DNA of 64,000 bases, from positions 32,001-96,000 of the forward strand of contig JBEKSS010000004.1 in NCBI GenBank assembly GCA_049516875.1. Direction: 5' to 3'. Shown piece by piece: positions 1 to 64,000 of this stretch. A program made the translations under genes and the position numbers. Numbering within the stretch: position 1 is the first letter of the stretch; the number at the start of each line of letters is the position of its first letter. This stretch comes from Candidatus Bathyarchaeia archaeon. GTDB taxonomy: Archaea > Thermoproteota > Bathyarchaeia > Bathyarchaeales > Bathycorpusculaceae. The notes below the pieces were generated by a model. The model was not told the DNA's origin. It did not search any database and saw only the letters and a program-made list of their open reading frames with translations.

Positions 1-839
1 CCTGTGCGTTCTTTCAATCGTCTTGTCAAGCAGGCGACATCTGCGCCTTTCTTTCCTGAGTAAGTGTGAATCTCGTCGAGGACGAGGAATTTCAGTCGGC
101 CTTTGTGTTCTTTTGGGAAGAGTTTTCTGTCTTCGAAACGTGTTAGTAAGAGTTCGAGCATGACATAGTTGGTCATGAGTATGTCTGGTGGGTTTGCCTG
201 GATTTCGTCTCGGGACAGAAGCTCACTGTCATAGGGTTCGTCTCTGCCTGTTGAACCCTTGAGTGCAGCATGGGCTTCTTCAGGGCTATTCTTTGTATCG
301 CCAGTGTATAGACCTATTTTTAATCCTGTACCGTGGAGTCTTTGGGCAAAGTCTTCGTATTGGCTGTTAGCAAGCGCATTCATAGGGTAGATTATGATGG
401 CTTTGATGCCACGTAGTCCTTGGTCCTGCATTTTAAGGCATTCACTGACGATGGGAATACCAAAACAGAAGCTCTTCCCAGAGCTTGTGCCTGTGGTTAC
501 CAGAGTATTGGCATTATCCTTCAGAATCGAAAGAATTGCCTTGCTCTGATGCCTATAGGGAGTAACGGGCACATCTGTGAGCTTCGCGGCTTCATCTTTC
601 TTCGTAAAGACTCTGAGAATGCCTTTGTGAAGAATTCCATCTTTGACAAGATCTTGCAGGCTTTCACCTTGTTCAAAGCGATGGTTAAGCTGAATGTACG
701 GATCTTTCCACAAAAGAGTACCTTCAGCAATCTTGTCCTGTAACCATTTCTGAATCGTCGGGTTCCTAATGTTCTGGAACGTAAAGACATAAGCTCTGTA
801 GGTTTCTTGCACATGTTTCAGTGTTTCAAACAAATTCAT
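1..839 (-). CDS. Large DEAD/DEAH-box helicase (DUF1998-associated Hrq1/MrfA/DruE/DrmA-like), 5' part only, runs off the window
   Basis: Not in the ORF track. Manual translation from ATG 839 (ATGA overlap with the MTase stop) gives MNLFETLKHVQ...PYRHQ (Q motif)...TGTSSGKS (Walker A)...IIYPMNALANSQ...YTGDT...NPPDILMTNYVMLELLLTR...LVLDEIHTYSG. Confidence 0.9.
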   Translation of the reverse strand, partial: MNLFETLKHVQETYRAYVFTFQNIRNPTIQKWLQDKIAEGTLLWKDPYIQLNHRFEQGESLQDLVKDGILHKGILRVFTKKDEAAKLTDVPVTPYRHQSKAILSILKDNANTLVTTGTSSGKSFCFGIPIVSECLKMQDQGLRGIKAIIIYPMNALANSQYEDFAQRLHGTGLKIGLYTGDTKNSPEEAHAALKGSTGRDEPYDSELLSRDEIQANPPDILMTNYVMLELLLTRFEDRKLFPKEHKGRLKFLVLDEIHTYSGKKGADVACLTRRLKERT

Positions 840-3800
840 GTTTCTGCTTCCTGTTTCATATTGTTCGAGACTTGAAGCTTGTTAGAGTATTCGTCAAAGT
901 ATTTCAGGATAATAGTCTTGGTTCGATAGTCACCGAATCTGGTCTCGTCCCTTCTTCTCAAGATAGGGAACGTGTCAAGAACTTGTCCAGCTTCATCCCT
1001 GGACAGCCCGTAAACATGAAAGAAGATTGCGTCCAATTCCATGCATAAGCGATCTCTGTTTTCAGGATCCCATTTGAACGGGGGTCCTTGATATCCGCAT
1101 TCCATGGCAAACGGAGCCAGACTATCTGTAACATAAACCAACTCGAGGGCTATCGACTTGATTCTGTCCGCTAGGCATTCATCGTGCTTTGAATCTTTGA
1201 TCCTCCGTTGAAATGCAGATGGTGACGGTGCTGCAATTTCATAGATGATCCCTTTCTGTAGATTCGCACCAAACAGTTTCTGACGTACAATGAAGTCAAA
1301 AGCAATTGACGACCACATAGTGGTGAAAAGCAAGGCTTTCTCTGCGGCATCAGACGGATCACCTCCGAACAATAGTATCGGGGCAGAGTGTGTGGCTGGT
1401 AGTGCAGGGCAAATACAACCTTGAGTGGTTCGAGCATCAACCAAACCTCGGCAGACGTTCCTCAGCGCAAACATCCACGATCTCGCCAGCCCTTTTTGTC
1501 TCCGTGTGTTATCAAAGTCGCGGGAATTTACCCAATATCTGGGTAGAATCTCGTATGTTGGGTCAGTCAATTGCTTTACTGTCGGATCCTTTGGTTCCGC
1601 TTTTACACCGAATCGTTTTTCGCGTGGTATACCTTCGAATGTGCCGAAACGATGATTGTAGAGATGGATGAACTTACCTTCATACAGAGGCAGAAGCTGC
1701 TCCGACCCCTTAGTGAATCTGCTAGAAGAACCAAGTTCATAACCTTGAGCGATAAGTTCCTCAAATCGATTTCCGGCAAACAGAGCAGAATCACCGGAAC
1801 TATGTAGCATTGTTACATATCGGATTCGCCAAGGATTGTAGTCTCTATCCTCATTCACGAGAACACCCACATGGGAATACATCTTTCTAGTGATGTCCGC
1901 TGCGATAGCACTTACGAATGTTGGTAGAGTCTTAGATTGGGGGCTCATCAGAGATATGTCTGCCGTGTTTAATGAGTAGGCATGTTCTGGACTTGTTAGG
2001 TCTTCCAACGTAATACAATAGGATGCTAGTTCAATAGTTTCATATCGACGAGCCTTTCCAGATATTGTTGTCAAGCAAAATCGTTCATTTGGAACAACTG
2101 ACGGAAACCACCCAAGTTTGTTGGTCATATCAAAGACTGATACAAATCTGTGACCGTCGATCATTGCTGCAAGGAATTTCTGGCATGTTTCAGCATTTAC
2201 GATACCTGTCTTCAGGATCATCCCTGCTAATCCTTTGGGCGCGACTATATTTGTGGCAAGCTCAGCAAAGATTCTATAGGTGTTGATTTCTCCAGACGAT
2301 GTCAAAGGAAACCTTGAGGAGCAGACTATGAATTTGTTTTCAAGAGCTGCAGATCTTCGTGCGAATATCCACTTTGAGTAAAGACGCGGGTTATTGTTTT
2401 CCAAGTTCTCTATTAATCGATCTCTTTCAGTCTTGGTTTTTGAAGCTGCGATTTCAGGATCATATAATGCGAAGAACTCTTTTTCAACTGGGGTCAGTCT
2501 TTCCCAAGGAGGATTTCCAATTATCACGTCAAATCCTAGCTCCTCTTTCGACACGAAGATGTCAGGAAACTCTATGTACCAATGGAAGAAGTGGTATTCA
2601 TGTGCCAAACGCTTGATTTCATCTAATGTTCTCTTGTTGACGGTAGATTTGTTCCCAGCGATCATTCGAATAGTTGCCTGAGTGGGAGGAGAAGGTGAGT
2701 CCTTGGTCAGAGACCAAAAAAAGGAAGCGGTCCATGCATCGGCCAGCAGTCTCTGACGGACGTGTTCTGGACATTCCACAAGAGCAGCATATTTCTTCTG
2801 TTTCTCGCTGAACTGACTAATGTTGGTTTCAGGTAGCTCGTTCAGGTCTTGGTATATTGCTGCTTGGGCTTTCCACTCCCCAGTAGCATACTCCATTATT
2901 GATCTTGATTGCTTCTCTACTTTGTTTCTACTCTTGATCTCTTTTGCGATTATGCGTTCATCCTTTTCTACAGGAGTGAAAGCATCGTCAGGAATCCCAT
3001 TGTCAATTGCTTCTGAGGTAGCTCCTATCAACGAGTTGCCACATTTTATATGGTGATCCAAAAAATTCAGTGGCAGATCATCAACACAGGAATTGATCCA
3101 CAAGGAGACCTGAGCAAGCTCTACAGCCATAGGGTTCAGATCTACGCCATAGATACAATGTTGGAGAACGTCTCTCTTTGCTTTTCGAATGTCCCTGTCA
3201 GGCGGTTCTACTTGACCAGTACGCACCTTTGCTAATTCCTTGGCCATGAAATTGGTTGCAGCTATAAGAAATGCTCCGCTTCCGCACGCAGGATCACAAA
3301 CCTTGATCGACAGTAAAGCCCTTTCTTTATCACGTGCTTCGTCCAGTTTCTCCTCCACAACTGGTCTGAGAGCACTACTGACCAACTTGTCGACGAGGTG
3401 AGGGTGTGTATAGTAGCTGCCTGTGGTTTTCCGAGATACTCCGCGTGGATCGAGGGAGAAACTATTCGCAGGTATCGTCTCTCCCTCAATCTCTTGTTCT
3501 CCAGCAAACACTCTCGGTATGAAGTCCAAGAGGCTTTCATAAATTGATCCAATTTCCTCCACACTCAGATCCAAATAGCTGATTCGCTTGAGAACGTGTT
3601 CTTCTTCAAAAAGCGTAAGGTGCCGAATCGCAGTCAGGATATCTTCATTCTTGCATGGCAGTGTCGACAGGATGTCGATCTCTTTGTCATCGAAAAGACG
3701 GCCGTTGTAGCCAAAAACTTTCAAGACGGGGCAGCCATTCTTAAGCATTCCAAAAGTGACCTTGAGACCTTCCCATAGGTCGTGATGCTCGTCTTTGCCT

Positions 3801-4816
3801 CCTCTGCTTTCAGCCATCTGGCGCAATCTTGTAATGCTGTATTCTTCGGCGTAAAGCGAGTCTCTAGTAGGCAGCATGGCCCTCTGCTCTGCAAATAGCA
3901 TGAAGAGAAGTCGATACACAACTCTGAGCAGCTCAGAATAGTAGGCTCTGCAAAACTCTTCATTTTCAATCATCTTTTTTGCATAGTCTGGGCTTAGGAA
4001 GCCATTGCCTAAGCGCTCAATCGCCTTTTTCACGTTGCGTCTAAGATTCTCGCCAATTGATTCTCCGGCGTTTACACTTTCCTTGTAGAATTGTTCAAGA
4101 TGACATAGGCCTTCTTTATCTATAAGAAACCTGCTTGCATGCGCCATCCTGTATAGAGTTCTGAAGTCAGTGAAGCTCATCTCACGAAAGATATTCTCAA
4201 CGTCGAATTCGACATAACCCTTAGTCGTAGTATGAAAGTATTCACGAAGAATTCGAAGCAGTATCCCATTAGCGACGATGCCCCACTTACAACGTTTATT
4301 GACATTCAGGAAAGTCTGCAGTTCATCATGGGGACTTCTATTGCGACCTCTTCGAGAAGTCTCCTCTCCTTGCTCATGATACTCCTCCTCCAAATCTTGT
4401 GAAGGTGCAACCATATGAACTATCGGTGCAGCAAGACTATTCCAACCTTTGTGAGAGAGCTTGAACCTGAGCTTTTCTTCGTCAACAATAACGTCCTCTC
4501 TGTTGAATACAGGATCAAAGCCCAACTCTCTGAAGAGGGGAATCATCCATTTGCTTCTGGCGTCTGAAACACTCATCTTGAGATAGCGATTGGAGATAGC
4601 ATCCCATCGCTCACGAAGGCGGTCCCACGAATCCACGATTTGCTGTTCAAGCTCTCTCTTGTCCTTCGGAGCCGCAGCACTAGACGTGGCAAATGAATCG
4701 GGCTGAATTCTCGGGTTGACGACTCTCTCGCTTCGGATGTTCTCCAAGAACTCTGAAGTGATTATGCCACCGTGAGCGGACATGTTAGAGAGCGGATTCT
4801 TTCTCAATCTACTCAC
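836..4816 (-). CDS. Eco57I/type IIG-like N6-adenine DNA methyltransferase (DISARM DrmMI-like), 1326 aa
   Basis: RKTTGSYYT, motif I DPACGSGAF, YGVDLNPMAVELA, motif IV GNPPW, C-terminal TRD-like region (PLYEGKFIH). Confidence 0.9.
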   Translation of the reverse strand: MSRLRKNPLSNMSAHGGIITSEFLENIRSERVVNPRIQPDSFATSSAAAPKDKRELEQQIVDSWDRLRERWDAISNRYLKMSVSDARSKWMIPLFRELGFDPVFNREDVIVDEEKLRFKLSHKGWNSLAAPIVHMVAPSQDLEEEYHEQGEETSRRGRNRSPHDELQTFLNVNKRCKWGIVANGILLRILREYFHTTTKGYVEFDVENIFREMSFTDFRTLYRMAHASRFLIDKEGLCHLEQFYKESVNAGESIGENLRRNVKKAIERLGNGFLSPDYAKKMIENEEFCRAYYSELLRVVYRLLFMLFAEQRAMLPTRDSLYAEEYSITRLRQMAESRGGKDEHHDLWEGLKVTFGMLKNGCPVLKVFGYNGRLFDDKEIDILSTLPCKNEDILTAIRHLTLFEEEHVLKRISYLDLSVEEIGSIYESLLDFIPRVFAGEQEIEGETIPANSFSLDPRGVSRKTTGSYYTHPHLVDKLVSSALRPVVEEKLDEARDKERALLSIKVCDPACGSGAFLIAATNFMAKELAKVRTGQVEPPDRDIRKAKRDVLQHCIYGVDLNPMAVELAQVSLWINSCVDDLPLNFLDHHIKCGNSLIGATSEAIDNGIPDDAFTPVEKDERIIAKEIKSRNKVEKQSRSIMEYATGEWKAQAAIYQDLNELPETNISQFSEKQKKYAALVECPEHVRQRLLADAWTASFFWSLTKDSPSPPTQATIRMIAGNKSTVNKRTLDEIKRLAHEYHFFHWYIEFPDIFVSKEELGFDVIIGNPPWERLTPVEKEFFALYDPEIAASKTKTERDRLIENLENNNPRLYSKWIFARRSAALENKFIVCSSRFPLTSSGEINTYRIFAELATNIVAPKGLAGMILKTGIVNAETCQKFLAAMIDGHRFVSVFDMTNKLGWFPSVVPNERFCLTTISGKARRYETIELASYCITLEDLTSPEHAYSLNTADISLMSPQSKTLPTFVSAIAADITRKMYSHVGVLVNEDRDYNPWRIRYVTMLHSSGDSALFAGNRFEELIAQGYELGSSSRFTKGSEQLLPLYEGKFIHLYNHRFGTFEGIPREKRFGVKAEPKDPTVKQLTDPTYEILPRYWVNSRDFDNTRRQKGLARSWMFALRNVCRGLVDARTTQGCICPALPATHSAPILLFGGDPSDAAEKALLFTTMWSSIAFDFIVRQKLFGANLQKGIIYEIAAPSPSAFQRRIKDSKHDECLADRIKSIALELVYVTDSLAPFAMECGYQGPPFKWDPENRDRLCMELDAIFFHVYGLSRDEAGQVLDTFPILRRRDETRFGDYRTKTIILKYFDEYSNKLQVSNNMKQEAET

Positions 4817-7742
4817 CTTCAGACATCGGATAGTAAACGGTGACGCACAGAAGATCTACAGAGGCAACAGACAATTTGTCAATGCCCTCAAGCCACTCTT
4901 TTTCTCCTCGATCCTCAAGACTTTTCTTGACTTTCTGCCTTTCAACCGCAAGCTCTGTGCAACGTTCCTCGGCTTTCTTCCTCATTTCTTCTTCAAGATG
5001 TGGCTTCGATAGGGCAATTGTGAGGTCCTCACACATCTCTTGTCCAGTTCTGCTTTGTGCAGTAGGTGTGGAGTGTGAAAGCGCATCTACTTCAGGCTGC
5101 GCCAACTTTCTGTCTTCATGTATTTCAAGCCCAATCTTCAGAAGCTCTTCAACAATCGAAACTGGTTTGGTATAGACTGCGTATCTCGCAAGAAACGTGT
5201 AAACCGCGGTGACTTTGGTCGCAGACTTCGTTGCAATGCATGCGGTTCTTCCATATGTCTCTTTCGAAGAGAACGTGAGCTCCTTCACCAATTCAATTAG
5301 ATTTCTTACTAGTCTGTGTCCCAGATCAATTACGTCAAGTTCTGAGTCGTCTTTTCCCCTTAATGGGTCAAATGTTGCCCTTGGAATGGTATCCTCATCC
5401 AATCCTTGGGCGAGTCTGCTATCCAAGATTTCTATTCTGAACGTGCTGTCTGCGTTGTCAGTCATGCGGCACCCAAACTTGTTCAATCCACTCTTGACAA
5501 AATTCTGAACCTCGTTTTGGCTGCCGATCAGATCCCAAGTCTCAGTCAACCTCTTCTGAACTAACGACAAGTCAATGCTCGACTGTCCATAGAAATTGTC
5601 GTTCTTCATTCTTTGAATGGACTCATCAGAAAATGGATCAAGCACTTCCTCTTCAGAAGATATGTCCTCAAGGAACTCGTCAAGATTGCGCTGACCGATT
5701 CTGACCTTAAGTCCTTGTTCCCTTATGAGATCGAGCACCGATAGGTCGTCCCCGAAAAAGGGAGGAGAGAAACCGAATTCCTGTCGAATTCGAAGAGCCT
5801 TCTCAACTAGAACCACCAATATTGCCGCTTCGAGTGAATCATTCACTACCATCGTTTTGATGAAAACTTCCTTCTTTGGTTGTCCATAACGGTCAATCCG
5901 TCCATTCCTTTGCTCAAGCCGATTTGGATTCCAAGGTAGCTCGTAATGTATTATTTGAGAGGCAACGTATTGAAGGTTAATTCCTTCAGAGATACAGTCG
6001 GTTGCAATCATAATCGCATTTGTCGCAATTTTAAATTCATGGAACTTCTGCGCCCTCTGAGATTCGTTTAGGGAGCCATCAAGGGTCACAATTTCAACGT
6101 TCTTGAAATTTCGATGCGTAGGTATGTTTCTTGCGAGATAGTCGAGAGTGTCTTTGTATCTAGTGAAAATGATAACTTTCGGGTTCGCTCTGAACATTTC
6201 TCGGAGGGGGTTATCTAACATTTCATTTAGTTTGCTGTCTTTTGCTGCAGTCACTTTCTGCGCTTTAAGGAGAGCTCGCAACAGAAGCTCTTTCTCCGTT
6301 TGAAGATTATCTCTATCGCCGAGGAGAAATCGTTCCATTCTTGCCCCTGTTTCTTCATCGTCAACACGTTCACCAGTGTCGTTGTCCAAAACTTCAGAAC
6401 GTGCTTCGTGTTCGTCCACTGAAACGTCTTCATCATAAGGTGGTGTTTCTTGTCTCTCAAGTTTTCGACTGATGGTGTTCAAACGGTTTTTCAATGAGCA
6501 TACCAGAGCGTAAGGAGAACTCAAGGCGCGTTTATGGAAATGAGTAACAGTCCACTTTGCAATCCGCATCTTGAAGCTGTGTTCCATGCCCGCAGAGGCG
6601 AGGATATGCTTTCCCAGTTGTTCAACTTCCTCCATTATGCTGACTTCGAGATCTGAGAGTTTTACAAAAACCTCTTTTGCTGTTCTCTTAGGAAACGGAT
6701 TAGGCTCACCGCTTTTCTTTAGTTCCTCTTCTACATCTTTTCTCCGTCTCTGGCAAACATATGATTTAGCTACTTCTCGGCTGATCACAGGATCATGGTC
6801 AGGGCCAGAGACAGCACCAACATCTAGCATCCTGAGGAGGCTCGCGTAAGTGTCCGTGTAACCATTGTGTGGTGTTGCAGTCAACATTAACAGATGTCTT
6901 GACTTCTTAGACAATTCACGCATTAGCTCCCATCGCTCCATCTCCACCCGTTGTCTTGGATCTGCTTGATGGGGTTTGGCGACATTATGGGCTTCGTCGA
7001 CCAAGACGATGTCCCATGTTTGCTCTAGAATCTGAGGCTTCACTTCAGCTGTCTTCGCATAATCCATTGACGTGATAAGGTACGGATAATATTCCCAAGG
7101 ATTCGTTCCTGGAGGGAGTTCTCGCTCCATTTCTCTTCTATGTCTTGATGAGATTATTCTCGCGTTCAAATGGAAAAAGTAGTCCAAGGCAGTCTTCCAT
7201 TGTTCCCTCAACATCGCAGGGCAGACAACCAGCAACCTGGACGCTCTCTGTCTCGCGAACAATTCCACAACGATCAAGCCCGCTTCTATTGTTTTGCCCA
7301 GTCCAACGTCATCCGCAATAAGCATGCGAACCCTAGGCATCTCAAGCGACATAACAACTGGAACCATCTGAAATAAAACGGGAACCGCCCGGCTTCGCTG
7401 CAGGCTCAAGAGAGGAGCCGTGCCGTGTATCATGCTAAGTCGATAAGCTCGAAGAAGCAGATCTTGGGTAGCATAGTTGCCCACAATCTTTCCGGACGGA
7501 GGTTCAATCCTGCCAGGCCGAATTTTCTCAAGCGGTATGTAGAATCTCCTATGTTCAACCAGCGTACCTTCAATGCTCGTGGCAACAAGCACATCGCCTT
7601 GAACGTCGTCGACTCGCCATAGTCTCGACCTGAGCTCAACGATCGACCCGAGCGATAGATTGAACTCTCTATTTCGGCTTACTTCTCCAATTGACTCTTT
7701 ATCAAGACTCGTTGAAGTTTCCTCCGTCAATATGCCGCACAC
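4809..7742 (-). CDS. SNF2-family helicase (DISARM DrmD-like); start uncertain
   Basis: ADDVGLGKT, DEAH, LTATPHNG, EGINLQ, ELPWNPNRLEQRNGRIDRYGQ; 8-nt overlap with the MTase gene. Confidence 0.9.
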   Translation of the reverse strand: MCGILTEETSTSLDKESIGEVSRNREFNLSLGSIVELRSRLWRVDDVQGDVLVATSIEGTLVEHRRFYIPLEKIRPGRIEPPSGKIVGNYATQDLLLRAYRLSMIHGTAPLLSLQRSRAVPVLFQMVPVVMSLEMPRVRMLIADDVGLGKTIEAGLIVVELFARQRASRLLVVCPAMLREQWKTALDYFFHLNARIISSRHRREMERELPPGTNPWEYYPYLITSMDYAKTAEVKPQILEQTWDIVLVDEAHNVAKPHQADPRQRVEMERWELMRELSKKSRHLLMLTATPHNGYTDTYASLLRMLDVGAVSGPDHDPVISREVAKSYVCQRRRKDVEEELKKSGEPNPFPKRTAKEVFVKLSDLEVSIMEEVEQLGKHILASAGMEHSFKMRIAKWTVTHFHKRALSSPYALVCSLKNRLNTISRKLERQETPPYDEDVSVDEHEARSEVLDNDTGERVDDEETGARMERFLLGDRDNLQTEKELLLRALLKAQKVTAAKDSKLNEMLDNPLREMFRANPKVIIFTRYKDTLDYLARNIPTHRNFKNVEIVTLDGSLNESQRAQKFHEFKIATNAIMIATDCISEGINLQYVASQIIHYELPWNPNRLEQRNGRIDRYGQPKKEVFIKTMVVNDSLEAAILVVLVEKALRIRQEFGFSPPFFGDDLSVLDLIREQGLKVRIGQRNLDEFLEDISSEEEVLDPFSDESIQRMKNDNFYGQSSIDLSLVQKRLTETWDLIGSQNEVQNFVKSGLNKFGCRMTDNADSTFRIEILDSRLAQGLDEDTIPRATFDPLRGKDDSELDVIDLGHRLVRNLIELVKELTFSSKETYGRTACIATKSATKVTAVYTFLARYAVYTKPVSIVEELLKIGLEIHEDRKLAQPEVDALSHSTPTAQSRTGQEMCEDLTIALSKPHLEEEMRKKAEERCTELAVERQKVKKSLEDRGEKEWLEGIDKLSVASVDLLCVTVYYPMSEGE

Positions 7743-7942
7743 GTCTCAGTGCCAATTATCTGGTCAGCCTGCGCAGACAACTATCAGACGCGGACTCTAA
7801 AGGAAAGATATGTGCGCTTCAGCATAAAAATGCTCACTTACTTATCAAAATAAGCTCTTTACACAATGGCCTGAATCAGTATTCTGTACAGTAATGAAAG
7901 CCTTTTAAACTCTCCCCGAAAAAGGAAGTTTGTGGTCGGAAT

Positions 7943-8128
7943 ATGGCTTCATGTCCAAAGTGCAAGAAGGAAAACTCTAGACCCACTAAAACATGGAAAT
8001 ATGGTCAGTTCACAGTTCAAGCCTACTCATGCAGCAACTGCGGCACACAATATAGAGAATACTCCAAAGACAAGAAACACAGCTTCACACTCAAATTGCA
8101 GAAAGGAAAAGGCTACGTGAAGGCATAA
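7943..8128 (+). CDS. Small basic Zn-ribbon protein, Cren7-like chromatin protein candidate
   Basis: 61 aa, Lys-rich, CPKC...PTKTW...CSNCGTQYR. Confidence 0.7.
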   Translation: MASCPKCKKENSRPTKTWKYGQFTVQAYSCSNCGTQYREYSKDKKHSFTLKLQKGKGYVKA

Positions 8129-8133
8129 GAGTT

Positions 8134-8353
8134 CTAGACTGAGCTGGGAGTCAAAGAATGTTCATTCAGCATGGCTCTGATTACCTCAGCGCTGTACTGG
8201 GGGTACTGGAGAAGATCTTTAGAAGCATCTCTGTCATCTTTGAAAAAGGTATCAAGTATCATGTGAAAATTCGCCATGAGACTGTCCACGGATAACTCCC
8301 GCTCCTTTAGCAAGAAGAACAGAAATAGCGAGGTATAGTGGTCTTGAGCTAAC
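8134..8353 (-). pseudogene. Probable 3' gene fragment abutting the (GC)5 junction motif at 8354-8366
   Basis: ORF 8134..8439 reads through the motif; only the part after it looks protein-like; no recognisable family. Confidence 0.3.
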
Positions 8354-8517
8354 TTAGCGCGCGCGCATTTTTGCCCTAGTGACTTTTTTTGAAGAATGCT
8401 CTGGACCTTTGGGTATATCCAGATTGTAGGGGCTTTCATTCTACGTTCACCACTGGGTTCTGTTCATATGAAGAGTACGCGTGCCACCACGGGGACTTAT
8501 CCTTGGCGATGTTGGAA

Positions 8518-8568
8518 GCGCGGGGGTGGGATTTGAACCCAAGCACTTCCACAGGATAGGCTCCTGAA
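8518..8568 (-). pseudogene. Degenerate 3' half of tRNA-Leu(CAG), att-site-like scar
   Basis: Minus strand TTCAGGA GCCTA TCCTGTGGAAGTGC TTGGG TTCAAAT CCCAC CCCCGCG: anticodon loop, long variable arm, T-arm and acceptor 3' strand; no 5' half upstream. Confidence 0.75.
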
Positions 8569-8615
8569 ACTTCCGCGTCTTCTTTGGGTCGAGCATTGTG
8601 CAAGAAGAGATTTTC

Positions 8616-9338
8616 TCAACCAAAGCCCTTATTTTCGAACCGATTGTGGTAGGTGAACATTTCCACATCACGGCGCATTCTCAGACATTTAGCTGGCTTG
8701 GAGACGGGGTGTCCCATGCGGAAGGCAAAGGCAACCTTCATGTATTCGGGGATGCTGAGAATCTGCTTCACCTCTTTTTCCACGGCGTCCCCTGCGAATG
8801 CACTTAATACGTGAACGCTGAATCCCAGGGACTGGGCCATTAGCCACATGTTCTCCATGACACAACCCAGGCTGATAAAACCCAAAACATCCCCCTCCGA
8901 AGCAGGAGCCCTCTTCCTAGCATCATAAACCACGATCAGCAGCACAGGACTACCATTAATCCTCTGTTTCAGGGCCGTGGGTCTGCTCTCACGAACGGCC
9001 TTGTCCAGCCTTGCAGGATCCCTCCAATCCGGCGGAAACACAGTGCCAAGGATTCCAACCTTCTTTTGAAGCAACTCCTCTTCCGAGAACGAGAGCTGCT
9101 GATAGTTCTCACGGATGAACGCTTCCGAAACTTGAGACTTGATGTTTCCAATCTTTTCCAGAACTTCCTTGTCATCAACGACGAGAATCTCGAAGTTCTG
9201 CATGTTATGAGCTGTTGGCGCCCAACGCGCCGCCTCGATGATCTGCCTCAGGTCCTCCTTGGCCAGAGGTCGGTTTGGATCGTAAGCAACTCTTGTTGAC
9301 TGTCTCTGCTGGATAAGTTTCAGAATATCAGTCATCAC
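8616..9338 (-). CDS. Nitroreductase family protein
   Basis: IQQRQSTRVAY, EAARWAPTAHNMQNF, ENMWLMAQSLG, MGHP. Confidence 0.92.
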   Translation of the reverse strand: MMTDILKLIQQRQSTRVAYDPNRPLAKEDLRQIIEAARWAPTAHNMQNFEILVVDDKEVLEKIGNIKSQVSEAFIRENYQQLSFSEEELLQKKVGILGTVFPPDWRDPARLDKAVRESRPTALKQRINGSPVLLIVVYDARKRAPASEGDVLGFISLGCVMENMWLMAQSLGFSVHVLSAFAGDAVEKEVKQILSIPEYMKVAFAFRMGHPVSKPAKCLRMRRDVEMFTYHNRFENKGFG

Positions 9339-9437
9339 TATTATCTTCCATCTTCAAGACTACACGTACCTCTTTCCGTCAAATGAATTTTCGCATATAA
9401 GCCTGCTGACGTGGTTCTGAAACTAGACTCAGAAGCA

Positions 9438-9624
9438 AGCGCGCTAGCGTGTTCCTAAATTGGCCAAAAATGGTTTTTATTCGCTTGTTGCGTTTTGAGA
9501 ATGACTTTTGGGCTTCGCGTTTGTTCTTGATTTCTTTGAGGCTACAGGGCTTCTCAAACATGTGGAAGCGTGCAAAAAGGAATTAAAACCATTTTAGACC
9601 ATTTTCGGAACACGCATGCGCGCT
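9438..9624. repeat. ~187-bp palindromic MITE/attC-like element with ~45-bp imperfect terminal IRs
   Basis: Left AGCGCGCTAGCGTGTTCCTAAATTGGCCAAAAATGGTTTTTATTC vs revcomp of right end AGCGCGCATGCGTGTTCCGAAAATGGTCTAAAATGGTTTTAATTC (38/45 identical). Confidence 0.9.
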
Positions 9625-10291
9625 ATGCGCGTCCGAAGTTCCATGCGTTGTATTCTTTTTCCAACAAAGGCACGTGACTGTTCCAAACTTCCTTGCTGAT
9701 AATCTCTAGTGGCAGTATGGAAGTGGGTTTCCTTTTTGGGTTGTCATGTTCGACATATCCCCAACGGAAACCTGTTATGCAAGAGATTCTTCCTTCCGTA
9801 GACCTCATGGGAACTGTAGTCAGAAACGTATCTGCGACCCACCTCAGCTTGGCATGCTTTCCTATGTTGTGGGCTGGCGCATCAAAAAGTTGTGGCAAGT
9901 ACCCAAAAGAAGCAAATGGAATACCGAAGACTTGCATCGAGGGAAGAACATCTACAAAAACGGACTTATCAATTCTTCCTCCTTCTGAAGGGTAGAACTC
10001 TTCCGTTACAATCTGAATCCAACCGCAGAGCATTCTGTACCCTGAACCGGAATAGTTTTCAACTCTGGCATGCATCATTGGATACCCGCGAACCAAATCG
10101 ATTTCGAAATTCAAGTCAGGAACAATATCAAAACCGGCTTTGATTGGATCGTCATTCTTCCCATAATAGACTACAACTTTCCCATCATGTTCGTTTAGAC
10201 TGAATGGGATGACTATCGCGGGCTGATTGTCCAAAGATAACGCAACCATCAAATTATTAACCACCTCCTGCATGAGTATAAGGCTTTGCAC
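9623..10291 (-). CDS. Hypothetical protein; start uncertain
   Basis: 222-aa ORF with Trp/Gly-rich motifs (GWIQIV, LFDAP, GFRWGY); its TAG stop lies inside the GCGCGCTA end of the adjacent palindrome. Confidence 0.7.
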   Translation of the reverse strand: MQSLILMQEVVNNLMVALSLDNQPAIVIPFSLNEHDGKVVVYYGKNDDPIKAGFDIVPDLNFEIDLVRGYPMMHARVENYSGSGYRMLCGWIQIVTEEFYPSEGGRIDKSVFVDVLPSMQVFGIPFASFGYLPQLFDAPAHNIGKHAKLRWVADTFLTTVPMRSTEGRISCITGFRWGYVEHDNPKRKPTSILPLEIISKEVWNSHVPLLEKEYNAWNFGRA

Positions 10292-10314
10292 TCTTTAGAG
10301 CGCACGGCAATCTT

Positions 10315-10437
10315 GGCGCGCTAGCGTGTTCCTAAATTCCTTTCTTAATGTGTGGCAGGGTTGAGTTGTGTGCCTCTCTAATGGAACGTACTATGAAGAG
10401 AGAAGTACGAGATATGTCGCAAACGAATTTAGGAACA
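10315..10437. repeat. MITE-like element with TGTTCCTAAATTC terminal IRs
   Basis: GGCGCGCTAGCGTGTTCCTAAATTC ... GAATTTAGGAACA; same end as the 9438 element; inverted relative of 36041-36180. Confidence 0.85.
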
Positions 10438-10661
10438 AAGATTTTTCAATGGTGCCGAGGTGGGGTCGCACAATTAGTCCATACCTCCTCGGCTGACTCG
10501 TTCAACGTAGCCATTGATGAGTGGATGGCGGAGGCGCGTTGTGTGGTTTCGGAAGTGTCGCTCTTGAGTATTGATTCAGTGTTCGTAATTGTTTTATTAG
10601 TGCAGCACTTCCACGTTAACCGTCGACATTTCACAGAGTCACACGTAGGAGGATGAAATGA

Positions 10662-13319
10662 ATGAATCAGCGCACTGTTGAGTCTGGCCCAGAGGTAGTT
10701 GTTGATCTGAGTGAGAAGAAGCCGATTCGTGTTTTGCACGTTGACGATGAAGTTGGCCTGTTGAAGATATCTAAACAATGCCTGGAGATGCAGGAATCAT
10801 TTCAAGTACATACGGCGTCTTCGGTAGATGAAGCCATGGAGAAGATGAAGAAGCAATCGTTCGACGTCTTGGTTTCTGACTATCAAATGCCCGGGAAAAA
10901 TGGCCTGCAGTTTCTACAAGAGCTCAGACAAAAAGGTGACAGCACACCCTTCATTATTTTCACTGGAAGAGGCAGAGAGGAAATAGCTGTCAAAGCATTG
11001 AACCTCGGTGCTTCTCAATACTTGAGCAAGAATGGGAATCCAGAAACCGTTTACTGTGAACTCGCCCACGACATTCAACAGGCTGCAAAACGTTCAAGAG
11101 ACGCCATTGAACTCAAAAAGGCAGAACGGAGGCTCTTTGATGAACATGCGAGGCTACTGAACATATTCTCGGCCTCTCCTTCTGCTATTATCGTCATTGA
11201 CTTGAACGGCAAGATTACAGAGTGCAATGAGCAAGCGCAGAAGCTATTCGGGTATCTATCAAAAGACGAGATTATTGGCAAGAATGTCTTCAGCTTCATC
11301 GCAGAGAAAGACAGAGAAAGGGCGACGGAGAACGTAGACAGAACCCTAAAGCAAGGCATATTGAGAAACATCAGATACTTCATTCTCAATAGAGATGGTC
11401 ATGAATGGTTAGCATTGGTTTCTGCAAGCGTCATACAAGAACCCTCCGGCAATCCTTCCGGTTTTGTAATCGTAGCTGAAGACATCACAGAACGTAAGCA
11501 GGTGGAACAGGAGCTTCACCGTTTTTCCGTTGCAATCAAGACCTCACTTGACGGCGTCATATCAGGTGACTTAAATGGGAACATTGCCGATGTAAATGAA
11601 GCTGCACTCAGAATGTATGGAGGCACCGACAAAAGCGACCTGATAGGAAAAAACGTGATTGACCTTCTAGTTGAAAGGGACCGAACGCGGGCGCTACACG
11701 ACTCGATGGAATCCATGAGGACAGGACGGGGCAAGACAGTAGAGTACTGCGCCCTCACAAAGAGCGGCATTGAAATTCCAATAGAGATAACAACGGCATT
11801 CATGAAAGAAGAACAAGGCGAGCCGACAGGGTTCGTGGACATCATTCGAAATACAGCTGAACGAAAAAAAGCAGAGTTAGCACTTAAGGAATCAGAGGCA
11901 AGATACCGTTCATTGGTCGAACAATCACTGGCGGGAATAATCATCGCTCAGGGACCTGCTGTACACGCAGTTTTCGTGAACAGGGCAATGACCGATATTT
12001 GGGGGTATACTGTTGAGGAATTCTGTTCCTTGCCGCAGCAGCAGATAGAAAAAATGATACACCCTGAAGATCGAAGCCTATTTTTCAAGTCTTTTGAGCA
12101 ACGCTTGGAAGGGAAAAACGTGCCTTCGCATTACGAATTTCGGGCACTTCGCAAGGATGGCAACGTCATCTGGCTGGAAATATCCGCTGGACTGATTGAG
12201 TACAATGGGCGACCTGCCGTGCAAGGTATATTTACAGACATCACAGAACGCAAGAAAATGGAAGAGTCTTTGAGAGAGAACAAAGAGAAATTCGAAGGTT
12301 TGTTCACGGGCAACCCCGAAGCCACGGTATACCTGAATCCGGATTTCCACATTCTAGACCTTAATCCCCGCTTCGCAGAACTATTCGGATATTCTCTGGA
12401 GGAAGTCAAAGACAGACACATTGACAATGTCTTAGTTCCCAAGAACATGATGGAAGAAGCTGAGATGTTGGACAAGAAGGCAATTGACGGGTATGTCTAT
12501 CACGACACTGTCAGAGCCAGAAAAGACGGGTCTTTAGTTGCCGTTTCGATTTCTGCTGCACCGATTCTAATACAAGGCCTGCTTGCAGGTTACATTGGCG
12601 TGTATAAGGATATTTCCGAGTTGAAGAAGACAGAACAACAGTTGGCCATGATGAATGAAAAGTTGCGAGTTGTAGGCGGCTTAACTAGGCACGATGTGAG
12701 GAACAAGCTGTCCACGATCACGGGAAATGCTTACATGTTAAAGAAGCAATTGGCAGACAACAAAGAGGTTCTTGACGAAATCAGAGATATGGAGAAAGCC
12801 GTTTCGCAAGTGACGAGGATCTTTGATTTCGCCAAGGACTATGAGATGTTGGGCGTCGAGGAACTGACATACATTGACGTGCAGAAAAGCGTGAACGAGG
12901 CCGCCCAGCTCTTCTCGGATTTAGACGGAGTGAGGATTTTGAACGAATGTCACGGTTTGACTGTCCTGTCGGATTCACTGCTGCAGCAGCTTTTCTATAA
13001 TCTGATCGATAATTCACTGAAGCACGGCGAAAAGCTGAGCCAGATTAGGATTCACTACGAAAAAGCTGAGGGAAACCAGCTCAGACTAGTCTATGAGGAC
13101 GACGGCGTAGGCATATCTCAAGAAGCTAAACCCAAGCTTTTCAGCGAAGGCTACACTGCTGGGAAAGGTTCAGGCTATGGGCTATACTTGGTGAAAAGGA
13201 TGATGGAGGTATATGGCTGGACGATTCAAGAAACTAGCATCCCAGGCATAGGAGTTCGCTTCACTATAGTTATGCCTGAGAAAAACCAAAACGGCAAAGA
13301 AACCTATCAACTTCACTAA
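10662..13319 (+). CDS. Hybrid sensor: receiver + 4 PAS + histidine kinase
   Basis: LHVDDE/SDYQMP receiver, four PAS/PAC repeats (e.g. EDITERK, TDITERK), RHDVRNKL H-box, NLIDNSLKHG, DDGVG, GYGL. Confidence 0.95.
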   Translation: MNQRTVESGPEVVVDLSEKKPIRVLHVDDEVGLLKISKQCLEMQESFQVHTASSVDEAMEKMKKQSFDVLVSDYQMPGKNGLQFLQELRQKGDSTPFIIFTGRGREEIAVKALNLGASQYLSKNGNPETVYCELAHDIQQAAKRSRDAIELKKAERRLFDEHARLLNIFSASPSAIIVIDLNGKITECNEQAQKLFGYLSKDEIIGKNVFSFIAEKDRERATENVDRTLKQGILRNIRYFILNRDGHEWLALVSASVIQEPSGNPSGFVIVAEDITERKQVEQELHRFSVAIKTSLDGVISGDLNGNIADVNEAALRMYGGTDKSDLIGKNVIDLLVERDRTRALHDSMESMRTGRGKTVEYCALTKSGIEIPIEITTAFMKEEQGEPTGFVDIIRNTAERKKAELALKESEARYRSLVEQSLAGIIIAQGPAVHAVFVNRAMTDIWGYTVEEFCSLPQQQIEKMIHPEDRSLFFKSFEQRLEGKNVPSHYEFRALRKDGNVIWLEISAGLIEYNGRPAVQGIFTDITERKKMEESLRENKEKFEGLFTGNPEATVYLNPDFHILDLNPRFAELFGYSLEEVKDRHIDNVLVPKNMMEEAEMLDKKAIDGYVYHDTVRARKDGSLVAVSISAAPILIQGLLAGYIGVYKDISELKKTEQQLAMMNEKLRVVGGLTRHDVRNKLSTITGNAYMLKKQLADNKEVLDEIRDMEKAVSQVTRIFDFAKDYEMLGVEELTYIDVQKSVNEAAQLFSDLDGVRILNECHGLTVLSDSLLQQLFYNLIDNSLKHGEKLSQIRIHYEKAEGNQLRLVYEDDGVGISQEAKPKLFSEGYTAGKGSGYGLYLVKRMMEVYGWTIQETSIPGIGVRFTIVMPEKNQNGKETYQLH

Positions 13320-13423
13320 TGGGCAAGTTCAGCCACAACAGTAAGCCCTAACCTTCTTTTCAAAACAGCCAGACTTCTGTCTAGCTGTGCGCGCTAAGAA
13401 ACCACGTGAACACGTCCAAGAGG

Positions 13424-14218
13424 CTATGCGGAAGGGATTAGCTTGATCTCGAAAATGCGGGGCCACATCTTTCCGGTGACCAAGAGCCTGCCCCCGTTAG
13501 CGTCGTATGCAATTCCGTTCAGCACGTTATTTGGATCCTGATTTTTCAAGCCCTGAATACCCGTCAAGTCAACCCACGCCGTAACTTGGCCATTCTGCGG
13601 ATTGATCACAGCGATCTTCTCTTCTCCCCAAACGTTTGCGTAGACCGTCCCGTTTATGTACTCAAGCTCGTTCAACTCATTGACAGGTCCAGTATCGTGC
13701 ACCGCCACCTGTCCGACTCTTTGGAAAGTCACGGGATCCAGAAAGTAAAGGTTCGCCGTCCCATCGCTCATTATCAGCCGACTGCCATCGTACGTTAACC
13801 CCCACCCCTCAGTGGGATATTCAAACTCCTGCAACAAACCAAAACCAGCCCTGTCATACACGAAACCCACGTGCGACCGCCACGTCAACTGAACAATTTT
13901 GTCCCCCACGACAGCGATACCTTCACCAAAATACTGAGACTGCAAACTCAGAAGCTGCAAAACTCCACCAGTCTCCAAATCCACGCGGCGCAGACTAGAG
14001 TTGCCATAAAGCCCCGTACTCTCATACAGAAAACCACCGTCAAACACCAGACCCTCCGTGAAAGCATCCGTGTCATGAGGGTACACATTGACAACGCTAT
14101 AGGTGTAGTGCAGCACCGTAGAATTCGCAGGCTTGTTGTTCACCCAAACGAGAAGGACGGCGGGAAGCACGATAATTAACGCGACAATCACCACGCCTAC
14201 CTTGCGCCACGACACCAT
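13424..14218 (-). CDS. Glutaminyl-peptide cyclotransferase (bacterial/plant type), membrane anchored
   Basis: N-terminal TM; YPHDTDAFTEGL, YFGEG, EGWGLT, LNELEY, VLNGIAY, TGKMW. Confidence 0.92.
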   Translation of the reverse strand: MVSWRKVGVVIVALIIVLPAVLLVWVNNKPANSTVLHYTYSVVNVYPHDTDAFTEGLVFDGGFLYESTGLYGNSSLRRVDLETGGVLQLLSLQSQYFGEGIAVVGDKIVQLTWRSHVGFVYDRAGFGLLQEFEYPTEGWGLTYDGSRLIMSDGTANLYFLDPVTFQRVGQVAVHDTGPVNELNELEYINGTVYANVWGEEKIAVINPQNGQVTAWVDLTGIQGLKNQDPNNVLNGIAYDANGGRLLVTGKMWPRIFEIKLIPSA

Positions 14219-14292
14219 CAGAAAGCCTCACTCCATTCCTACGCCACCAAGACTTTGAAATACCTGCCTTCCAACTTTCAACTGTTTTGCCC

Positions 14293-14958
14293 TCATCTGA
14301 GCCTTGAGCCAGCTGACTTGGGGTCTCGGGCCACTCGAGCGCGCGTGTACAGGTGTCTGAACGCTGGCATGAACAGAGTGAGAATCCACAGTATGAACCT
14401 TATGCGGATGAAGGAATTGCCCACCGATATCCCCAAAGACCAGAAGACTGGTATTATGGATACGAGGAATATTGTGGTAGCTAGTAGCTCGAAATTCCTG
14501 AAGCGCCTGTATGTCAGCAGAAGGCTTTGGGGAACGAGCTTCTTGTCTTCGTCAGCGAGAGAATGGGTGAAGAACGCCAGAATCAAGAACAGCCCTGCAA
14601 GATCAATTGCGTAAAGGACAGACACGTTCTCAGCGAATGCTGAAGTGGAGGACCCAAGAATCTGGTTGAAGAGGAAGGGCTCTATTGAAACGAGGAAGAG
14701 CAGCACAATGTTGAGGTCAACGAGTCCTGCGGTCTCGACAGGAAGCAGATCCATCGTGTGCGTATACAATCGCCACACGTTTATCAGGATTAGGAAGCTG
14801 AACCCATAATAAAATAGGGAAATGAGAAGATTCTGGAAGTCCGAGGCTTGTTGACCTATCAGAGTCAGGGCGCCGATTGAGAGGGCCAACCCGAAGATAA
14901 GGTCAGAAAGAGACTGTATGCGCGGCCTCGGCCTGAAGCTTGAGTGTTCCTCGTTCAC
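14293..14958 (-). CDS. TMEM175/DUF1211 family potassium-channel-like membrane protein
   Basis: RIQSLSDLIFGLALSI matches the RxxxFSD helix-1 motif; about 6 TM segments. Confidence 0.8.
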   Translation of the reverse strand: MNEEHSSFRPRPRIQSLSDLIFGLALSIGALTLIGQQASDFQNLLISLFYYGFSFLILINVWRLYTHTMDLLPVETAGLVDLNIVLLFLVSIEPFLFNQILGSSTSAFAENVSVLYAIDLAGLFLILAFFTHSLADEDKKLVPQSLLLTYRRFRNFELLATTIFLVSIIPVFWSLGISVGNSFIRIRFILWILTLFMPAFRHLYTRARVARDPKSAGSRLR

Positions 14959-15159
14959 ACAAGTAACTTCCTTTTTGAGTTTGGCATTGGCAAGAATTCA
15001 GCAAACACCATGAATATATTGTTTGTTGCAAACTGAAGCGCGCTCAGTTGTCGGTTCAGCCTAAACCTGCATGCTGAAAAGCCCCTCTGGTCTCCCCCTC
15101 AGAAGCGCCTACTAAAGTTTATGAACTCAGTTCGGACACTACGTCACAGGTGGAGAACG

Positions 15160-16665
15160 ATGACGTTGCAAGAATGGACGATTTCTGAAATGCAATCAAT
15201 GATGACCACAGGCAAGTTGACATCGCGTCGCCTCGCCGAGCTTTATCTGGAGCGGATTAACGCGATAGACAGTAACGGTCCAAAAGTGAACGCCGTCATA
15301 GAAACGAACCCCGACGCCTTGGCTATCGCGTCATCCCTCGACAATGAGCGACGCCGCGGCAAAACGCGTGGATCACTCCATGGCATTCCTGTCCTCATCA
15401 AAGACAACATCGACACACATGACCGAATGCAGACCACATCGGGTTCGCTTGCGCTCGCAGGGCACATCGCACCCCGTGACGCGTTCATCGTCAAGAAATT
15501 GCGTTCAGCAGGCGCAGTGATTTTAGGCAAGACCAACTTGAGCGAATGGTCGAATTTTCGCGGCAAACGCTCTGTCAGTGGTTGGTCGTCTCGTGGCGGA
15601 CTCACACGCAACCCCTACGCGCTTGATCGTTCCGCTTGCGGTTCGTCATCGGGTTCAGGCGCGGCGGTGGCGGCAAACCTGTGCGCAGCTGCGATTGGCG
15701 CTGAAACCGATGGCTCGCTTATTTGCCCGAGTCAAACGAATGGCATTGTTGGAATCAAACCTACGCTTGGCTTGTGGAGTCGAAGCGGTATGATTCCTGT
15801 TGCCCACAGTCAAGATACGGCTGGTCCCATGGCGCGCACTGTCGCGGATGCGGCGATTCTGCTCGGGGCACTGACTGGAGTTGATGAAGGGGATTCAGCT
15901 ACAAGGCTTAGCAAGAAGCGAGCGTTCGAAGACTACACTCAGTTCCTTGATAAGAACGGCCTCAAGGGCGCGCGGATTGGCGTTGCAAGAAGAATGGTTG
16001 GAACCGATAAACGCATCATCAAGATTTTTGAGTCGTGCCTTGATGTGATGAAGCAAATGGGAGCGGTAATTGTTGACCCAGCCGATGTACCCAACTTCAA
16101 AAAACTCCACAAGACCGAGATGGAGGTCTTGTATTACGAGTTCAAGACAGATTTGAACAAATATCTCGCGAGCACGAAGGCCCGCGTGAAAACGCTGGCC
16201 GAAGTCATCAAGTTCAATGAGGAAAACAAAGGCCGTGTGATGCCGTATTTTGGGCAGGAAGATATGGAGCTCGCACAAAAAAAGGGCTCACTGCATGACA
16301 AAAAGTACCGCGACGCACTTGCAAAGAATCACCGTCTGACACGCAAAGAAGGCATCGACGTGACCATGCGAACACACAAACTCGATGCAATCGTCGTGCC
16401 ATCAGGCGGTCCATCATGGACCATTGACTTGGTCAACGGCGATGCCATTAATTGGGACATGGATTGTACGTCACCAGCTGCAGTGGCAGGGTATCCACAC
16501 ATAACCGTGCCTGCGGGATACATCTTTGGTCTGCCAGTCGGCATTTCGTTCTTTGCAAAAGCATGGCAGGAACCCACACTCATCAGGTTGGCTTACGCGT
16601 TTGAGCAAGCAACGAAGGTTCGCAAGCCGCCAGAGTTCAGGCCAACAGCAAGCCTAAACCCTTGA
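15160..16665 (+). CDS. Amidase (amidase-signature family)
   Basis: LHGIPVLIKDNIDT, GKTNLSEW, CGSSSGSG, GAETDGS; start ATG 15160 after GGAG (ORF track starts at 15121). Confidence 0.93.
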   Translation: MTLQEWTISEMQSMMTTGKLTSRRLAELYLERINAIDSNGPKVNAVIETNPDALAIASSLDNERRRGKTRGSLHGIPVLIKDNIDTHDRMQTTSGSLALAGHIAPRDAFIVKKLRSAGAVILGKTNLSEWSNFRGKRSVSGWSSRGGLTRNPYALDRSACGSSSGSGAAVAANLCAAAIGAETDGSLICPSQTNGIVGIKPTLGLWSRSGMIPVAHSQDTAGPMARTVADAAILLGALTGVDEGDSATRLSKKRAFEDYTQFLDKNGLKGARIGVARRMVGTDKRIIKIFESCLDVMKQMGAVIVDPADVPNFKKLHKTEMEVLYYEFKTDLNKYLASTKARVKTLAEVIKFNEENKGRVMPYFGQEDMELAQKKGSLHDKKYRDALAKNHRLTRKEGIDVTMRTHKLDAIVVPSGGPSWTIDLVNGDAINWDMDCTSPAAVAGYPHITVPAGYIFGLPVGISFFAKAWQEPTLIRLAYAFEQATKVRKPPEFRPTASLNP

Positions 16666-16735
16666 TTCGCTTGCACGACAGGCGCGCGCTAAAAAACGAA
16701 ATCTTCTTTAGGTATATCTTAACTTGCTTGTGAAT

Positions 16736-17164
16736 TTATTTCGAGGGCATACTAGGCATCACACCGAGCTGTCGCATTATGGTTAGCGCGTTATAATAAT
16801 CAGTCTCTCGCCTGATCTTACCATTGTGAATTTCAATTATCGATGCGCCTCCAACCGAAAAGCGTTTTCCGGTCGCCGGTATCGCTGGATTGCTGCTATG
16901 GGCCTGAGTGCCTGTCATGGTCCATTCCCAAGCTACCCAATTGCCAGTGTCAAACAGCGACTTCGATTCGAATCGCACATCAGGAACATCAATAAAAGTT
17001 GATTTGCAGAAGGCGACTAATTCCTTCTTGCCGTGGCAGACTACGCCCAGACCATTGTCCTCTAAAACACAATCATCTGTATAGAAGGAGATTGTCTTAT
17101 CCAAGTCGTGTGAATTCCATGCGGCAGCCCAATCTTTTATTATCTTTTCAATATCATTTGTCAT
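16736..17164 (-). CDS. SnoaL-like/NTF2 ester cyclase family protein
   Basis: AAAWNSHDLD, EWTMTGT, IPATGKRF, GKIRRETDYY. Confidence 0.9.
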   Translation of the reverse strand: MTNDIEKIIKDWAAAWNSHDLDKTISFYTDDCVLEDNGLGVVCHGKKELVAFCKSTFIDVPDVRFESKSLFDTGNWVAWEWTMTGTQAHSSNPAIPATGKRFSVGGASIIEIHNGKIRRETDYYNALTIMRQLGVMPSMPSK

Positions 17165-17246
17165 CTTTAGACCTCTGATCTATACTTCTCTGAAGCGATT
17201 GTATTATATATATAACTTTTCCTTCCAAATTTGTTCGCACGAAGCG

Positions 17247-17399
17247 TTGGCGCGCGCTTAGAGAGGAACACAAGAAAGAATAGAAAGTGAAGGTAAGTGA
17301 ACGTAACGTTTTAATCGTAACGGCAACAATGCACTGCTAACACTCGCTTCACTCTCTGTTCGTTCGTTTCGTTCGCTATAGTAACAATACGCGCGCCAA
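17247..17399. repeat. ~153-bp imperfect palindrome bounded by a perfect 10-bp IR TTGGCGCGCG
   Basis: TTGGCGCGCG 17247-56 / CGCGCGCCAA 17390-99; inner arms GAAAGAATAGAAAGTGAAG vs revcomp GAACGAACAGAGAGTGAAG. Confidence 0.8.
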
Positions 17400-17423
17400 T
17401 ATCAAGAATCAATACTTATTTTG

Positions 17424-17600
17424 CTCAAACACAAGTACTCCCACACCAACACAAGAAACTCAACACCCAAAACTTTTGACACTCAAAAACTAGGCGGAAT
17501 TGAGTAAAAAAAGCACGGAACCAGCATGCTTCAACAACGTTTTGACACTCAAAGAAATCACGGATTGAGTACTCAAACACAAGGGCTCGAATTTCAACAT
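17424..17600 (+). repeat. ACTCAA-box dispersed repeat, copy 1
   Basis: TTTTGACACTCAAAAACTAGGCGGAATTGAGTAAAAAAAGC...TTTTGACACTCAAAGAAATCACGGATTGAGTACTCAAACACAAG; closely matches 29577-29798 and 35745-35870. Confidence 0.9.
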
Positions 17601-17750
17601 TCAAGCGAAAGGCTTCGACCATGTTGACCCTGCAGGCCTTAGCTCGTCATTGAATCCACGATTTTCCTACAGCCCGCGCTAAAGAAACTTCAAAAGCCAA
17701 TGTAACAAAGTTAGGCGCGCACGAGCTCGACAAGCGTGCCGAGGGAAAGC

Positions 17751-18086
17751 CTAACCCTTCGCTTCTTCACCCTCGTCTTCAGCTTCACCCTCGTCTCCAG
17801 TTTCACCCTCGTGTGCAGCTTCACCTTCGGGCGTAGGTTCTGTGGACGGTCTAGGATAAAGTATGCCGAAAGCCAGCAGCAGAAATCCAAACCCAACAAG
17901 AGCTCCTGTGGGAACCGTCACCAACCCCATGAAATCACTGAAGGACATACCCTGCGGGATAATGGAGCCGATTGGAGGCCAAGGTTCCCTTAAATAGTTC
18001 CCAACAGTCTGCAAGACCCACAGCGTCATAATCATGCCAACACCATCCATCACCAGTCCAACAGCCAGCACAAGTTTTCTAAGCAT
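17751..18086 (-). CDS. Small 2-TM membrane protein with acidic repeat tail
   Basis: SD GGAGGTGA upstream; two hydrophobic helices; C-terminal (EGExxx)4 encoded by 18-bp tandem repeats. Confidence 0.75.
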   Translation of the reverse strand: MLRKLVLAVGLVMDGVGMIMTLWVLQTVGNYLREPWPPIGSIIPQGMSFSDFMGLVTVPTGALVGFGFLLLAFGILYPRPSTEPTPEGEAAHEGETGDEGEAEDEGEEAKG

Positions 18087-18186
18087 ATTATCGCCTCGTC
18101 ACCTCCTTTCTTCATTGTATTTCATTATATTTAGATTGTGGGAAATAGAACATAGTTCTAGAAAAAAAATTGAACAGAAATCCTGT

Positions 18187-18381
18187 CGCGCGCGCTCAGC
18201 GTTAACGGAAACAAGCCTTGAAAGTTGAGGAAAAGGAGGAAATTGACTTGGTTTGTTTTGGTTGGTTGGATTAAAATTCTATCCCCAACACAACCAACAA
18301 GGACCTCCTGACTCCACCATTCAGTTCTCACCTCAGAAAACAACATCAACGAGCAGCAAATTTTTTTAACGGCGGAACGCG
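18187..18381. repeat. ~195-bp degenerate palindrome starting with the (GC)4 motif
   Basis: CGCGCTCAGCGTTAA vs revcomp CGCGTTCCGCCGTTAA at the ends; AGGAGG/CCTCCT and GTTGGTTGGAT/ATCCCCAACACAACCAAC arms. Confidence 0.6.
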
Positions 18382-18451
18382 TATTAATAAACAAAGGCGT
18401 TTTCAAGCCAAAATTCACTACATTCTTGTAGCGAAGACTTCAGGCAAGGTA

Positions 18452-19630
18452 ATGTCAGAATTGTCCACAAAACCTCGAGTTCCAGAATCGAACGAAGAAT
18501 ACGTTGCCTTTCTAGGCACATACACTCCTAGAGAATGCGGAATAGCCACCTTCACGAAAGACCTAATCGACTCCATAGACCGCCTCGGTGAATTCGCCCC
18601 AGCCCGAGTCATAAGCGTAAACGAAATAGAGACAATCTACGACTACGACAGCCGAGTCAAACAACAGATAAGGCAGGATTTCGAAGAGGATTACATTCAA
18701 GCCGCCAAGTACATCAACTCATCCCGAATCAACGCAGTAAACCTACAACACGAATTCGGAATATACGGAGGAGAATGGGGAAAGTATATCCTCTCCTTCC
18801 TACAAAACGTACACAAACCAGTCATAACCACACTCCACACACTCCAACCAGACTTTGAACCAAAAGCACGAAACGTGCTGAAAGAAATCACCGCTCACAG
18901 CAAAGCAATCGTGGTCATGGCAAGAGCCGCCAAGAACATTCTCAAGGAATACGACGTCCCAAACAAGAAAATCAACGTCGTCCAACACGGTTGCCCAGAC
19001 ATCCCCTTCTTAACCAGTGACAGCGTAAAACCTTCGCTGGGTTTGAAAGGAAGAACCATCCTGTCCACTTTCGGCCTAATAAACGGAGGCAAAGGCATCG
19101 AGTACGCCATCCAAGCACTCCCACCCCTAGTTGAAAAACATCCAAACATACTCTACCTAATAATCGGCGAAACACACCCCGAAGTAAGAAAAATCGAAGG
19201 CGAAACCTACCGCATGAACCTCATCAAACTAGTCGACCAACTGGGGCTAAAGAACCACGTCAGATTTCACAATCGCTTCCTAACAAAAAGGGAACTAATA
19301 AGGTACCTCCACGCCACAGACATCTACATCACACCCTACATCGGCCCAAACCAAATCAGCAGCGGCACACTAGTCTACGCTCTAGGAGCCGGCAGAGCAG
19401 TAGTATCAACTCCCTACCTCCACGCTAAAGAGGTGCTGTCTCACGGACGAGGCATGTTCTGCGAGTTCAAAAACCCAGACTCAATCGCCGAAGAGGTGAA
19501 GAAACTTCTAGAAAACGACAAACTGAGAAGAGACATAGAGAAAAAAGCTTACAGGTACAGTCGAAGCTTCATATGGCCAAAGGTCGCCCAAAAATACACA
19601 GACATACTCAAACAAGCGATACACGCTTAA
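18452..19630 (+). CDS. GT4 glycosyltransferase
   Basis: PRECGIATFT, LQHEFGIYGG, TFGLINGGKGIEY, QISSGTL. Confidence 0.92.
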   Translation: MSELSTKPRVPESNEEYVAFLGTYTPRECGIATFTKDLIDSIDRLGEFAPARVISVNEIETIYDYDSRVKQQIRQDFEEDYIQAAKYINSSRINAVNLQHEFGIYGGEWGKYILSFLQNVHKPVITTLHTLQPDFEPKARNVLKEITAHSKAIVVMARAAKNILKEYDVPNKKINVVQHGCPDIPFLTSDSVKPSLGLKGRTILSTFGLINGGKGIEYAIQALPPLVEKHPNILYLIIGETHPEVRKIEGETYRMNLIKLVDQLGLKNHVRFHNRFLTKRELIRYLHATDIYITPYIGPNQISSGTLVYALGAGRAVVSTPYLHAKEVLSHGRGMFCEFKNPDSIAEEVKKLLENDKLRRDIEKKAYRYSRSFIWPKVAQKYTDILKQAIHA

Positions 19631-19642
19631 GAGGACGCTCAC

Positions 19643-20671
19643 GTGAATCTCCCACCTATCAAACTAAACTTCCTTAAAGCAATCACAGACGATACTGGTA
19701 TCTTTCAACATTCGAAATTCGGAACACCAAATCGGCTAGAAGGATACACGACCGACGACAACGCCCGAGCCCTCATAGCCATCACCAAGCACAGCCAAAT
19801 CAAAGGTATCTCCAAATCGGACAGGTTGATAGACACATACCTAAGCTTCCTTCTGCACATGCAAAGAGCAGACGGCAAAATGCATAACTTCCTAGGCTAC
19901 GATCGAAGCTTCATCGACGACGAAGGTTCCGAAGACTGTGCAGGTCGCACCCTATGGGCCTGCGGATACGTAATAAACAGCAAGCTATCAGCGGAGAGGA
20001 GACTTCTAGCAAAAGAAATCTTCGACAAAGCCTTTCGATGGGCATGCTTCTTCAAATCCCCCAGAGCGAAAGCCTTCGCAATACTTGGCCTAAGTCATTA
20101 CCACAAGGCCTACACAAAAGACCAAAACCTAACCCAGAACATAAAGGCACTATCAGACAAACTGCTCGAATACTACGCAAACACGCGCTCCAGCGACTGG
20201 CGCTGGTTTGAACCTTACCTCACCTACGTAAACGGTAGACTCCCGCAAGCCCTTTTCGAAGCCTACCGAGAAACAAAACAAGCCAAATACATTCGAGTCG
20301 CAGAGGAATCGCTAAAGTTCCTCCTTGAAGTTCAGATACTAAACAACAAATTCGTACCCATAGGCAACCACGGCTGGTACAAAAAAGGAAAACCGCGGCC
20401 CATATACGATCAGCAATCCGTGGAAGCAGCTTCAATGACGGAAGCAGCACTGTCAGCTTACCGCGAAACAGACAACCGCCACTACAAAACAATGGCACGA
20501 ACAATCTTCAACTGGTTTCTTGGGAAGAACACCCAAAACTCCTCTGTTTACAATTCCACCACAGGCAGCTGCTACGACGGAATAACCGAAAAAGGACTAA
20601 ACTACAACCAGGGAGCCGAAGCCACCGTTTGCTACCTTTCCGCCCGCATCGAACTTCAAACTACCAAATAG
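19643..20671 (+). CDS. GT4-associated (alpha/alpha)6 glycosidase-like protein
   Basis: TDDTGIFQHS, GYTTDDNARAL, YDQQSVE, CYDG, NQGAEAT, as in the C-terminal domain of bacterial fused GT4 proteins. Confidence 0.8.
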   Translation: MNLPPIKLNFLKAITDDTGIFQHSKFGTPNRLEGYTTDDNARALIAITKHSQIKGISKSDRLIDTYLSFLLHMQRADGKMHNFLGYDRSFIDDEGSEDCAGRTLWACGYVINSKLSAERRLLAKEIFDKAFRWACFFKSPRAKAFAILGLSHYHKAYTKDQNLTQNIKALSDKLLEYYANTRSSDWRWFEPYLTYVNGRLPQALFEAYRETKQAKYIRVAEESLKFLLEVQILNNKFVPIGNHGWYKKGKPRPIYDQQSVEAASMTEAALSAYRETDNRHYKTMARTIFNWFLGKNTQNSSVYNSTTGSCYDGITEKGLNYNQGAEATVCYLSARIELQTTK

Positions 20672-20795
20672 AACGGCAAACAATATTGCCTTTATTCGCG
20701 CGGAAAGTCTCCCACACACGCGTTTTTGTGAGTCCTAAAACAGTTCGCCTTATTAGTCAAGAAAACCAAACCTAAGACAGAGGCGAAACCAGAAC

Positions 20796-21191
20796 GTGCT
20801 AATGGTAAAGCACATAATGATCGAAGACGTGGTAACCGCCAAGGTTAACATCACAATCAAAGACGTCGTCAGAACACTATACGAAAAACACGTGGGCTCA
20901 ATCGTAATAACGGACGACAACCAAAAATGCGTGGGTATCTTCACCGAGCGGGACGCCATAAGAATCATAGCCAACGAAGTCCCACTGGATACCGCCATCG
21001 ATCAAGTGATGACCAAGAATGTCGCCACAATAGGAGAAGAGGCTTCGCTAGAGGAAGCAAGACGACTCGTAATCTCACACGGAATCAGACACCTGCCAGT
21101 CGTAGACCCCAAAGGAGAACTAACCGGCCTACTCTCCGTCAGAAAACTCTTAGATGAACTCTTTGGATTTACCACGTCAAAAAACTACTAG
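20796..21191 (+). CDS. CBS-pair protein
   Basis: VGIFTERD, VMTKNV, IRHLPVVD. Confidence 0.9.
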   Translation: MLMVKHIMIEDVVTAKVNITIKDVVRTLYEKHVGSIVITDDNQKCVGIFTERDAIRIIANEVPLDTAIDQVMTKNVATIGEEASLEEARRLVISHGIRHLPVVDPKGELTGLLSVRKLLDELFGFTTSKNY

Positions 21192-21203
21192 GATACATAC
21201 AAA

Positions 21204-22097
21204 ATGAGACGGTCCCAAGACAACCCGATCCTTCAGCCAATAGCATCTAACCCCTGGGAATCGAAAGAAGTATTCAACGCTGCCGCCATAAGAGTCGGCA
21301 AACGAGTCCACATACTATACCGGGCAATAGGTAACGACGGCATATCCCGCATCGGATACGCCGCCTCCTCTGACGGATACAAAATCGACGAGCGGTCACC
21401 AGTCCCCGTTTTTGAACCCCACAACGAAGCTGAACGCTGGGGATGCGAGGACCCCAGACTAACGCTCTTCGGCGACCAAATAATAATGTCTTACACAGCC
21501 CTTTCCGAAATTGACCACGAACAGCTCTACCAGATCTCACTAGTATCCATCGCAATTGGCGATTTCTTGAGCAAACAATGGAAATGGAACGAACGACTAT
21601 TGCCATTCAGAGGCATACACAACAAAGACGCCGTCATTTTCCCAAAAAAAATCGGAGGCAAGTACGTCATGTTTCATCGCCTAGAGCCAGACATGTGCGT
21701 GGCGTACTCCGACGACCTCAGAAGATGGTACGACATCAGGTCCTTGATGAGACCAAGAAGGAAAAGCTGGGACTGCTGGAAAGTAGGCGCAGCCGGACCC
21801 CCCATCGAACTCAACGAGGGCTGGCTCCTTATCTACCACGGCGTGAGTTTCGAGAAGGTCTATTCGCTTGGCGTAATCCTGCTGGACAGAGACAATCCCG
21901 AAACCATTCTGTACCGCTCCGAAACACCCATACTAACACCCGTCACCGACTACGAGCGCTTCGGCAAAGTGCCTAACGTGGTGTTCAGCTGTGGAAACGT
22001 ACTCATCAACGACGAAGTCCTAGTGTACTACGGAGGCGCCGACAGCGTAATGTGCGTGGCAACATACGAACTAAACGAACTAATGCCCAAAAAATAA
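21204..22097 (+). CDS. GH130 glycoside hydrolase/phosphorylase
   Basis: VFNAAA, LYRA, GCEDPR, NKDAVIFP, LIYHGV, VPNVVFSCG, YYGGAD. Confidence 0.92.
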   Translation: MRRSQDNPILQPIASNPWESKEVFNAAAIRVGKRVHILYRAIGNDGISRIGYAASSDGYKIDERSPVPVFEPHNEAERWGCEDPRLTLFGDQIIMSYTALSEIDHEQLYQISLVSIAIGDFLSKQWKWNERLLPFRGIHNKDAVIFPKKIGGKYVMFHRLEPDMCVAYSDDLRRWYDIRSLMRPRRKSWDCWKVGAAGPPIELNEGWLLIYHGVSFEKVYSLGVILLDRDNPETILYRSETPILTPVTDYERFGKVPNVVFSCGNVLINDEVLVYYGGADSVMCVATYELNELMPKK

Positions 22098-22168
22098 AAC
22101 CCCAACTAAGCAAACGCTCAACCGAACTTGACGACCACCGGAACCAAAGCTAAGAAGCCCGGCAACCG

Positions 22169-22522
22169 TCACATCAACAACATGCTATTCTCCATGGAGT
22201 CTTTTGTCTGAACCGCCATTACAGGCGATTCTATGGAAAAATACGCGTCCCCGCTTGCATACCCGCAGACCGAAAAGTAAGCCCGCGCCAATGAAGAGAC
22301 AAAAACCCGAAACTTAACATTCTCATCTGCGCTGGGCATCAAAGCGTAGACAAAGCACCCAGCGCAATCAACTGAAAACCCCGGATCTGGGGAGTGCAGC
22401 CGCAAAACCAAATTCTTCAAGATGCTGCTTCCAACGTTTTTCAGGTTCAACGTCAAGAAGTGGTCACCTGCAATCTTCGTTGTCGATAACAACTTAAACT
22501 CCAACCGAACCTTAACGACCAC
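22169..22522 (-). CDS. Hypothetical beta-rich (CARDB/Ig-like) protein
   Basis: Likely GTG start after AGGAGGT; LTLNLKNVG...LKNLVLRL pattern. Confidence 0.55.
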   Translation of the reverse strand: MVVKVRLEFKLLSTTKIAGDHFLTLNLKNVGSSILKNLVLRLHSPDPGFSVDCAGCFVYALMPSADENVKFRVFVSSLARAYFSVCGYASGDAYFSIESPVMAVQTKDSMENSMLLM

Positions 22523-22719
22523 CTTGAACCTCCTAATACTCAGAAACTCGAACAGACATATTATATTCCTCGGCAAAGCTCTTAAAACTTTGCGCGCGCG
22601 CATTTGGGGTCAAATCCCACCGGACCCGCTCATATATAGTGTGTGCTTCTTCTCTGAAACACTACAAAATCGAGTTACTCGGTCTCCAGTGTGCGTACAA
22701 TCAGAGTCGCATGGAGACT

Positions 22720-22932
22720 GCGCGCGCTATAAATTCTCGTCAATAAAATGTAGGATAACCTTAGTATTTTACCGGTAAACATGTGTTCAATTGTTAGCCC
22801 CCGCACACTAAGGTCCTAAATTGAGTTTATTTCGGCTAATTAAGCTCAGAATAAGCCTAAAATTAGAATGCGGGGGGTGGGACCCCCACCCGAGTTTACC
22901 GGTAAAATGTGTCTGGAACGTTCGCGCGCGCG
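22720..22932. repeat. ~213-bp imperfect palindrome with (GC)4 at both ends
   Basis: Perfect 15-bp IR ATTTTACCGGTAAAC 22766-80 / 22894-908; CCCCCGCA/TGCGGGGG; central TGAGTTTATT/AATTAAGCTCA. Confidence 0.85.
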
Positions 22933-23065
22933 ACCTTTATTAGGAGCCTGAGAGCCTTACTTGACAACTCAAACGATGGAGACGCATAAGGTTGAAAATG
23001 CTTTGCTGTGAGCCAATCAATGGCTGCTGCGGGCGTTCTCCATTTAACCACATGATAAAAGAGGA

Positions 23066-24022
23066 TTGGTTACTTTGACAACTCCTATTATCGAGGCCGT
23101 GAATCTCTCCAAACGCTACGGCTCGTTTACTGCCGTGTCAGACCTAAACTTGAAAATTGAAGGGTCAAAGTGTGTTGGATTCCTAGGCCCGAACGGTGCA
23201 GGAAAGACAACTACTCTCAAAATGTTTACTGATCTGATCAGGCCGTCCGCTGGAGATGCTCTCATAAACGGTGTAAACGTGCACACTCAGAAGAAAAAAG
23301 CACTTGCTTCTGTGAGTGCTCTGATTGAAACTCCCGAAATCTACCCTTCGCTAACGCCCAGAGAAGCGCTCATGATGATAGCCGAGATAAGAGGCGTGCC
23401 AAGCACAGAGCGGAGCAAGAGAATAGAGGAAGCCGTTTCAGAAGTTCACATGGAGGAATGGATTGATAAGAGGGTTGGCAAGTTCTCCAAGGGAATGAAA
23501 CAGAGGATATGCATCGCCTCTGCGCTTCTGAGCGATCCAACCATACTTCTCCTGGACGAGCCTACCAACGGTCTTGACCCAAGAGGAATGAGCGAAGTCA
23601 GAGGCATCGTAAAATCCCTTAAGACCAAGAAGAGACTGATTTTCATGAGCTCCCACATTCTCAGTGAAGTTTCAGAAGTCTGCGACGAAGTCGCAATGAT
23701 CGACCATGGAAAACTAATCGTTTACGACACGATTCCCAACGTGACAGCCAAGTTCACAGGAGGAGAAAACATCGTGGAGGTTGAGTTGCACCGTCCAATC
23801 GATTCCGAGCTGACAATCAAGAAGATAGCAGCCATTCCAAGCATAATCACGGCAGAGAAAAAAGACGACAAGAACTTGACAATCAGGTTCAGCGGAGGTT
23901 CGGACGCACAAGAAAAGATCCTCTCTGACCTGGTGAAAATGAACATTGGAGTAATCAGTTACAGACCCGCGTCATCAGAACTCGAAGACGCATACCTCAA
24001 ACTTATCACAAGCACGGTGTGA
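23066..24022 (+). CDS. ABC-2 transporter ATP-binding protein
   Basis: GPNGAGKTT, FSKGMKQR, LLLDEP, SSH. Confidence 0.95.
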   Translation: MVTLTTPIIEAVNLSKRYGSFTAVSDLNLKIEGSKCVGFLGPNGAGKTTTLKMFTDLIRPSAGDALINGVNVHTQKKKALASVSALIETPEIYPSLTPREALMMIAEIRGVPSTERSKRIEEAVSEVHMEEWIDKRVGKFSKGMKQRICIASALLSDPTILLLDEPTNGLDPRGMSEVRGIVKSLKTKKRLIFMSSHILSEVSEVCDEVAMIDHGKLIVYDTIPNVTAKFTGGENIVEVELHRPIDSELTIKKIAAIPSIITAEKKDDKNLTIRFSGGSDAQEKILSDLVKMNIGVISYRPASSELEDAYLKLITSTV

Positions 24023-24028
24023 TCAAAC

Positions 24029-24907
24029 ATGAACGAAACAGAAACAATATCTGAGAACAAAGTGCCGAGCAGCCTTACACAAGTCGGCATCACTATGAAA
24101 TACACGTTCCTCGACTACTTCAGATCGCGCAGATTCTTCATACTCCTAATTATCACTCTCATCATAAGTGCCATCCTCACCGTCTTGGTGGGATACTACC
24201 GCCCCCAAATTTTTCTAGGTGATCCAACTCTTGACGCGAGCACGCGCGAGCTGATATTCTATTCAAGCTGGTGGGGCCGCAGCGTCACCTTCGTGATCAT
24301 ACTCGGAGGGATATTCTTCGGCGGAGACGCCATCAGCGGCGAATTCCAAAACAAAACGGGCTACTTCGGAGTTCCAAACCCCATCCGAAGATCGAGCATA
24401 TACATTGGCAAGTGGCTATCGGCCTTTATTGCAGCCACCATAATCTTCGCCATCTTTGCAGCCATCACCGTTGGCAACGGGTTATACTACTTCGGCGCTA
24501 ACGTCCCCATCCAATTTGGTCAATCACTTCTCTACGCCTGGTTTTACCTAGCCGCAGTAATGGGCTTCACTTTCTTCTTCAGTTCACTGTTCAAGAGCAA
24601 CAGCATGTCTATCCTCGTGACCGCGATCCTTTTTCTCTTCGTGTTCTCACTGATAGAACTGCTTGTTTCAAGCCTCGTCAATTTTGAACCCTGGTTCATC
24701 CTAACCTACGGGGCCGGAATAATCGGAAACATACTAAACCCCGGAGGGTTCCCGGAACACATCACACATACCCCTGTAGGCCGGGGAGGATTGACCATAA
24801 CCTCCTACAGTGCCTATGTCCCCGAAGGCCTAGTCATAATAGGACTGTACTTCATCATAACCGCGATATTGGGATTGGTCCTCTTCGAGAGGAAAGAGTT
24901 TACCTAG
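24029..24907 (+). CDS. ABC-2 transporter permease
   Basis: 6 TM; DAISGEFQNKTG...PIRRSSIYIGK. Confidence 0.9.
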   Translation: MNETETISENKVPSSLTQVGITMKYTFLDYFRSRRFFILLIITLIISAILTVLVGYYRPQIFLGDPTLDASTRELIFYSSWWGRSVTFVIILGGIFFGGDAISGEFQNKTGYFGVPNPIRRSSIYIGKWLSAFIAATIIFAIFAAITVGNGLYYFGANVPIQFGQSLLYAWFYLAAVMGFTFFFSSLFKSNSMSILVTAILFLFVFSLIELLVSSLVNFEPWFILTYGAGIIGNILNPGGFPEHITHTPVGRGGLTITSYSAYVPEGLVIIGLYFIITAILGLVLFERKEFT

Positions 24908-24963
24908 ACGAAAATTGACGGTGAATGACAGAGAGTAAGGAAAGAAAAATGTAGAGGAAGGAG

Positions 24964-25311
24964 GTGAAACAGCTGACTTTTGTAAAAGTTGCTGAAACCT
25001 CGGAGATACTCTCGGGACAAATGAAAGCTATTAGGTTTGGAGAAAAAGAGATTCTGGTTGCCAACGTAAGCGGCCCATATTATGCCATGGGTAATAGATG
25101 TACTCACGCTGGCGGAGACCTTTCCAAGGGAACGTTGGATAGCACAACGGTAACCTGTCCCAAACACGGCGCCAAATTTGACATCACAACGGGCAAGGTT
25201 GTTTCTGGTCCAAAAGTTCTTTTCATGCGCCCAAAAATCAATGACGAGACCTCATCTGAACTGAAAGTTGAAGGAAAAGACATCATGCTCAAAAGCGAAC
25301 AGTCTTATTAA
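24964..25311 (+). CDS. Rieske-type [2Fe-2S] ferredoxin
   Basis: CTHAGG...CPKHGAKFD. Confidence 0.92.
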   Translation: MKQLTFVKVAETSEILSGQMKAIRFGEKEILVANVSGPYYAMGNRCTHAGGDLSKGTLDSTTVTCPKHGAKFDITTGKVVSGPKVLFMRPKINDETSSELKVEGKDIMLKSEQSY

Positions 25312-25637
25312 AGGCGTGATTTGACGGAACACCTGTTCACGCGCTGTTGTCTGCGCATAAGCCACGTTAAGCACTCATAAATGTTGTTTGTCGGAGCTCT
25401 TCGACGCTAAACAAGAATCATATAACGGTGTGACGAGAGTAATCATGCACAGTGGGCAAGGTAGAGTAAACAATGGAGAAAGAAGCGGTTTCTAAGCGCG
25501 CGCGGGTGGTGGGGCCCCACCGGACTTTACCGGTAGAAACACCATGGTACGGCAGGTCTGCCCGTCCCACCTGATCGAACAAATTGGCTAGTTCTTGCTT
25601 AGCGCTGAACAAAAGGCTGTGTTTCAGACAAAGTATT

Positions 25638-26018
25638 CTATGGAAAGAGTTTGAGTCCAAGGGCTTTGAGGGGGCTGAAGTGTTTCAAGTCGAAGGTGAA
25701 GAGGGCTGCCCCGTTGTTTATGGTCATCGCGGCTATCATAGCATCAGTTCTGCGTATGGAAGTTCCATTTTCTTCTGCTTCAAGCTCTATTTTGCTGGAG
25801 AGGACTGCATCCTTTTTCATATAGTTCAAAACAGGTAACAACAGAATCTCTTTGACTGGTTTTCCATACTTGTGGAGGCCGTAGAGTATCTCGTGTATGT
25901 TGATGACAGTTGTGCATATTTCTTCTTCACTCTGAAGAATCTGCTTGAGAGCTTCGTCACCTTTTACTGATTTCTTGTCCAGTATCTCAATCAACACGTC
26001 CGTGTCTATCGCGATCAT
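25638..26018 (-). CDS. vapC: VapC PIN-domain toxin
   Basis: IDTDVLI, EILYG, DAMIAA, LFTFDLKHF; ATGA overlap with the antitoxin. Confidence 0.9.
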   Translation of the reverse strand: MIAIDTDVLIEILDKKSVKGDEALKQILQSEEEICTTVINIHEILYGLHKYGKPVKEILLLPVLNYMKKDAVLSSKIELEAEENGTSIRRTDAMIAAMTINNGAALFTFDLKHFSPLKALGLKLFP

Positions 26019-26227
26019 CTTCTTCGTTCAGCCCTGGAAGAACTTATCTCTGAAAGCATCTCTTTCTTCTTTCTGAACTCTACACTCGCCCTGAGTTTTG
26101 ATAGCGTTTCTAGTGGATCCTTATTTTCTGCAAGCCTATCAAATAGCTCACTGAAGCTTTCATCCTTCTTCTTGATGGTCAGCAGTTTTCTATACACTTC
26201 TTCTCGGATGGTTATAGTCTTGACCAG
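26015..26227 (-). CDS. vapB: VapB-type antitoxin, probable CTG start
   Basis: Frame extends upstream to (CTG)VKTITIREEVYRKL...ESFSELFDRL; GTGAT SD-like upstream. Confidence 0.85.
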   Translation of the reverse strand: MVKTITIREEVYRKLLTIKKKDESFSELFDRLAENKDPLETLSKLRASVEFRKKKEMLSEISSSRAERRR

Positions 26228-26280
26228 GATGGATCACGTGAATCTGTATGTTTAAACGTACACTTAAACATTACTGGAAC

Positions 26281-26549
26281 CGCGCGCGCTGTGCGTGGAC
26301 AAAACAGGCGTAGGAGACGCAGTAGTAGACGAGCTGGAAACAATTCGAGTCGGAAGCGTTAACGGTGTTTTCTTCACGGAAGCTGAAAAAGAAAACATGC
26401 TCAATCGCCTCAAACTCCTCATGAAGAAAAAACTTCTCAAAATCCCAGGCGACGACAGACAACTAATAACCCAGATAAACGAACAGCAATACGAGTACCT
26501 CCAACCCAAAACAGCACAAGAACGAATCCACCTCAAGTTCAAGCATCCA
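26281..26549 (+). pseudogene. Fragment of a viral terminase large-subunit nuclease domain
   Basis: CVDKTGVGDAVVDEL...GVFFT..EKENM...LKIP..RQLITQINEQQYEY...LKFKHP, lacking the ATPase half and the following HDD motif. Confidence 0.7.
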
Positions 26550-26687
26550 TCGATTGTCATTATTGTGCCACTTTTTAAAAATCTCTACTTTTCCAGCATC
26601 AACATGCGTGCAATGTGATGTTCAAAGGTGAATTTCGAATTCACAAAGAATATCTTGCTTTCACAACAACAAAATTCACGACTCATC

Positions 26688-27104
26688 ATGCCAGAAAAAT
26701 CCAAACAAAACAAGAAGAGAATACGCCAAAGCGTGAGAGTTGAAGGCAAAGCCGTCAGAACACTCAGAACATTAAGCAACGAAGAAGCTTTCTATTTCTA
26801 CGAAACCATCGGCAAGCCAACCGGACAGAGCGCCAGAAGCCTCAATGAATTCCTGGACAAAATCAAATCCGTAAAGCTTGAAAGCTTGGTTTTCCATCTC
26901 CAAAGAAATGACTTCAAAAATTGGATTGCAAACACACTCGAAGATCCCAAGCTGGCCCAAAAAATCCAGATGCTCCCCACAGAACACAAAGGCCAGCTCA
27001 GAACAAATATCTGCACAACCGTCGAAGCCCATCTTAAAGAACTAGAAGGAACTTCAGTGCAAGTCGATGACCTCTACGTGTCTCAGCCCAGCATCGCACA
27101 TTAG
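26688..27104 (+). CDS. Stand-alone DUF5752-family protein
   Basis: AFYFYETIGKPTGQSARSLNEF...SLVFHLQRNDFKNWI; homologous to the C-terminus of the GH57 at 30745. Confidence 0.8.
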   Translation: MPEKSKQNKKRIRQSVRVEGKAVRTLRTLSNEEAFYFYETIGKPTGQSARSLNEFLDKIKSVKLESLVFHLQRNDFKNWIANTLEDPKLAQKIQMLPTEHKGQLRTNICTTVEAHLKELEGTSVQVDDLYVSQPSIAH

Positions 27105-27258
27105 AATATCCAAGAACTGATTCAAAGACACCGTCGTTGACTCAACAGACTAGGCATTACAGGCCGCTCCATTCCATCCAGACCCCTGCAGCTCCCACAC
27201 CAATAACAGTTCCTATAGAAACGCGCGCTAGAGATATATCGCAGATGTTCGCTGTCTG

Positions 27259-27828
27259 GTGCCGGGAGACATCAGCTTGGATGAAGCTGACAAAGTTCTG
27301 AAAGAGATCGAAGCGAAAGCCAAGAAAAATTTTCTGCCCATTGTCGGACGCCACAGAGGCCGAATCCTGGTGGAAGCCATCCGCAGAACCAACCCGAAAC
27401 GCGTCTTGGAAGTTGGCACCTTCATCGGTTACTCGGCAATTCTGATGGCCAAAGAACTTGAAAGCAGCGCTCAAGTGATAGCCATCGAAATCGATGCGGA
27501 CGAAGCAGAATTAGCGCGAGAAAACATAAGAAGGGCAAAGGTAACCCCAACAATAGAAGTAATAACAGGCGACGCAGTAGAAGTCATTCCCAGGCTGTCA
27601 GGCGAGTTTGACATGGTTTTCATGGATGCCAAAAAAACCGAGTATATGCGGTATCTTCAACTGGTCGAACCTAAACTTCACAAAGGAAGCATAATCGTTG
27701 CGGACAACGCGCGCACCCACGCAGACGAGATGAAAGACTACTTAAACCATGTCAGATGTTCAGGCAAATACGGTAGCAAATACGTGTCGGTGGATGAAGA
27801 CGGACTTGAAATAAGCATCAAACTGTGA
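27259..27828 (+). CDS. O-methyltransferase (Methyltransf_3); start uncertain
   Basis: VLEVGTFIGYSA, FDMVFMDAKK, IVADN. Confidence 0.92.
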   Translation: MPGDISLDEADKVLKEIEAKAKKNFLPIVGRHRGRILVEAIRRTNPKRVLEVGTFIGYSAILMAKELESSAQVIAIEIDADEAELARENIRRAKVTPTIEVITGDAVEVIPRLSGEFDMVFMDAKKTEYMRYLQLVEPKLHKGSIIVADNARTHADEMKDYLNHVRCSGKYGSKYVSVDEDGLEISIKL

Positions 27829-27991
27829 AAATGAACCAAAACTTTTCACGTACAAAGCAATCCTCTGGGTTGCACTTTCTTCTCCTGAATCTGTAATATG
27901 CGGCCTTAGTTCATATTTCTACTTCACAAGAGACATATCTCACTCGTGTCAGAACGTGAGATTGCAGCGAAGCGGATGAAGAAAAGGCGGC

Positions 27992-28453
27992 GTGACGATT
28001 TTGTTAAACAGCATCCTCATCGTTGACGATGACATTGGAGTGAGAAATATGCTCTCTTCAGTCCTGTACGATGGGGGATATCTGATTGAAGGTGTGGAAA
28101 ACGGCAAAGAAGCCATCAAAGCCTGTGAGGAATCGTCTTTTGACGTTGCCCTTATTGACATCGAGCTGCCGGACATGAAAGGCACTGAACTGCTTAACAG
28201 ACTGAAAAAGTTGCAGCCAAAAATGATCAGGATAATCATCACGGGTCACCCCTCAATCGAAAGCGCTATGAAGGCCGTCAACGAAAGAGCCGACGGATAC
28301 GTACTAAAGCCTTTCGAGGTGACAGAGTTGCTGGAAATGATAGCAAGACTCTTGACCGAGAAAACGAATGAATATCTTCGTATCTCTACAGAGATCACAA
28401 GTGCAAAAGAGAGCACTCCTGCCGTTAAGTATCAACGCCCAGACCGATGGTAG
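27992..28453 (+). CDS. Response regulator receiver protein
   Basis: ILIVDDD, LIDIELPD, IIITGH, YVLKP. Confidence 0.92.
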   Translation: MTILLNSILIVDDDIGVRNMLSSVLYDGGYLIEGVENGKEAIKACEESSFDVALIDIELPDMKGTELLNRLKKLQPKMIRIIITGHPSIESAMKAVNERADGYVLKPFEVTELLEMIARLLTEKTNEYLRISTEITSAKESTPAVKYQRPDRW

Positions 28454-28696
28454 GGCGCGAAGCTCTGAGTCCGCGCTCTGACCTTCTTTCCTTTTCCCCT
28501 GGCTCACAGGCTTCAGATATTCCAATAAAGTCTAGTCTGGTGTATGTCAAGTCTTCTTAAGCTGCTCAGCTATCCTGAACAACCAAAACCTTCACCAAAG
28601 CCATCGCATCATCAAGCTCTATATTTCATAATGGCCAGCATATCTATTACTTTTCGGAAAGACAACAGGATTTGATAGATTGCCCAGCACAACTGG

Positions 28697-28852
28697 CTAA
28701 TGTATACCGATAAGGCTTAGCGGAATGAAAACCCCAGTGCAACCGCCTGGAATGAACGTGCCTCTGCACTCGGGACATTTGCACAGACCATTTCCGGCCT
28801 CCACCATCTGTGTCCCGCAGTCTGGACATTTCGGACAAGTTTTCTTAGGCAT
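28697..28852 (-). CDS. 51-aa Zn-ribbon microprotein (not in ORF track)
   Basis: MPKKTCPKCPDCGTQMVEAGNGLCKCPECRGTF...; strong SD GGAGGTGA upstream. Confidence 0.75.
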   Translation of the reverse strand: MPKKTCPKCPDCGTQMVEAGNGLCKCPECRGTFIPGGCTGVFIPLSLIGIH

Positions 28853-29236
28853 AACCTCACCTCCGATACAACACTTACCTTCGTCACTTCCCCATTCTGG
28901 TTCTTCCCTAAGTTCTATTTAAAGACAGCAGTCGCACCAGCACTGTCGTCCTCCACTGCAGGCGACCGATTCAATGAGCGGCGCGATTGAGTGCACGTAG
29001 TCAAGAGTATGATGGTTATTATGGGAAATCCTAACAAAACGTAGCGCGTGCTTCTTGTAAGAGCGAACTTGACAGCTTAGAAACACAGTCTCTAACCTGG
29101 AATAGAACTTAGCACCTCGGAACATGAAGGACAAACTGACTATCACCAGTCAAACCTAACTCAAACATGCAAAAGGACAATAAGCCATGCTAGAAACACG
29201 CAATAGAACAGCGTTACATAAAGAATAAATCAGACC

Positions 29237-29470
29237 ATGACCCTAAACAGTTCGGGAGAAAGGTTGAACCTAGAAGAAATCGAAGACTTCCACAAATCGC
29301 TACGAGCCTGTCCAGAATGCAAATCTGCCGAAGGTTTCTGGCTCATCGCAAAACGCGACGCGACCTTTTTCCAGTGCAAGCACTGCGCAGCCACTCTCGA
29401 AGCCTGCAAAATCTTTGCCACCCGAAAAGAACCAAAAGATTACAAGCTGGTCATAAAACTCCGCAGATAA
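29237..29470 (+). CDS. Small Zn-ribbon protein
   Basis: CPEC...QCKHC, 77 aa. Confidence 0.7.
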   Translation: MTLNSSGERLNLEEIEDFHKSLRACPECKSAEGFWLIAKRDATFFQCKHCAATLEACKIFATRKEPKDYKLVIKLRR

Positions 29471-29576
29471 CCAGCACGCTCGAAACCTAATTCACAGCGT
29501 TGACAAAACCTCAACCACACACCCTCACAACAAACTTGCTCCCCCTTCACTCTCACTCTTCACATCCATCGCAGAG

Positions 29577-29798
29577 TTTTGAGGCTCAAAAAAATCACGG
29601 ATTGAGTACTCAAACACAAGGACTCCGATTCTAACACGAGAAACCCAACACCCAAAACTTCTGACACTCAAAAACCTCGCAGAATTGAGTAAAAAAAGCG
29701 CTGAACCAACATGCTTCAACAATGTTTTGACACTCAAAGAAATCACGGATTGAGTACTCAAACACAAGGACTCCGATTTCAACACGAGAACCCCAACA
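29577..29798 (+). repeat. ACTCAA-box dispersed repeat, copy 2 (A-B-A, 148-bp period)
   Basis: Unit A at 29577 and 29725 nearly identical; unit B between them. Confidence 0.92.
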
Positions 29799-29872
29799 TA
29801 AGCCCCATCCGAACCAATCGTTTAAATCCTCACAGAAAGATATCATTCAGAAAAGCGGAAGCTGGAACCCAA

Positions 29873-30652
29873 ATGTCGTACGTTTTCAACATTCCGTTCC
29901 GAGACAATCAAAAACTAAAGCACGTCATGGACGAAGTGAAAAAAGACACGAAACTGCAGACTTTATGGAGATGCGCGAACGTGATGGCTATCGATCGCAT
30001 GGGCTACACAGACCACGGACCCACCCACGTCAAAATCGTCTCCAACGTCGCACTCAAAATCCTGAGAATCCTAGTTGACAAAAAAGTCGTGCCCAGCATC
30101 GTCAAAAACTACAACATGAAAAACGATGATGCCGAAGTAGTCGTCGTGTTAGGCTCAATCTTTCACGATTTAGGCATGACCGTCATAAGAGAAGGACACG
30201 CGTTCTACGGCGCATTGCTTGCCTCACAGCTCATCGAGAAATACTTACAATCGATTTACTCTGAGGAGGAACGCACCATCATCCTGTCCGAAGTGATGCA
30301 CTGCATAGTGTCCCATGAAGACCCAATTAAACCCCTGACCGTAGAGGCAGGCATCGTACGCATTTCCGACGCCCTAGACATGGAAGAAGGAAGAGCCCGC
30401 ATCCCATTCCAAGCAGGAAAAGTTGACATCCACTCTGTTTCCGCGCTGTCAATCGAGAAGGTAAGCATTCAAGAAGGCGAACCAAAACCCGTCACAATAA
30501 GAATAACAATGTCTAACTCTGCAGGAGTCTTCCAAATAGACGATCTGCTCAAGCCCAGAATCGAAAACTCCGGCCTTCAAAACTACATCCACGTTATCGC
30601 GGAGATTACCGGGGAAAGAGAAAGGAAGATAATAGACAAATTCGAAATATGA
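29873..30652 (+). CDS. HD-domain phosphohydrolase
   Basis: DHGPTH, FHDLG, SH, DALDM; ATG 29873 preferred because the ORF-track extension is repeat DNA. Confidence 0.9.
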   Translation: MSYVFNIPFRDNQKLKHVMDEVKKDTKLQTLWRCANVMAIDRMGYTDHGPTHVKIVSNVALKILRILVDKKVVPSIVKNYNMKNDDAEVVVVLGSIFHDLGMTVIREGHAFYGALLASQLIEKYLQSIYSEEERTIILSEVMHCIVSHEDPIKPLTVEAGIVRISDALDMEEGRARIPFQAGKVDIHSVSALSIEKVSIQEGEPKPVTIRITMSNSAGVFQIDDLLKPRIENSGLQNYIHVIAEITGERERKIIDKFEI

Positions 30653-30744
30653 ACCCCCGCCCGCGGTGTCAAACCGCTCTTGCTGGTCGAACAGCAAATA
30701 AGAAATAACCAACCAGCCCATAAAGAAACAGCAGAGGACAAAAG

Positions 30745-32292
30745 TTGACAGACATCGTTCTTGTTTTTGAGGTTCACCAGCCTCACAGAATAAACAAGAG
30801 CTTCTTCTGGGAAAGCAAAATGTTCAAACGTGTTAACAAAAAAGAATACTTTGACTACTATTTTGATAGCGCAGAGAACAGAGAGGTTTTTGAAAGAGCA
30901 TGCACCAAATGCTATTTTCCATCAAACAGCATACTGCTCGAACTCATCGACAGATACAAGGGAGAAAAGAAGAAACCCAAGTTTTCGTTCAGTCTATCCG
31001 GCGTTTTTCTAGAACAATGCGAGATGTTCAACAAGGACCTTCTTGAAACATTCAAACAGCTTGCAGAGACGGGGCAAGTGGAGTTCCTAAGCCAAACCTA
31101 CTATCACTCGTTAGCAAGCCTTTACCCTGAAAGAGAAGAATTCATTGAACAGGTGAAAATGCATCAGCACGTAATGAAAAGCCTGCTAGGCTACAAGTCC
31201 ACGGTTTTCGAGAACACGGAACTGCTCTACAACAACGCTGTTGCAAGAGCCGTCGAAAGCCTCGGGTATGAAGGAATCTTCACCGAGGGTGTGGAGAGAA
31301 TTCTGCACGGGAAATCGCCGAACTATCTCTACTCGCCGAAAGACCTGAAGAGAATCAAGATTCTTCTACGAAACTACAAGTTGACAGACGACATAGGGTT
31401 CAGGTTCTCAGCAAGATGGTGGAACGAGTGGCCATTGACAGCAGACAAATATGCAAGTTGGCTAGCCGCAACGCCGGGCGACTGCATCAACATCTTCCCA
31501 GACTATGAAACCTTCGGAGAACACCATTGGCCCGAAACAGGCATACACGACTTTCTCAGACACCTGACGCCTGAGATCCTGAAGTGGTGGAACCTGCACA
31601 TGGCCACGCCTTCCGAAGTGGCAGACAAACACGCGTCTAAGGGAGAGATTGACGTCCCGGAGCTGGGAGGAACCGTATCTTGGGCTGATTTGGAGAGGGA
31701 CGCAAGCTGCTGGCTTGGAAACACTATGCAATGGGCCTACTACACGACTCTGAGACGCTTGGAACCACTCGTCAAAGAAACAGAGGACAGAGAATTCCTG
31801 AAAACATGGAGGTACTTCCAGACAAGCGACCACCTCTACTACATGTTCACTGCAGGCGGAGCCCCGGGCGAAGTTCACTCCTACTTCAGCCCGTTCAACA
31901 CCCCAATGGACGCTTTCGTAACCGCACAAGCGGCAATACTGGACTTTGAGAACAGAGTAAGACTCGCCGCGATAGTTGCAGATGAACCATTCCTCTTCTA
32001 CACGGGCATAGGAGAAAAGTACTTCACAGGAACAAAGGCCTGGAGCCTAAGAGGCTTCACAGAAGCCATTCAAACAGTAAGTGCGAAATCCGTAGAATTT
32101 CACAGCAACCGAGGAGACTTCGAACAGTGGGCTGACAAGTCGCTTCATGACAAGAAGCTCTCTGGACAATTGAAGAAGGAAAGGCTCTCAAAACTGAGCG
32201 GCGAACCGCTTCGAGAGGCTATCGTTAACGACGTGAAGAAAACCTCAAGCAGGCTGACCGCCAAAATGCGGTCTACAACCAGATACTTCTAG
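30745..32292 (+). CDS. GH57 alpha-amylase with C-terminal DUF5752 domain
   Basis: FEVHQP, TYYHSL, NTELLY, DYETFGEH, QTSDHLYYM. Confidence 0.93.
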   Translation: MTDIVLVFEVHQPHRINKSFFWESKMFKRVNKKEYFDYYFDSAENREVFERACTKCYFPSNSILLELIDRYKGEKKKPKFSFSLSGVFLEQCEMFNKDLLETFKQLAETGQVEFLSQTYYHSLASLYPEREEFIEQVKMHQHVMKSLLGYKSTVFENTELLYNNAVARAVESLGYEGIFTEGVERILHGKSPNYLYSPKDLKRIKILLRNYKLTDDIGFRFSARWWNEWPLTADKYASWLAATPGDCINIFPDYETFGEHHWPETGIHDFLRHLTPEILKWWNLHMATPSEVADKHASKGEIDVPELGGTVSWADLERDASCWLGNTMQWAYYTTLRRLEPLVKETEDREFLKTWRYFQTSDHLYYMFTAGGAPGEVHSYFSPFNTPMDAFVTAQAAILDFENRVRLAAIVADEPFLFYTGIGEKYFTGTKAWSLRGFTEAIQTVSAKSVEFHSNRGDFEQWADKSLHDKKLSGQLKKERLSKLSGEPLREAIVNDVKKTSSRLTAKMRSTTRYF

Positions 32293-32353
32293 CTTGTCGA
32301 CGCCCACATGCCTTTATAAGAAAACCTGTTCACAATATGTTTAAGACATCTTT

Positions 32354-32617
32354 GTGGGTGATAGAATGAGTCAAGAGCTTCCACTTTCAGAAAAAATCCT
32401 GCAAACATTGCATAATCTGTGCGCAACATCGCCTGATCTAGCGAGAAGAAGCGAGGAACTGTCACAGGTCTTGCAAGTTGACATAAACGAGTTGGAGAGA
32501 ATCCTGGATGACTATAAGCGTCAAGGCTTCGCAGAAAGCTTCACAGACAATGAAGGAAAAAAAAGGTACTACCTCACTGGAAGCGGAATAATAAAAATCT
32601 GCGCAATCTTCACGTAG
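32354..32617 (+). CDS. Small winged-helix protein
   Basis: EELSQVL...LERILD...GF...KRYYLT..G. Confidence 0.7.
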   Translation: MGDRMSQELPLSEKILQTLHNLCATSPDLARRSEELSQVLQVDINELERILDDYKRQGFAESFTDNEGKKRYYLTGSGIIKICAIFT

Positions 32618-32627
32618 TGAAGGCTCA

Positions 32628-33251
32628 ATGCATGTCATAATCTTCTCATGGGAATACCCGCCGAGAATCGTCGGGGAACTTGCAGACTACGTTAGAGAAC
32701 TAGCGACACAGCTTGTCAAGAACAACGAGAAAGCATGGGTAGTCACTTACCACGACTTCTTAACCGGCGAGTATGAGGAGCCCGAAGGCGTTAAAACTTT
32801 CAGAGTGACGAATCCCGTTCACACGCACATCGGCGTTCTCACGTGGGTTTTGACCTTAAACCAAGAAGTCGAAAGAGTTGCTGCAAACATCTACTATGCA
32901 TCAGACAAACAGGTGGACCTCATTGACGTGCACGATTGGCACTTCATACCCGCAGCGGTCACGTTGAAGAATGCGCTAGCCATCCCGTTCGTTTATTCCG
33001 TGGAGAGTCTGGAGGAGCACCGTTCTCACGGTGCGAATTCACCGTTCAACATGTCAATAAAGAGCATTGAATGGTTAGGAATGGATGAAGCTGAAAAACT
33101 GCTCGTTAAGTCTGAATGGATGCGAGACGAGATAGTCAGAATATACAAAGTCTCAATGGACAAGATCAAGGTGATTCAGCCGAAATCTGCGAATTGGATA
33201 AAAGACATTTTAGAAACCTACAGGAACTCGTGGGCTAGGGCGTCAACATGA
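32628..33251 (+). CDS. GT4 N-terminal-domain-only protein
   Basis: SWEYPPRIVG, DVHDW; ends before the nucleotide-sugar domain; ATGA-coupled to the next gene. Confidence 0.8.
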   Translation: MHVIIFSWEYPPRIVGELADYVRELATQLVKNNEKAWVVTYHDFLTGEYEEPEGVKTFRVTNPVHTHIGVLTWVLTLNQEVERVAANIYYASDKQVDLIDVHDWHFIPAAVTLKNALAIPFVYSVESLEEHRSHGANSPFNMSIKSIEWLGMDEAEKLLVKSEWMRDEIVRIYKVSMDKIKVIQPKSANWIKDILETYRNSWARAST

Positions 33252-34465
33252 AAAAAGACTTGACCGTTATGATGCTCACCTGGGAATACCCACCCAGGAT
33301 CATCGGTGGAATCTCCCAGCACATTTATAACCTTTCTAAAAGTCTGGCGAAGAACGGCGCAAATGTTTACGTGGTGACCTGCGATTTTCCCGGAGCACCT
33401 CAACATGAAAGCACAGATGGTGTTGAAGTCTACAGGATCGACTCGTACAAGAACCCCGCGCCAGACTTTGCAACGTGGGTTTACCTCATGAACGTAAACA
33501 TGCAGAAAGAGGCTGCCGCACTCGCTCGCAGCCTCGGCGGACAGATTGACATTTTCCATGCTCATGATTGGCTCGTTGCAACGGCTGGAATCGGGCTGAA
33601 ACATGTTTTCAGAAAACCGTTTTTTGCCACTATACATTCCACCGAAATCGGCCGCAGAAACGGCATCCACACGGACTATGAAAGGATGATACACGAAACA
33701 GAGGCGTGGCTTACCTACGAAGCGTGGAAAGTGATATGCTGCAGCGACTACATGATATCACACGTTCGATGGGCCTTCGGGCTTCCGCCAGACAAGCTGG
33801 TCATGGTTCCAAACGGTGTCAACTTCGCAGCCTACGCAAAAGCAGAGAAAGAAGATCTAAGCCAGTTCAGAAACCGATTTGCTTTGCCACAAGAAAAAAT
33901 CGTGCTCTTCGTGGGAAGGCTGGTGTTTGAAAAGGGAGCCCACGTGCTTGTGAGTGCCGTTCCAAAAGTGCTGGAGAAATTAGACGCAAAGTTCGTTATC
34001 GTCGGGAACGGCTACATGAAAGACCAGCTTTCAGACCTCGTTCGAGGAATGGGAATAGCGCACAAAGTGATGTTCACAGGCTTCGTGGACGACGAAACCC
34101 TGCGAAAACTGCAGAAATGCGCCGATGTCTCTGTTGTGCCCTCCCTTTTCGAGCCCTTTGGAATAGTCGCACTCGAGGCCATGGCTGCAGGAAGCCCCGT
34201 CGTGGTCTCGGACACAGGCGGTCTGTCAGAAATAGTCAACCATGACGTAGACGGAGTCAAAGTTTACGCCGGCAATCCCGATTCACTGGCATGGGGAATA
34301 ACGAGGGTGCTGACAGACGAAGGCTTTGCAAACCGCCTCAGAACTAACGCGCACAAAAAAGTTCAAGAGAAATACAACTGGGACGCTATAGCACAGCAAA
34401 CAAAAACCGTGTACGAAGCTGTCTTAAGCGAGTACTCGAAGAGCTTCTGGGCACAAAAAAGATGA
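33248..34465 (+). CDS. GT4 glycosyltransferase (glycogen synthase-like)
   Basis: WEYPPRIIGG, HAHDW, VGRLVFEKG, EPFGIVALEAM. Confidence 0.92.
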   Translation: MKKDLTVMMLTWEYPPRIIGGISQHIYNLSKSLAKNGANVYVVTCDFPGAPQHESTDGVEVYRIDSYKNPAPDFATWVYLMNVNMQKEAAALARSLGGQIDIFHAHDWLVATAGIGLKHVFRKPFFATIHSTEIGRRNGIHTDYERMIHETEAWLTYEAWKVICCSDYMISHVRWAFGLPPDKLVMVPNGVNFAAYAKAEKEDLSQFRNRFALPQEKIVLFVGRLVFEKGAHVLVSAVPKVLEKLDAKFVIVGNGYMKDQLSDLVRGMGIAHKVMFTGFVDDETLRKLQKCADVSVVPSLFEPFGIVALEAMAAGSPVVVSDTGGLSEIVNHDVDGVKVYAGNPDSLAWGITRVLTDEGFANRLRTNAHKKVQEKYNWDAIAQQTKTVYEAVLSEYSKSFWAQKR

Positions 34466-34486
34466 ACGAGAGCGTTTCACCGAAGA

Positions 34487-35443
34487 CTAAGGGTACGTCA
34501 GCTTGATGGCTTTGTGTTCACAAGCGTCGACGCACTTCATGCAGTAGATGCACTCTGGATGGCTGAATTTTTCCCAAGGCAAATCCAATATGGGAACACG
34601 GGTGGGACAAACTTGGACGCAGTGGCCGCATCCGCCTTTCTCGCATTTGGTAGGTTCTCTTCTCAAGCCGATGAAGCTGAACGTGTTCATAAGAGCCATA
34701 ATGGCCCCGTGTGGGCAGAAGTACCTGCACCAGCTACGAGGCACGTAGGCCACGAAGGCCAGAACGAAAATCATGATTACAAGTTGAACCCAGAAAAGCG
34801 CGGACAGGCTCGAAATGTCGTGCAAGACATCTACACCCTGGCTTGAAAACACTGAAACGGAAAAATCGTGCACCATCCTCGGCAAGGTTGCGAACAAGGT
34901 TTCCGATGGGCTCAAGACTGTGAAAGGTGCATTAGCAAATATGCCTAAAGCCTTCTGATACTCTCCACTGATACCCATAACCTCTGAAGCCGAAAAAATC
35001 ATGACCATGAACAGCGTAATTGCCAGAACGAAATACTTCACGTAGACCATGGTCTCATGGGTTCTCACCGACAAATCTGTCTGCTTACGTTTGAAAAAGC
35101 CAACCAAGTCTTGGATGAAACCAAAAGGACAGACCCACCCGCACATTGACTTGCCTATCAGTATGCCCACGATCAGGAATGAGGCTATTGCAACCCAAGG
35201 AAAAACAACGCTGGCGTTCCATCCGCTGAACATCAGCTGGATAGCAGTGAACGCGTCGCCCGAACTGTTCACCTTCAACCCCCACGTCCAAAGAACAGGA
35301 AACAAGAGCGGTAGCGCACCGAGACTGAAAACTATTGAACTGAAGAAGATGAAGGAAAGCAACTGGACTACTCTGCGCGGCGTGTTATACTTGAGTAGTC
35401 TCTGTCTCAGTTTCTGAGCGTTCAAACGTTTCGCCTTCTTCAT
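34487..35443 (-). CDS. 4Fe-4S membrane protein (NapH/MauN-like)
   Basis: CGWVCPFG, WCRYFCPHG, C..CVQVCP, CIYCMKCVDAC. Confidence 0.88.
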   Translation of the reverse strand: MKKAKRLNAQKLRQRLLKYNTPRRVVQLLSFIFFSSIVFSLGALPLLFPVLWTWGLKVNSSGDAFTAIQLMFSGWNASVVFPWVAIASFLIVGILIGKSMCGWVCPFGFIQDLVGFFKRKQTDLSVRTHETMVYVKYFVLAITLFMVMIFSASEVMGISGEYQKALGIFANAPFTVLSPSETLFATLPRMVHDFSVSVFSSQGVDVLHDISSLSALFWVQLVIMIFVLAFVAYVPRSWCRYFCPHGAIMALMNTFSFIGLRREPTKCEKGGCGHCVQVCPTRVPILDLPWEKFSHPECIYCMKCVDACEHKAIKLTYP

Positions 35444-35466
35444 GCTCTAATGAAGGACTGAGTTAT

Positions 35467-35598
35467 TTATTTTCCTATGACTTTAACATTTTCCACAAGA
35501 ATCCATGGTGCCACGAGCTGCCCGATTTTCCTCTCGTTGTCAGCTGGCCCGGAAACATTCGCCAATACGTCGAAAATGTCTCCGGCCAACATCGCTCC
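35467..35598 (-). pseudogene. 3' remnant of pmbA/tldE
   Basis: [16 protein letters not shown]...[22 protein letters not shown] matches a PmbA C-terminus. Confidence 0.75.
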
Positions 35599-35744
35599 GT
35601 GCGCTTGCCTGCTGGAAAGTGCAGGTTCGTTGATCAACGCTGGGGGTGGACAAATAGCCCGCTCTTGCACCGTTTCCCGTGCTTTGATGGTGTCTGTCAG
35701 GTGTGCCTCTGCGCTGCAGATATTGATGTGGCGAAAAGAGCCAT

Positions 35745-35870
35745 GTTAGAGTGCGAGTCCTTGTGTTTGAGTACTCAATCCGTGATTTCTTTGAGTGTCA
35801 AAACAATGTTGAACAATGTTGGTTCAGCGCTTTTTTTACTCAATTCCGCGAGGTTTTTGAGTGTCAAAAC
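35745..35870 (-). repeat. ACTCAA-box dispersed repeat, copy 3 (B-A, inverted)
   Basis: Reverse complement matches the B-A units of copy 2. Confidence 0.9.
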
Positions 35871-36026
35871 CCTCCCGATGGGCACGAAAGACAAGAGTGC
35901 GATGGACCAGGACTCGTATGCCACCGAGGTTAAGAGCTGAGTTTACAAAAAGAAGCTCCATTCTAGTTAGCGAGTCTGCAGTGTATAGTTGTTGTAATGA
36001 AAATGAATGGGCTAGCTTTTACTAGA

Positions 36027-36243
36027 CTAGCGCGCATGCCTGTTCCTAAATTCGTTTGCGAGGTGGCCTGTGCTTCCGGTTTTGCTTCGTCTATGGATGG
36101 TGATGCCTAAGGATACGAGAAGCACCGTTCAAAAGGCGCGACGCAACTCTATTACGGTTGAAAAGGGGAATTTAGGAACACACATAAGCACTGCAAGCAA
36201 CACATGCGGCAACATCAAACGCAACATATAAAAAACGCGCTAG
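36027..36243. repeat. Element bounded by CTAGCGCG/CGCGCTAG containing a TGTTCCTAAATTC MITE (36041-36180)
   Basis: TGTTCCTAAATTCGTTTGCGA is the exact revcomp of 10417-10437; GAATTTAGGAACA at 36168-36180. Confidence 0.85.
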
Positions 36244-36550
36244 CTCCGGTTTGCGCCGGCTTCACTGGTACTTTGCGCCTTGAGCTTGCAGCCTTGGCCA
36301 TCCTGCACGCGTCTGAAACAGCATTACTCAAAGCTTCAACATCCAAAGCGCTGACAGAAGCAAAGCCCCAAGCACCTTTCACAAGCACACGTAGTGCCGC
36401 CCCGTTTTCTATCCCTTGCTTTGCTGCTTCAACGCGGGCTTCTTTAACGGTGATCGCGGTTTTGTAGAGTTTTTGGGCGCGGACCTCAACGTACTCGGCT
36501 TTGAAACCTTGAACAGCAGTGTCGACGACTTTGGCTAAGACGTCTTTCAA
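36244..36550 (-). pseudogene. 5' remnant of tldD
   Basis: AEYVEVR...GAALRVLVKGAWGFAS...A.RMAKA; homology stops at the CTAGCGCG motif. Confidence 0.85.
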
Positions 36551-36700
36551 ATCTGCTCCGCTTCCAGGTTAGAGACATCCATTCCTGGAAGGAATACCCA
36601 TAAGAACCTTATAAAAACTGTCAGCGTTTTCCCGCAACTCAACGGAACAGAAAATAAATGTGCGCCTGGAGACTTGTGGCGCATCGAATGATGAATCAGC

Positions 36701-37039
36701 TTATGATTTGTGCATAAGCAATTTCATTTGAGTAATAAAAGTAGCTTCGTCATCGACGTTCTCAAGTTCTATTCTGCGAAGCTGATTAGAGTCCGAGCTT
36801 ATGTCTTCGAGAATCTTTCTTTCAATGACGTATGCACCAGATCTGAGAAAGTCCTCAAGTCCCTGTGCGAACAGTTCGATCTTGTCGCTGATCTCACTGC
36901 GTTTCAAGGAATAGTTGTGTTCCAGATGCCTGTAGATTAGGATGGTTGCTTCTTTCCCGAAAACTTGGTTTAGGACCTTGTCTATTATTCCTAGGACGGC
37001 ATCATTTTTGTTGCATGTTTGCTGTCTTGTTATCTCCAT
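36701..37039 (-). CDS. Hypothetical protein (DUF3227/NitrOD5-like)
   Basis: IDKVLNQVFG..AT.LIYRHLE..Y.LKRSEI.DKIE.F..GLE.FL.SGA.VIE. Confidence 0.65.
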   Translation of the reverse strand: MEITRQQTCNKNDAVLGIIDKVLNQVFGKEATILIYRHLEHNYSLKRSEISDKIELFAQGLEDFLRSGAYVIERKILEDISSDSNQLRRIELENVDDEATFITQMKLLMHKS

Positions 37040-37132
37040 TAGCCACCACAGTACTCATCGTTCATCGTACGACTTAATAAGGCTTGTTGTAGACTTGTAC
37101 AGCGCACATACAGCAAAAACACGAAAAAGAAC

Positions 37133-38421
37133 CTAAAAAGTGAAATCCGTAAGATTCAACTGTTGGACTCTTTTCGGCAAAATCTTATCTTGCGCCTGCC
37201 CGTTAAAGATTACAAGTCGTCCGTAAACGCCATCGTAGCCGGGGACGACCTTAGCCTTTCCTTCTCGAACTCGGACTATTGCCTCAGCAATCTGCTCACC
37301 CGCAACCGAGTTCAGCTCGCTCTTCGAACGATCAATCAGAACAGAGTACTCGTCCCCGAACTTTTCTATGAGTAGGTTGTAAATGCTCCACACTTTCTCA
37401 GCGGATGGAGAATCGACACCCAACACCGTGGCAATGATTTCGGAGAGCGGGAGCAGACGCATGAACCCAACGGCGTTTTCAGGCTTAAAATCCGCAGAGC
37501 GGTCAGCCAACTCTTCAACACGTTGCTCCACGCCTTTGGTGAGTTTTCTGCGGCAAACCGGACAGATGTTACCAAGCTTTGTCGCCTCTCGCGCAGAAAG
37601 CGACACATTACAGTTCCTGTGGCCCGTCCAATGATATTTGCCGTATGCCGGGTCTGTTTCAATCGTAAACTTGAAACGCCTCGTGTCTCTTGAACGGATA
37701 GCTTCCAGCACTTCACCATAATCTGGCTTCCCGAGCTCGAACACGTTTGCTTCTCTTCCAATGCGCCACGGCCAAAAACTGTGGCTGTCACTGTTTGAAA
37801 CCAGCGTGAACTTGTCAAGCCCACTTAACCGCCAGTTCATGGGCGGATCTGATGAAAGGCCCGTTTCCAAAGCGTAGATGTGTTTAGCCATGTCCTCATA
37901 GCATTCTTCAACGCTGTCGAAGCCGCTGAAGGCGCCAAAGATGCTGAACCACGGAGTCCATGCATGAGCAGGGAACACCATGTTTTCATCCGAAACTTCC
38001 ATGACCTCTTCAACCAGATGTGCCGCGTTAACATCCAACGTTGGTCTGCCGTCTGAAGCCAAATTGCCGTATTTTGACAGCCTGTCGCTAATCTGTGCCG
38101 CGGTTTCCAAGCTTGGTGTAAGAATGACGTGATGGACTTTCTTAACCTGACTCTTGGCCGCGAAAACGGTGCTCACTTCGGTTGTCACCATGAAACGCAC
38201 AGTCGAATCGTCGCCTAAAGCATATCTGTAGAGACCCGTATCTGGTTCAGGAATCAACTTCTCACTCAGTTCTTCAAGCCACTTTGGATGTGTGAAATCC
38301 CCCGTGCCTACAATGCTTAAACCCTTAATCTTTGCAAAACGATTAATCTCCTCAACACATATTCTCTCGCTCGTTGCCATGCTGTAGCGACTGTGTATGT
38401 GCAAGTCGGCTATTACCCTCA
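37133..38421 (-). CDS. Endonuclease Q family (PHP domain)
   Basis: ADLHIHSRYS, GTGDFTHP, PAHAWTPW, SNSDSHS, GKYHWTGHRNC, CPVC, PGYDGVYG; TTG start assumed. Confidence 0.92.
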
Positions 38422-38554
38422 AACGTCCCAGCGCCCCAGCATCTCTTGCCCAGTTCGCTATTATTAGGTTATCGCGCAAATCCTAACTGCGATGTGATAG
38501 CTCTGGTGCTCTTCGTGGGGTGTAATAATCTTACACCATCTTTAAATCAAAGCA

Positions 38555-39121
38555 TTGACTAAGCAAAATCCACGAATTCTTAGAGGTCCAAAGTTGCCAA
38601 CTAAGAAAGAACCGATATGGATAGCCAGAGACCTAGCCAAGTGCAGCGGATGCAGAAAGTGCGAAATAGCATGCTCGCTTTTCCATGAGAATCGCATATG
38701 GCCAGACGCTTCTAGAATAAGGGTTTTCATGCTCGTCCCAGGACTGGAATTTCCACATTTCTGCGCTCAATGCGAAGATTATCCGTGCGTGGCATCATGC
38801 CCAGTAAGAGCCCTCTCAGTAAGCAGCAAGACAGGTGCAGTGCTAGTAGACAACAAGACTTGCATCGCCTGCGGACAGTGCATTGACGCTTGTCCAGGCA
38901 GGGTCCCTCACATGCACCCGAAAGAAAAGCACGTTGTAATCTGCGATCTATGCAACGGAAATCCCCAGTGTGTCAAGGTTTGTCAGCAAGGAAGCTGGAA
39001 TGTGCTCAGAGTAGTTGAAAGGGGAGACGAGCCCTACAGACTCTATGCGCGGAAACCGGACGAAATAACGCGAGATTTGGCTACAAAAATCTACGGAGAA
39101 ATAGGAGGAGAATACCTGTGA
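38555..39121 (+). CDS. 4Fe-4S dicluster subunit of AOR-family complex
   Basis: Four Cys clusters (CSGCRKCEIAC, CAQC..YPCVASCP, CIACGQCIDACP, CDLC...CVKVC). Confidence 0.92.
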   Translation: MTKQNPRILRGPKLPTKKEPIWIARDLAKCSGCRKCEIACSLFHENRIWPDASRIRVFMLVPGLEFPHFCAQCEDYPCVASCPVRALSVSSKTGAVLVDNKTCIACGQCIDACPGRVPHMHPKEKHVVICDLCNGNPQCVKVCQQGSWNVLRVVERGDEPYRLYARKPDEITRDLATKIYGEIGGEYL

Positions 39122-40989
39122 TACTAGGGTACGCAGGCAAGTTTCTTGACATTGATCTTTCGACCCAAGCTATCAAGGAAACAAAGTTCAGCGATGAAAT
39201 CTTGAACGATTATGTAGGTGGCAGGGGATTAGCAGCAAAGATTCTCTGGGACAGGCTAGGCGCTAAATGGGAGACGGTGGACCCGTTGGGGCCTGAAAAC
39301 CTGCTTCTGCTTTTAACAGGGCCTCTCACAGGATTCTTTCCGGGAGGAAGAACCTGCGTGTCGGGCAAATCTCCACAAAGCAACGGTGTTGTAGGTTCCA
39401 CCCTTTCTGGAGAATTCGGCGTTGAGTTGAGATGCGCAGGTTACGACGGCATAATGGTGACCGGCGAATCGGAGAAGCCGGCATACCTGTTTCTCAAGGA
39501 TTCCGATGTTGAGTTGAGGAATGCAAGCGATGTCTGGGGGAAGGATGGAAAGCAAACTGTTTCAGCGCTTACCAAGGAATGCAGAGGGCTCTTGAAGACG
39601 CGTTATCCAAAGTATGGTGAATGGAAGGAACCGGCAATGTTGTACGTTGGTCCAGCAGGAGAAAACAAGGTGCGAACAGCGGTTGTCGGCTCCAAGTGGG
39701 CGCACGCTGCAGGCTATGGCGGCTATGGCGCGGTTATGGGTTCCAAAAAGCTGAAAGCAGTGGTTGCAAAGGGCACAGGACCCTTGCCAGAAGTAGCTGA
39801 CATCAAAAAGGTGAAAAAGCTCATAGAAACAGTGTGCAATGACGTCTACGAGGGAGAATTGTGGAGGCGCTGGGGAACCGGAGGCGGCGGGTACACGTTC
39901 GGAAATAAAACTAGCTCAGAACCTGTTCGTAACTGGCAGGAAGAATGGCATGACGAGAAAAGTTACGGGGTTGACAAGTTTGAGAATCGGCTCTGGATGA
40001 AACCATACTGGGGCGATTTCGGTTGCCCAACCACCTGCCTGAAACTCGCAGTTGTAAAAAATGGAAAATTCAAAGGAGCAATAACTGACAATCCCGATTA
40101 TGAAATGCAAGCGTATCTAGGCCCGAACCTGGGAATATTCACACCAGAAGAAAACGTGTTTCTCGCTTCTCTGCTTGACGACCTGGGTTTGTGCGGCATA
40201 CAAACCGGCAACGTCATGGGCTTTGCAGCTGAACTCTTCCAAGAGAAAATATTGACCAAAGAGGACTTGGGAGGCTTGGAACTCAAATGGGGCGATGCTG
40301 AAGCCTTCGCAAGCTTAGCTAAGAGAATTGCTTACAGGGAAAACATAGGGGATATATTAGCTGAAGGAACATACCGTGCTGCCTTGAAAATCGGAAAACT
40401 GAAGAAGAAAGATCTGTTGCCCTATGCCGTGCAAGTTAAAGGCATAAGCATCGGCGCGCATGGAATCCGTAGTGGGCAAGACTTCCCTGAAATCATTTCC
40501 TACGCCTGTTCCGTGCAATGCGGGGACCACACGTCCATGGCGAGCCTCCCACTCGACAGAGATGGAGAAATAATGGGAATGTTCGCCGATTCAGGAGTCT
40601 TCTGCATGTTCAACAGTTTCGGCGCAACACGAAAAATCATATTCGACTTTTACAAGGCAGTCACAGGCCTAAATCTCACGCGCAAAGAGTGGTGCTTCAC
40701 AAAGGCCCTGAGAATACTGCAACTGCAAAGGACAATGTTGCTTCTGGGCGGCCCAGACTTGAAATGGAACCCGAAAGTCCACGACGACAACCCGCCAAGA
40801 TTCTACAAACCCTTGCCAACAGGACCTTATAAAGGAAAGGCTGCTGATAAGGCGGCCGTCGAAGAGTACAAACACAGGTACTACCAGGCAGTCGGCTGGG
40901 ACAAGAACGGCGTTCCGACAGCGAAGATTCTCAGAAAACTCGGACTCAAAGACGTTGAGAAAGCGTTGAAAAGAATACGTTATGACTAG
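39118..40989 (+). CDS. Tungsten aldehyde:ferredoxin oxidoreductase family (WOR-like)
   Basis: GYAGK, GGRGLA, GYDG, GAVMGSKKLKA, PDYE, GWDKNGVP. Confidence 0.93.
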   Translation: MILGYAGKFLDIDLSTQAIKETKFSDEILNDYVGGRGLAAKILWDRLGAKWETVDPLGPENLLLLLTGPLTGFFPGGRTCVSGKSPQSNGVVGSTLSGEFGVELRCAGYDGIMVTGESEKPAYLFLKDSDVELRNASDVWGKDGKQTVSALTKECRGLLKTRYPKYGEWKEPAMLYVGPAGENKVRTAVVGSKWAHAAGYGGYGAVMGSKKLKAVVAKGTGPLPEVADIKKVKKLIETVCNDVYEGELWRRWGTGGGGYTFGNKTSSEPVRNWQEEWHDEKSYGVDKFENRLWMKPYWGDFGCPTTCLKLAVVKNGKFKGAITDNPDYEMQAYLGPNLGIFTPEENVFLASLLDDLGLCGIQTGNVMGFAAELFQEKILTKEDLGGLELKWGDAEAFASLAKRIAYRENIGDILAEGTYRAALKIGKLKKKDLLPYAVQVKGISIGAHGIRSGQDFPEIISYACSVQCGDHTSMASLPLDRDGEIMGMFADSGVFCMFNSFGATRKIIFDFYKAVTGLNLTRKEWCFTKALRILQLQRTMLLLGGPDLKWNPKVHDDNPPRFYKPLPTGPYKGKAADKAAVEEYKHRYYQAVGWDKNGVPTAKILRKLGLKDVEKALKRIRYD

Positions 40990-42188
40990 ATTATGCGCAG
41001 CTCTTTCCCGATCTTTTCGAATACGCCAATCGCAAAATCCAAGTCCTTCCGTGTTAAAGCAGCGTTCATTATGGTCCGTATCCTTGCTCTGTCCCTTGCA
41101 ACCATTGGAAACACAATAGGCAAAGCAAACACGCCTTCCTCGAAAAGCCGTGCACTCAGCTTCTTGGCGACGCCACTTTCACCGACTATGATGGGTGTGA
41201 TGGGTGTCTGACTGTTTCCTGTGTTGAATCCCAGGTCCTTCATTGCCTTCTTGAAGTATCTGGTGTGATCCCACAGTGTTTTGACGTGCTGCGGTTCACT
41301 TTCCAGAACGTCAATTGCCGCTATGCATGCAGCGGCGACTGCTGGAGGGTGCGACCCGCTGAGGAGCCAGGTTCGGGACTTGTTGTAGGCAAAGTTGAAC
41401 ATGTCTCTGGAGCCAGAAACGTGGCCGCCGACCACACCAAAAGCTTTTGAGAAGGTGCCCATCTCCACGTGAACCTTGTCGCGGCCGAGCTTGAAATGTG
41501 AGACTATGCCCCTGCCTCCCTCGCCCAGGACGCCTTCACCATGGGCATCATCCACAAAAACCATTGCACCATGCTCCGCACCAAGCTTGGCTATTTCGTC
41601 TAGAGGTGCGATGTCGCCGTCCATTGAGAAGACGCCGTCTGTGATTATCAAGATCCGCCTGTAGGGTGGCGAATGTTTCTCAGCATCTTCCAAGACACGT
41701 TGCAAATCCTGCGGGTCAGAATGCTTGTAGACCGCTCTTTCAGCGTGGGCCAGTCGAACACCGTCGATTATGCTGCCGTGGTTAAGCTCGTCACTTATTA
41801 TCAAATCCTCTTTGCCAACCAATTGAGGAATCAAACCCGCGTTTGCGGCAAAACCAGTCTGGTAGACCAGCGAAGCTTCTGCATGCTTGAAACTTGCAAG
41901 TCTCTTTTCAAGCTCGATATGAATATCCATTGTTCCGGCTATGGGACGAACTGAACCGGAGCCGGCCCCGTGAGTTTGAACTGCCTTTATCGCAGCTTCT
42001 TTCAATCGCGGGTGGTTGCTCAGGCCAAGGTAGTTGTTGGAGCAAAACATGAGAACCTTTTTCCCATCAACATTGCACCATGGTGAACTTGGACCTTGAA
42101 GAACTCTGATTTTCCAGTCAAGCGCGTTCTTCACCAGATCCTGATACTCTTCCCGCAAAAAAGTTGTGGGATCGCGCATTTTCACCAT
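40986..42188 (-). CDS. kbl: Glycine C-acetyltransferase (2-amino-3-ketobutyrate CoA ligase)
   Basis: CSNNYLGL, DELNHGSIIDG, TDGVFSMDGD, VDDAHG, TFSKAFG; adjacent to the SDR-type tdh. Confidence 0.88.
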   Translation of the reverse strand: MVKMRDPTTFLREEYQDLVKNALDWKIRVLQGPSSPWCNVDGKKVLMFCSNNYLGLSNHPRLKEAAIKAVQTHGAGSGSVRPIAGTMDIHIELEKRLASFKHAEASLVYQTGFAANAGLIPQLVGKEDLIISDELNHGSIIDGVRLAHAERAVYKHSDPQDLQRVLEDAEKHSPPYRRILIITDGVFSMDGDIAPLDEIAKLGAEHGAMVFVDDAHGEGVLGEGGRGIVSHFKLGRDKVHVEMGTFSKAFGVVGGHVSGSRDMFNFAYNKSRTWLLSGSHPPAVAAACIAAIDVLESEPQHVKTLWDHTRYFKKAMKDLGFNTGNSQTPITPIIVGESGVAKKLSARLFEEGVFALPIVFPMVARDRARIRTIMNAALTRKDLDFAIGVFEKIGKELRII

Positions 42189-42234
42189 GCCTCTTTTCCC
42201 TAGTTTGGCACTCCTTCTCTTAACTCTTTCTAGC

Positions 42235-43224
42235 CTAACCGAACCCTAACAGCTTTCCTTCGGCGAAGCGTTTCGACAGTTTCTGTATCATATCCTTGGT
42301 CATCGTGGTCAGGTCATACTTTGGTTTCCAACCCCACTCTTTGCGAGCCACGCTGTCGTCAATTGACATGGGCCAAGAATCCGCGATTTTCTGTCTGAAG
42401 TCAGGCTTGTATTCGCATCTGAACTCCGGGATGTACTTCTTGATTTCAGCAGCGAGCTCGCCTGCCGAGAAACTGATTCCAGTCACGTTGTAGCCGTCAT
42501 GATGCTTAATCCGAGACGGGTCAGTCTCCATCAAATCCATGGTTGCTTTGATACAGTCCGGCATGTACATCATCGGCAGAACTGTATTCTCTCTCACAAA
42601 ACACGTGTACTGCTTTTTCTTGATGGCCTCGTAGAACATGGCCACCGCGTAGTCCGTCGTTCCGCCACCTGGAAGAACTTCAGTGCTTATTATGCCCGGA
42701 TACCTGACGCTTCGAACGTCTACACCGAACCGGTGGAAATAATAATTGCACAGAAGCTCACCTGCAACCTTGGTGACCCCGTACATGGTTCCAGGAATCA
42801 AGATGGTTTCCTGAGGAGTGTTAACGCGGGGGGCTGGTGGACTGAAAACTGCGATGGAACTCGGCCAAAACACCTTGGCCAGGCTGTGCTCCCTTGCAAT
42901 TTCAAGCACATTATAAAGACTGCCCATGTTCACGTTCCAGGCAAGCTGTGGGTTCTGCTCACCTGTAGCTGAGAGAACTGCTGCCAGATGGTAGATCGTG
43001 TCAATGTCATACCTTTTCACTGCCTTTTCAAGGTCAGCTTTTTCATTCAAGTCGATGAATTCGATTGGGCCTGACTTGAGCAGCTTCTCACTGGGCTTCT
43101 TGGTGTGTCCTACCGCAACGACGTTGTCTCCGCCGTACTTGTTCCGCAACTCTAGCGTTAACTCTGAGCCAATCTGGCCCGTGGCGCCAGTCACCATTAT
43201 CTTGTTCGTCCTTTTCGCCGGCAT
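42235..43224 (-). CDS. tdh: SDR-type L-threonine 3-dehydrogenase
   Basis: GATGQIG, LSATGE, PSSIAVF, YGVTK, PGGGTTDYA, IADSWP. Confidence 0.88.
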   Translation of the reverse strand: MPAKRTNKIMVTGATGQIGSELTLELRNKYGGDNVVAVGHTKKPSEKLLKSGPIEFIDLNEKADLEKAVKRYDIDTIYHLAAVLSATGEQNPQLAWNVNMGSLYNVLEIAREHSLAKVFWPSSIAVFSPPAPRVNTPQETILIPGTMYGVTKVAGELLCNYYFHRFGVDVRSVRYPGIISTEVLPGGGTTDYAVAMFYEAIKKKQYTCFVRENTVLPMMYMPDCIKATMDLMETDPSRIKHHDGYNVTGISFSAGELAAEIKKYIPEFRCEYKPDFRQKIADSWPMSIDDSVARKEWGWKPKYDLTTMTKDMIQKLSKRFAEGKLLGFG

Positions 43225-43432
43225 TCTACAGCCTCTTCTATTGCCTGCAAGCGTTTAGAATTTTGGCATATAAGAATTTTCAGACGAAAAAGCCGTTTTC
43301 ACGTCACTTTTGTGTGTGCAGTCGTATCTTAGTTCCAAGCTTCTCAGACATTTCTTCCAAACGTTTTCAAAATGCGCTTGTTTTGTGAAAATGGTTTATA
43401 CCTCACGCAGCAAATCTCATCATCGACAAATC

Positions 43433-44551
43433 ATGAGGTTAGGCTTGATTGTCAACCCCATCGCTGGAATGGGAGGCAAAGTCGGCCTGAAAGGAACAGA
43501 CAATGTCTTAGAAGAAGCGTTGGATAGAGGAGCACAGCCAGTAGCGCCAACAAGAGCGGCAGAATTTCTGAAGAAGCTTAAGGAGAACTTGGCAGAGGCG
43601 CCAATTGAGATTCTAACTTGCCCCGGAATCATGGGTGAAAAAGAAGCAGAAGTGGCAGGTTTTCCCGTTCAGACTCTGCCCATGAAGATTGGCAGGAAAA
43701 CATCTGCTGAAGACACGAAGATGGCAGTGGAGCTTTTGATAGGGGCAAACGCGGATTTGATAGTTTTTGTCGGAGGGGACGGTACAGCCAAAGACATTTT
43801 CGACGCACAGCAAGGCTGCAAAGAGACACCGGTTCTAGGCGTCCCCTCCGGGGTGAAGATGTACAGCGGCGTTTTTGCAGTGAGCCCTGCAGACGCTGTG
43901 GACGTAGTCTTGGCCTTCGTACAGAAAGAAGCGGAAATAACCGAGTTTGAAATCATGGACTCTGATGAAAAGGCGATACGAAATGATTCCTTTGCCGTGA
44001 AGCTCCATGGTTACATGAAGGGACCTTTTCTTCCGGCTCGCATTCAGGGAAGCAAACAGATAAGCCCAGAAACAATAGACGAAAAAGACAATCAAACGGC
44101 AACAGCGAAATTCATAATAGAAGAAAGACAGCCAGAGGCAACGTGGATTCTTGGCCCAGGAACGACCGTCAAACGCGTTGCAGAACTGCTCGGTATCGAA
44201 AAGACAGTTCTTGGCGTAGACATATACAAAGATGGCAGGGTGATTCTTGACGTGAGTGAGGAAAAAATTCTAGAAGAAGTGAACAACTGGCAGAGCACTT
44301 GGATTGTTGTCTCGCCCATAGGGCATCAGGGAATAATTCTGGGAAGAGGAAACCAACAGATAAGCCCAGAAATCATAAAACGCGTTGGAAAACAGCGAAT
44401 ACTAGTCGTAGCAACCAAGAGCAAGCTTGAAAACATGGAAGAAAAGGTTTTGAGGGTCGACACTGGCGACACAGAGGCAGATAAGATGCTAAGGGGATAC
44501 ATCAGAGTCATTACAGACTACAGAGAATGGCGTCTCATGCCCGTCCAGTAA
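43433..44551 (+). CDS. ATP-NAD kinase family protein
   Basis: VNPIAGMGG.VGLKGTD, GGDGT, GVKMYSG, GRGNQQISP. Confidence 0.9.
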   Translation: MRLGLIVNPIAGMGGKVGLKGTDNVLEEALDRGAQPVAPTRAAEFLKKLKENLAEAPIEILTCPGIMGEKEAEVAGFPVQTLPMKIGRKTSAEDTKMAVELLIGANADLIVFVGGDGTAKDIFDAQQGCKETPVLGVPSGVKMYSGVFAVSPADAVDVVLAFVQKEAEITEFEIMDSDEKAIRNDSFAVKLHGYMKGPFLPARIQGSKQISPETIDEKDNQTATAKFIIEERQPEATWILGPGTTVKRVAELLGIEKTVLGVDIYKDGRVILDVSEEKILEEVNNWQSTWIVVSPIGHQGIILGRGNQQISPEIIKRVGKQRILVVATKSKLENMEEKVLRVDTGDTEADKMLRGYIRVITDYREWRLMPVQ

Positions 44552-44553
44552 GG

Positions 44554-45810
44554 TCAGGCTCCAAACTTCCTGGTTTTCTCAAGCAAATCCATTAGGGTAG
44601 GCATCAAATCCGCGCCTCTTATCCTGTTCAAGCCCCCTCTGGCGCAAGACCTTTCGCCGAATTCGGCAACGCCATCCCTGCGAACGTACGGCCCGCTAAT
44701 TACCACAGGAACAGGGTCTCCCTCATGGTTTCCGGTCACGCACGAAGTAGTGTGATCAGCAGTCACAGCCAAATAAGTGGAATCCAAAACTACGTGGTCA
44801 AGTATGAAGCGAAGCATCTCATCAACCTTTTGCACCACTTCAATTTTCAGCTTGATGTTTCCATCATGGCTAGCAACATCCGTGGCTTTCACGTGCAGCA
44901 ACACAAAATCGTTAGTTCTCAGTGCTTCAACAGCCGCCTTGGCTTTGGCCATGTAATTGGTTTGAGGCGTGCCAGTTGCGCCTTTGACATTTATCAACTT
45001 CATCCCAGCGACCCTGCAGACTCCGCGGATCAAAGGTACCGCAGCTATACATGCAGCTTTGATTCCAAACGCTTCAGAAAGGGGAGTTATCTTCGGAATA
45101 GTGCCTGCACCTCTGCACAAAACCATGTTTGCTACAGGCAGCTTGTGGGCGGCACGTTTCTTGTTGACCGGATGTTCCTTCAAAACCTTGTGAAACTCTT
45201 GCATCAGCTCATTGACAATCCTAGCTGTACGCCTGGCTTCAGGAAGACCACTCAGAGGCTTCACTTCCAAAACAGGTTTTCCCGCCACCTCTGGGTCCGA
45301 ATCACTGATGGCCGTTGATAGGCTGTGCCCGCGAATAACCAAGGCGGCTCGATGCTGAACAGTGTTTTTGAAAAAAAATCCAACATTGAGAGACTTCCTA
45401 AGCTTGACATTCTGCAGACTTTCAGCCAATTTCGCCGCATCCTCATTCGCTATTCTGCCAGCTCTTCTGTCCAGAACCACAAAGTTCTTGTCCACAGTTG
45501 CAAAATTACATCTAAAAGCAACGTCCCCAGGCAGAACCTCCACACCGGAACCCACAGCTTCCAAAGCACCTCGACCAGAATAAACTTTCAAGGAGTCATA
45601 TCCAAGCAAGGCAAGAGTGGAAGCGTCACTCCCCGGAGGTATTCCAGGGGCTATAGGATCAAGTATGCCACTGACACCCTTTTTGGCTAACTGATTCAAC
45701 GCCGGCTTACGGGCTGCTTCCAAAGGAGTTTTCCAATCAAGCTCCCTAATCGGCCTATCAGCCATTCCATCCACAATAACTAATATTGCCTTCAAATTCA
45801 TCCTTACCAT
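44554..45810 (-). CDS. apgM: 2,3-BPG-independent phosphoglycerate mutase
   Basis: DGMAD, KTPLE, PGSD, GRGALEA, DVASHDG, TADHTT. Confidence 0.93.
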   Translation of the reverse strand: MVRMNLKAILVIVDGMADRPIRELDWKTPLEAARKPALNQLAKKGVSGILDPIAPGIPPGSDASTLALLGYDSLKVYSGRGALEAVGSGVEVLPGDVAFRCNFATVDKNFVVLDRRAGRIANEDAAKLAESLQNVKLRKSLNVGFFFKNTVQHRAALVIRGHSLSTAISDSDPEVAGKPVLEVKPLSGLPEARRTARIVNELMQEFHKVLKEHPVNKKRAAHKLPVANMVLCRGAGTIPKITPLSEAFGIKAACIAAVPLIRGVCRVAGMKLINVKGATGTPQTNYMAKAKAAVEALRTNDFVLLHVKATDVASHDGNIKLKIEVVQKVDEMLRFILDHVVLDSTYLAVTADHTTSCVTGNHEGDPVPVVISGPYVRRDGVAEFGERSCARGGLNRIRGADLMPTLMDLLEKTRKFGA

Positions 45811-46060
45811 TTATGCCCTAAGAACATACTTAATTTTAGATTGCGGCGGTTAAAACACTTGCGCATTCAATGAAAAGGACACAGGGGAGAAGACAGGCAA
45901 AGAAAATGTTTAATAGATTCTCTCTGCAATTTCATAGAAAGTGGTTGAAAATGGGCGATTGCGTTCCACGTTGCTGAATTCTCGCAAAACTTGGCCCATT
46001 TCGGGAAAAACCCCGCGGCAGAATTATGTTCTACAACTAGAACACAAAGGAGAGACCCAA

Positions 46061-47524
46061 ATGCCAAAACCAGCAAGAACTAGTGAAAAAGCTATTCCAA
46101 AAGAAAAATGGAGTAGACATTTCGGCAAGTGGTTTAGAAACGTTTTGATAGAAGGAAAAATCCTTGACTACAGGTACCCAATAAAAGGATGCGCGGTCTG
46201 GCTTCCGTACGGGTTCAGAATACGAGAAAATGTCTTCTGCGTGATTCGAAACCAGTTGGACTCAACAGGGCACAGTGAAGCTCTGTTTCCGCTCCTTATT
46301 CCAGAAGCGTCCCTGCAGAAGGAAGCTGAACATGTAGAAGGGTTTGAAGCCCAAGTCTTCTGGGTCACCAAAGGCGGACAAAGACAGTTGAAACAGCATC
46401 TAGCTTTGAGGCCGACAAGTGAAACCGTCATCGGACCTATGGAGCATTTGTGGATACGCTCCCGCGCAGATTTGCCCTTGAAACTCTATCAGATAGTGAC
46501 GGTCTTCAGGTTTGAAACCAAGGCGACAAGGCCGATCCTTAGAATGCGTGAATTCGACTTCAAAGAAGCACACACAGCACATGCAACAGAAGAAGAGGCA
46601 GAAGCTGAAGTGAGAGAGGAGATAGACAATTATAGGAAAATCTTCGATGCACTGTGCGTGGCCTATTGCGTTTCCAGAAGACCGGAATGGGACAAATTCG
46701 CGGGCGCGAAGTACTCCACAGCCTTCGATATGATATGTCCTGATGGAAGAACTTTGCAGATAGGGACAGTTCATCACCTTGGACAGCACTTCTCCAAAGC
46801 TTTCGACGTCTCGTACGAAACAAAGGACGGCGGCAGGGAATATGTCTGGCAGACATGTGCCGGAATCTCAGGGAGAGGAATAGCATCAGTCCTAGTCATG
46901 CATGGCGACGACCACGGAGTAATCTTGCCTCCTAGAATCGCGCCGATACAGGTAATAGTCATCCCGATTCCGTACAAGGGTAAAGCAGAGCTTGTGAACA
47001 AAGAGTGCTTAGAAGCTGCGCAAGGACTGAGAAAGAAAGGGTTCAGAGTTGAAGTTGACATAAGAGAGGGCATCACGCCAGGATCAAAATACTTCGAATG
47101 GGAATTGAGAGGCGTCCCAATCCGCGTTGAAATTGGTCCTAGGGACATTGAAAAAGGAGAAGCCACGGTCGTTAGAAGAGACACCTTAGAAAAGCAAACG
47201 TGCAGGCGAAGCGATCTCGCAGAATTCCTCACAAAGATCGCAGAAAGAATCACTGAAGACGTGAGACAAAGAGCTTGGCAATGGACAAGGCAACACGTTC
47301 ACAGCACCGACAAGCTGGAAGAAGCAAAGAGGCTCCTGGAGAAACATACTGGAATAGTTGAAGTGCGATGGTGTGGCAAGACAGAGTGCGGACATAGGCT
47401 GGAAGAGGTTACCAGCGCGCGGGTCCTGGGCACTCCAGAGGATACTGAGCAAAAAGTTGATGGGAAATGCATAATCTGCGGTGAGAAAGCAAAGTCAATA
47501 GTCAGAGCCGCGATAGCATACTGA
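46061..47524 (+). CDS. proS: Prolyl-tRNA synthetase (archaeal type)
   Basis: [28 protein letters not shown]-terminal Zn domain ending AIAY. Confidence 0.96.
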
Positions 47525-47538
47525 GCATCATGTCTTTT

Positions 47539-49374
47539 TCACTCCACAAGTTTTACGTGTTTTCTAAGCTCCTGTACGACATCCTTCAGACCGAGTTTTG
47601 ACAAAGTCAATTTCTTGGGTATCCCGCGTCCATCCCAGCCTCTTTTCCGATAGTAATTCTGTAACATACTGTCGTATTTGGCTCTGTCGAGTTTCATTCC
47701 TTTCAGCGGGCCCTTAGACAAGGGTTCCTCAAACCACCTGTCAGCTGGAAAATCCATCTCGGCACTCCATTTTTTACCGAACTCGCGAATCCAGAAGGCT
47801 CTTGTCAAGTTGAAAACTCTGTCAGCGATAACGTTCAAGTCTTCCCATGACATTTCCATGCCTGTTGCTGCGTGTAGAAGTTTCGTATACCAATCGAGCT
47901 CAAGGCCTACTTCAATCCATGGAAATCTGCAGACTGTCAAACACTCGAAAACGCCTCCACGGATGCGTTGCAGCTCGATGACTTTGTCGACTTTTTCGAC
48001 TGTGTAGCCTTTCCGTCCGGTTTTTACTTCCCAAGAAATCACCCACGCATCCTTATGATGAGCCCCTATTGAACAGGTTCCGTAAGCCAGTGCCATTGCA
48101 GGCGTCGTGTGGCAGTCATACGCTGAAACTTCTAAGCCCTTGACATGCATTGCCCAGCGATTTGAGTCCTGACCTATTTCCTCAGAAGCTGAATAGACGC
48201 CGTCTGCCAAGAGGTTACCCAGACCCTCTTGTCTGTATGCTATTTCTTTAATCAGTGCTTTTGCCGCTTTGAATCTTCCCCAAGGAATCTTCTCGTCAAT
48301 GAGCCCCTTTTCAGAGGCTTCCATCGCAAAGCCAAGAACGTTGCCCAAAGAAATCGTGTCCAAGCCATATTCGTCCGCGACTCTGTTGAGAGCTGCCACT
48401 TGCTTCAGGTTACCCAGTCCAATGTTTGAACCCAGCATTGCAACGTTCTCGTAATCAAGCTCTGACTCTTTTCTGTCAGAGTCTTTGACGATGTTGCCGC
48501 ATGTCATGTTGCATTGGGGACAGCCGCGATTGGAGACCTTTATTTTTTCCATAGCAAAGCCGCCTATGGCTTCTGCTTTCTCAAAGACTCCTTCGCTGTA
48601 GTTGTATGCTGGAAGCACGCTGTTTTCTTGGCTCCATTCGATTGTGCTCATGGTGCCTTGACGTTTCCAGAAAGCATAGTTGGGTTTGGTCAAGACTTCT
48701 CGGTAAGCCTCGGTGCCCAACTCTTGCATTTCTTTAGGATAGGCAGCCTGCAGATCATGGGAGCCTTTGAAGACAACCGCTTTCAGTACCTTGGATCCCA
48801 TGACCGCGCCCATTCCGGGTCTGCCGCCGGAACGGCCCTCTTGTGAAACGATTGTTGCGTATCTCACGAGATTTTCTCCCGCTTGGCCGATGCAGAGAAT
48901 GCCCGCGTTGCGTCCATAGATGCTGCTAAGTCTTCTCTCAGTTTCAAAGGAGTTCAAGTCCCAAAGATCTTCTGCATCAAGGAATTCGGTGGACTCGTCT
49001 CGAACAACTAGAAACATCGGCTTCTTGGCCCTGCCTTCGACGATTACAGCGTCATAACCAGCCCTACGCATTTGGACAGCAGCAAGAGTGCCGATGTTTC
49101 CGTCTCCGTAACCGCCGGTCAGTGGACTCTTGGATGCTACAACGAGCTTGCCGCTGCTTGGCAATGAAAAACCCGTCAACGGGCCAGCTGCGAAGACAAG
49201 TTTGTTCTCAGGCGAAAAGGGATCGATTCCTTGTTTCAGTTCGTCCCAAAGAATCTTGGCTGCGAACCCTCTGCCGCCGAGAAAGCAGCGCGCCACACTT
49301 GCCTCATAAGCGTCTGCGACTGCCTTACGCTTGCTTAGGTTCACGTGTAAGAACTTGCCGGTCCATCCGAACAT
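47539..49374 (-). CDS. Aldehyde:ferredoxin oxidoreductase family
   Basis: GWTGK, GGRGF, GRPGMGAVMGSK, C..CNMTC, LDYE, GLDTIS, RGWD..GIP. Confidence 0.93.
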   Translation of the reverse strand: MFGWTGKFLHVNLSKRKAVADAYEASVARCFLGGRGFAAKILWDELKQGIDPFSPENKLVFAAGPLTGFSLPSSGKLVVASKSPLTGGYGDGNIGTLAAVQMRRAGYDAVIVEGRAKKPMFLVVRDESTEFLDAEDLWDLNSFETERRLSSIYGRNAGILCIGQAGENLVRYATIVSQEGRSGGRPGMGAVMGSKVLKAVVFKGSHDLQAAYPKEMQELGTEAYREVLTKPNYAFWKRQGTMSTIEWSQENSVLPAYNYSEGVFEKAEAIGGFAMEKIKVSNRGCPQCNMTCGNIVKDSDRKESELDYENVAMLGSNIGLGNLKQVAALNRVADEYGLDTISLGNVLGFAMEASEKGLIDEKIPWGRFKAAKALIKEIAYRQEGLGNLLADGVYSASEEIGQDSNRWAMHVKGLEVSAYDCHTTPAMALAYGTCSIGAHHKDAWVISWEVKTGRKGYTVEKVDKVIELQRIRGGVFECLTVCRFPWIEVGLELDWYTKLLHAATGMEMSWEDLNVIADRVFNLTRAFWIREFGKKWSAEMDFPADRWFEEPLSKGPLKGMKLDRAKYDSMLQNYYRKRGWDGRGIPKKLTLSKLGLKDVVQELRKHVKLVE

Positions 49375-49447
49375 GTCGATAACCCGCCCTAGAATGAGTG
49401 TGTAATAATTCTATCTGAAAGTAGATAAATCTAATTGTGCGTGAAAG

Positions 49448-50734
49448 CTATATTACGAGCCTTTCAGGTTCGACGCTTCTTTTTTTCAGGCCTAAGTCGC
49501 TCACTCGGAATTTTCTTTCTCCGTACAGCAGGGCGTGTTCTTCGTCTTTGTAGAGTGCTGCGGCAATTCTTCCGATTGAATCAGCCTTTAATATGCCGCT
49601 TCCACTTGCACCCCCAACAACCATCAGATCGTTTTCTTCGAAGATTACTGGTTGCCCGTCGAGGCTGTTGATTTCATATAATCCGGCAAAGGCTGAAAAA
49701 GGTTGGCAATCTTTAAACTGTGGGAAGTATTTAACCATGACTTGGTACAGGCCATACTTGTAGTAGTTCTCCTCAGGTTCAGGTTCTTCTTCAATCTTGA
49801 ATGCTCTTGGAAATTCGTCAGCGTACGCCAGCCATAGGGCATCTTCTTCGGGGGCGGGTCGAATGTAAGCTGAAGGTTTAGGAAGAATCGTGAACGGTAA
49901 GCATCCAGTGTTTGTGAATTCCTTTGATAGCAACAGCTTTTTCAGTCCCTCAGTTCTTGCTTTAATCGAGAAGACTTGCCGCTTCTTGGCCTTGATAAAG
50001 CATTCAATTCCGACGGGGTCCAGAAGCTGCGAAGCCCAAGCTCCAGCTGCGATTATTGTCTTCTTCGCTCTTATCGGGCCTCTACTGCTTTTGACCCCCG
50101 TGATTGTTGCGTCCTGCCAGAAGTAAGGTTCACCGGGCATTCCTAAGGGCTGACGAGGTTCAACAACAACTTCCTTCACGTCAGTGTTGTACTGAATCTT
50201 TCCTCCAAGCTTCAGAAACTCTGACTCGTAAAACTTCACGAGAGAGTCAACGTCAATTAGACCCGCCTTCGGAATCAGTATTCCCTCGTAGACATTTCCC
50301 AGACCCATCATTTTTGCCTCTTCGTCATCCACAAAACTTGTTCTCATCTCAAGCTTTTTGGCCAATTCAGCCTCATCGTATTCTTTGTATTGGAAACCTC
50401 TGGCGCCCAGTTCCTTCAGAACCGGGAGCATTTTGCGGTAGCCATCCTCGTCAAAGAACCACAAGTAACCGGCCCATCGCAGTTTCAAATCCACATGCAA
50501 ATCATTCTGGACATGTTTATAGAATTCAGCGGAAGAATCTGCTAGGGCAAAGTTTGTGCGAGAAGCAAAAAGACAGCGAAATGCGGCGGCGCTCTTCGCC
50601 GTGCTGCCTTGACCAGCGGCACCTCTCTTGTCGACAACTAGGATGTTCAGGTCAGGATTTCGGGTCTTCAGGTGATAGGCTGTTGCCAAACCCAGAATTC
50701 CTGCACCCACTGTGATCACGTCGTATTCTGCCAT
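49448..50734 (-). CDS. FAD-dependent oxidoreductase (DAO/proline dehydrogenase beta-like)
   Basis: VGAGILG, GSTAKS, AGLY, SGSGILKAD. Confidence 0.88.
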   Translation of the reverse strand: MAEYDVITVGAGILGLATAYHLKTRNPDLNILVVDKRGAAGQGSTAKSAAAFRCLFASRTNFALADSSAEFYKHVQNDLHVDLKLRWAGYLWFFDEDGYRKMLPVLKELGARGFQYKEYDEAELAKKLEMRTSFVDDEEAKMMGLGNVYEGILIPKAGLIDVDSLVKFYESEFLKLGGKIQYNTDVKEVVVEPRQPLGMPGEPYFWQDATITGVKSSRGPIRAKKTIIAAGAWASQLLDPVGIECFIKAKKRQVFSIKARTEGLKKLLLSKEFTNTGCLPFTILPKPSAYIRPAPEEDALWLAYADEFPRAFKIEEEPEPEENYYKYGLYQVMVKYFPQFKDCQPFSAFAGLYEINSLDGQPVIFEENDLMVVGGASGSGILKADSIGRIAAALYKDEEHALLYGERKFRVSDLGLKKRSVEPERLVI

Positions 50735-50884
50735 AGTGTGTGCACCAAACTTGGGAGTCAAGTATTGAATCAGAGAAGATTTAAACTTAGCCGTCATGAC
50801 CGACTTAAGGTCACATTATAAGAGAACGCTTATTTACCTCCGAGAAATATGATTTACAGCATTACGGGAAACTGGGGGACATAT

Positions 50885-52543
50885 TTGCGGATACAAAAAG
50901 AGGTCAGAGCGGTTACGACCCTTCTTGCTGTGTTGTTAATTCTTGCTTCAGCAATAGTCGGCGGGTTTATTTCTTACATGTTTGCTGTGTCACCATTCTT
51001 TGCAGTTCCTAACAATGTTAGTCTGGGCATCACAGGCGCCAGTTTTTCGGTGAATCATCCGGATTACTTCGATATAACGGTGTTGAACCCGTCTTATTCA
51101 CCGTCTGGAACAAACATAACGAGCATTTATCTGAAGATTGATGGGGAAACCGGCTTGTTTAACGTGACAGACACAGTCCCAGGGCTACCCACACCTCTTG
51201 ACCCGGGAGCATCTACGGCTATTAGATGTTATTGGGATTGGGGCAGCTACGCGGGAAGAAGCATCACAGTGAACGTACTTCCCCAGAACGGCACAGGAGT
51301 TGCATTTACAGTTCAAACCGATTTCGTCAAGCTTGACGCAGACACTTATTTCAATGCGACAGAAAGCGTTACACAATTTAACGTAACCGTCACAAATGAA
51401 CTCAATTCAGTCTTGAATTTGACTATAAACAACGTTGTGATTGACTATACACCAGTTTCGAACCTCAGCATCGCTCTTCCAATGGTCCTCGACAATGGCC
51501 AGACTGTCAAATTCACTTGCTTCTTCGATTGGCAAGGGTACGTCAAGCCGCTTGTTGAAGTAGATACTATTGAAGGTTACAAGGCTCAGGTCCAAAAAAA
51601 CGTCTCTTCGGTCATTGATGTAGAAGTTGCGGGCGTCACGTTTAACGAAACGAATCCGAGTCAAGTCAGTGTGACGCTGTCGAACTCTGCAAACTCCGTC
51701 ACGCCCGTCGACATAGCAAACATCACGATCACGTACAGCAACATTACTGACGTGATAAACGGAACCCTTTCAAACCCGCCCCTTCCCTACAGGCTTGACA
51801 TAAACAATAGTGTCACCCTTAACTGCGTTTGGAACTGGACCGATGAAAGCTATCGCAATCTAAGCGTCAACGTAACAGCTTACACTAATCAGGGATTTGT
51901 TTCGCAGCCAACAACGGTCATAACACCCGCAGAGGTTGCGGCGAGAATAGACCACGCGGAATTTGATTTAGACCACACTGGACGTTTCACGGTAAACATG
52001 ACAAACCTGTCCTATTCACTTCAGACAATCAATGTCACAGAGATAGACTTCAACCAAAACTCAACAGGCACAGACTCTGCATTAGTAGCTGCCGGAGGGC
52101 AAGCTACTTTTGTTTGTGAATTCAACTGGTCCAGCTTCGTCGGACAAAATGTTGCAATCACCGCTAACGTAACCTATGGGGTGAATAATTCCTTGCTCGT
52201 GCCTTTCCAAGTGAACGTGCCATACTTCAGCGTAATGAACGTTTCATTTGGAAACTTCTCGCTTGGGAATCCATACATGAACGTGAACGTAACGGTCAGC
52301 GAGTTCTCCAAGATTGACGCGAACATCACTCAGATATTCATACAAACTGGAAACGCAACACAAACAATCGATGGGACCATATCAAACCCAAAGATAAGCC
52401 CATCAGGGTACCCGCTTGCCGCAGGCAACGAAATATCAGTCGTCTGTCCGTGGGATTGGAAGACCTATGTCGGCAACGATGTGACAGTCATTGTTCAGAC
52501 GGCGGACGGGTTCCAGTCGTCAACAACATTGAAAGTTCAGTAG
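50885..52543 (+). CDS. Secreted glycoprotein with class III (pilin/archaellin-like) signal peptide and ~5 tandem beta domains
   Basis: KEVRA|VTTLLAVLLIL; ~100-aa repeats ending C.[WF].W; many N-x-S/T sequons; TTG start assumed. Confidence 0.75.
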   Translation: MRIQKEVRAVTTLLAVLLILASAIVGGFISYMFAVSPFFAVPNNVSLGITGASFSVNHPDYFDITVLNPSYSPSGTNITSIYLKIDGETGLFNVTDTVPGLPTPLDPGASTAIRCYWDWGSYAGRSITVNVLPQNGTGVAFTVQTDFVKLDADTYFNATESVTQFNVTVTNELNSVLNLTINNVVIDYTPVSNLSIALPMVLDNGQTVKFTCFFDWQGYVKPLVEVDTIEGYKAQVQKNVSSVIDVEVAGVTFNETNPSQVSVTLSNSANSVTPVDIANITITYSNITDVINGTLSNPPLPYRLDINNSVTLNCVWNWTDESYRNLSVNVTAYTNQGFVSQPTTVITPAEVAARIDHAEFDLDHTGRFTVNMTNLSYSLQTINVTEIDFNQNSTGTDSALVAAGGQATFVCEFNWSSFVGQNVAITANVTYGVNNSLLVPFQVNVPYFSVMNVSFGNFSLGNPYMNVNVTVSEFSKIDANITQIFIQTGNATQTIDGTISNPKISPSGYPLAAGNEISVVCPWDWKTYVGNDVTVIVQTADGFQSSTTLKVQ

Positions 52544-52580
52544 TCTTTCCACAATCTTTATCTTATTTTCGGAAGAACCC

Positions 52581-53801
52581 TTGCCCAAGGGGAGGATCAC
52601 CTTGACTGATGTGAAGACAACCGAAAGGGTGCGTACGATAGAATACGCGATCCGCGATGTTATAGTTCATGCAAGACAGGTTGCAAAGACTGGTAAGAAG
52701 ATTTACTATCTGAACATAGGAGATCCTAACGCTTTTGATTTTGACACTCCACCACACATCAAACAGGCCTTGGTGAAGGCTGTTGAAGAGGGAGCAAACT
52801 TTTACTCAGCTTCGGAAGGATTGCCAGAACTCAGGGAAGCCATCAGTCAGAAGGAAAAAAAGGTCAACGGCGTTGAAATCTCTGCTGAAGATGTAATTGT
52901 TACTTCAGGAATTTCTGAGGGTATCCAAATGGCAACAGCGGCCCTCATCGACTCAGGTGATGAAATTCTACTCCCAGGACCGACCTATCCGCCTTACATT
53001 TCCTACGCCAGATTCTTCAACGGAAAACCGGTAACATACGAGACAGTCGAAGAAAACGGCTGGCAACCAAACATCGACGATCTTAGAAGCAAGATATCCA
53101 ACAAAACGCGTGGAATAGTGATTATCAACCCCAACAATCCTTGCGGCGCGCTTTATGGAGAAAAAGCCGTGAAACAGATTTTGAATTTGGCAGGAGAGTA
53201 TGACGTTCCGGTCCTGTCGGACGAAATCTATGATCAGCTAGTTTTTGAAAAGAGGTTTGTCAGCACAGCCCACATAGCTAAAGACATCCCGGTAATAGGA
53301 CTGAACGGTTTCTCAAAGGCATACCTAATGACTGGATGGAGACTTGGTTACCTCTACTTCCACAGCCCAGAAGGACAGTTGCAAGAGTTAAAACAGTGTA
53401 TCGAAAAAGAAGCAAGAATAAGGCTCTGTGCAAACACGCCAGTCCAAAAGGCAGGAGTTGCAGCCTTGAACGGCCCGCAAGACCACATCAAATTGACCGT
53501 TGAAAAGCTCCGGCAAAGAAGCAGATACGCGTGGAAAAGGCTGAACGAAATCGAAGGATTGAGTTGTGCGAGACCAGAAGCCGCATTCTACGTTTTCCCC
53601 AAGATCGGCGCAATAGGGTCAAAGTGGAAAACAGACATGGAGTTTGTGCTAGATCTTCTGAAGGAAACAGGCGTGCTGTTTGTGCACGGTTCAGGGTTTG
53701 ACCCAGATTATGGTGCTGGCCACGTTAGGGGAGTTGTGCTTCCACCGCTTGAGACGCTTGAAGAAGCGCTTGACAAAGTTGAGGAATTCATGAAAAAGTG
53801 A
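52581..53801 (+). CDS. PLP aminotransferase class I/II (alanine aminotransferase-like)
   Basis: LNIGDP, INPNNP, SDEIYD, NGFSKAY.MTGWRLG. Confidence 0.93.
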   Translation: MPKGRITLTDVKTTERVRTIEYAIRDVIVHARQVAKTGKKIYYLNIGDPNAFDFDTPPHIKQALVKAVEEGANFYSASEGLPELREAISQKEKKVNGVEISAEDVIVTSGISEGIQMATAALIDSGDEILLPGPTYPPYISYARFFNGKPVTYETVEENGWQPNIDDLRSKISNKTRGIVIINPNNPCGALYGEKAVKQILNLAGEYDVPVLSDEIYDQLVFEKRFVSTAHIAKDIPVIGLNGFSKAYLMTGWRLGYLYFHSPEGQLQELKQCIEKEARIRLCANTPVQKAGVAALNGPQDHIKLTVEKLRQRSRYAWKRLNEIEGLSCARPEAAFYVFPKIGAIGSKWKTDMEFVLDLLKETGVLFVHGSGFDPDYGAGHVRGVVLPPLETLEEALDKVEEFMKK

Positions 53802-53828
53802 AGGCAGGTTGAGTTTATCGACCCTGCC
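53802..53828. terminator. Hairpin between convergent genes
   Basis: AGGCAGG...CCTGCCT followed by a T-rich tract. Confidence 0.55.
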
Positions 53829-53845
53829 TGTTGTTTACTTGTGGA

Positions 53846-54733
53846 TTAAATCAGTACTCCTTGCTTCGGATCTGAAACCAGTTTTGAGAATTCTTCCATC
53901 AGTTTCTTGGTTATAGGACCTGGTTTAGCGCTGTTTATTGTCCGTTTGTTTATTTCTCTGACCGGAACTATTTCCGCGGCTGTTCCTGTGAAGAAAACTT
54001 CCTCCGCGTTAAACAGTTCGTATGGCGTTATGTTCTTCTCTTCAACCTCAAAGCCCAATCCTCTGGCAAGCTTCATCACTTCTTGCGCAGTTATTCCCGG
54101 CAGTGCACCCGTGTAGCTTGGAGGCGTAAACAATTTTCCGTTTTTCACAATAAATATGTTCTCTGCCACCCCCTCGCACACGTAGCCGTTCTTGTCGAGG
54201 CATATTGCCTCGTCTACGCCGTTTATGTTTGCCTCGATTTTTGCAAGTATGCTGTTAAGGTAATTGAGCGATTTTATCTCATGTGACGTTGCGTCAACAG
54301 GGTCCCTCTTAACCCATGAGAGCATGGCTGTGACGCCTTTCTCTTTTGCTTCCCCCTTGTGGAGCGCGATTTTGTCAGTTATCACGATTATTGTTGGCCT
54401 CAGACACTTCTTTGGGTTCAGTCCCAAGTCCCCTACTCCTCTTGTAACGACTAGGCGGATGTAAGAATCTTTGAGGTTGTTCCTTCGCAGCGTCTCCACA
54501 ACTGCCTGCACCATCTGCTCCCTTGCTACTGGAATTTCAAGCATTATCATGTGAGCTGAACGGTAGAGTCTGTCAACGTGTTCCTTCAATTTGAACACTG
54601 AACCGCTGTAGGCACGAATTCCCTCAAACACTCCATCACCGTACAGAAGTCCGTGATCGAAAACTGAAACTTTCGCTTGTGACTTTGGATAATATGCCCC
54701 ATCGATGTAGACCTGCAGTTCTTTCTCCAACAT
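53846..54733 (-). CDS. ilvE: Branched-chain amino acid aminotransferase
   Basis: YGDGVFEGIRAY, KSLNY, EGVAENIF, LPGIT, FFTGTAAE. Confidence 0.95.
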   Translation of the reverse strand: MLEKELQVYIDGAYYPKSQAKVSVFDHGLLYGDGVFEGIRAYSGSVFKLKEHVDRLYRSAHMIMLEIPVAREQMVQAVVETLRRNNLKDSYIRLVVTRGVGDLGLNPKKCLRPTIIVITDKIALHKGEAKEKGVTAMLSWVKRDPVDATSHEIKSLNYLNSILAKIEANINGVDEAICLDKNGYVCEGVAENIFIVKNGKLFTPPSYTGALPGITAQEVMKLARGLGFEVEEKNITPYELFNAEEVFFTGTAAEIVPVREINKRTINSAKPGPITKKLMEEFSKLVSDPKQGVLI

Positions 54734-54815
54734 TTTGCCCCCAAACCGAGAAGCTAGTCTATTAAATTAAGGTCTGATATATCTTTTGGAAAGAAAAGCT
54801 GGTTTTTTACCAGTG

Positions 54816-56684
54816 CTAACCGTGAAATTGCGGTCTCTTTGACACGTATTTTGGCAGCGGAAGCGCTTTGAAAGGCCTGTTAAGGGTTGTTTTTTCGATT
54901 ACGCTCATTAGTTCTTTAAGCTTCATGCTTAGCACTTTTCCCGCTGCCCTGTCCCTCACTGGAATCACGCCGGAATCAATTTCTCTTTTTCCCACTACAA
55001 TTATGTACGGGATCCATTCCATCTCGGCCTCGCGGACCTTTTTCTGGAGTGTCAATGCTCGATCATCAATGTCCACTCGTATGCAGTGTGCTTCCATTTC
55101 TTCCGTCATCTTTTCAACGTCCTTTAAGAAACTGTCTGATATTGGAATCATGCGGACTTGTGTTGGCGAGAGCCAGACTGGAAGCATCGGTGACTTGCCG
55201 ATCTGCTGTTCTTTATAGGCTTTTTCTAGCAGCGCGTACACGTCTCTTTCAATTGCCCCACTCGGGGAGCAGTGCAGAATCAGAGGGTGCTTTTTTTGGC
55301 CTTTTTCGTCGGTGTAGGTTATGTCGTATCTTTCAGCGTTTTCAACGTCGATCTGATCTGTTGAGAGTGCAGCGGCTTTGTTTTGGTTGTCTACGAAGTT
55401 GAAGTCCCACTTGAGCACGAAATAGAAGAAACGTTCATTCCACATCTCGACGAGAACTGGTTTCCCAAACACCTTCGCCAAAGAAGCGACGAAGTCTTTG
55501 TTCTTTTCGTAAAAGTCTTTTGTGAACCGTATTCCCGCCTCATAGTCGTCTCGGGATAATCCGATTTCGTCCAGCATTTGCATGCTCAGCTTGAATCTTG
55601 TTATGAATTCTTTCTTGGCCTGCTCCAGATCCGCGCAGAAAGCGTGGCAGTCAGGCATGCTGAAGGCTCTCAAACGTCTTAAGCCTACGACCTCTCCGCT
55701 CTTCTCTCTTCTGAAACTGTAACGGGTCAACTCGTAGACTTTCATTGGCATTTGCTTGTACGAGAACTGTGCGTCGTGAACCATCAAAAACTGTCCGAAA
55801 CACGCGGCGAAACGTAGGAAGAGTTCTTTGTCTTCTGATTTCAGCAAGTACTGTCTTGCAGGGAAACGATTCAGGTAATCCGCGAGGCTTGGGTGTTGGA
55901 AATCATACATGACTGGGGTCTCAACTTCCATGGCGCCGTATTCGTTCATCTTTGCCGTTACAAACTGTTCGAGCAGAGATTTAACAAGTCGTCCTTTCGG
56001 GTACCAACGGATGTTGCCAGGGTCGCTTCCAGGCTCGTAGTCTGCGATTTCCAGTCTTTTCATCAAAGTCACGTGGGGCGGTATCTGCTGGCTTGCCCGG
56101 ACTTTGGATATTTCATATTTCGCGAATTTCTCGAGGTTTTCGTGGCCTTTGAACTTGAAGTCTTCAACCGCAACGAGTTTTCCATCCGGCTGCAGAATGT
56201 ACCAGAAGGATTTGAGCTTTTCTTCCGCTTTGGCTGCTTCAGAAATCTTTTCCTCTTCCTTCTTGACTGCCTTTGTTGGCAATATTACGCGGGCTTGCTC
56301 GGCGAGAGGATGGCCCTTTATTGAAATTGTAAACTGCTTGTTCCAACCGAAAGGTGCGCGGAATGTTTCTATTCCCTTCTTTTTCGCGTAAGCTTCCATT
56401 GCTTTAACAGTTTTCAATGCTTCTGACGGTTTAGCCAAGTTGCTGCTCAAATGCGCATAGGGGTAAATCAAGATGCGGTTTGTCTTCTGCTTCTCAAGGA
56501 AAGTTTGAACCTCGTCGATGGCCTTTTGGGCCACCGTCTTGTCGTCGTCTTCCTCCACCGCCGTGAACAGGACGACCACTTCTTCTAGACGAACCTCCTT
56601 CTTTTCAGCCTCTTCAGCTATGGCCACTTCTTTCTTCACTGGTCTATAGGCGATGAAATTTGAGTGCAACTGCAATATTCGCAT
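54816..56684 (-). CDS. thrS: Threonyl-tRNA synthetase (archaeal editing domain)
   Basis: MRILQLH, YPYAHLSS, PFGWNK, LRFAAC, LHCSPSGAIER. Confidence 0.96.
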   Translation of the reverse strand: MRILQLHSNFIAYRPVKKEVAIAEEAEKKEVRLEEVVVLFTAVEEDDDKTVAQKAIDEVQTFLEKQKTNRILIYPYAHLSSNLAKPSEALKTVKAMEAYAKKKGIETFRAPFGWNKQFTISIKGHPLAEQARVILPTKAVKKEEEKISEAAKAEEKLKSFWYILQPDGKLVAVEDFKFKGHENLEKFAKYEISKVRASQQIPPHVTLMKRLEIADYEPGSDPGNIRWYPKGRLVKSLLEQFVTAKMNEYGAMEVETPVMYDFQHPSLADYLNRFPARQYLLKSEDKELFLRFAACFGQFLMVHDAQFSYKQMPMKVYELTRYSFRREKSGEVVGLRRLRAFSMPDCHAFCADLEQAKKEFITRFKLSMQMLDEIGLSRDDYEAGIRFTKDFYEKNKDFVASLAKVFGKPVLVEMWNERFFYFVLKWDFNFVDNQNKAAALSTDQIDVENAERYDITYTDEKGQKKHPLILHCSPSGAIERDVYALLEKAYKEQQIGKSPMLPVWLSPTQVRMIPISDSFLKDVEKMTEEMEAHCIRVDIDDRALTLQKKVREAEMEWIPYIIVVGKREIDSGVIPVRDRAAGKVLSMKLKELMSVIEKTTLNRPFKALPLPKYVSKRPQFHG

Positions 56685-56704
56685 AGAACGTGTGCCTCCC
56701 GATT

Positions 56705-56911
56705 CTAGGCGCTGTAGCGCCATTTCTCAATCTGCTTATCTTTCTTCGTCTTCTTTTTGAACTCCTTGTAGTGTTCTTTGCAGAGGTAAGCCCGTTTCTC
56801 GTTGCCCACTTTGAGACCAGCAGTCTTCACCTTTTCAGCTGAGAGTGAGCGAACTGCTTCTCGCCCGCAGCCTGACACGCTGCATTTCGCACCTTTATCG
56901 ATACGTCCCAC
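56705..56911 (-). CDS. Small Zn-finger protein upstream of thrS
   Basis: CSVSGC...YLCKEH; basic; GTG start assumed. Confidence 0.75.
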   Translation of the reverse strand: MGRIDKGAKCSVSGCGREAVRSLSAEKVKTAGLKVGNEKRAYLCKEHYKEFKKKTKKDKQIEKWRYSA

Positions 56912-56957
56912 ACCTAACGCCTCAAGTTTGTTCAATGTTTAACGCATACAATACGCG

Positions 56958-57872
56958 TTATTCCTTAATTTCTTTTTCATATAGAGCGTGCGCTCTTCGA
57001 TAGATTTCGTCTTTGTCGCCGAATGACGTCGGACCGATTCCCTCAACAACTAGCGAAGCAGCTGCGGAACCTACGTGCGAGCACCAGGCGCAATCTTCAC
57101 CGCGGGCGTATTCTGCTAGAAAAGCTCCGATGAAGGCATCTCCAGCGCCCGTAGGGTCGACCAGTTTCTCAGGTTTGTAGGCCGGAACTCTGTGGATTGT
57201 ATGTTCAATTGAAACCACGGCGCCTTCAGCTCCTAAAGTCACAATAACTATGTTGACGCCATGGTTGTGCACGGCTTCTATGGCTGAATCAACGTCGGAC
57301 AGACCTGTTAAGGCTTGAATTTCTCTCGGAGTAGACTTGAAAACGTCAATCAGGCCTAAGATGCGCCTGTCCGTTGGCTGTTCAAGAGTGACATTCCCGT
57401 TCTCGTCGAAAGCTCGTACTAGTCCTTGCGAATCAAGGGACAAAATCTCTGTGCAGCTTTTCAGTTTCTCGGCTACCTCATATGTGATTTCGCCAACAAT
57501 TGGTGCAAGATGTATGATCTTTGCTTTCAGAGGATTAGGCAAGTCTTCTACACGAATTGGGGGCATCCTGTTCTTTGAACAGAGGCTGCGATTCGACAGA
57601 TCATTATCGTATCTCAGCTCAAAGCGAGTAGTAAGCGCATCTTGCACGGTGGCCAACCCGGATAAATCTATACCTTCCTGCTGGAGCCACCACTTGTAAG
57701 CTGCTGGAAAATCGGCGCCAACTTTTGAAATGACTGATACTCTTGCGTCTAAACGCCTAGCTGCAAACGAGACGTAAGCAACCGAGCCGCCTAAAACGAT
57801 GAATGCAGATTGTCGACTCGGCAGGAAAATTGAATCTATGCTAAAGTGACCAACCGACACGATGTCAAACAA
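56958..57872 (-). CDS. PfkB-family carbohydrate kinase
   Basis: GGS, VTLGAEG, DPTGAGDAF. Confidence 0.93.
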   Translation of the reverse strand: MFDIVSVGHFSIDSIFLPSRQSAFIVLGGSVAYVSFAARRLDARVSVISKVGADFPAAYKWWLQQEGIDLSGLATVQDALTTRFELRYDNDLSNRSLCSKNRMPPIRVEDLPNPLKAKIIHLAPIVGEITYEVAEKLKSCTEILSLDSQGLVRAFDENGNVTLEQPTDRRILGLIDVFKSTPREIQALTGLSDVDSAIEAVHNHGVNIVIVTLGAEGAVVSIEHTIHRVPAYKPEKLVDPTGAGDAFIGAFLAEYARGEDCAWCSHVGSAAASLVVEGIGPTSFGDKDEIYRRAHALYEKEIKE

Positions 57873-58028
57873 GTATGCTCCAAGCCTCTGCTGGAATATT
57901 GCGTTGAAGTAAACTTAAAGCCAGCGGAGCGTTAGCTCCACTTGTCTTCACATTGAGCATTTATCAGCATCTAAGTTGCTTATTCGCACACGCGCCTTAT
58001 TGCACGAATTGGTGCGCTTTTGCTGATA

Positions 58029-58178
58029 TCATGGTCTTACACATTCAGCTTTCGGTCGATACGGTCGCTTCAATGTTCTCTTCCGTTTGTGATAGGCACA
58101 CTCCTGGATCCGTATTACCATGTATCCGTTGTCTTGATATTTGCACCCGCAGGGCAGCGTTGTTATCTTTTCTTCCAT
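58029..58178 (-). CDS. 49-aa putative Zn-binding microprotein (not in ORF track)
   Basis: MEEKITTLPCGCKY...QECAYHKRKR; co-oriented between glpX and pfkB. Confidence 0.55.
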   Translation of the reverse strand: MEEKITTLPCGCKYQDNGYMVIRIQECAYHKRKRTLKRPYRPKAECVRP

Positions 58179-58263
58179 GTTTATGCACCATTTTTCAATG
58201 GTTTACGTTGTGACGCACTTTTGTTTCTTCCTTTGTGCTAATCGGGGACGATCTGTACATTTT

Positions 58264-59259
58264 CTAAGGCATGAATCTCTTGTAGACTGGGTGCCCCTTA
58301 AACCGCAGGGTTGTTTCTGACTTTTCCACGGTTCCGCTGGGCAATCTCATGCAAAGAGAGTTTACGATTGCTCCGTCTGGTATGAATCTGACGCCGTCCA
58401 GCAGTTCGCCCTTCGTCACACCTGAGGCAGCAAACACAAGTTCGTTGCCTTTGGCCAACTCGTCTTGGCAGTAGGTCTTGTCCACATTAACTCCTTCAGC
58501 TTGCAACCTGTCCAGCCTCTTCGGATCGTCTTTCTTGTCTTTCCAGACTTTCACGAGCATAGTGCCGCCTAGAGTTTTGATGGCAGTGGCCGCAATTGTT
58601 GCCTCGGGTCCCGCGCCCGCACCTAAGAGGAGATCTACGCCTGAGCTCGGTCTACAGGTGACAACTGCCCCTGCGATGTCGCCGTCAGGAATGAGGATGA
58701 TGCGGACGCCCAGCTTCCTGAGGCAGTGCAGGATCTCAATGTGCCTTTCACGCTCCAACATTATGATTGTGAAGTTCTCAAGAGGCAAACCTTTTTCTCG
58801 AGCAACTGTGCGCACGATCTCTTCAATCGACATGTCCAACGAAATCTTTCCAATTGAATGGCGGTCAGTCGCCACTTTGAAATAGTATCCGTCATCGGGA
58901 AGCACCTGAAAACAGCCGGCGGGTGCACATGCAAGCGCGGAAATAGCGTCCTTTCTGCCCTTAGAAGCAGCGGTTGTTCCGTCCACTGGGTCAACGACAA
59001 ACTCGACTTTCGGACCTTTGCCTGTTCCAACTTTCTCTCTGCGCATGAAGGCGGGTGCCTTGTCTTTAGGTCCTTCGCACGCAATCACGTCGCCTTCAAC
59101 GTCTGTTTGAGCCAAAACCGCCCTTGAGAATTCAACGGCTTTCGAATCTATCAAGTCCTCGTTACCTTGACCAATGTGCATTGCGGCTCCAACAGCCCCG
59201 GCAACGGTGATTCTCGTCAACGAAGGCGCTAAAGCTCTGAGAGAAACCAAACATTGCAC
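58264..59259 (-). CDS. glpX: Fructose-1,6-bisphosphatase class II
   Basis: EG.KD.AP, VDPVDGT, DGDIAG, G.GPEA, SGVTKGELL.GV. Confidence 0.9.
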   Translation of the reverse strand: MQCLVSLRALAPSLTRITVAGAVGAAMHIGQGNEDLIDSKAVEFSRAVLAQTDVEGDVIACEGPKDKAPAFMRREKVGTGKGPKVEFVVDPVDGTTAASKGRKDAISALACAPAGCFQVLPDDGYYFKVATDRHSIGKISLDMSIEEIVRTVAREKGLPLENFTIIMLERERHIEILHCLRKLGVRIILIPDGDIAGAVVTCRPSSGVDLLLGAGAGPEATIAATAIKTLGGTMLVKVWKDKKDDPKRLDRLQAEGVNVDKTYCQDELAKGNELVFAASGVTKGELLDGVRFIPDGAIVNSLCMRLPSGTVEKSETTLRFKGHPVYKRFMP

Positions 59260-59601
59260 CTCTCAAATCACTTATGAAGCCTCGATAGCTTTTCTAGCTT
59301 CTGGCCTATTTCCTTTGCGTATGGCCTAGTCCTTACTAGCAATTTATGTTTGGTCTGACTCTGCCACAGTTCAGCATGCGGAGCCTGATGCTACCAAGCA
59401 ATTTAACAACCGATTTGCTCCAACCACGATGCTCAAATCCAAACATGAGGCCCCAAGAAGCAGCTGAAGAATACCAAACGTTGTCAGCCATGTTTACGCC
59501 AAAACATCCTTGATTTCACCAACAACTGCAGATTCTGGCGCACACCAACTCCACAAAATTTATACGCATTTGCAAAGATATACGAGAATCCGTGGTAAGA
59601 A

Positions 59602-60021
59602 ATGGAAATGGAGAAAATAGCACGATGGGCTTTCGTGGCTGTCGTGGTCATAGCAATTGTCATGGGGCTAGTCGTCGGTTACATGGCCAACGTTGCGACG
59701 GCACATTTTTCGGATTCCAATGTTACAAACGCTAGCGCATATGTCACATTAATACTGGTGATTCTGGGGATAGTGGTCGGGTTCATCAGTGTAACGGCAA
59801 AGGAGGTCACACCATTTCTTGTAGCAGCAATCGCTTTAATAGTAGCTGGCTTGTCAAGCGTAGGATATCCGAACATTTGGTACTTTTTTCTTAATTACGG
59901 CACCTTGAATCTGCTTTATTACTGGGCAACGGAAATTCTGACCTACATCGTGGCGTTCGTTGCACCTGCCGTGGTCATAATTGCCCTTAGATCCCTCCTT
60001 GCCATGGAAAAAGCGAAGTAG
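59602..60021 (+). CDS. Membrane protein (about 4 TM)
   Basis: Hydrophobic; LGIVVGF.S...EV..FLVA.IAL, FVAPA motifs. Confidence 0.8.
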   Translation: MEMEKIARWAFVAVVVIAIVMGLVVGYMANVATAHFSDSNVTNASAYVTLILVILGIVVGFISVTAKEVTPFLVAAIALIVAGLSSVGYPNIWYFFLNYGTLNLLYYWATEILTYIVAFVAPAVVIIALRSLLAMEKAK

Positions 60022-60183
60022 GACACTTGTTCTTCCTTTTCTTCTTTTTTTGTTTTCCAGTTTCACTAATAGCTTGAATGACTTTGGCCGTGATTCTAGA
60101 TTGCAATTACGTTTTACACTGCGTGAAAACCGCGAAAAAAGCAAATGTGCTTGATTGATTATAAGCTAGAGTCCAAATAGTAT

Positions 60184-60762
60184 TTGAGACAAAGCAAATT
60201 GTACGCTAATAGGCTCTTCGATGATGAGAAAGAAAGGATAAAATGGCAAAACCCAGGCGTCATTCTGGTTAACGTGGGCGTGAAAAGTGGGCTCACATTC
60301 GTGGATGTGGGCTGCGGCGACGGGTTCTTTGCAGTTCCAGCCGCAAGGCTCGTGGGCAAAGAAGGAAGAGTCTACGGTTTGGACGCTGACCCTGAAGCGA
60401 TTGACAGGTTGAAGGAAAAAGCCACGAAAGAAAGACTAAGAAACCTCAAGCCAAAAGTCGGAATGGCTGAAGAAACGTTTTTTTGTGATGCATGCGCAGA
60501 CGTTGTTTTCTTTGGAATAGTCTTCCATGACTTCATGGACCCAAACAAAGTATTATCAAACGCCAAGCGAATGCTCAAACCCACCGGACGACTGATAGAT
60601 CTCGACTGGAAAAAGGAACCTATGCGACTAGGTCCACCTCTTCAAATAAGATTTAGCGAGGAGAAAGCCTCTAGCCTCATAGAAGCAGCAGTCTTCAATA
60701 TAGAAGACATAAAGGAAGAAGGACTTTACCATTACATAATAGTTGCAACACCTGGGGCTTGA
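60184..60762 (+). CDS. Class I SAM methyltransferase
   Basis: VDVGCGDGFF, LKPTG, DW. Confidence 0.9.
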   Translation: MRQSKLYANRLFDDEKERIKWQNPGVILVNVGVKSGLTFVDVGCGDGFFAVPAARLVGKEGRVYGLDADPEAIDRLKEKATKERLRNLKPKVGMAEETFFCDACADVVFFGIVFHDFMDPNKVLSNAKRMLKPTGRLIDLDWKKEPMRLGPPLQIRFSEEKASSLIEAAVFNIEDIKEEGLYHYIIVATPGA

Positions 60763-60884
60763 CTGAACTTCAACGAGTTCATTTAAGCTGGAACAACTCA
60801 GCTTAAGCCAGAAAAGCAGAACCCCTTTGGCAAGGATGCACCAAGCAAGTGTAGCAATCAAGATTTATTTTATTCAGCCGCTTA

Positions 60885-61499
60885 TTGTCAAACGTGATTC
60901 TCAAAAGAGAATTCTATGAGCGAGACACGTTGACTGTTGCAAAGGAGCTTCTTGGGAAACTCCTTGTTCGTGAAACAAAAGTAGGAACTACCATCGGCAA
61001 AATCGTTGAGACGGAGGCGTATGAGGGACCAGAGGATAAGGCATCGCATGCTTACAACAATCTCTGCACAGAGAGGACGGAAGTTCAATACGGACCAAAG
61101 GGACATGCATACGTCTATCAGATTTACGGGATATACCTTTGTTTTGACGTTACAAGTGGAAGACTTGTTGGAAAACCCGAAGCAATCCTGGTGAGAGCCT
61201 TAGAGTCAATGGAAGGCTTGGGAGTCATGATGAGTCGAAGAGGAGTCTCCAACGGTCAGATCGCCAATTTGACCGCCGGTCCAGGCAAGCTTTGCGCGGC
61301 TATGGGCATATCGAAAAAACAAAACGGTGTAGATTTGTGCGTTCCACCGTTGCGCATTGAAACCGGCGGTACAGGTGATGAAAGACAGATAGTTCAAACG
61401 GGAAGGGTCAATGTAGACTATGCCGATAAATGGAAGTATTTACCCTGGAGATTCTTCATAAAAAACAATGCTTGTATCAAGGCCAAACTAGCATGTTAA
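60885..61499 (+). CDS. mpg: 3-methyladenine DNA glycosylase
   Basis: IVETEAY, D.ASH, YVY.IYG, ILVRALE, GPGKLC, WRF. Confidence 0.92.
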   Translation: MSNVILKREFYERDTLTVAKELLGKLLVRETKVGTTIGKIVETEAYEGPEDKASHAYNNLCTERTEVQYGPKGHAYVYQIYGIYLCFDVTSGRLVGKPEAILVRALESMEGLGVMMSRRGVSNGQIANLTAGPGKLCAAMGISKKQNGVDLCVPPLRIETGGTGDERQIVQTGRVNVDYADKWKYLPWRFFIKNNACIKAKLAC

Positions 61500-61569
61500 A
61501 GGCACGCCATGAAACCGAAAATTCGGCCGATGCACCCACCAAGGAAGCTCGAGGTAAGCCTGAAATTTT

Positions 61570-61685
61570 TGGTGCTCCGGCCGGGATTTGGACCCGGGTC
61601 CGCGGCTATCTCCCAGTTTTCTGGCGTCGAGAGGCCGCTATACATGGCCCTTTCATGAAGTTTGACCGGACTATACTACCGGAGC
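61570..61685 (-). tRNA. tRNA-Glu(CTC) with two BHB introns (61644-61661 at 21/22; 61608-61627 at 37/38) and encoded CCA
   Basis: Spliced sequence GCTCCGGTAGTATAGTCCGGTCAA|GTATAGCGGCCTCTCG|AGCCGCGGACCCGGGTCCAAATCCCGGCCGGAGCACCA folds into a cloverleaf. Confidence 0.92.
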
Positions 61686-61827
61686 ATTGAAACATTGGTT
61701 TTCTCTTAAGGATAAATATCTTTTGACATGTTTGGGATTGCGGGAACATGCTTCGCAGAAACAGCGATACACTTCGCTTTTCCAGATAAACACTTGCCTT
61801 GTACTTTCGGGAGCTTCGAGTTGTCAC

Positions 61828-62067
61828 TCATTCTCTGACTGGAGGTGGAATAGCAATTAGAGTCTGAGTTCCACGCACGCCCTTAAGGTGCTGGATCTTC
61901 TCTATTATCTTCCCAAGATCCTCAATCTTGGGAAAACTCAGTAAAGCCACCACGTCAAACTGCCCTGTCACCGCGTGTGCCATTTTTACACCTTCGATCT
62001 TGAGCGTGGCCTCTGCAATATTCCAAAGTGCATTGGCCTCTGTGTTCATAAGAATGTAAGCTTCCAA
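61828..62067 (-). CDS. Stand-alone Lrp/AsnC ligand-binding domain protein
   Basis: AYILMN, VTGQFDVV, GVRGTQT. Confidence 0.9.
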   Translation of the reverse strand: MEAYILMNTEANALWNIAEATLKIEGVKMAHAVTGQFDVVALLSFPKIEDLGKIIEKIQHLKGVRGTQTLIAIPPPVRE

Positions 62068-62465
62068 ACAGATTCCTTCAGCTGGTTATGTTGTCAATTT
62101 GCGCATAAAAAACTTGGGATGCAATACGCCAAGTTCTGGAACAATGCTTTAACAGAAAGTTGGCTGATAGCAAGGGCAACGGTTTTCTATTTCATTACTT
62201 CCTTAGATAGACAAGGCGAATCTCCAACCTAATCAGCTACGACGGTTCTGAAGCTACTGACATTTTTTCGTAAGCCCTTTATGGCTTAATTCGATGCCCG
62301 CAGTTACTTGCACCTAAATTTGCAGCTTTTCCATTGCTAATGCAAAAACCTGAATTTCCCGAGGAGAAAGTTGTAGTCTTCGGTCGCATGAAAAGCGGTC
62401 GCCATATGAAAAATGGAGACAAATTGCCGGACTCATGATAAAGAAGAAAAGATTAGAGCGCATTT

Positions 62466-62933
62466 TTACCGTGGTTTTTCTGAAGCGTTATCAATCTGTA
62501 GTTCTCTGACTCTTGTTTCGATGAATTCGGTGACTTTCTTCTGGTTGTACTCCTTTTCTTCCTGCTGCTTTTTCAGTTGTTCTTTGATTGTTTCCAGAAT
62601 CTTGCAAATTTCAAATGGCTTCAGCATATAGCCGTCTGCCTTGTTGTTTACAGCTTCTATAGCGTTCTGGATCGATGGAAACCCTGTTATGATAATTTTT
62701 CTCATTCGGGGCACGGTTTCTTTCAACTTTGCGAGAAGCGTCACCCCTTCAATGTCTGGAAGACGCACATCTATCAGTGCAAGATTGTAAAACTTCGCGG
62801 TAGACTTTTCAATGGCTTCCTTTCCATTTTCCGCAGTGTCAACTACGTATCCTTCTTCTTCCAATATCGTTGACAAGATTTTTCTTATGCTTTCGTCATC
62901 GTCGACGATAAGGATTCTGGTACGTTCACCCAA
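62466..62933 (-). CDS. Response regulator receiver protein
   Basis: [25 protein letters not shown]. Confidence 0.93.
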
Positions 62934-64000
62934 ACTTCCTCACCCTCTTCAACTTTCGGCTCGATCGGAACGGTTATGGTGAAGGTTGTACCCTTCCCAA
63001 CAGTGCTTTCGACAGAGATTTTGCCCCCGTGAGCTTCAACAATGCGCTTGCAAATTGGCAAACCAAAACCCATTCCTTTAGCTTTTGTCGTGAAAAGCGG
63101 TCTCCAAAGCTTGTCCAGCACTTGTTTTGACATTCCGACTCCAGTATCAGAAAAGGCAATTTGGACGTTGGCGTTGACCCTTCTGCTTCTTATCGTCAAC
63201 GTACCGCCTATAGGCATAGCGTCAAACGCGTTCTTGATCATGTTGGCGAAAGTCCTCTTCATCTTTTCAACATCAGCCTTCATCCGAGGTTTGTTCTTCG
63301 TTAAGTTCACTACTCGAATGTTTTCTGGAACTGTCACAAGCGACAAGGTTTCTCGTATTATTGATTTTGGAGTGGTGCGGATCAATTCCAACTTGAGTTC
63401 TCTTGAGTATTCCAGAAGGTCGTTTATGATCTTGTTCGAATATTCTATGTCTTTCTCAATAATCTTCAACATCTCTTTTGCTTTGAAGTCCATTCTTTTG
63501 CCAAACTTCGTTTTCAAATAGTAGGCTGCACCTGTGATGCCGGTCAGCGGATTGCGCAGATCATGACCAATCATAGCGGCCAGTTCGCCTATGGCGGCAA
63601 GTCTTTCAGACTTGAAAAGTTGCTGTTCCATTTGTTTACGAGCAGTTATGTCTTTAGTCATTGCCACAAATCCCATTGCTTTGCCAGAAGCGTCTTTGAT
63701 GACGGTTGCAGAGAGTTCAGCGGGAAATTCGCGACCGTCTTTGGTTACAAACGCGTATTCGACATTCTTTATTGATCCTTGCTCAAATGCTTTCTTCATG
63801 TTCTCAATGGCTTTCTGGCGGTCTTTATTTGAAATTAGCACGAGAGCGCTTTTGCCGATGAGTTCTTTTTTCGAAGAATAGCCGTGCATTTTCACTGACT
63901 GCTCATTGCATTCAATGATCTTCCCTTCCGAGTCGGCTGCTATGATGGCATCCGGCGAAGCAGCAAATATGCTTCTCAGTTTCTCTTCGCTTTCCTTCAA
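62885..64000 (-). CDS. PAS histidine kinase (5' end beyond window)
   Basis: [31 protein letters not shown]. Confidence 0.93.

Follow-up and report, generated by a model that had tools for sequence, protein, structure and literature searches.

The short GC runs that separate accessory gene modules in this Bathyarchaeia genome may be marks left by a family of transposable elements. Under this tentative reading, to which a probability of about 0.45 is assigned, the solo TA-(GC)4-5-TA runs are scars or junction marks derived from the tips of IS5/IS1182-like insertion sequences (ISs) and of MITEs of about 190 bp, a family that inserts without target duplication. The runs lie within variable islands, precisely at the boundaries of DNA blocks that were inserted, deleted or exchanged, and their discrete lengths and fixed phase are predicted by the joining of tip to tip and not by slippage.

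Abundance and shape of the motif

The window, a stretch of 64,000 nucleotides from genome G000, contains 11 overlapping matches to the octamer GCGCGCGC, where 0.52 are expected from dinucleotide shuffles; none of 100 shuffles reached this count. The matches form nine loci (8357-8366, 16682, 17250, 18188, 22592-22601, 22720, 22924, 25496 and 26282), all of which, as noted by the original prediction, are found at 8.3-26.3 kb with none at 37-64 kb. The shorter GCGCGC occurs 37 times versus 12.5 expected (shuffle maximum 22), and its four matches at 37-64 kb (40454, 47415, 49288 and 53146) are coding background since all are within ORFs of at least 280 aa. Octamers are absent from every Pfam-supported gene in the window, in agreement with the view that none lies in a credible gene; the short ORFs that overlap them (8134-8439, 22169-22603 and 26264-26560) match no Pfam family. 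Among the 19 sites that had been listed, 17 are real runs of at least 6 nt with coordinates that are 0-3 nt off, while 17675 (GCGC-TA) and 36236 (CGCGC-TAG) are half motifs only.

The (GC)4-5 palindrome is the commonest octamer of the whole genome. A genome-wide count gave 416 runs, concentrated in accessory DNA and scattered over all large contigs with no single array. Although 82% of the genome is ORF, 75% of the runs are intergenic, with an equal density in all three kinds of intergenic region (0.69-0.81 per kb). The length distribution has its peak at 8 nt and ends after 10 nt: intergenic counts are 258, 126, 185, 84 and 41 at lengths of 6, 7, 8, 9 and 10 nt, followed by 3, 1, 0 and 1 at lengths of 11, 12, 13 and 14 nt. 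The phase is fixed, with 212 occurrences of GCGCGCGC versus 28 of CGCGCGCG, and genome G002 repeats the pattern of length and phase. The base directly following a run is T on 57% of sides and the next is A on 38%, with no conservation past about +3. The TA of the TAG that had been assigned to the motif is therefore retained and the G is not, and the full consensus is the palindrome TAGCGCGCGCTA, or TA(GC)4TA.

In 189 clean runs, the sequence on one flank is independent of that on the other (four 3-nt direct repeats versus 4.0 expected), from which it follows that there is no target duplication. No fixed doublet spacing was found among the runs. Closely spaced pairs enclose short, arbitrary fragments of 1-70 nt; in 104 such pairs, the spacers are not palindromic and only two are remnants of terminal inverted repeats (TIRs). 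Thus, solo runs are not simply shrunken MITEs.

Runs at the edges of variable DNA

The features of the window are listed below with their counterparts in genomes G002 and G004 and in metagenome contigs (X3, X5, X6 and X12).

8357..8366: (GC)5 solo run right ahead of a block (window 8365-8531) with 96% identity to G004:C7; the run is missing from G004
9439..9623: MITE with GC tips, about 185 bp, GCGCGC-TAGCGTGTTCCTAAATT ... CGGAACACGCAT-GCGCGC
9439..13394: inserted stretch of about 4 kb that G002:C3 and G004:C16 lack, with GCGCGCTA at both bounds
10316..10438: 124-bp MITE derivative with a GCGCGC tip at its left end only
13389..13394: GCGCGC closing the 4-kb insertion on the right; G002/G004 homology resumes directly afterwards
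15038..15043: GCGCGC between the TMEM175-like and amidase genes
16682..16689: (GC)4 solo run downstream of the amidase gene; (GC)5 in X3, X5 and X12 contigs
17250..17257: (GC)4 solo run upstream of the SnoaL gene
18187..18195: C(GC)4 run marking precisely where a 4.7-kb block starts on the left; G002 has CGCGCGTGC there, with an unrelated left flank
18187..22882, plus strand: GT4..GH130 block; identity of 96.8% with G002:C13:28294-32994 and of about 97% with G004:C51
22592..22601: (GC)5 run inside the shared GT4..GH130 block; decayed version in G002, GCACCCGCGTGC
22720..22727: (GC)4 run inside the same block; G002 has only GC, a 6-nt difference
22923..22932: (CG)5 run, 16 nt past the TTTACCGGTAAAA element; an X12 contig begins at 22935
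25496..25504: (GC)4G run directly next to the vapBC block, on its left
25502..26280, minus strand: vapBC (PIN + VapB) block, 95.4% identical to G004:C7:3467-4247
26281..26289: C(GC)4 run directly next to the vapBC block, on its right; 26282 is the start of an X12 contig
27222..27227: CGCGCG upstream of the O-methyltransferase gene
36030..36185: GC-tipped MITE, left end GCGCGC-ATGCCTGTTCCTAAATT, right end AATTTAGGAACACACAT without a tip

The gene modules delimited by these features had been named correctly, each having near full-length domains: nitroreductase, PAS kinase, glutaminyl cyclase with TMEM175, amidase, SnoaL, GT4..GH130, ABC, PIN/VapB and O-methyltransferase. The MITE at 9439..9623 has about 25 related copies in G000, and congeners as well as metagenome variants have a breakpoint at its left tip (9439-9444). 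The TAG at 9623-9625, reported as a stop codon inside the motif, does terminate a minus-strand ORF (9623-10291) and shares the last base of the run at 9618-9623. The 4-kb insertion, composed of this MITE, a 222-aa ORF, the MITE derivative and the PAS kinase, is absent from G002:C3 and G004:C16, in which the nitroreductase gene lies next to the glutaminyl-cyclase gene; an X6 contig likewise joins 9441 to 13412. The MITE derivative has a 100% identical copy at G000:C1:53994-54117, and metagenome contigs have 37-39 nt in place of the unit 9445-10437. The MITE at 36030..36185 sits in otherwise syntenic DNA. Against an identity background of about 76-85%, the 96.8% identity of the GT4..GH130 block indicates a recent exchange within the genus. 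The vapBC block has runs on both flanks in G000 and none in G004, and in X3 the region is a separate 736-nt unitig (25545-26280).

Genome-wide comparisons are consistent with these examples. Congener-shared DNA has 0.25 runs per 10 kb and the remaining DNA 2.1-2.9, a depletion of about 10-fold in syntenic DNA. Both 400-nt flanks are colinear in G002 for 25 of 410 runs (6.1%), as opposed to 36.6% of 1116 run-free intergenic midpoints. Block ends were examined using the 65 internal ends of 38 G000-G002 blocks of at least 92% identity and at least 150 bp. A run was found within 5 nt of 26.2% of these ends in G000 (control 2.7%), 38.5% in G002 (control 1.8%), 52.3% in either genome and 12.3% in both. 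Alignment of related genomes, proposed as a check on the motif, therefore places block ends on runs (52% versus 2-3% in controls), and metagenome contigs from other studies also show indels that break at runs. Since the run is mostly present in one of the two genomes, these ends argue against conservative site-specific recombination. Runs are rarely conserved at orthologous sites, and only two of seven inside 94-99% identical blocks are unchanged. Many inserted blocks bear a run at one end only, although the block at G002:B4:513-1013 has one on both flanks. Two blocks that are 2.2 kb apart in G000 abut in G002 through a bare GCGCGCGC (B1:743/753). At identical block ends, one genome may have a MITE end where the other has a solo run or only CAT+GCGCGC, as at C10:117943/B1:5333, C9:105341/B16:25735 and C3:12108/B2:25141. 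Because a block may have runs in one genome and lack them in another, the cassettes do not own the site.

In sum, the part of the original prediction that considered the motif to be a junction mark of accessory, mobile modules is upheld, as runs concentrate in non-syntenic DNA and species and strain breakpoints fall on them. Background level, frequency in core DNA and the coincidence of breakpoints were all tested and none refuted the observation.

Transposable elements with GC tips

The sole repeats of G000 that bear the motif are IS5/IS1182-like ISs and MITEs of about 190 bp, both with inverted-repeat tips of (GC)3-4 on both sides. The IS is about 1.1 kb in length with terminal inverted repeats and encodes a transposase of about 330 aa with DDE_Tnp_1 and DUF772 domains. 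Its best NCBIfam hits, IS1182 (142 versus a 270-bit cut-off) and IS5_4 (103 versus 140), are under the equivalog cut-offs, which marks this as a divergent archaeal group. GC-tipped TIR ends number 40 in G000 and 28 in G002; a reversed control and the run-poor genomes G012 and G006 have none. In G000, there are about 10 solo runs for each element end (416 against 40). The outer flank is TA at 34 of 59 IS/MITE TIR ends versus about 37% of solo-run sides. Flank searches for 39 elements identified no empty site, and at no locus were an element, a scar and an empty site found as an allelic series.

All 14 IS relatives with readable ends have a GC-rich tip on at least one end. In 11 (L112, L113, L118-L122, L125 and L130-L132), a (GC)3-4 tip is present at both, or both readable, ends; L124 (CCGCGC) and L135 (CCGCAC) are degenerate at one end, and L123 from G023 has the tips GCGTGC/CCGTGC. 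Two further distant relatives have no tip (L127) or no clear TIR (L136). The 14 tip-bearing relatives represent four inner-TIR subfamilies with 28-100% transposase identity, and several are from genera without solo runs. It follows from this distribution that the tip is the element's own and not the target's. Relatives in genomes at background octamer level also keep a (GC)3-like tip at one or both ends: G005, with five octamers, has IS tips GCGCGC and CCGCGC, and G023 has three octamers.

The motif is patchy across the family, occurring in 29 of 70 genera and 44 of 121 genomes, and counts are uneven within genera (1, 40 and 0 in g46; 0, 1 and 17 in g57). An IS hit was obtained in 13 of the 17 genomes with at least five copies of TAGCGCGCGCTA versus 23 of the 104 others. 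A fourteenth run-rich genome, G104, has GC-tipped TIRs. The genome with the most twelve-mers (40), G103, is IS-positive by count; its only IS is 28% identical and without GC tips, accompanied by three TIR ends and a 165-bp MITE of the GC-tipped family. Neither an IS hit nor a TIR match was found in run-rich G053, G092 and G037 (12, 10 and 5 twelve-mers). In G053:C2, 16 runs are present in 12.5 kb.

With respect to enzymes, G000 has a complete Ku / LigD-PolDom / ligase-phosphoesterase operon, which provides a route for end joining. Ku is present in seven of the 17 run-rich genomes versus 11 of the 104 others and is absent from G103; thus, it is not required. Four of the ten tyrosine-recombinase hits in G000 are on the run-richest contig, C14. 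No candidate enzyme tied to the runs was found.

Origin of the runs and comparison with known systems

We infer a route by which tips could become solo runs. Upon departure of an element, or its deletion together with neighbouring DNA, a few tip bases would remain on each flank. Joining of these self-complementary GC ends would give (GC)3, (GC)4 or (GC)5 and hardly ever anything longer; for instance, two 6-nt tips that overlap by 6, 4 or 2 nt would yield 6, 8 or 10 nt. As elements of the IS1182 type seek out palindromes and go along with rearrangements, the same junctions may collect both scars and new insertions, which would account for islands composed of gene blocks separated by runs. The runs themselves would be neutral and quickly decaying. 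Some considerations run counter to the tip-derived origin. A scar alone should keep homology on both sides, and an extra rearrangement step must be assumed where homology ends. Hairpin-type cleavage, as in Tn5/Tn10 of the same superfamily, would leave no transposon bases. The missing allelic series, the three run-rich genomes without IS or TIR, the excess of solo runs over element ends, the G103 IS without GC tips, the one-ended runs at many blocks, the dispensability of Ku and the spacers that are not TIR remnants also weigh against it.

An unlikely alternative, close to the earlier idea of gene shuffling, is that the run is an active minimal site, (GC)4-5, at which DNA is cut or joined by an enzyme (the IS transposase, an island integrase or an end-joining complex). 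The self-complementary run would serve as a linker for the excision, capture or swapping of any segment, in keeping with the blocks that are flanked on both sides (vapBC and G002:B4:513-1013), the bare junction at B1:743/753, the arbitrary fragments between runs, the ability of either side to act as an independent end, the runs in genomes without detectable IS and the recombinase hits on C14. However, conservative recombination should keep the site in both genomes, and only 12.3% of block ends have the run in both versus 52.3% in either; moreover, recombinase arms are not conserved beyond TTA/TAA, the runs mutate faster than their surroundings and no enzyme is tied to them. It is similarly doubtful that the run is a pre-existing palindrome of the host or mobile gene pool, such as intergenic punctuation or a Z-DNA-prone element, to which IS1182-like elements and other mobile DNA home, with the likeness to IS tips being adaptation or coincidence. 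Palindrome targeting by IS1272 of the IS1182 family (PMC5678879), the TA preference common to element flanks and solo sides, the equal density among intergenic kinds and the run-rich genomes without IS are all in its favor. Nevertheless, (GC)3-like IS tips in genomes at background octamer counts (G005 and G023) show that the tip was not copied from a target, and the depletion in syntenic DNA, the rarity of runs at orthologous sites and the patchiness within g46 and g57 fit bursts better than a host function.

The integron-like array or RAYT-mobilized (HUH Y1) REP/REPIN system that had been proposed is highly improbable. While a short palindrome does sit between cassette-like single genes and small operons, with one stop codon overlapping a run, this reading is contradicted on the defining features tested: no match to the Y1_Tnp profile (PF01797) was identified in the 97.5% complete G000, nothing is conserved and no hairpin forms outside the 8-10 nt run, doublet spacing is not fixed, the blocks do not carry the site, and no one array lies beside an integrase. 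In place of these enzymes, the family that shares the sequence is the DDE transposase of the IS5/IS1182-like ISs, and the run is no more than a candidate for an active recombination site. Least credible is a technical artefact (linkers or chimeric assembly joins) or an ordinary dinucleotide microsatellite. Runs do occur at joins of unrelated DNA, often with A before and T after, and a single run is (GC)4 in some populations and (GC)5 in others; yet contigs from four separate studies pass straight through runs (X5 records 21, 22 and 24, for example), neighboring genes have full-length domains in a mostly intergenic setting, the motif recurs across the family, and the cut-off after 10 nt and fixed phase are unlike slippage products.

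Among known systems, IS1272 of Staphylococcus aureus targets palindromes, lacks target duplication and is linked to rearrangements (PMC5678879), and an IS5/IS1182 element of E. coli C inserted at a deletion without target duplication (bioRxiv 10.1101/2024.06.02.596822). The present elements resemble these in transposase domains and size, element length, TIRs, the absence of target duplication (including at the 189 clean runs) and the association with palindromes and deletions or rearrangements. They differ as a divergent archaeal group, and neither a (GC)3-4 tip nor hundreds of solo tip-like words is described in the parts of these two reports that were covered.

Other systems are compared in terms of their junction words. 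Tc1/mariner-type cut-and-paste excision leaves a few terminal bases of each end joined as a short constant word between TA. Here, the transposase family is different, the TA is not a duplication since the sides are independent, and the runs are found where homology ends and do not interrupt a continuous stretch of it; no excision event was observed. Integron attC sites are likewise palindromic elements between small modules in variable DNA that can overlap stop codons, but the runs have neither a 57-141 nt imperfect attC nor conserved flanks, do not travel with a cassette and form no single array adjoining an integrase. REP/REPIN sequences share the short, abundant, mostly intergenic and lineage-specific palindromic word; unlike them, the runs are only 8-10 nt without stem-loop flanks, doublets or a Y1/HUH gene and are concentrated in accessory DNA. 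The USS/DUS of Pasteurellaceae and Neisseria are also the most over-represented short words, with hundreds of copies spread through core genes, whereas the present motif is depleted in congener-shared DNA, patchy among close relatives and unconserved at orthologous sites. Lastly, the joints of phage mosaics have conserved boundary or linker words where exchangeable modules meet. These words are present in both partners as homology, while most joints here carry the run in one of the two genomes only.

The GC word and its location

The octamer GCGCGCGC is present in the window as 11 overlapping matches at nine loci, all between 8.3 and 26.3 kb, compared to 0.52 matches expected from dinucleotide-preserving shuffles; none of 100 shuffles reached 11. 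GCGCGC matches are also in excess (37 versus 12.5 expected), and the four hexamers beyond 37 kb all lie within long ORFs. The enrichment described in the original prediction was confirmed. Of its 19 junction positions, 17 fall within a few bases of a genuine run of 6 nt or more, while 17675 is GCGC-TA and 36236 is CGCGC-TAG only.

The window corresponds to C4:32001–96000 of the source assembly (2.43 Mb, 20 contigs). Across this assembly, GCGCGCGC is the most frequent octamer, and 416 runs in which G and C alternate over 8 nt or more are distributed over all large contigs. With 311 runs intergenic, 4 partly intergenic and 101 within ORFs, they may be compared to an intergenic share of 434,426 of 2,430,117 bp, where "intergenic" is approximate since ORFs were called by a crude greedy procedure (minimum 90 aa). 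A maximum-order Markov test on 8-mers (831 expected versus 894 observed) was uninformative, its expectation being high because the 7-mers are themselves enriched; enrichment was judged from the shuffles and the length spectrum in its place. Intergenic run lengths decay geometrically to 4 nt and then climb. There are 258 runs of 6 nt and, at the peak, 185 of 8 nt; counts of 84 (9 nt) and 41 (10 nt) come next, and lengths of 11–14 nt have just 3, 1, 0 and 1. The same spectrum was obtained for the congener G002. The maximal 8-mers are mostly in one phase (212 GCGCGCGC versus 28 CGCGCGCG).

The runs are flanked preferentially by T (57%) and then A (38%), with no conservation beyond approximately 3 nt on either side (832 flanks). 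The resulting consensus, TAGCGCGCGCTA, has 23 exact copies in the source genome. Among 189 clean runs, four 3-nt direct repeats were observed where 4.0 were expected; the two sides are independent and there is thus no target duplication. Run density differs little among divergent (0.73 per kb), tandem (0.69) and convergent (0.81) intergenic regions, and no sharp distance peak between runs and gene ends was found. As a result, a promoter or terminator was rejected as the main explanation. Searches of the window with ARAGORN and Rfam found no tRNA or Rfam elements. The motif is a discrete 8–10 bp word, not a structured repeat, microsatellite or promoter element, and no published account of it was found at the level of titles and abstract openings.

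The runs are clumped, with 94 of 232 10-kb bins empty (Poisson expectation 43) and 27 bins containing at least five runs (expectation 6.7). A comparison with G002 covered 1.84 Mb (79%), with contigs C5, C6, C17, C18 and C19 represented by their first 20 kb only. Bins at least 75% covered by G002 contained 0.25 runs per 10 kb versus 2.1–2.9 in bins less than 50% covered, and run count was inversely correlated with coverage (Spearman -0.31, p = 2e-6). The same division is evident in the window, bearing out the accessory/housekeeping split proposed from the sequence. From 29.8 to 64 kb there is no octamer and the DNA is colinear with a single G002 contig (C12) at 81–85% identity; this part encodes ProRS and ThrRS, both fitted by models of archaeal type. 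In contrast, 8–29.8 kb gave merely scattered matches to four G002 contigs. The gene modules named in the original prediction were supported by near full-length Pfam domain matches, indicating that the genes adjoining runs are intact.

The highest run density in the source genome (4.9 per 10 kb) belongs to contig C14 (83.7 kb), where ORF coverage is low (70%). This contig also contains four of the ten tyrosine-recombinase (Phage_integrase) matches in the genome, the window containing none, and probably consists of clustered integrated elements. Contigs C18 and C19, 5 kb each, have a G+C content of 59% and 39%, respectively, versus 46–48% elsewhere; with a stated contamination of 5.4%, they may be foreign or mis-binned DNA.

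Breakpoints at runs

Within the window, the match of 18187–22882 to G002 (contig C13, 96.8% identity) starts exactly at the run 18187–18195, whose G002 counterpart is CGCGCGTGC beside an unrelated flank. The glycan operon (GT4..GH130) in this segment has an identity of approximately 97% in three species that are only 76–85% identical in their shared core DNA, which suggests that it was transferred recently between members of the genus. The vapBC block (25502–26280) is 95.4% identical to contig C7 of a second congener, G004, and is flanked by GCGCGCGCG and CGCGCGCGC in the source genome and by no run in G004. Similarly, 8365–8531 is 96% identical to G004 and begins directly after a (GC)5 at 8357–8366, where G004 has no run. 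The nitroreductase and glutaminyl-cyclase genes are adjacent in both congeners and 4 kb apart in the source genome, the 4-kb insert having GCGCGCTA at both borders.

From 38 blocks shared with G002 at 92% identity or more over at least 150 bp (background identity 76–85%), 65 internal ends were obtained after removal of any lying 30 nt or less from a contig or tile boundary. The proportion of ends within 5 nt of a run was 26.2% in the source genome (shifted control 2.7%), 38.5% in G002 (control 1.8%), 52.3% in either genome and 12.3% in both. The signal was weaker in older blocks (17.6%, then 5.5%). When the 400-nt flanks of 410 runs were compared to G002, six runs near contig ends having been set aside, both flanks were colinear for only 25 (6.1%); one side matched for 184, the two sides matched different places for 58, and 143 matched nowhere. 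The corresponding values for 1116 run-free intergenic midpoints, taken from regions of at least 30 bp that have no run closer than 50 nt, were 36.6% colinear, 22.6% one side, 9.4% two places and 31.4% nowhere. Repeats within the source genome (at least 90% identity) gave the same picture, with 11.9% of 218 ends within 3 nt of a run versus 1.4% in controls. Some runs are small, clean changes within continuous homology, examples being an insertion, GTA-(GC)4-GTA versus GTA, and an 8-nt run in place of 7 nt.

Contigs from four metagenomes (X3, X5, X6 and X12), each from a different study, also contain the runs, and variant contigs have their breakpoints there. In X3, X5 and X6, 37–39 nt stand in place of the 1-kb unit 9445–10437; one X6 contig is without the 4-kb unit, and the run at 16682 is (GC)5 in X3, X5 and X12. 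Position 26280 is a unitig end, and unitigs begin at 26282 and 22935. Separately, an X12 contig (depth 239) omits 818 bases (14280–15097), including a TMEM175-like gene; its breakpoints, 14279 and 15098, are off runs, the nearest run (15038) being 55 nt away.

None of the outcomes named in advance as counting against the original prediction, namely no enrichment, equal frequency in core DNA and breakpoints away from the motif, was observed. The mechanism it offered, an integron- or REPIN-like system, was only partly borne out. An attC site is an imperfect palindrome of approximately 57–141 nt that has conserved core sites and occurs once in each cassette; no such structure accompanies the runs. 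An integron cassette takes its own site to a new context, whereas the vapBC and 8365–8531 blocks are run-less in G004. An integron also has IntI, attI and a promoter heading a single array; the runs are dispersed over all large contigs. REP and REPIN sequences are imperfect palindromes of 20–40 nt, often in inverted doublets at fixed spacing, whereas the runs have no conserved flanks and are broadly spaced with no doublet peak except at the MITE length. A search for the Y1 HUH transposase (RAYT, PF01797) gave no match in the source genome (97.5% complete), while the same search matched six of 14 control genomes. As proposed, the motif separates mobile modules and lies at their breakpoints, but the defining features examined for an integron or a REPIN/RAYT system are absent. 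A DNA uptake sequence is a poor comparison as well, being even across core DNA and conserved among close relatives, while the runs are depleted in DNA shared with G002 and patchy within genera.

GC-tipped elements and the origin of the runs

Self-comparison of the source genome identified a family of approximately 160–200 bp elements with the form TA-GCGCGC-ATGCGTGTTCCTAAA ... TTTAGGAACACGCAT-GCGCGC-TA. They have the properties of MITEs, being shorter than about 500 bp, without an ORF, present in many copies and bearing the TIRs of an autonomous IS.

MITE copies in the window
9439–9623, MITE copy
10316–10438, MITE copy, partial
36030–36185, MITE copy

The autonomous partner is a 1082-bp IS with the same ends as the MITEs on contig C7 of G002 (L113), which encodes a 328-aa transposase with DDE_Tnp_1 (PF01609, 1.2e-23) and DUF772 (PF05598, 1.3e-09) domains. 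Approximately 21 paired elements of 162–480 bp with its TIR are present in the source genome. The only DDE_Tnp_1 gene there belongs to an intact relative (L112, C7:36805–37907; PF01609 6.1e-14, PF05598 8.6e-09) that is 45% identical to the G002 IS and ends in GCGCGCTGGCTTGTCCCTAAA. The IS elements examined are 1082–1252 bp, fitting an IS5/IS1182-like type. Since the best NCBIfam matches, IS1182 (142.1 bits, cut-off 270) and IS5_4 (102.8 bits, cut-off 140), are both below cut-off, the GC-tipped IS is, as judged from these profiles, an IS5/IS1182-related but divergent group.

The TIR matched at 16–18 of 18 positions in 15 of 16 elements examined, the exception being L136 (13/18, no clear TIR). 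The ends could be read in 14 of 16 IS relatives. A (GC)3-4 tip is present on both ends, or both readable ends, of 11 relatives; one end is degenerate in G005 (L124, CCGCGC) and G056 (L135, CCGCAC), the tips in G023 (L123) are GCGTGC/CCGTGC, and L127 of G103 has no GC tip. Several tip-bearing relatives come from genomes with a background octamer level (3–14 copies), so the tip belongs to the element. GC-tipped TIR ends number 40 in the source genome and 28 in G002 versus none in the reversed control or in the run-poor genomes G012 and G006.

The motif is a family-wide, patchily distributed phenomenon. The 12-mer, comprising the run consensus with its TA flanks, is present in 44 of 121 family genomes and 29 of 70 genera, with counts that are patchy within genera and a reversed control that is nearly absent. 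An IS match (E <= 1e-15) was obtained in 36 of 121 genomes; 21 of these 36 contain the 12-mer versus 23 of the other 85, and 13 of 17 genomes with at least five 12-mer copies have an IS match versus 23 of 104 others, these counts being descriptive only as the genomes are related and differ in size. GC-tipped TIRs also occur in G104 and G103. Neither an IS nor a TIR match was found in the run-rich genomes G053, G092 and G037, and contig C2 of G053 has 16 runs in 12.5 kb.

Two simple routes from element to run were rejected. TA is not a target duplication as in an IS630/Tc1-like model, given the independent flanks and IS copies without consistent duplication. Internal deletion of MITEs is not the general source of solo runs, those outside IS and MITE copies, as spacers are TIR-like in two of 104 close run pairs; the spacers are arbitrary DNA and not element remnants.

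The best-supported explanation, with a probability of roughly 45%, is that the GC-tipped, TSD-less IS5/IS1182-like IS/MITE family left the runs behind as scars or junction marks derived from its tips; the mechanistic steps are ones that we infer. Joining two 6-nt GC tips that overlap by 6, 4 or 2 nt would produce runs of 6, 8 or 10 nt, all of them in the GC phase and hardly any exceeding that length, in agreement with the observed spectrum. Palindrome insertion without target duplication is reported for IS1182-family elements (PMC5678879), and an IS5/IS1182 element reportedly inserted at a large deletion without duplication (bioRxiv 10.1101/2024.06.02.596822). Elements of this kind would occupy rearrangement joints, and their departure or truncation would leave tips at the joint. 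In three of the 38 high-identity blocks, a MITE tip ends the block in one genome where the other has a solo run or CAT+GCGCGC, with differing outer flanks. Moreover, only two of seven runs within young blocks are unchanged, such fast change being expected for neutral scars.

Against scars stand the approximately tenfold excess of solo runs over element ends in the source genome, the arbitrary spacers and the many inserts that bear a run at just one end. A search for the empty sites of 39 IS/MITE copies found none, alignment of the MITE-bearing gap at 35.6–36.4 kb with G002 gave no readable one, and no locus with element, scar and empty alleles was found. A simple scar alone, furthermore, does not end homology. 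That a run is itself an active joining or recombination site is improbable beside the rapid change of runs in young blocks but would amount to a new gene-shuffling mechanism. It is likewise doubtful that the runs are pre-existing palindromes targeted by mobile DNA. Equally unlikely, TA(GC)4-5TA could be the working joint of an undescribed assembly of accessory DNA in which self-complementary ends stitch fragments into islands. Here, the GC-tipped transposase or another nuclease would make DNA ends that receive or keep a self-complementary GC end; such an end could pair with any other in either orientation, joining fragments of a few bases to several kb and allowing exchange across species, as a natural linker-ligation system possibly helped by a Ku/LigD operon.

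The source genome has a complete PolDom-Ku-ligase/phosphoesterase operon at C9:90884–93944 (L126, 4884–7944), with LigD_Prim-Pol (2.7e-82), Ku (2.3e-40) and DNA_ligase_A_M + A_C + LigD_N matches, and it may provide a joining route in the making of runs. Ku is present in 7 of 17 run-rich genomes versus 11 of 104 others and was not found in G103, which has 40 twelve-mers; thus, Ku was rejected as a requirement for runs. The operon lies in a run-rich island (seven octamers in 13 kb), and Ku was found in 18 of 121 family genomes and one of 14 control genomes.

If the runs are scars, they would preserve a legible history of transposon movement and of the points where foreign blocks were joined in. 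Each genome would contain hundreds of such marks, dated and defined by their sequence, in an uncultured family known from peat and wetland metagenomes. Gene-flow boundaries could be mapped at single-base resolution from sequence alone, and a rare view would be gained of archaeal cut-and-paste transposition and break repair, including in a lineage with a complete Ku/LigD system. What sets the motif apart is that the commonest octamer of a genome is linked to inter-species gene flow at the level of single bases. In practice, it offers an easy way to flag accessory islands and recently transferred DNA in genomes of this kind.

Other repeats in the accessory DNA

A second abundant repeat family, without GC tips, is present in the window at 17424–17612, 29572–29799 and 35737–35920. 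It has 63–69 related copies in the source genome with ATCACGGATTGAGTACTCAAACACAAG units, and its depth in metagenome contigs is 10–20 times that of the flanks. Two octamers, TGAGTACT and AGTACTCA, rank with the most over-represented in the source genome. A second palindromic word, GATCGATC, is enriched across the genome (92 versus 48 expected), as are CGATCGAT and ATCGATCG.

A different junction element is a 141-bp unit with eight copies. The palindrome TTTACCGGTAAA forms its borders, and inside it a fragment resembling a tRNA 3' end, GCGGGGGGTGGGA, is fused to CCCCCACCC.

Locations of the second junction element
22767–22907 (window)
25505–25540 (window)
8520–8600 (window)
297–496 (source genome contig C8)

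At the matching place, G002 has an intact tRNA-like gene end, and the units resemble remnants of att sites left where integrative elements used tRNA genes. In an X12 contig, 22907 is joined to 25551.
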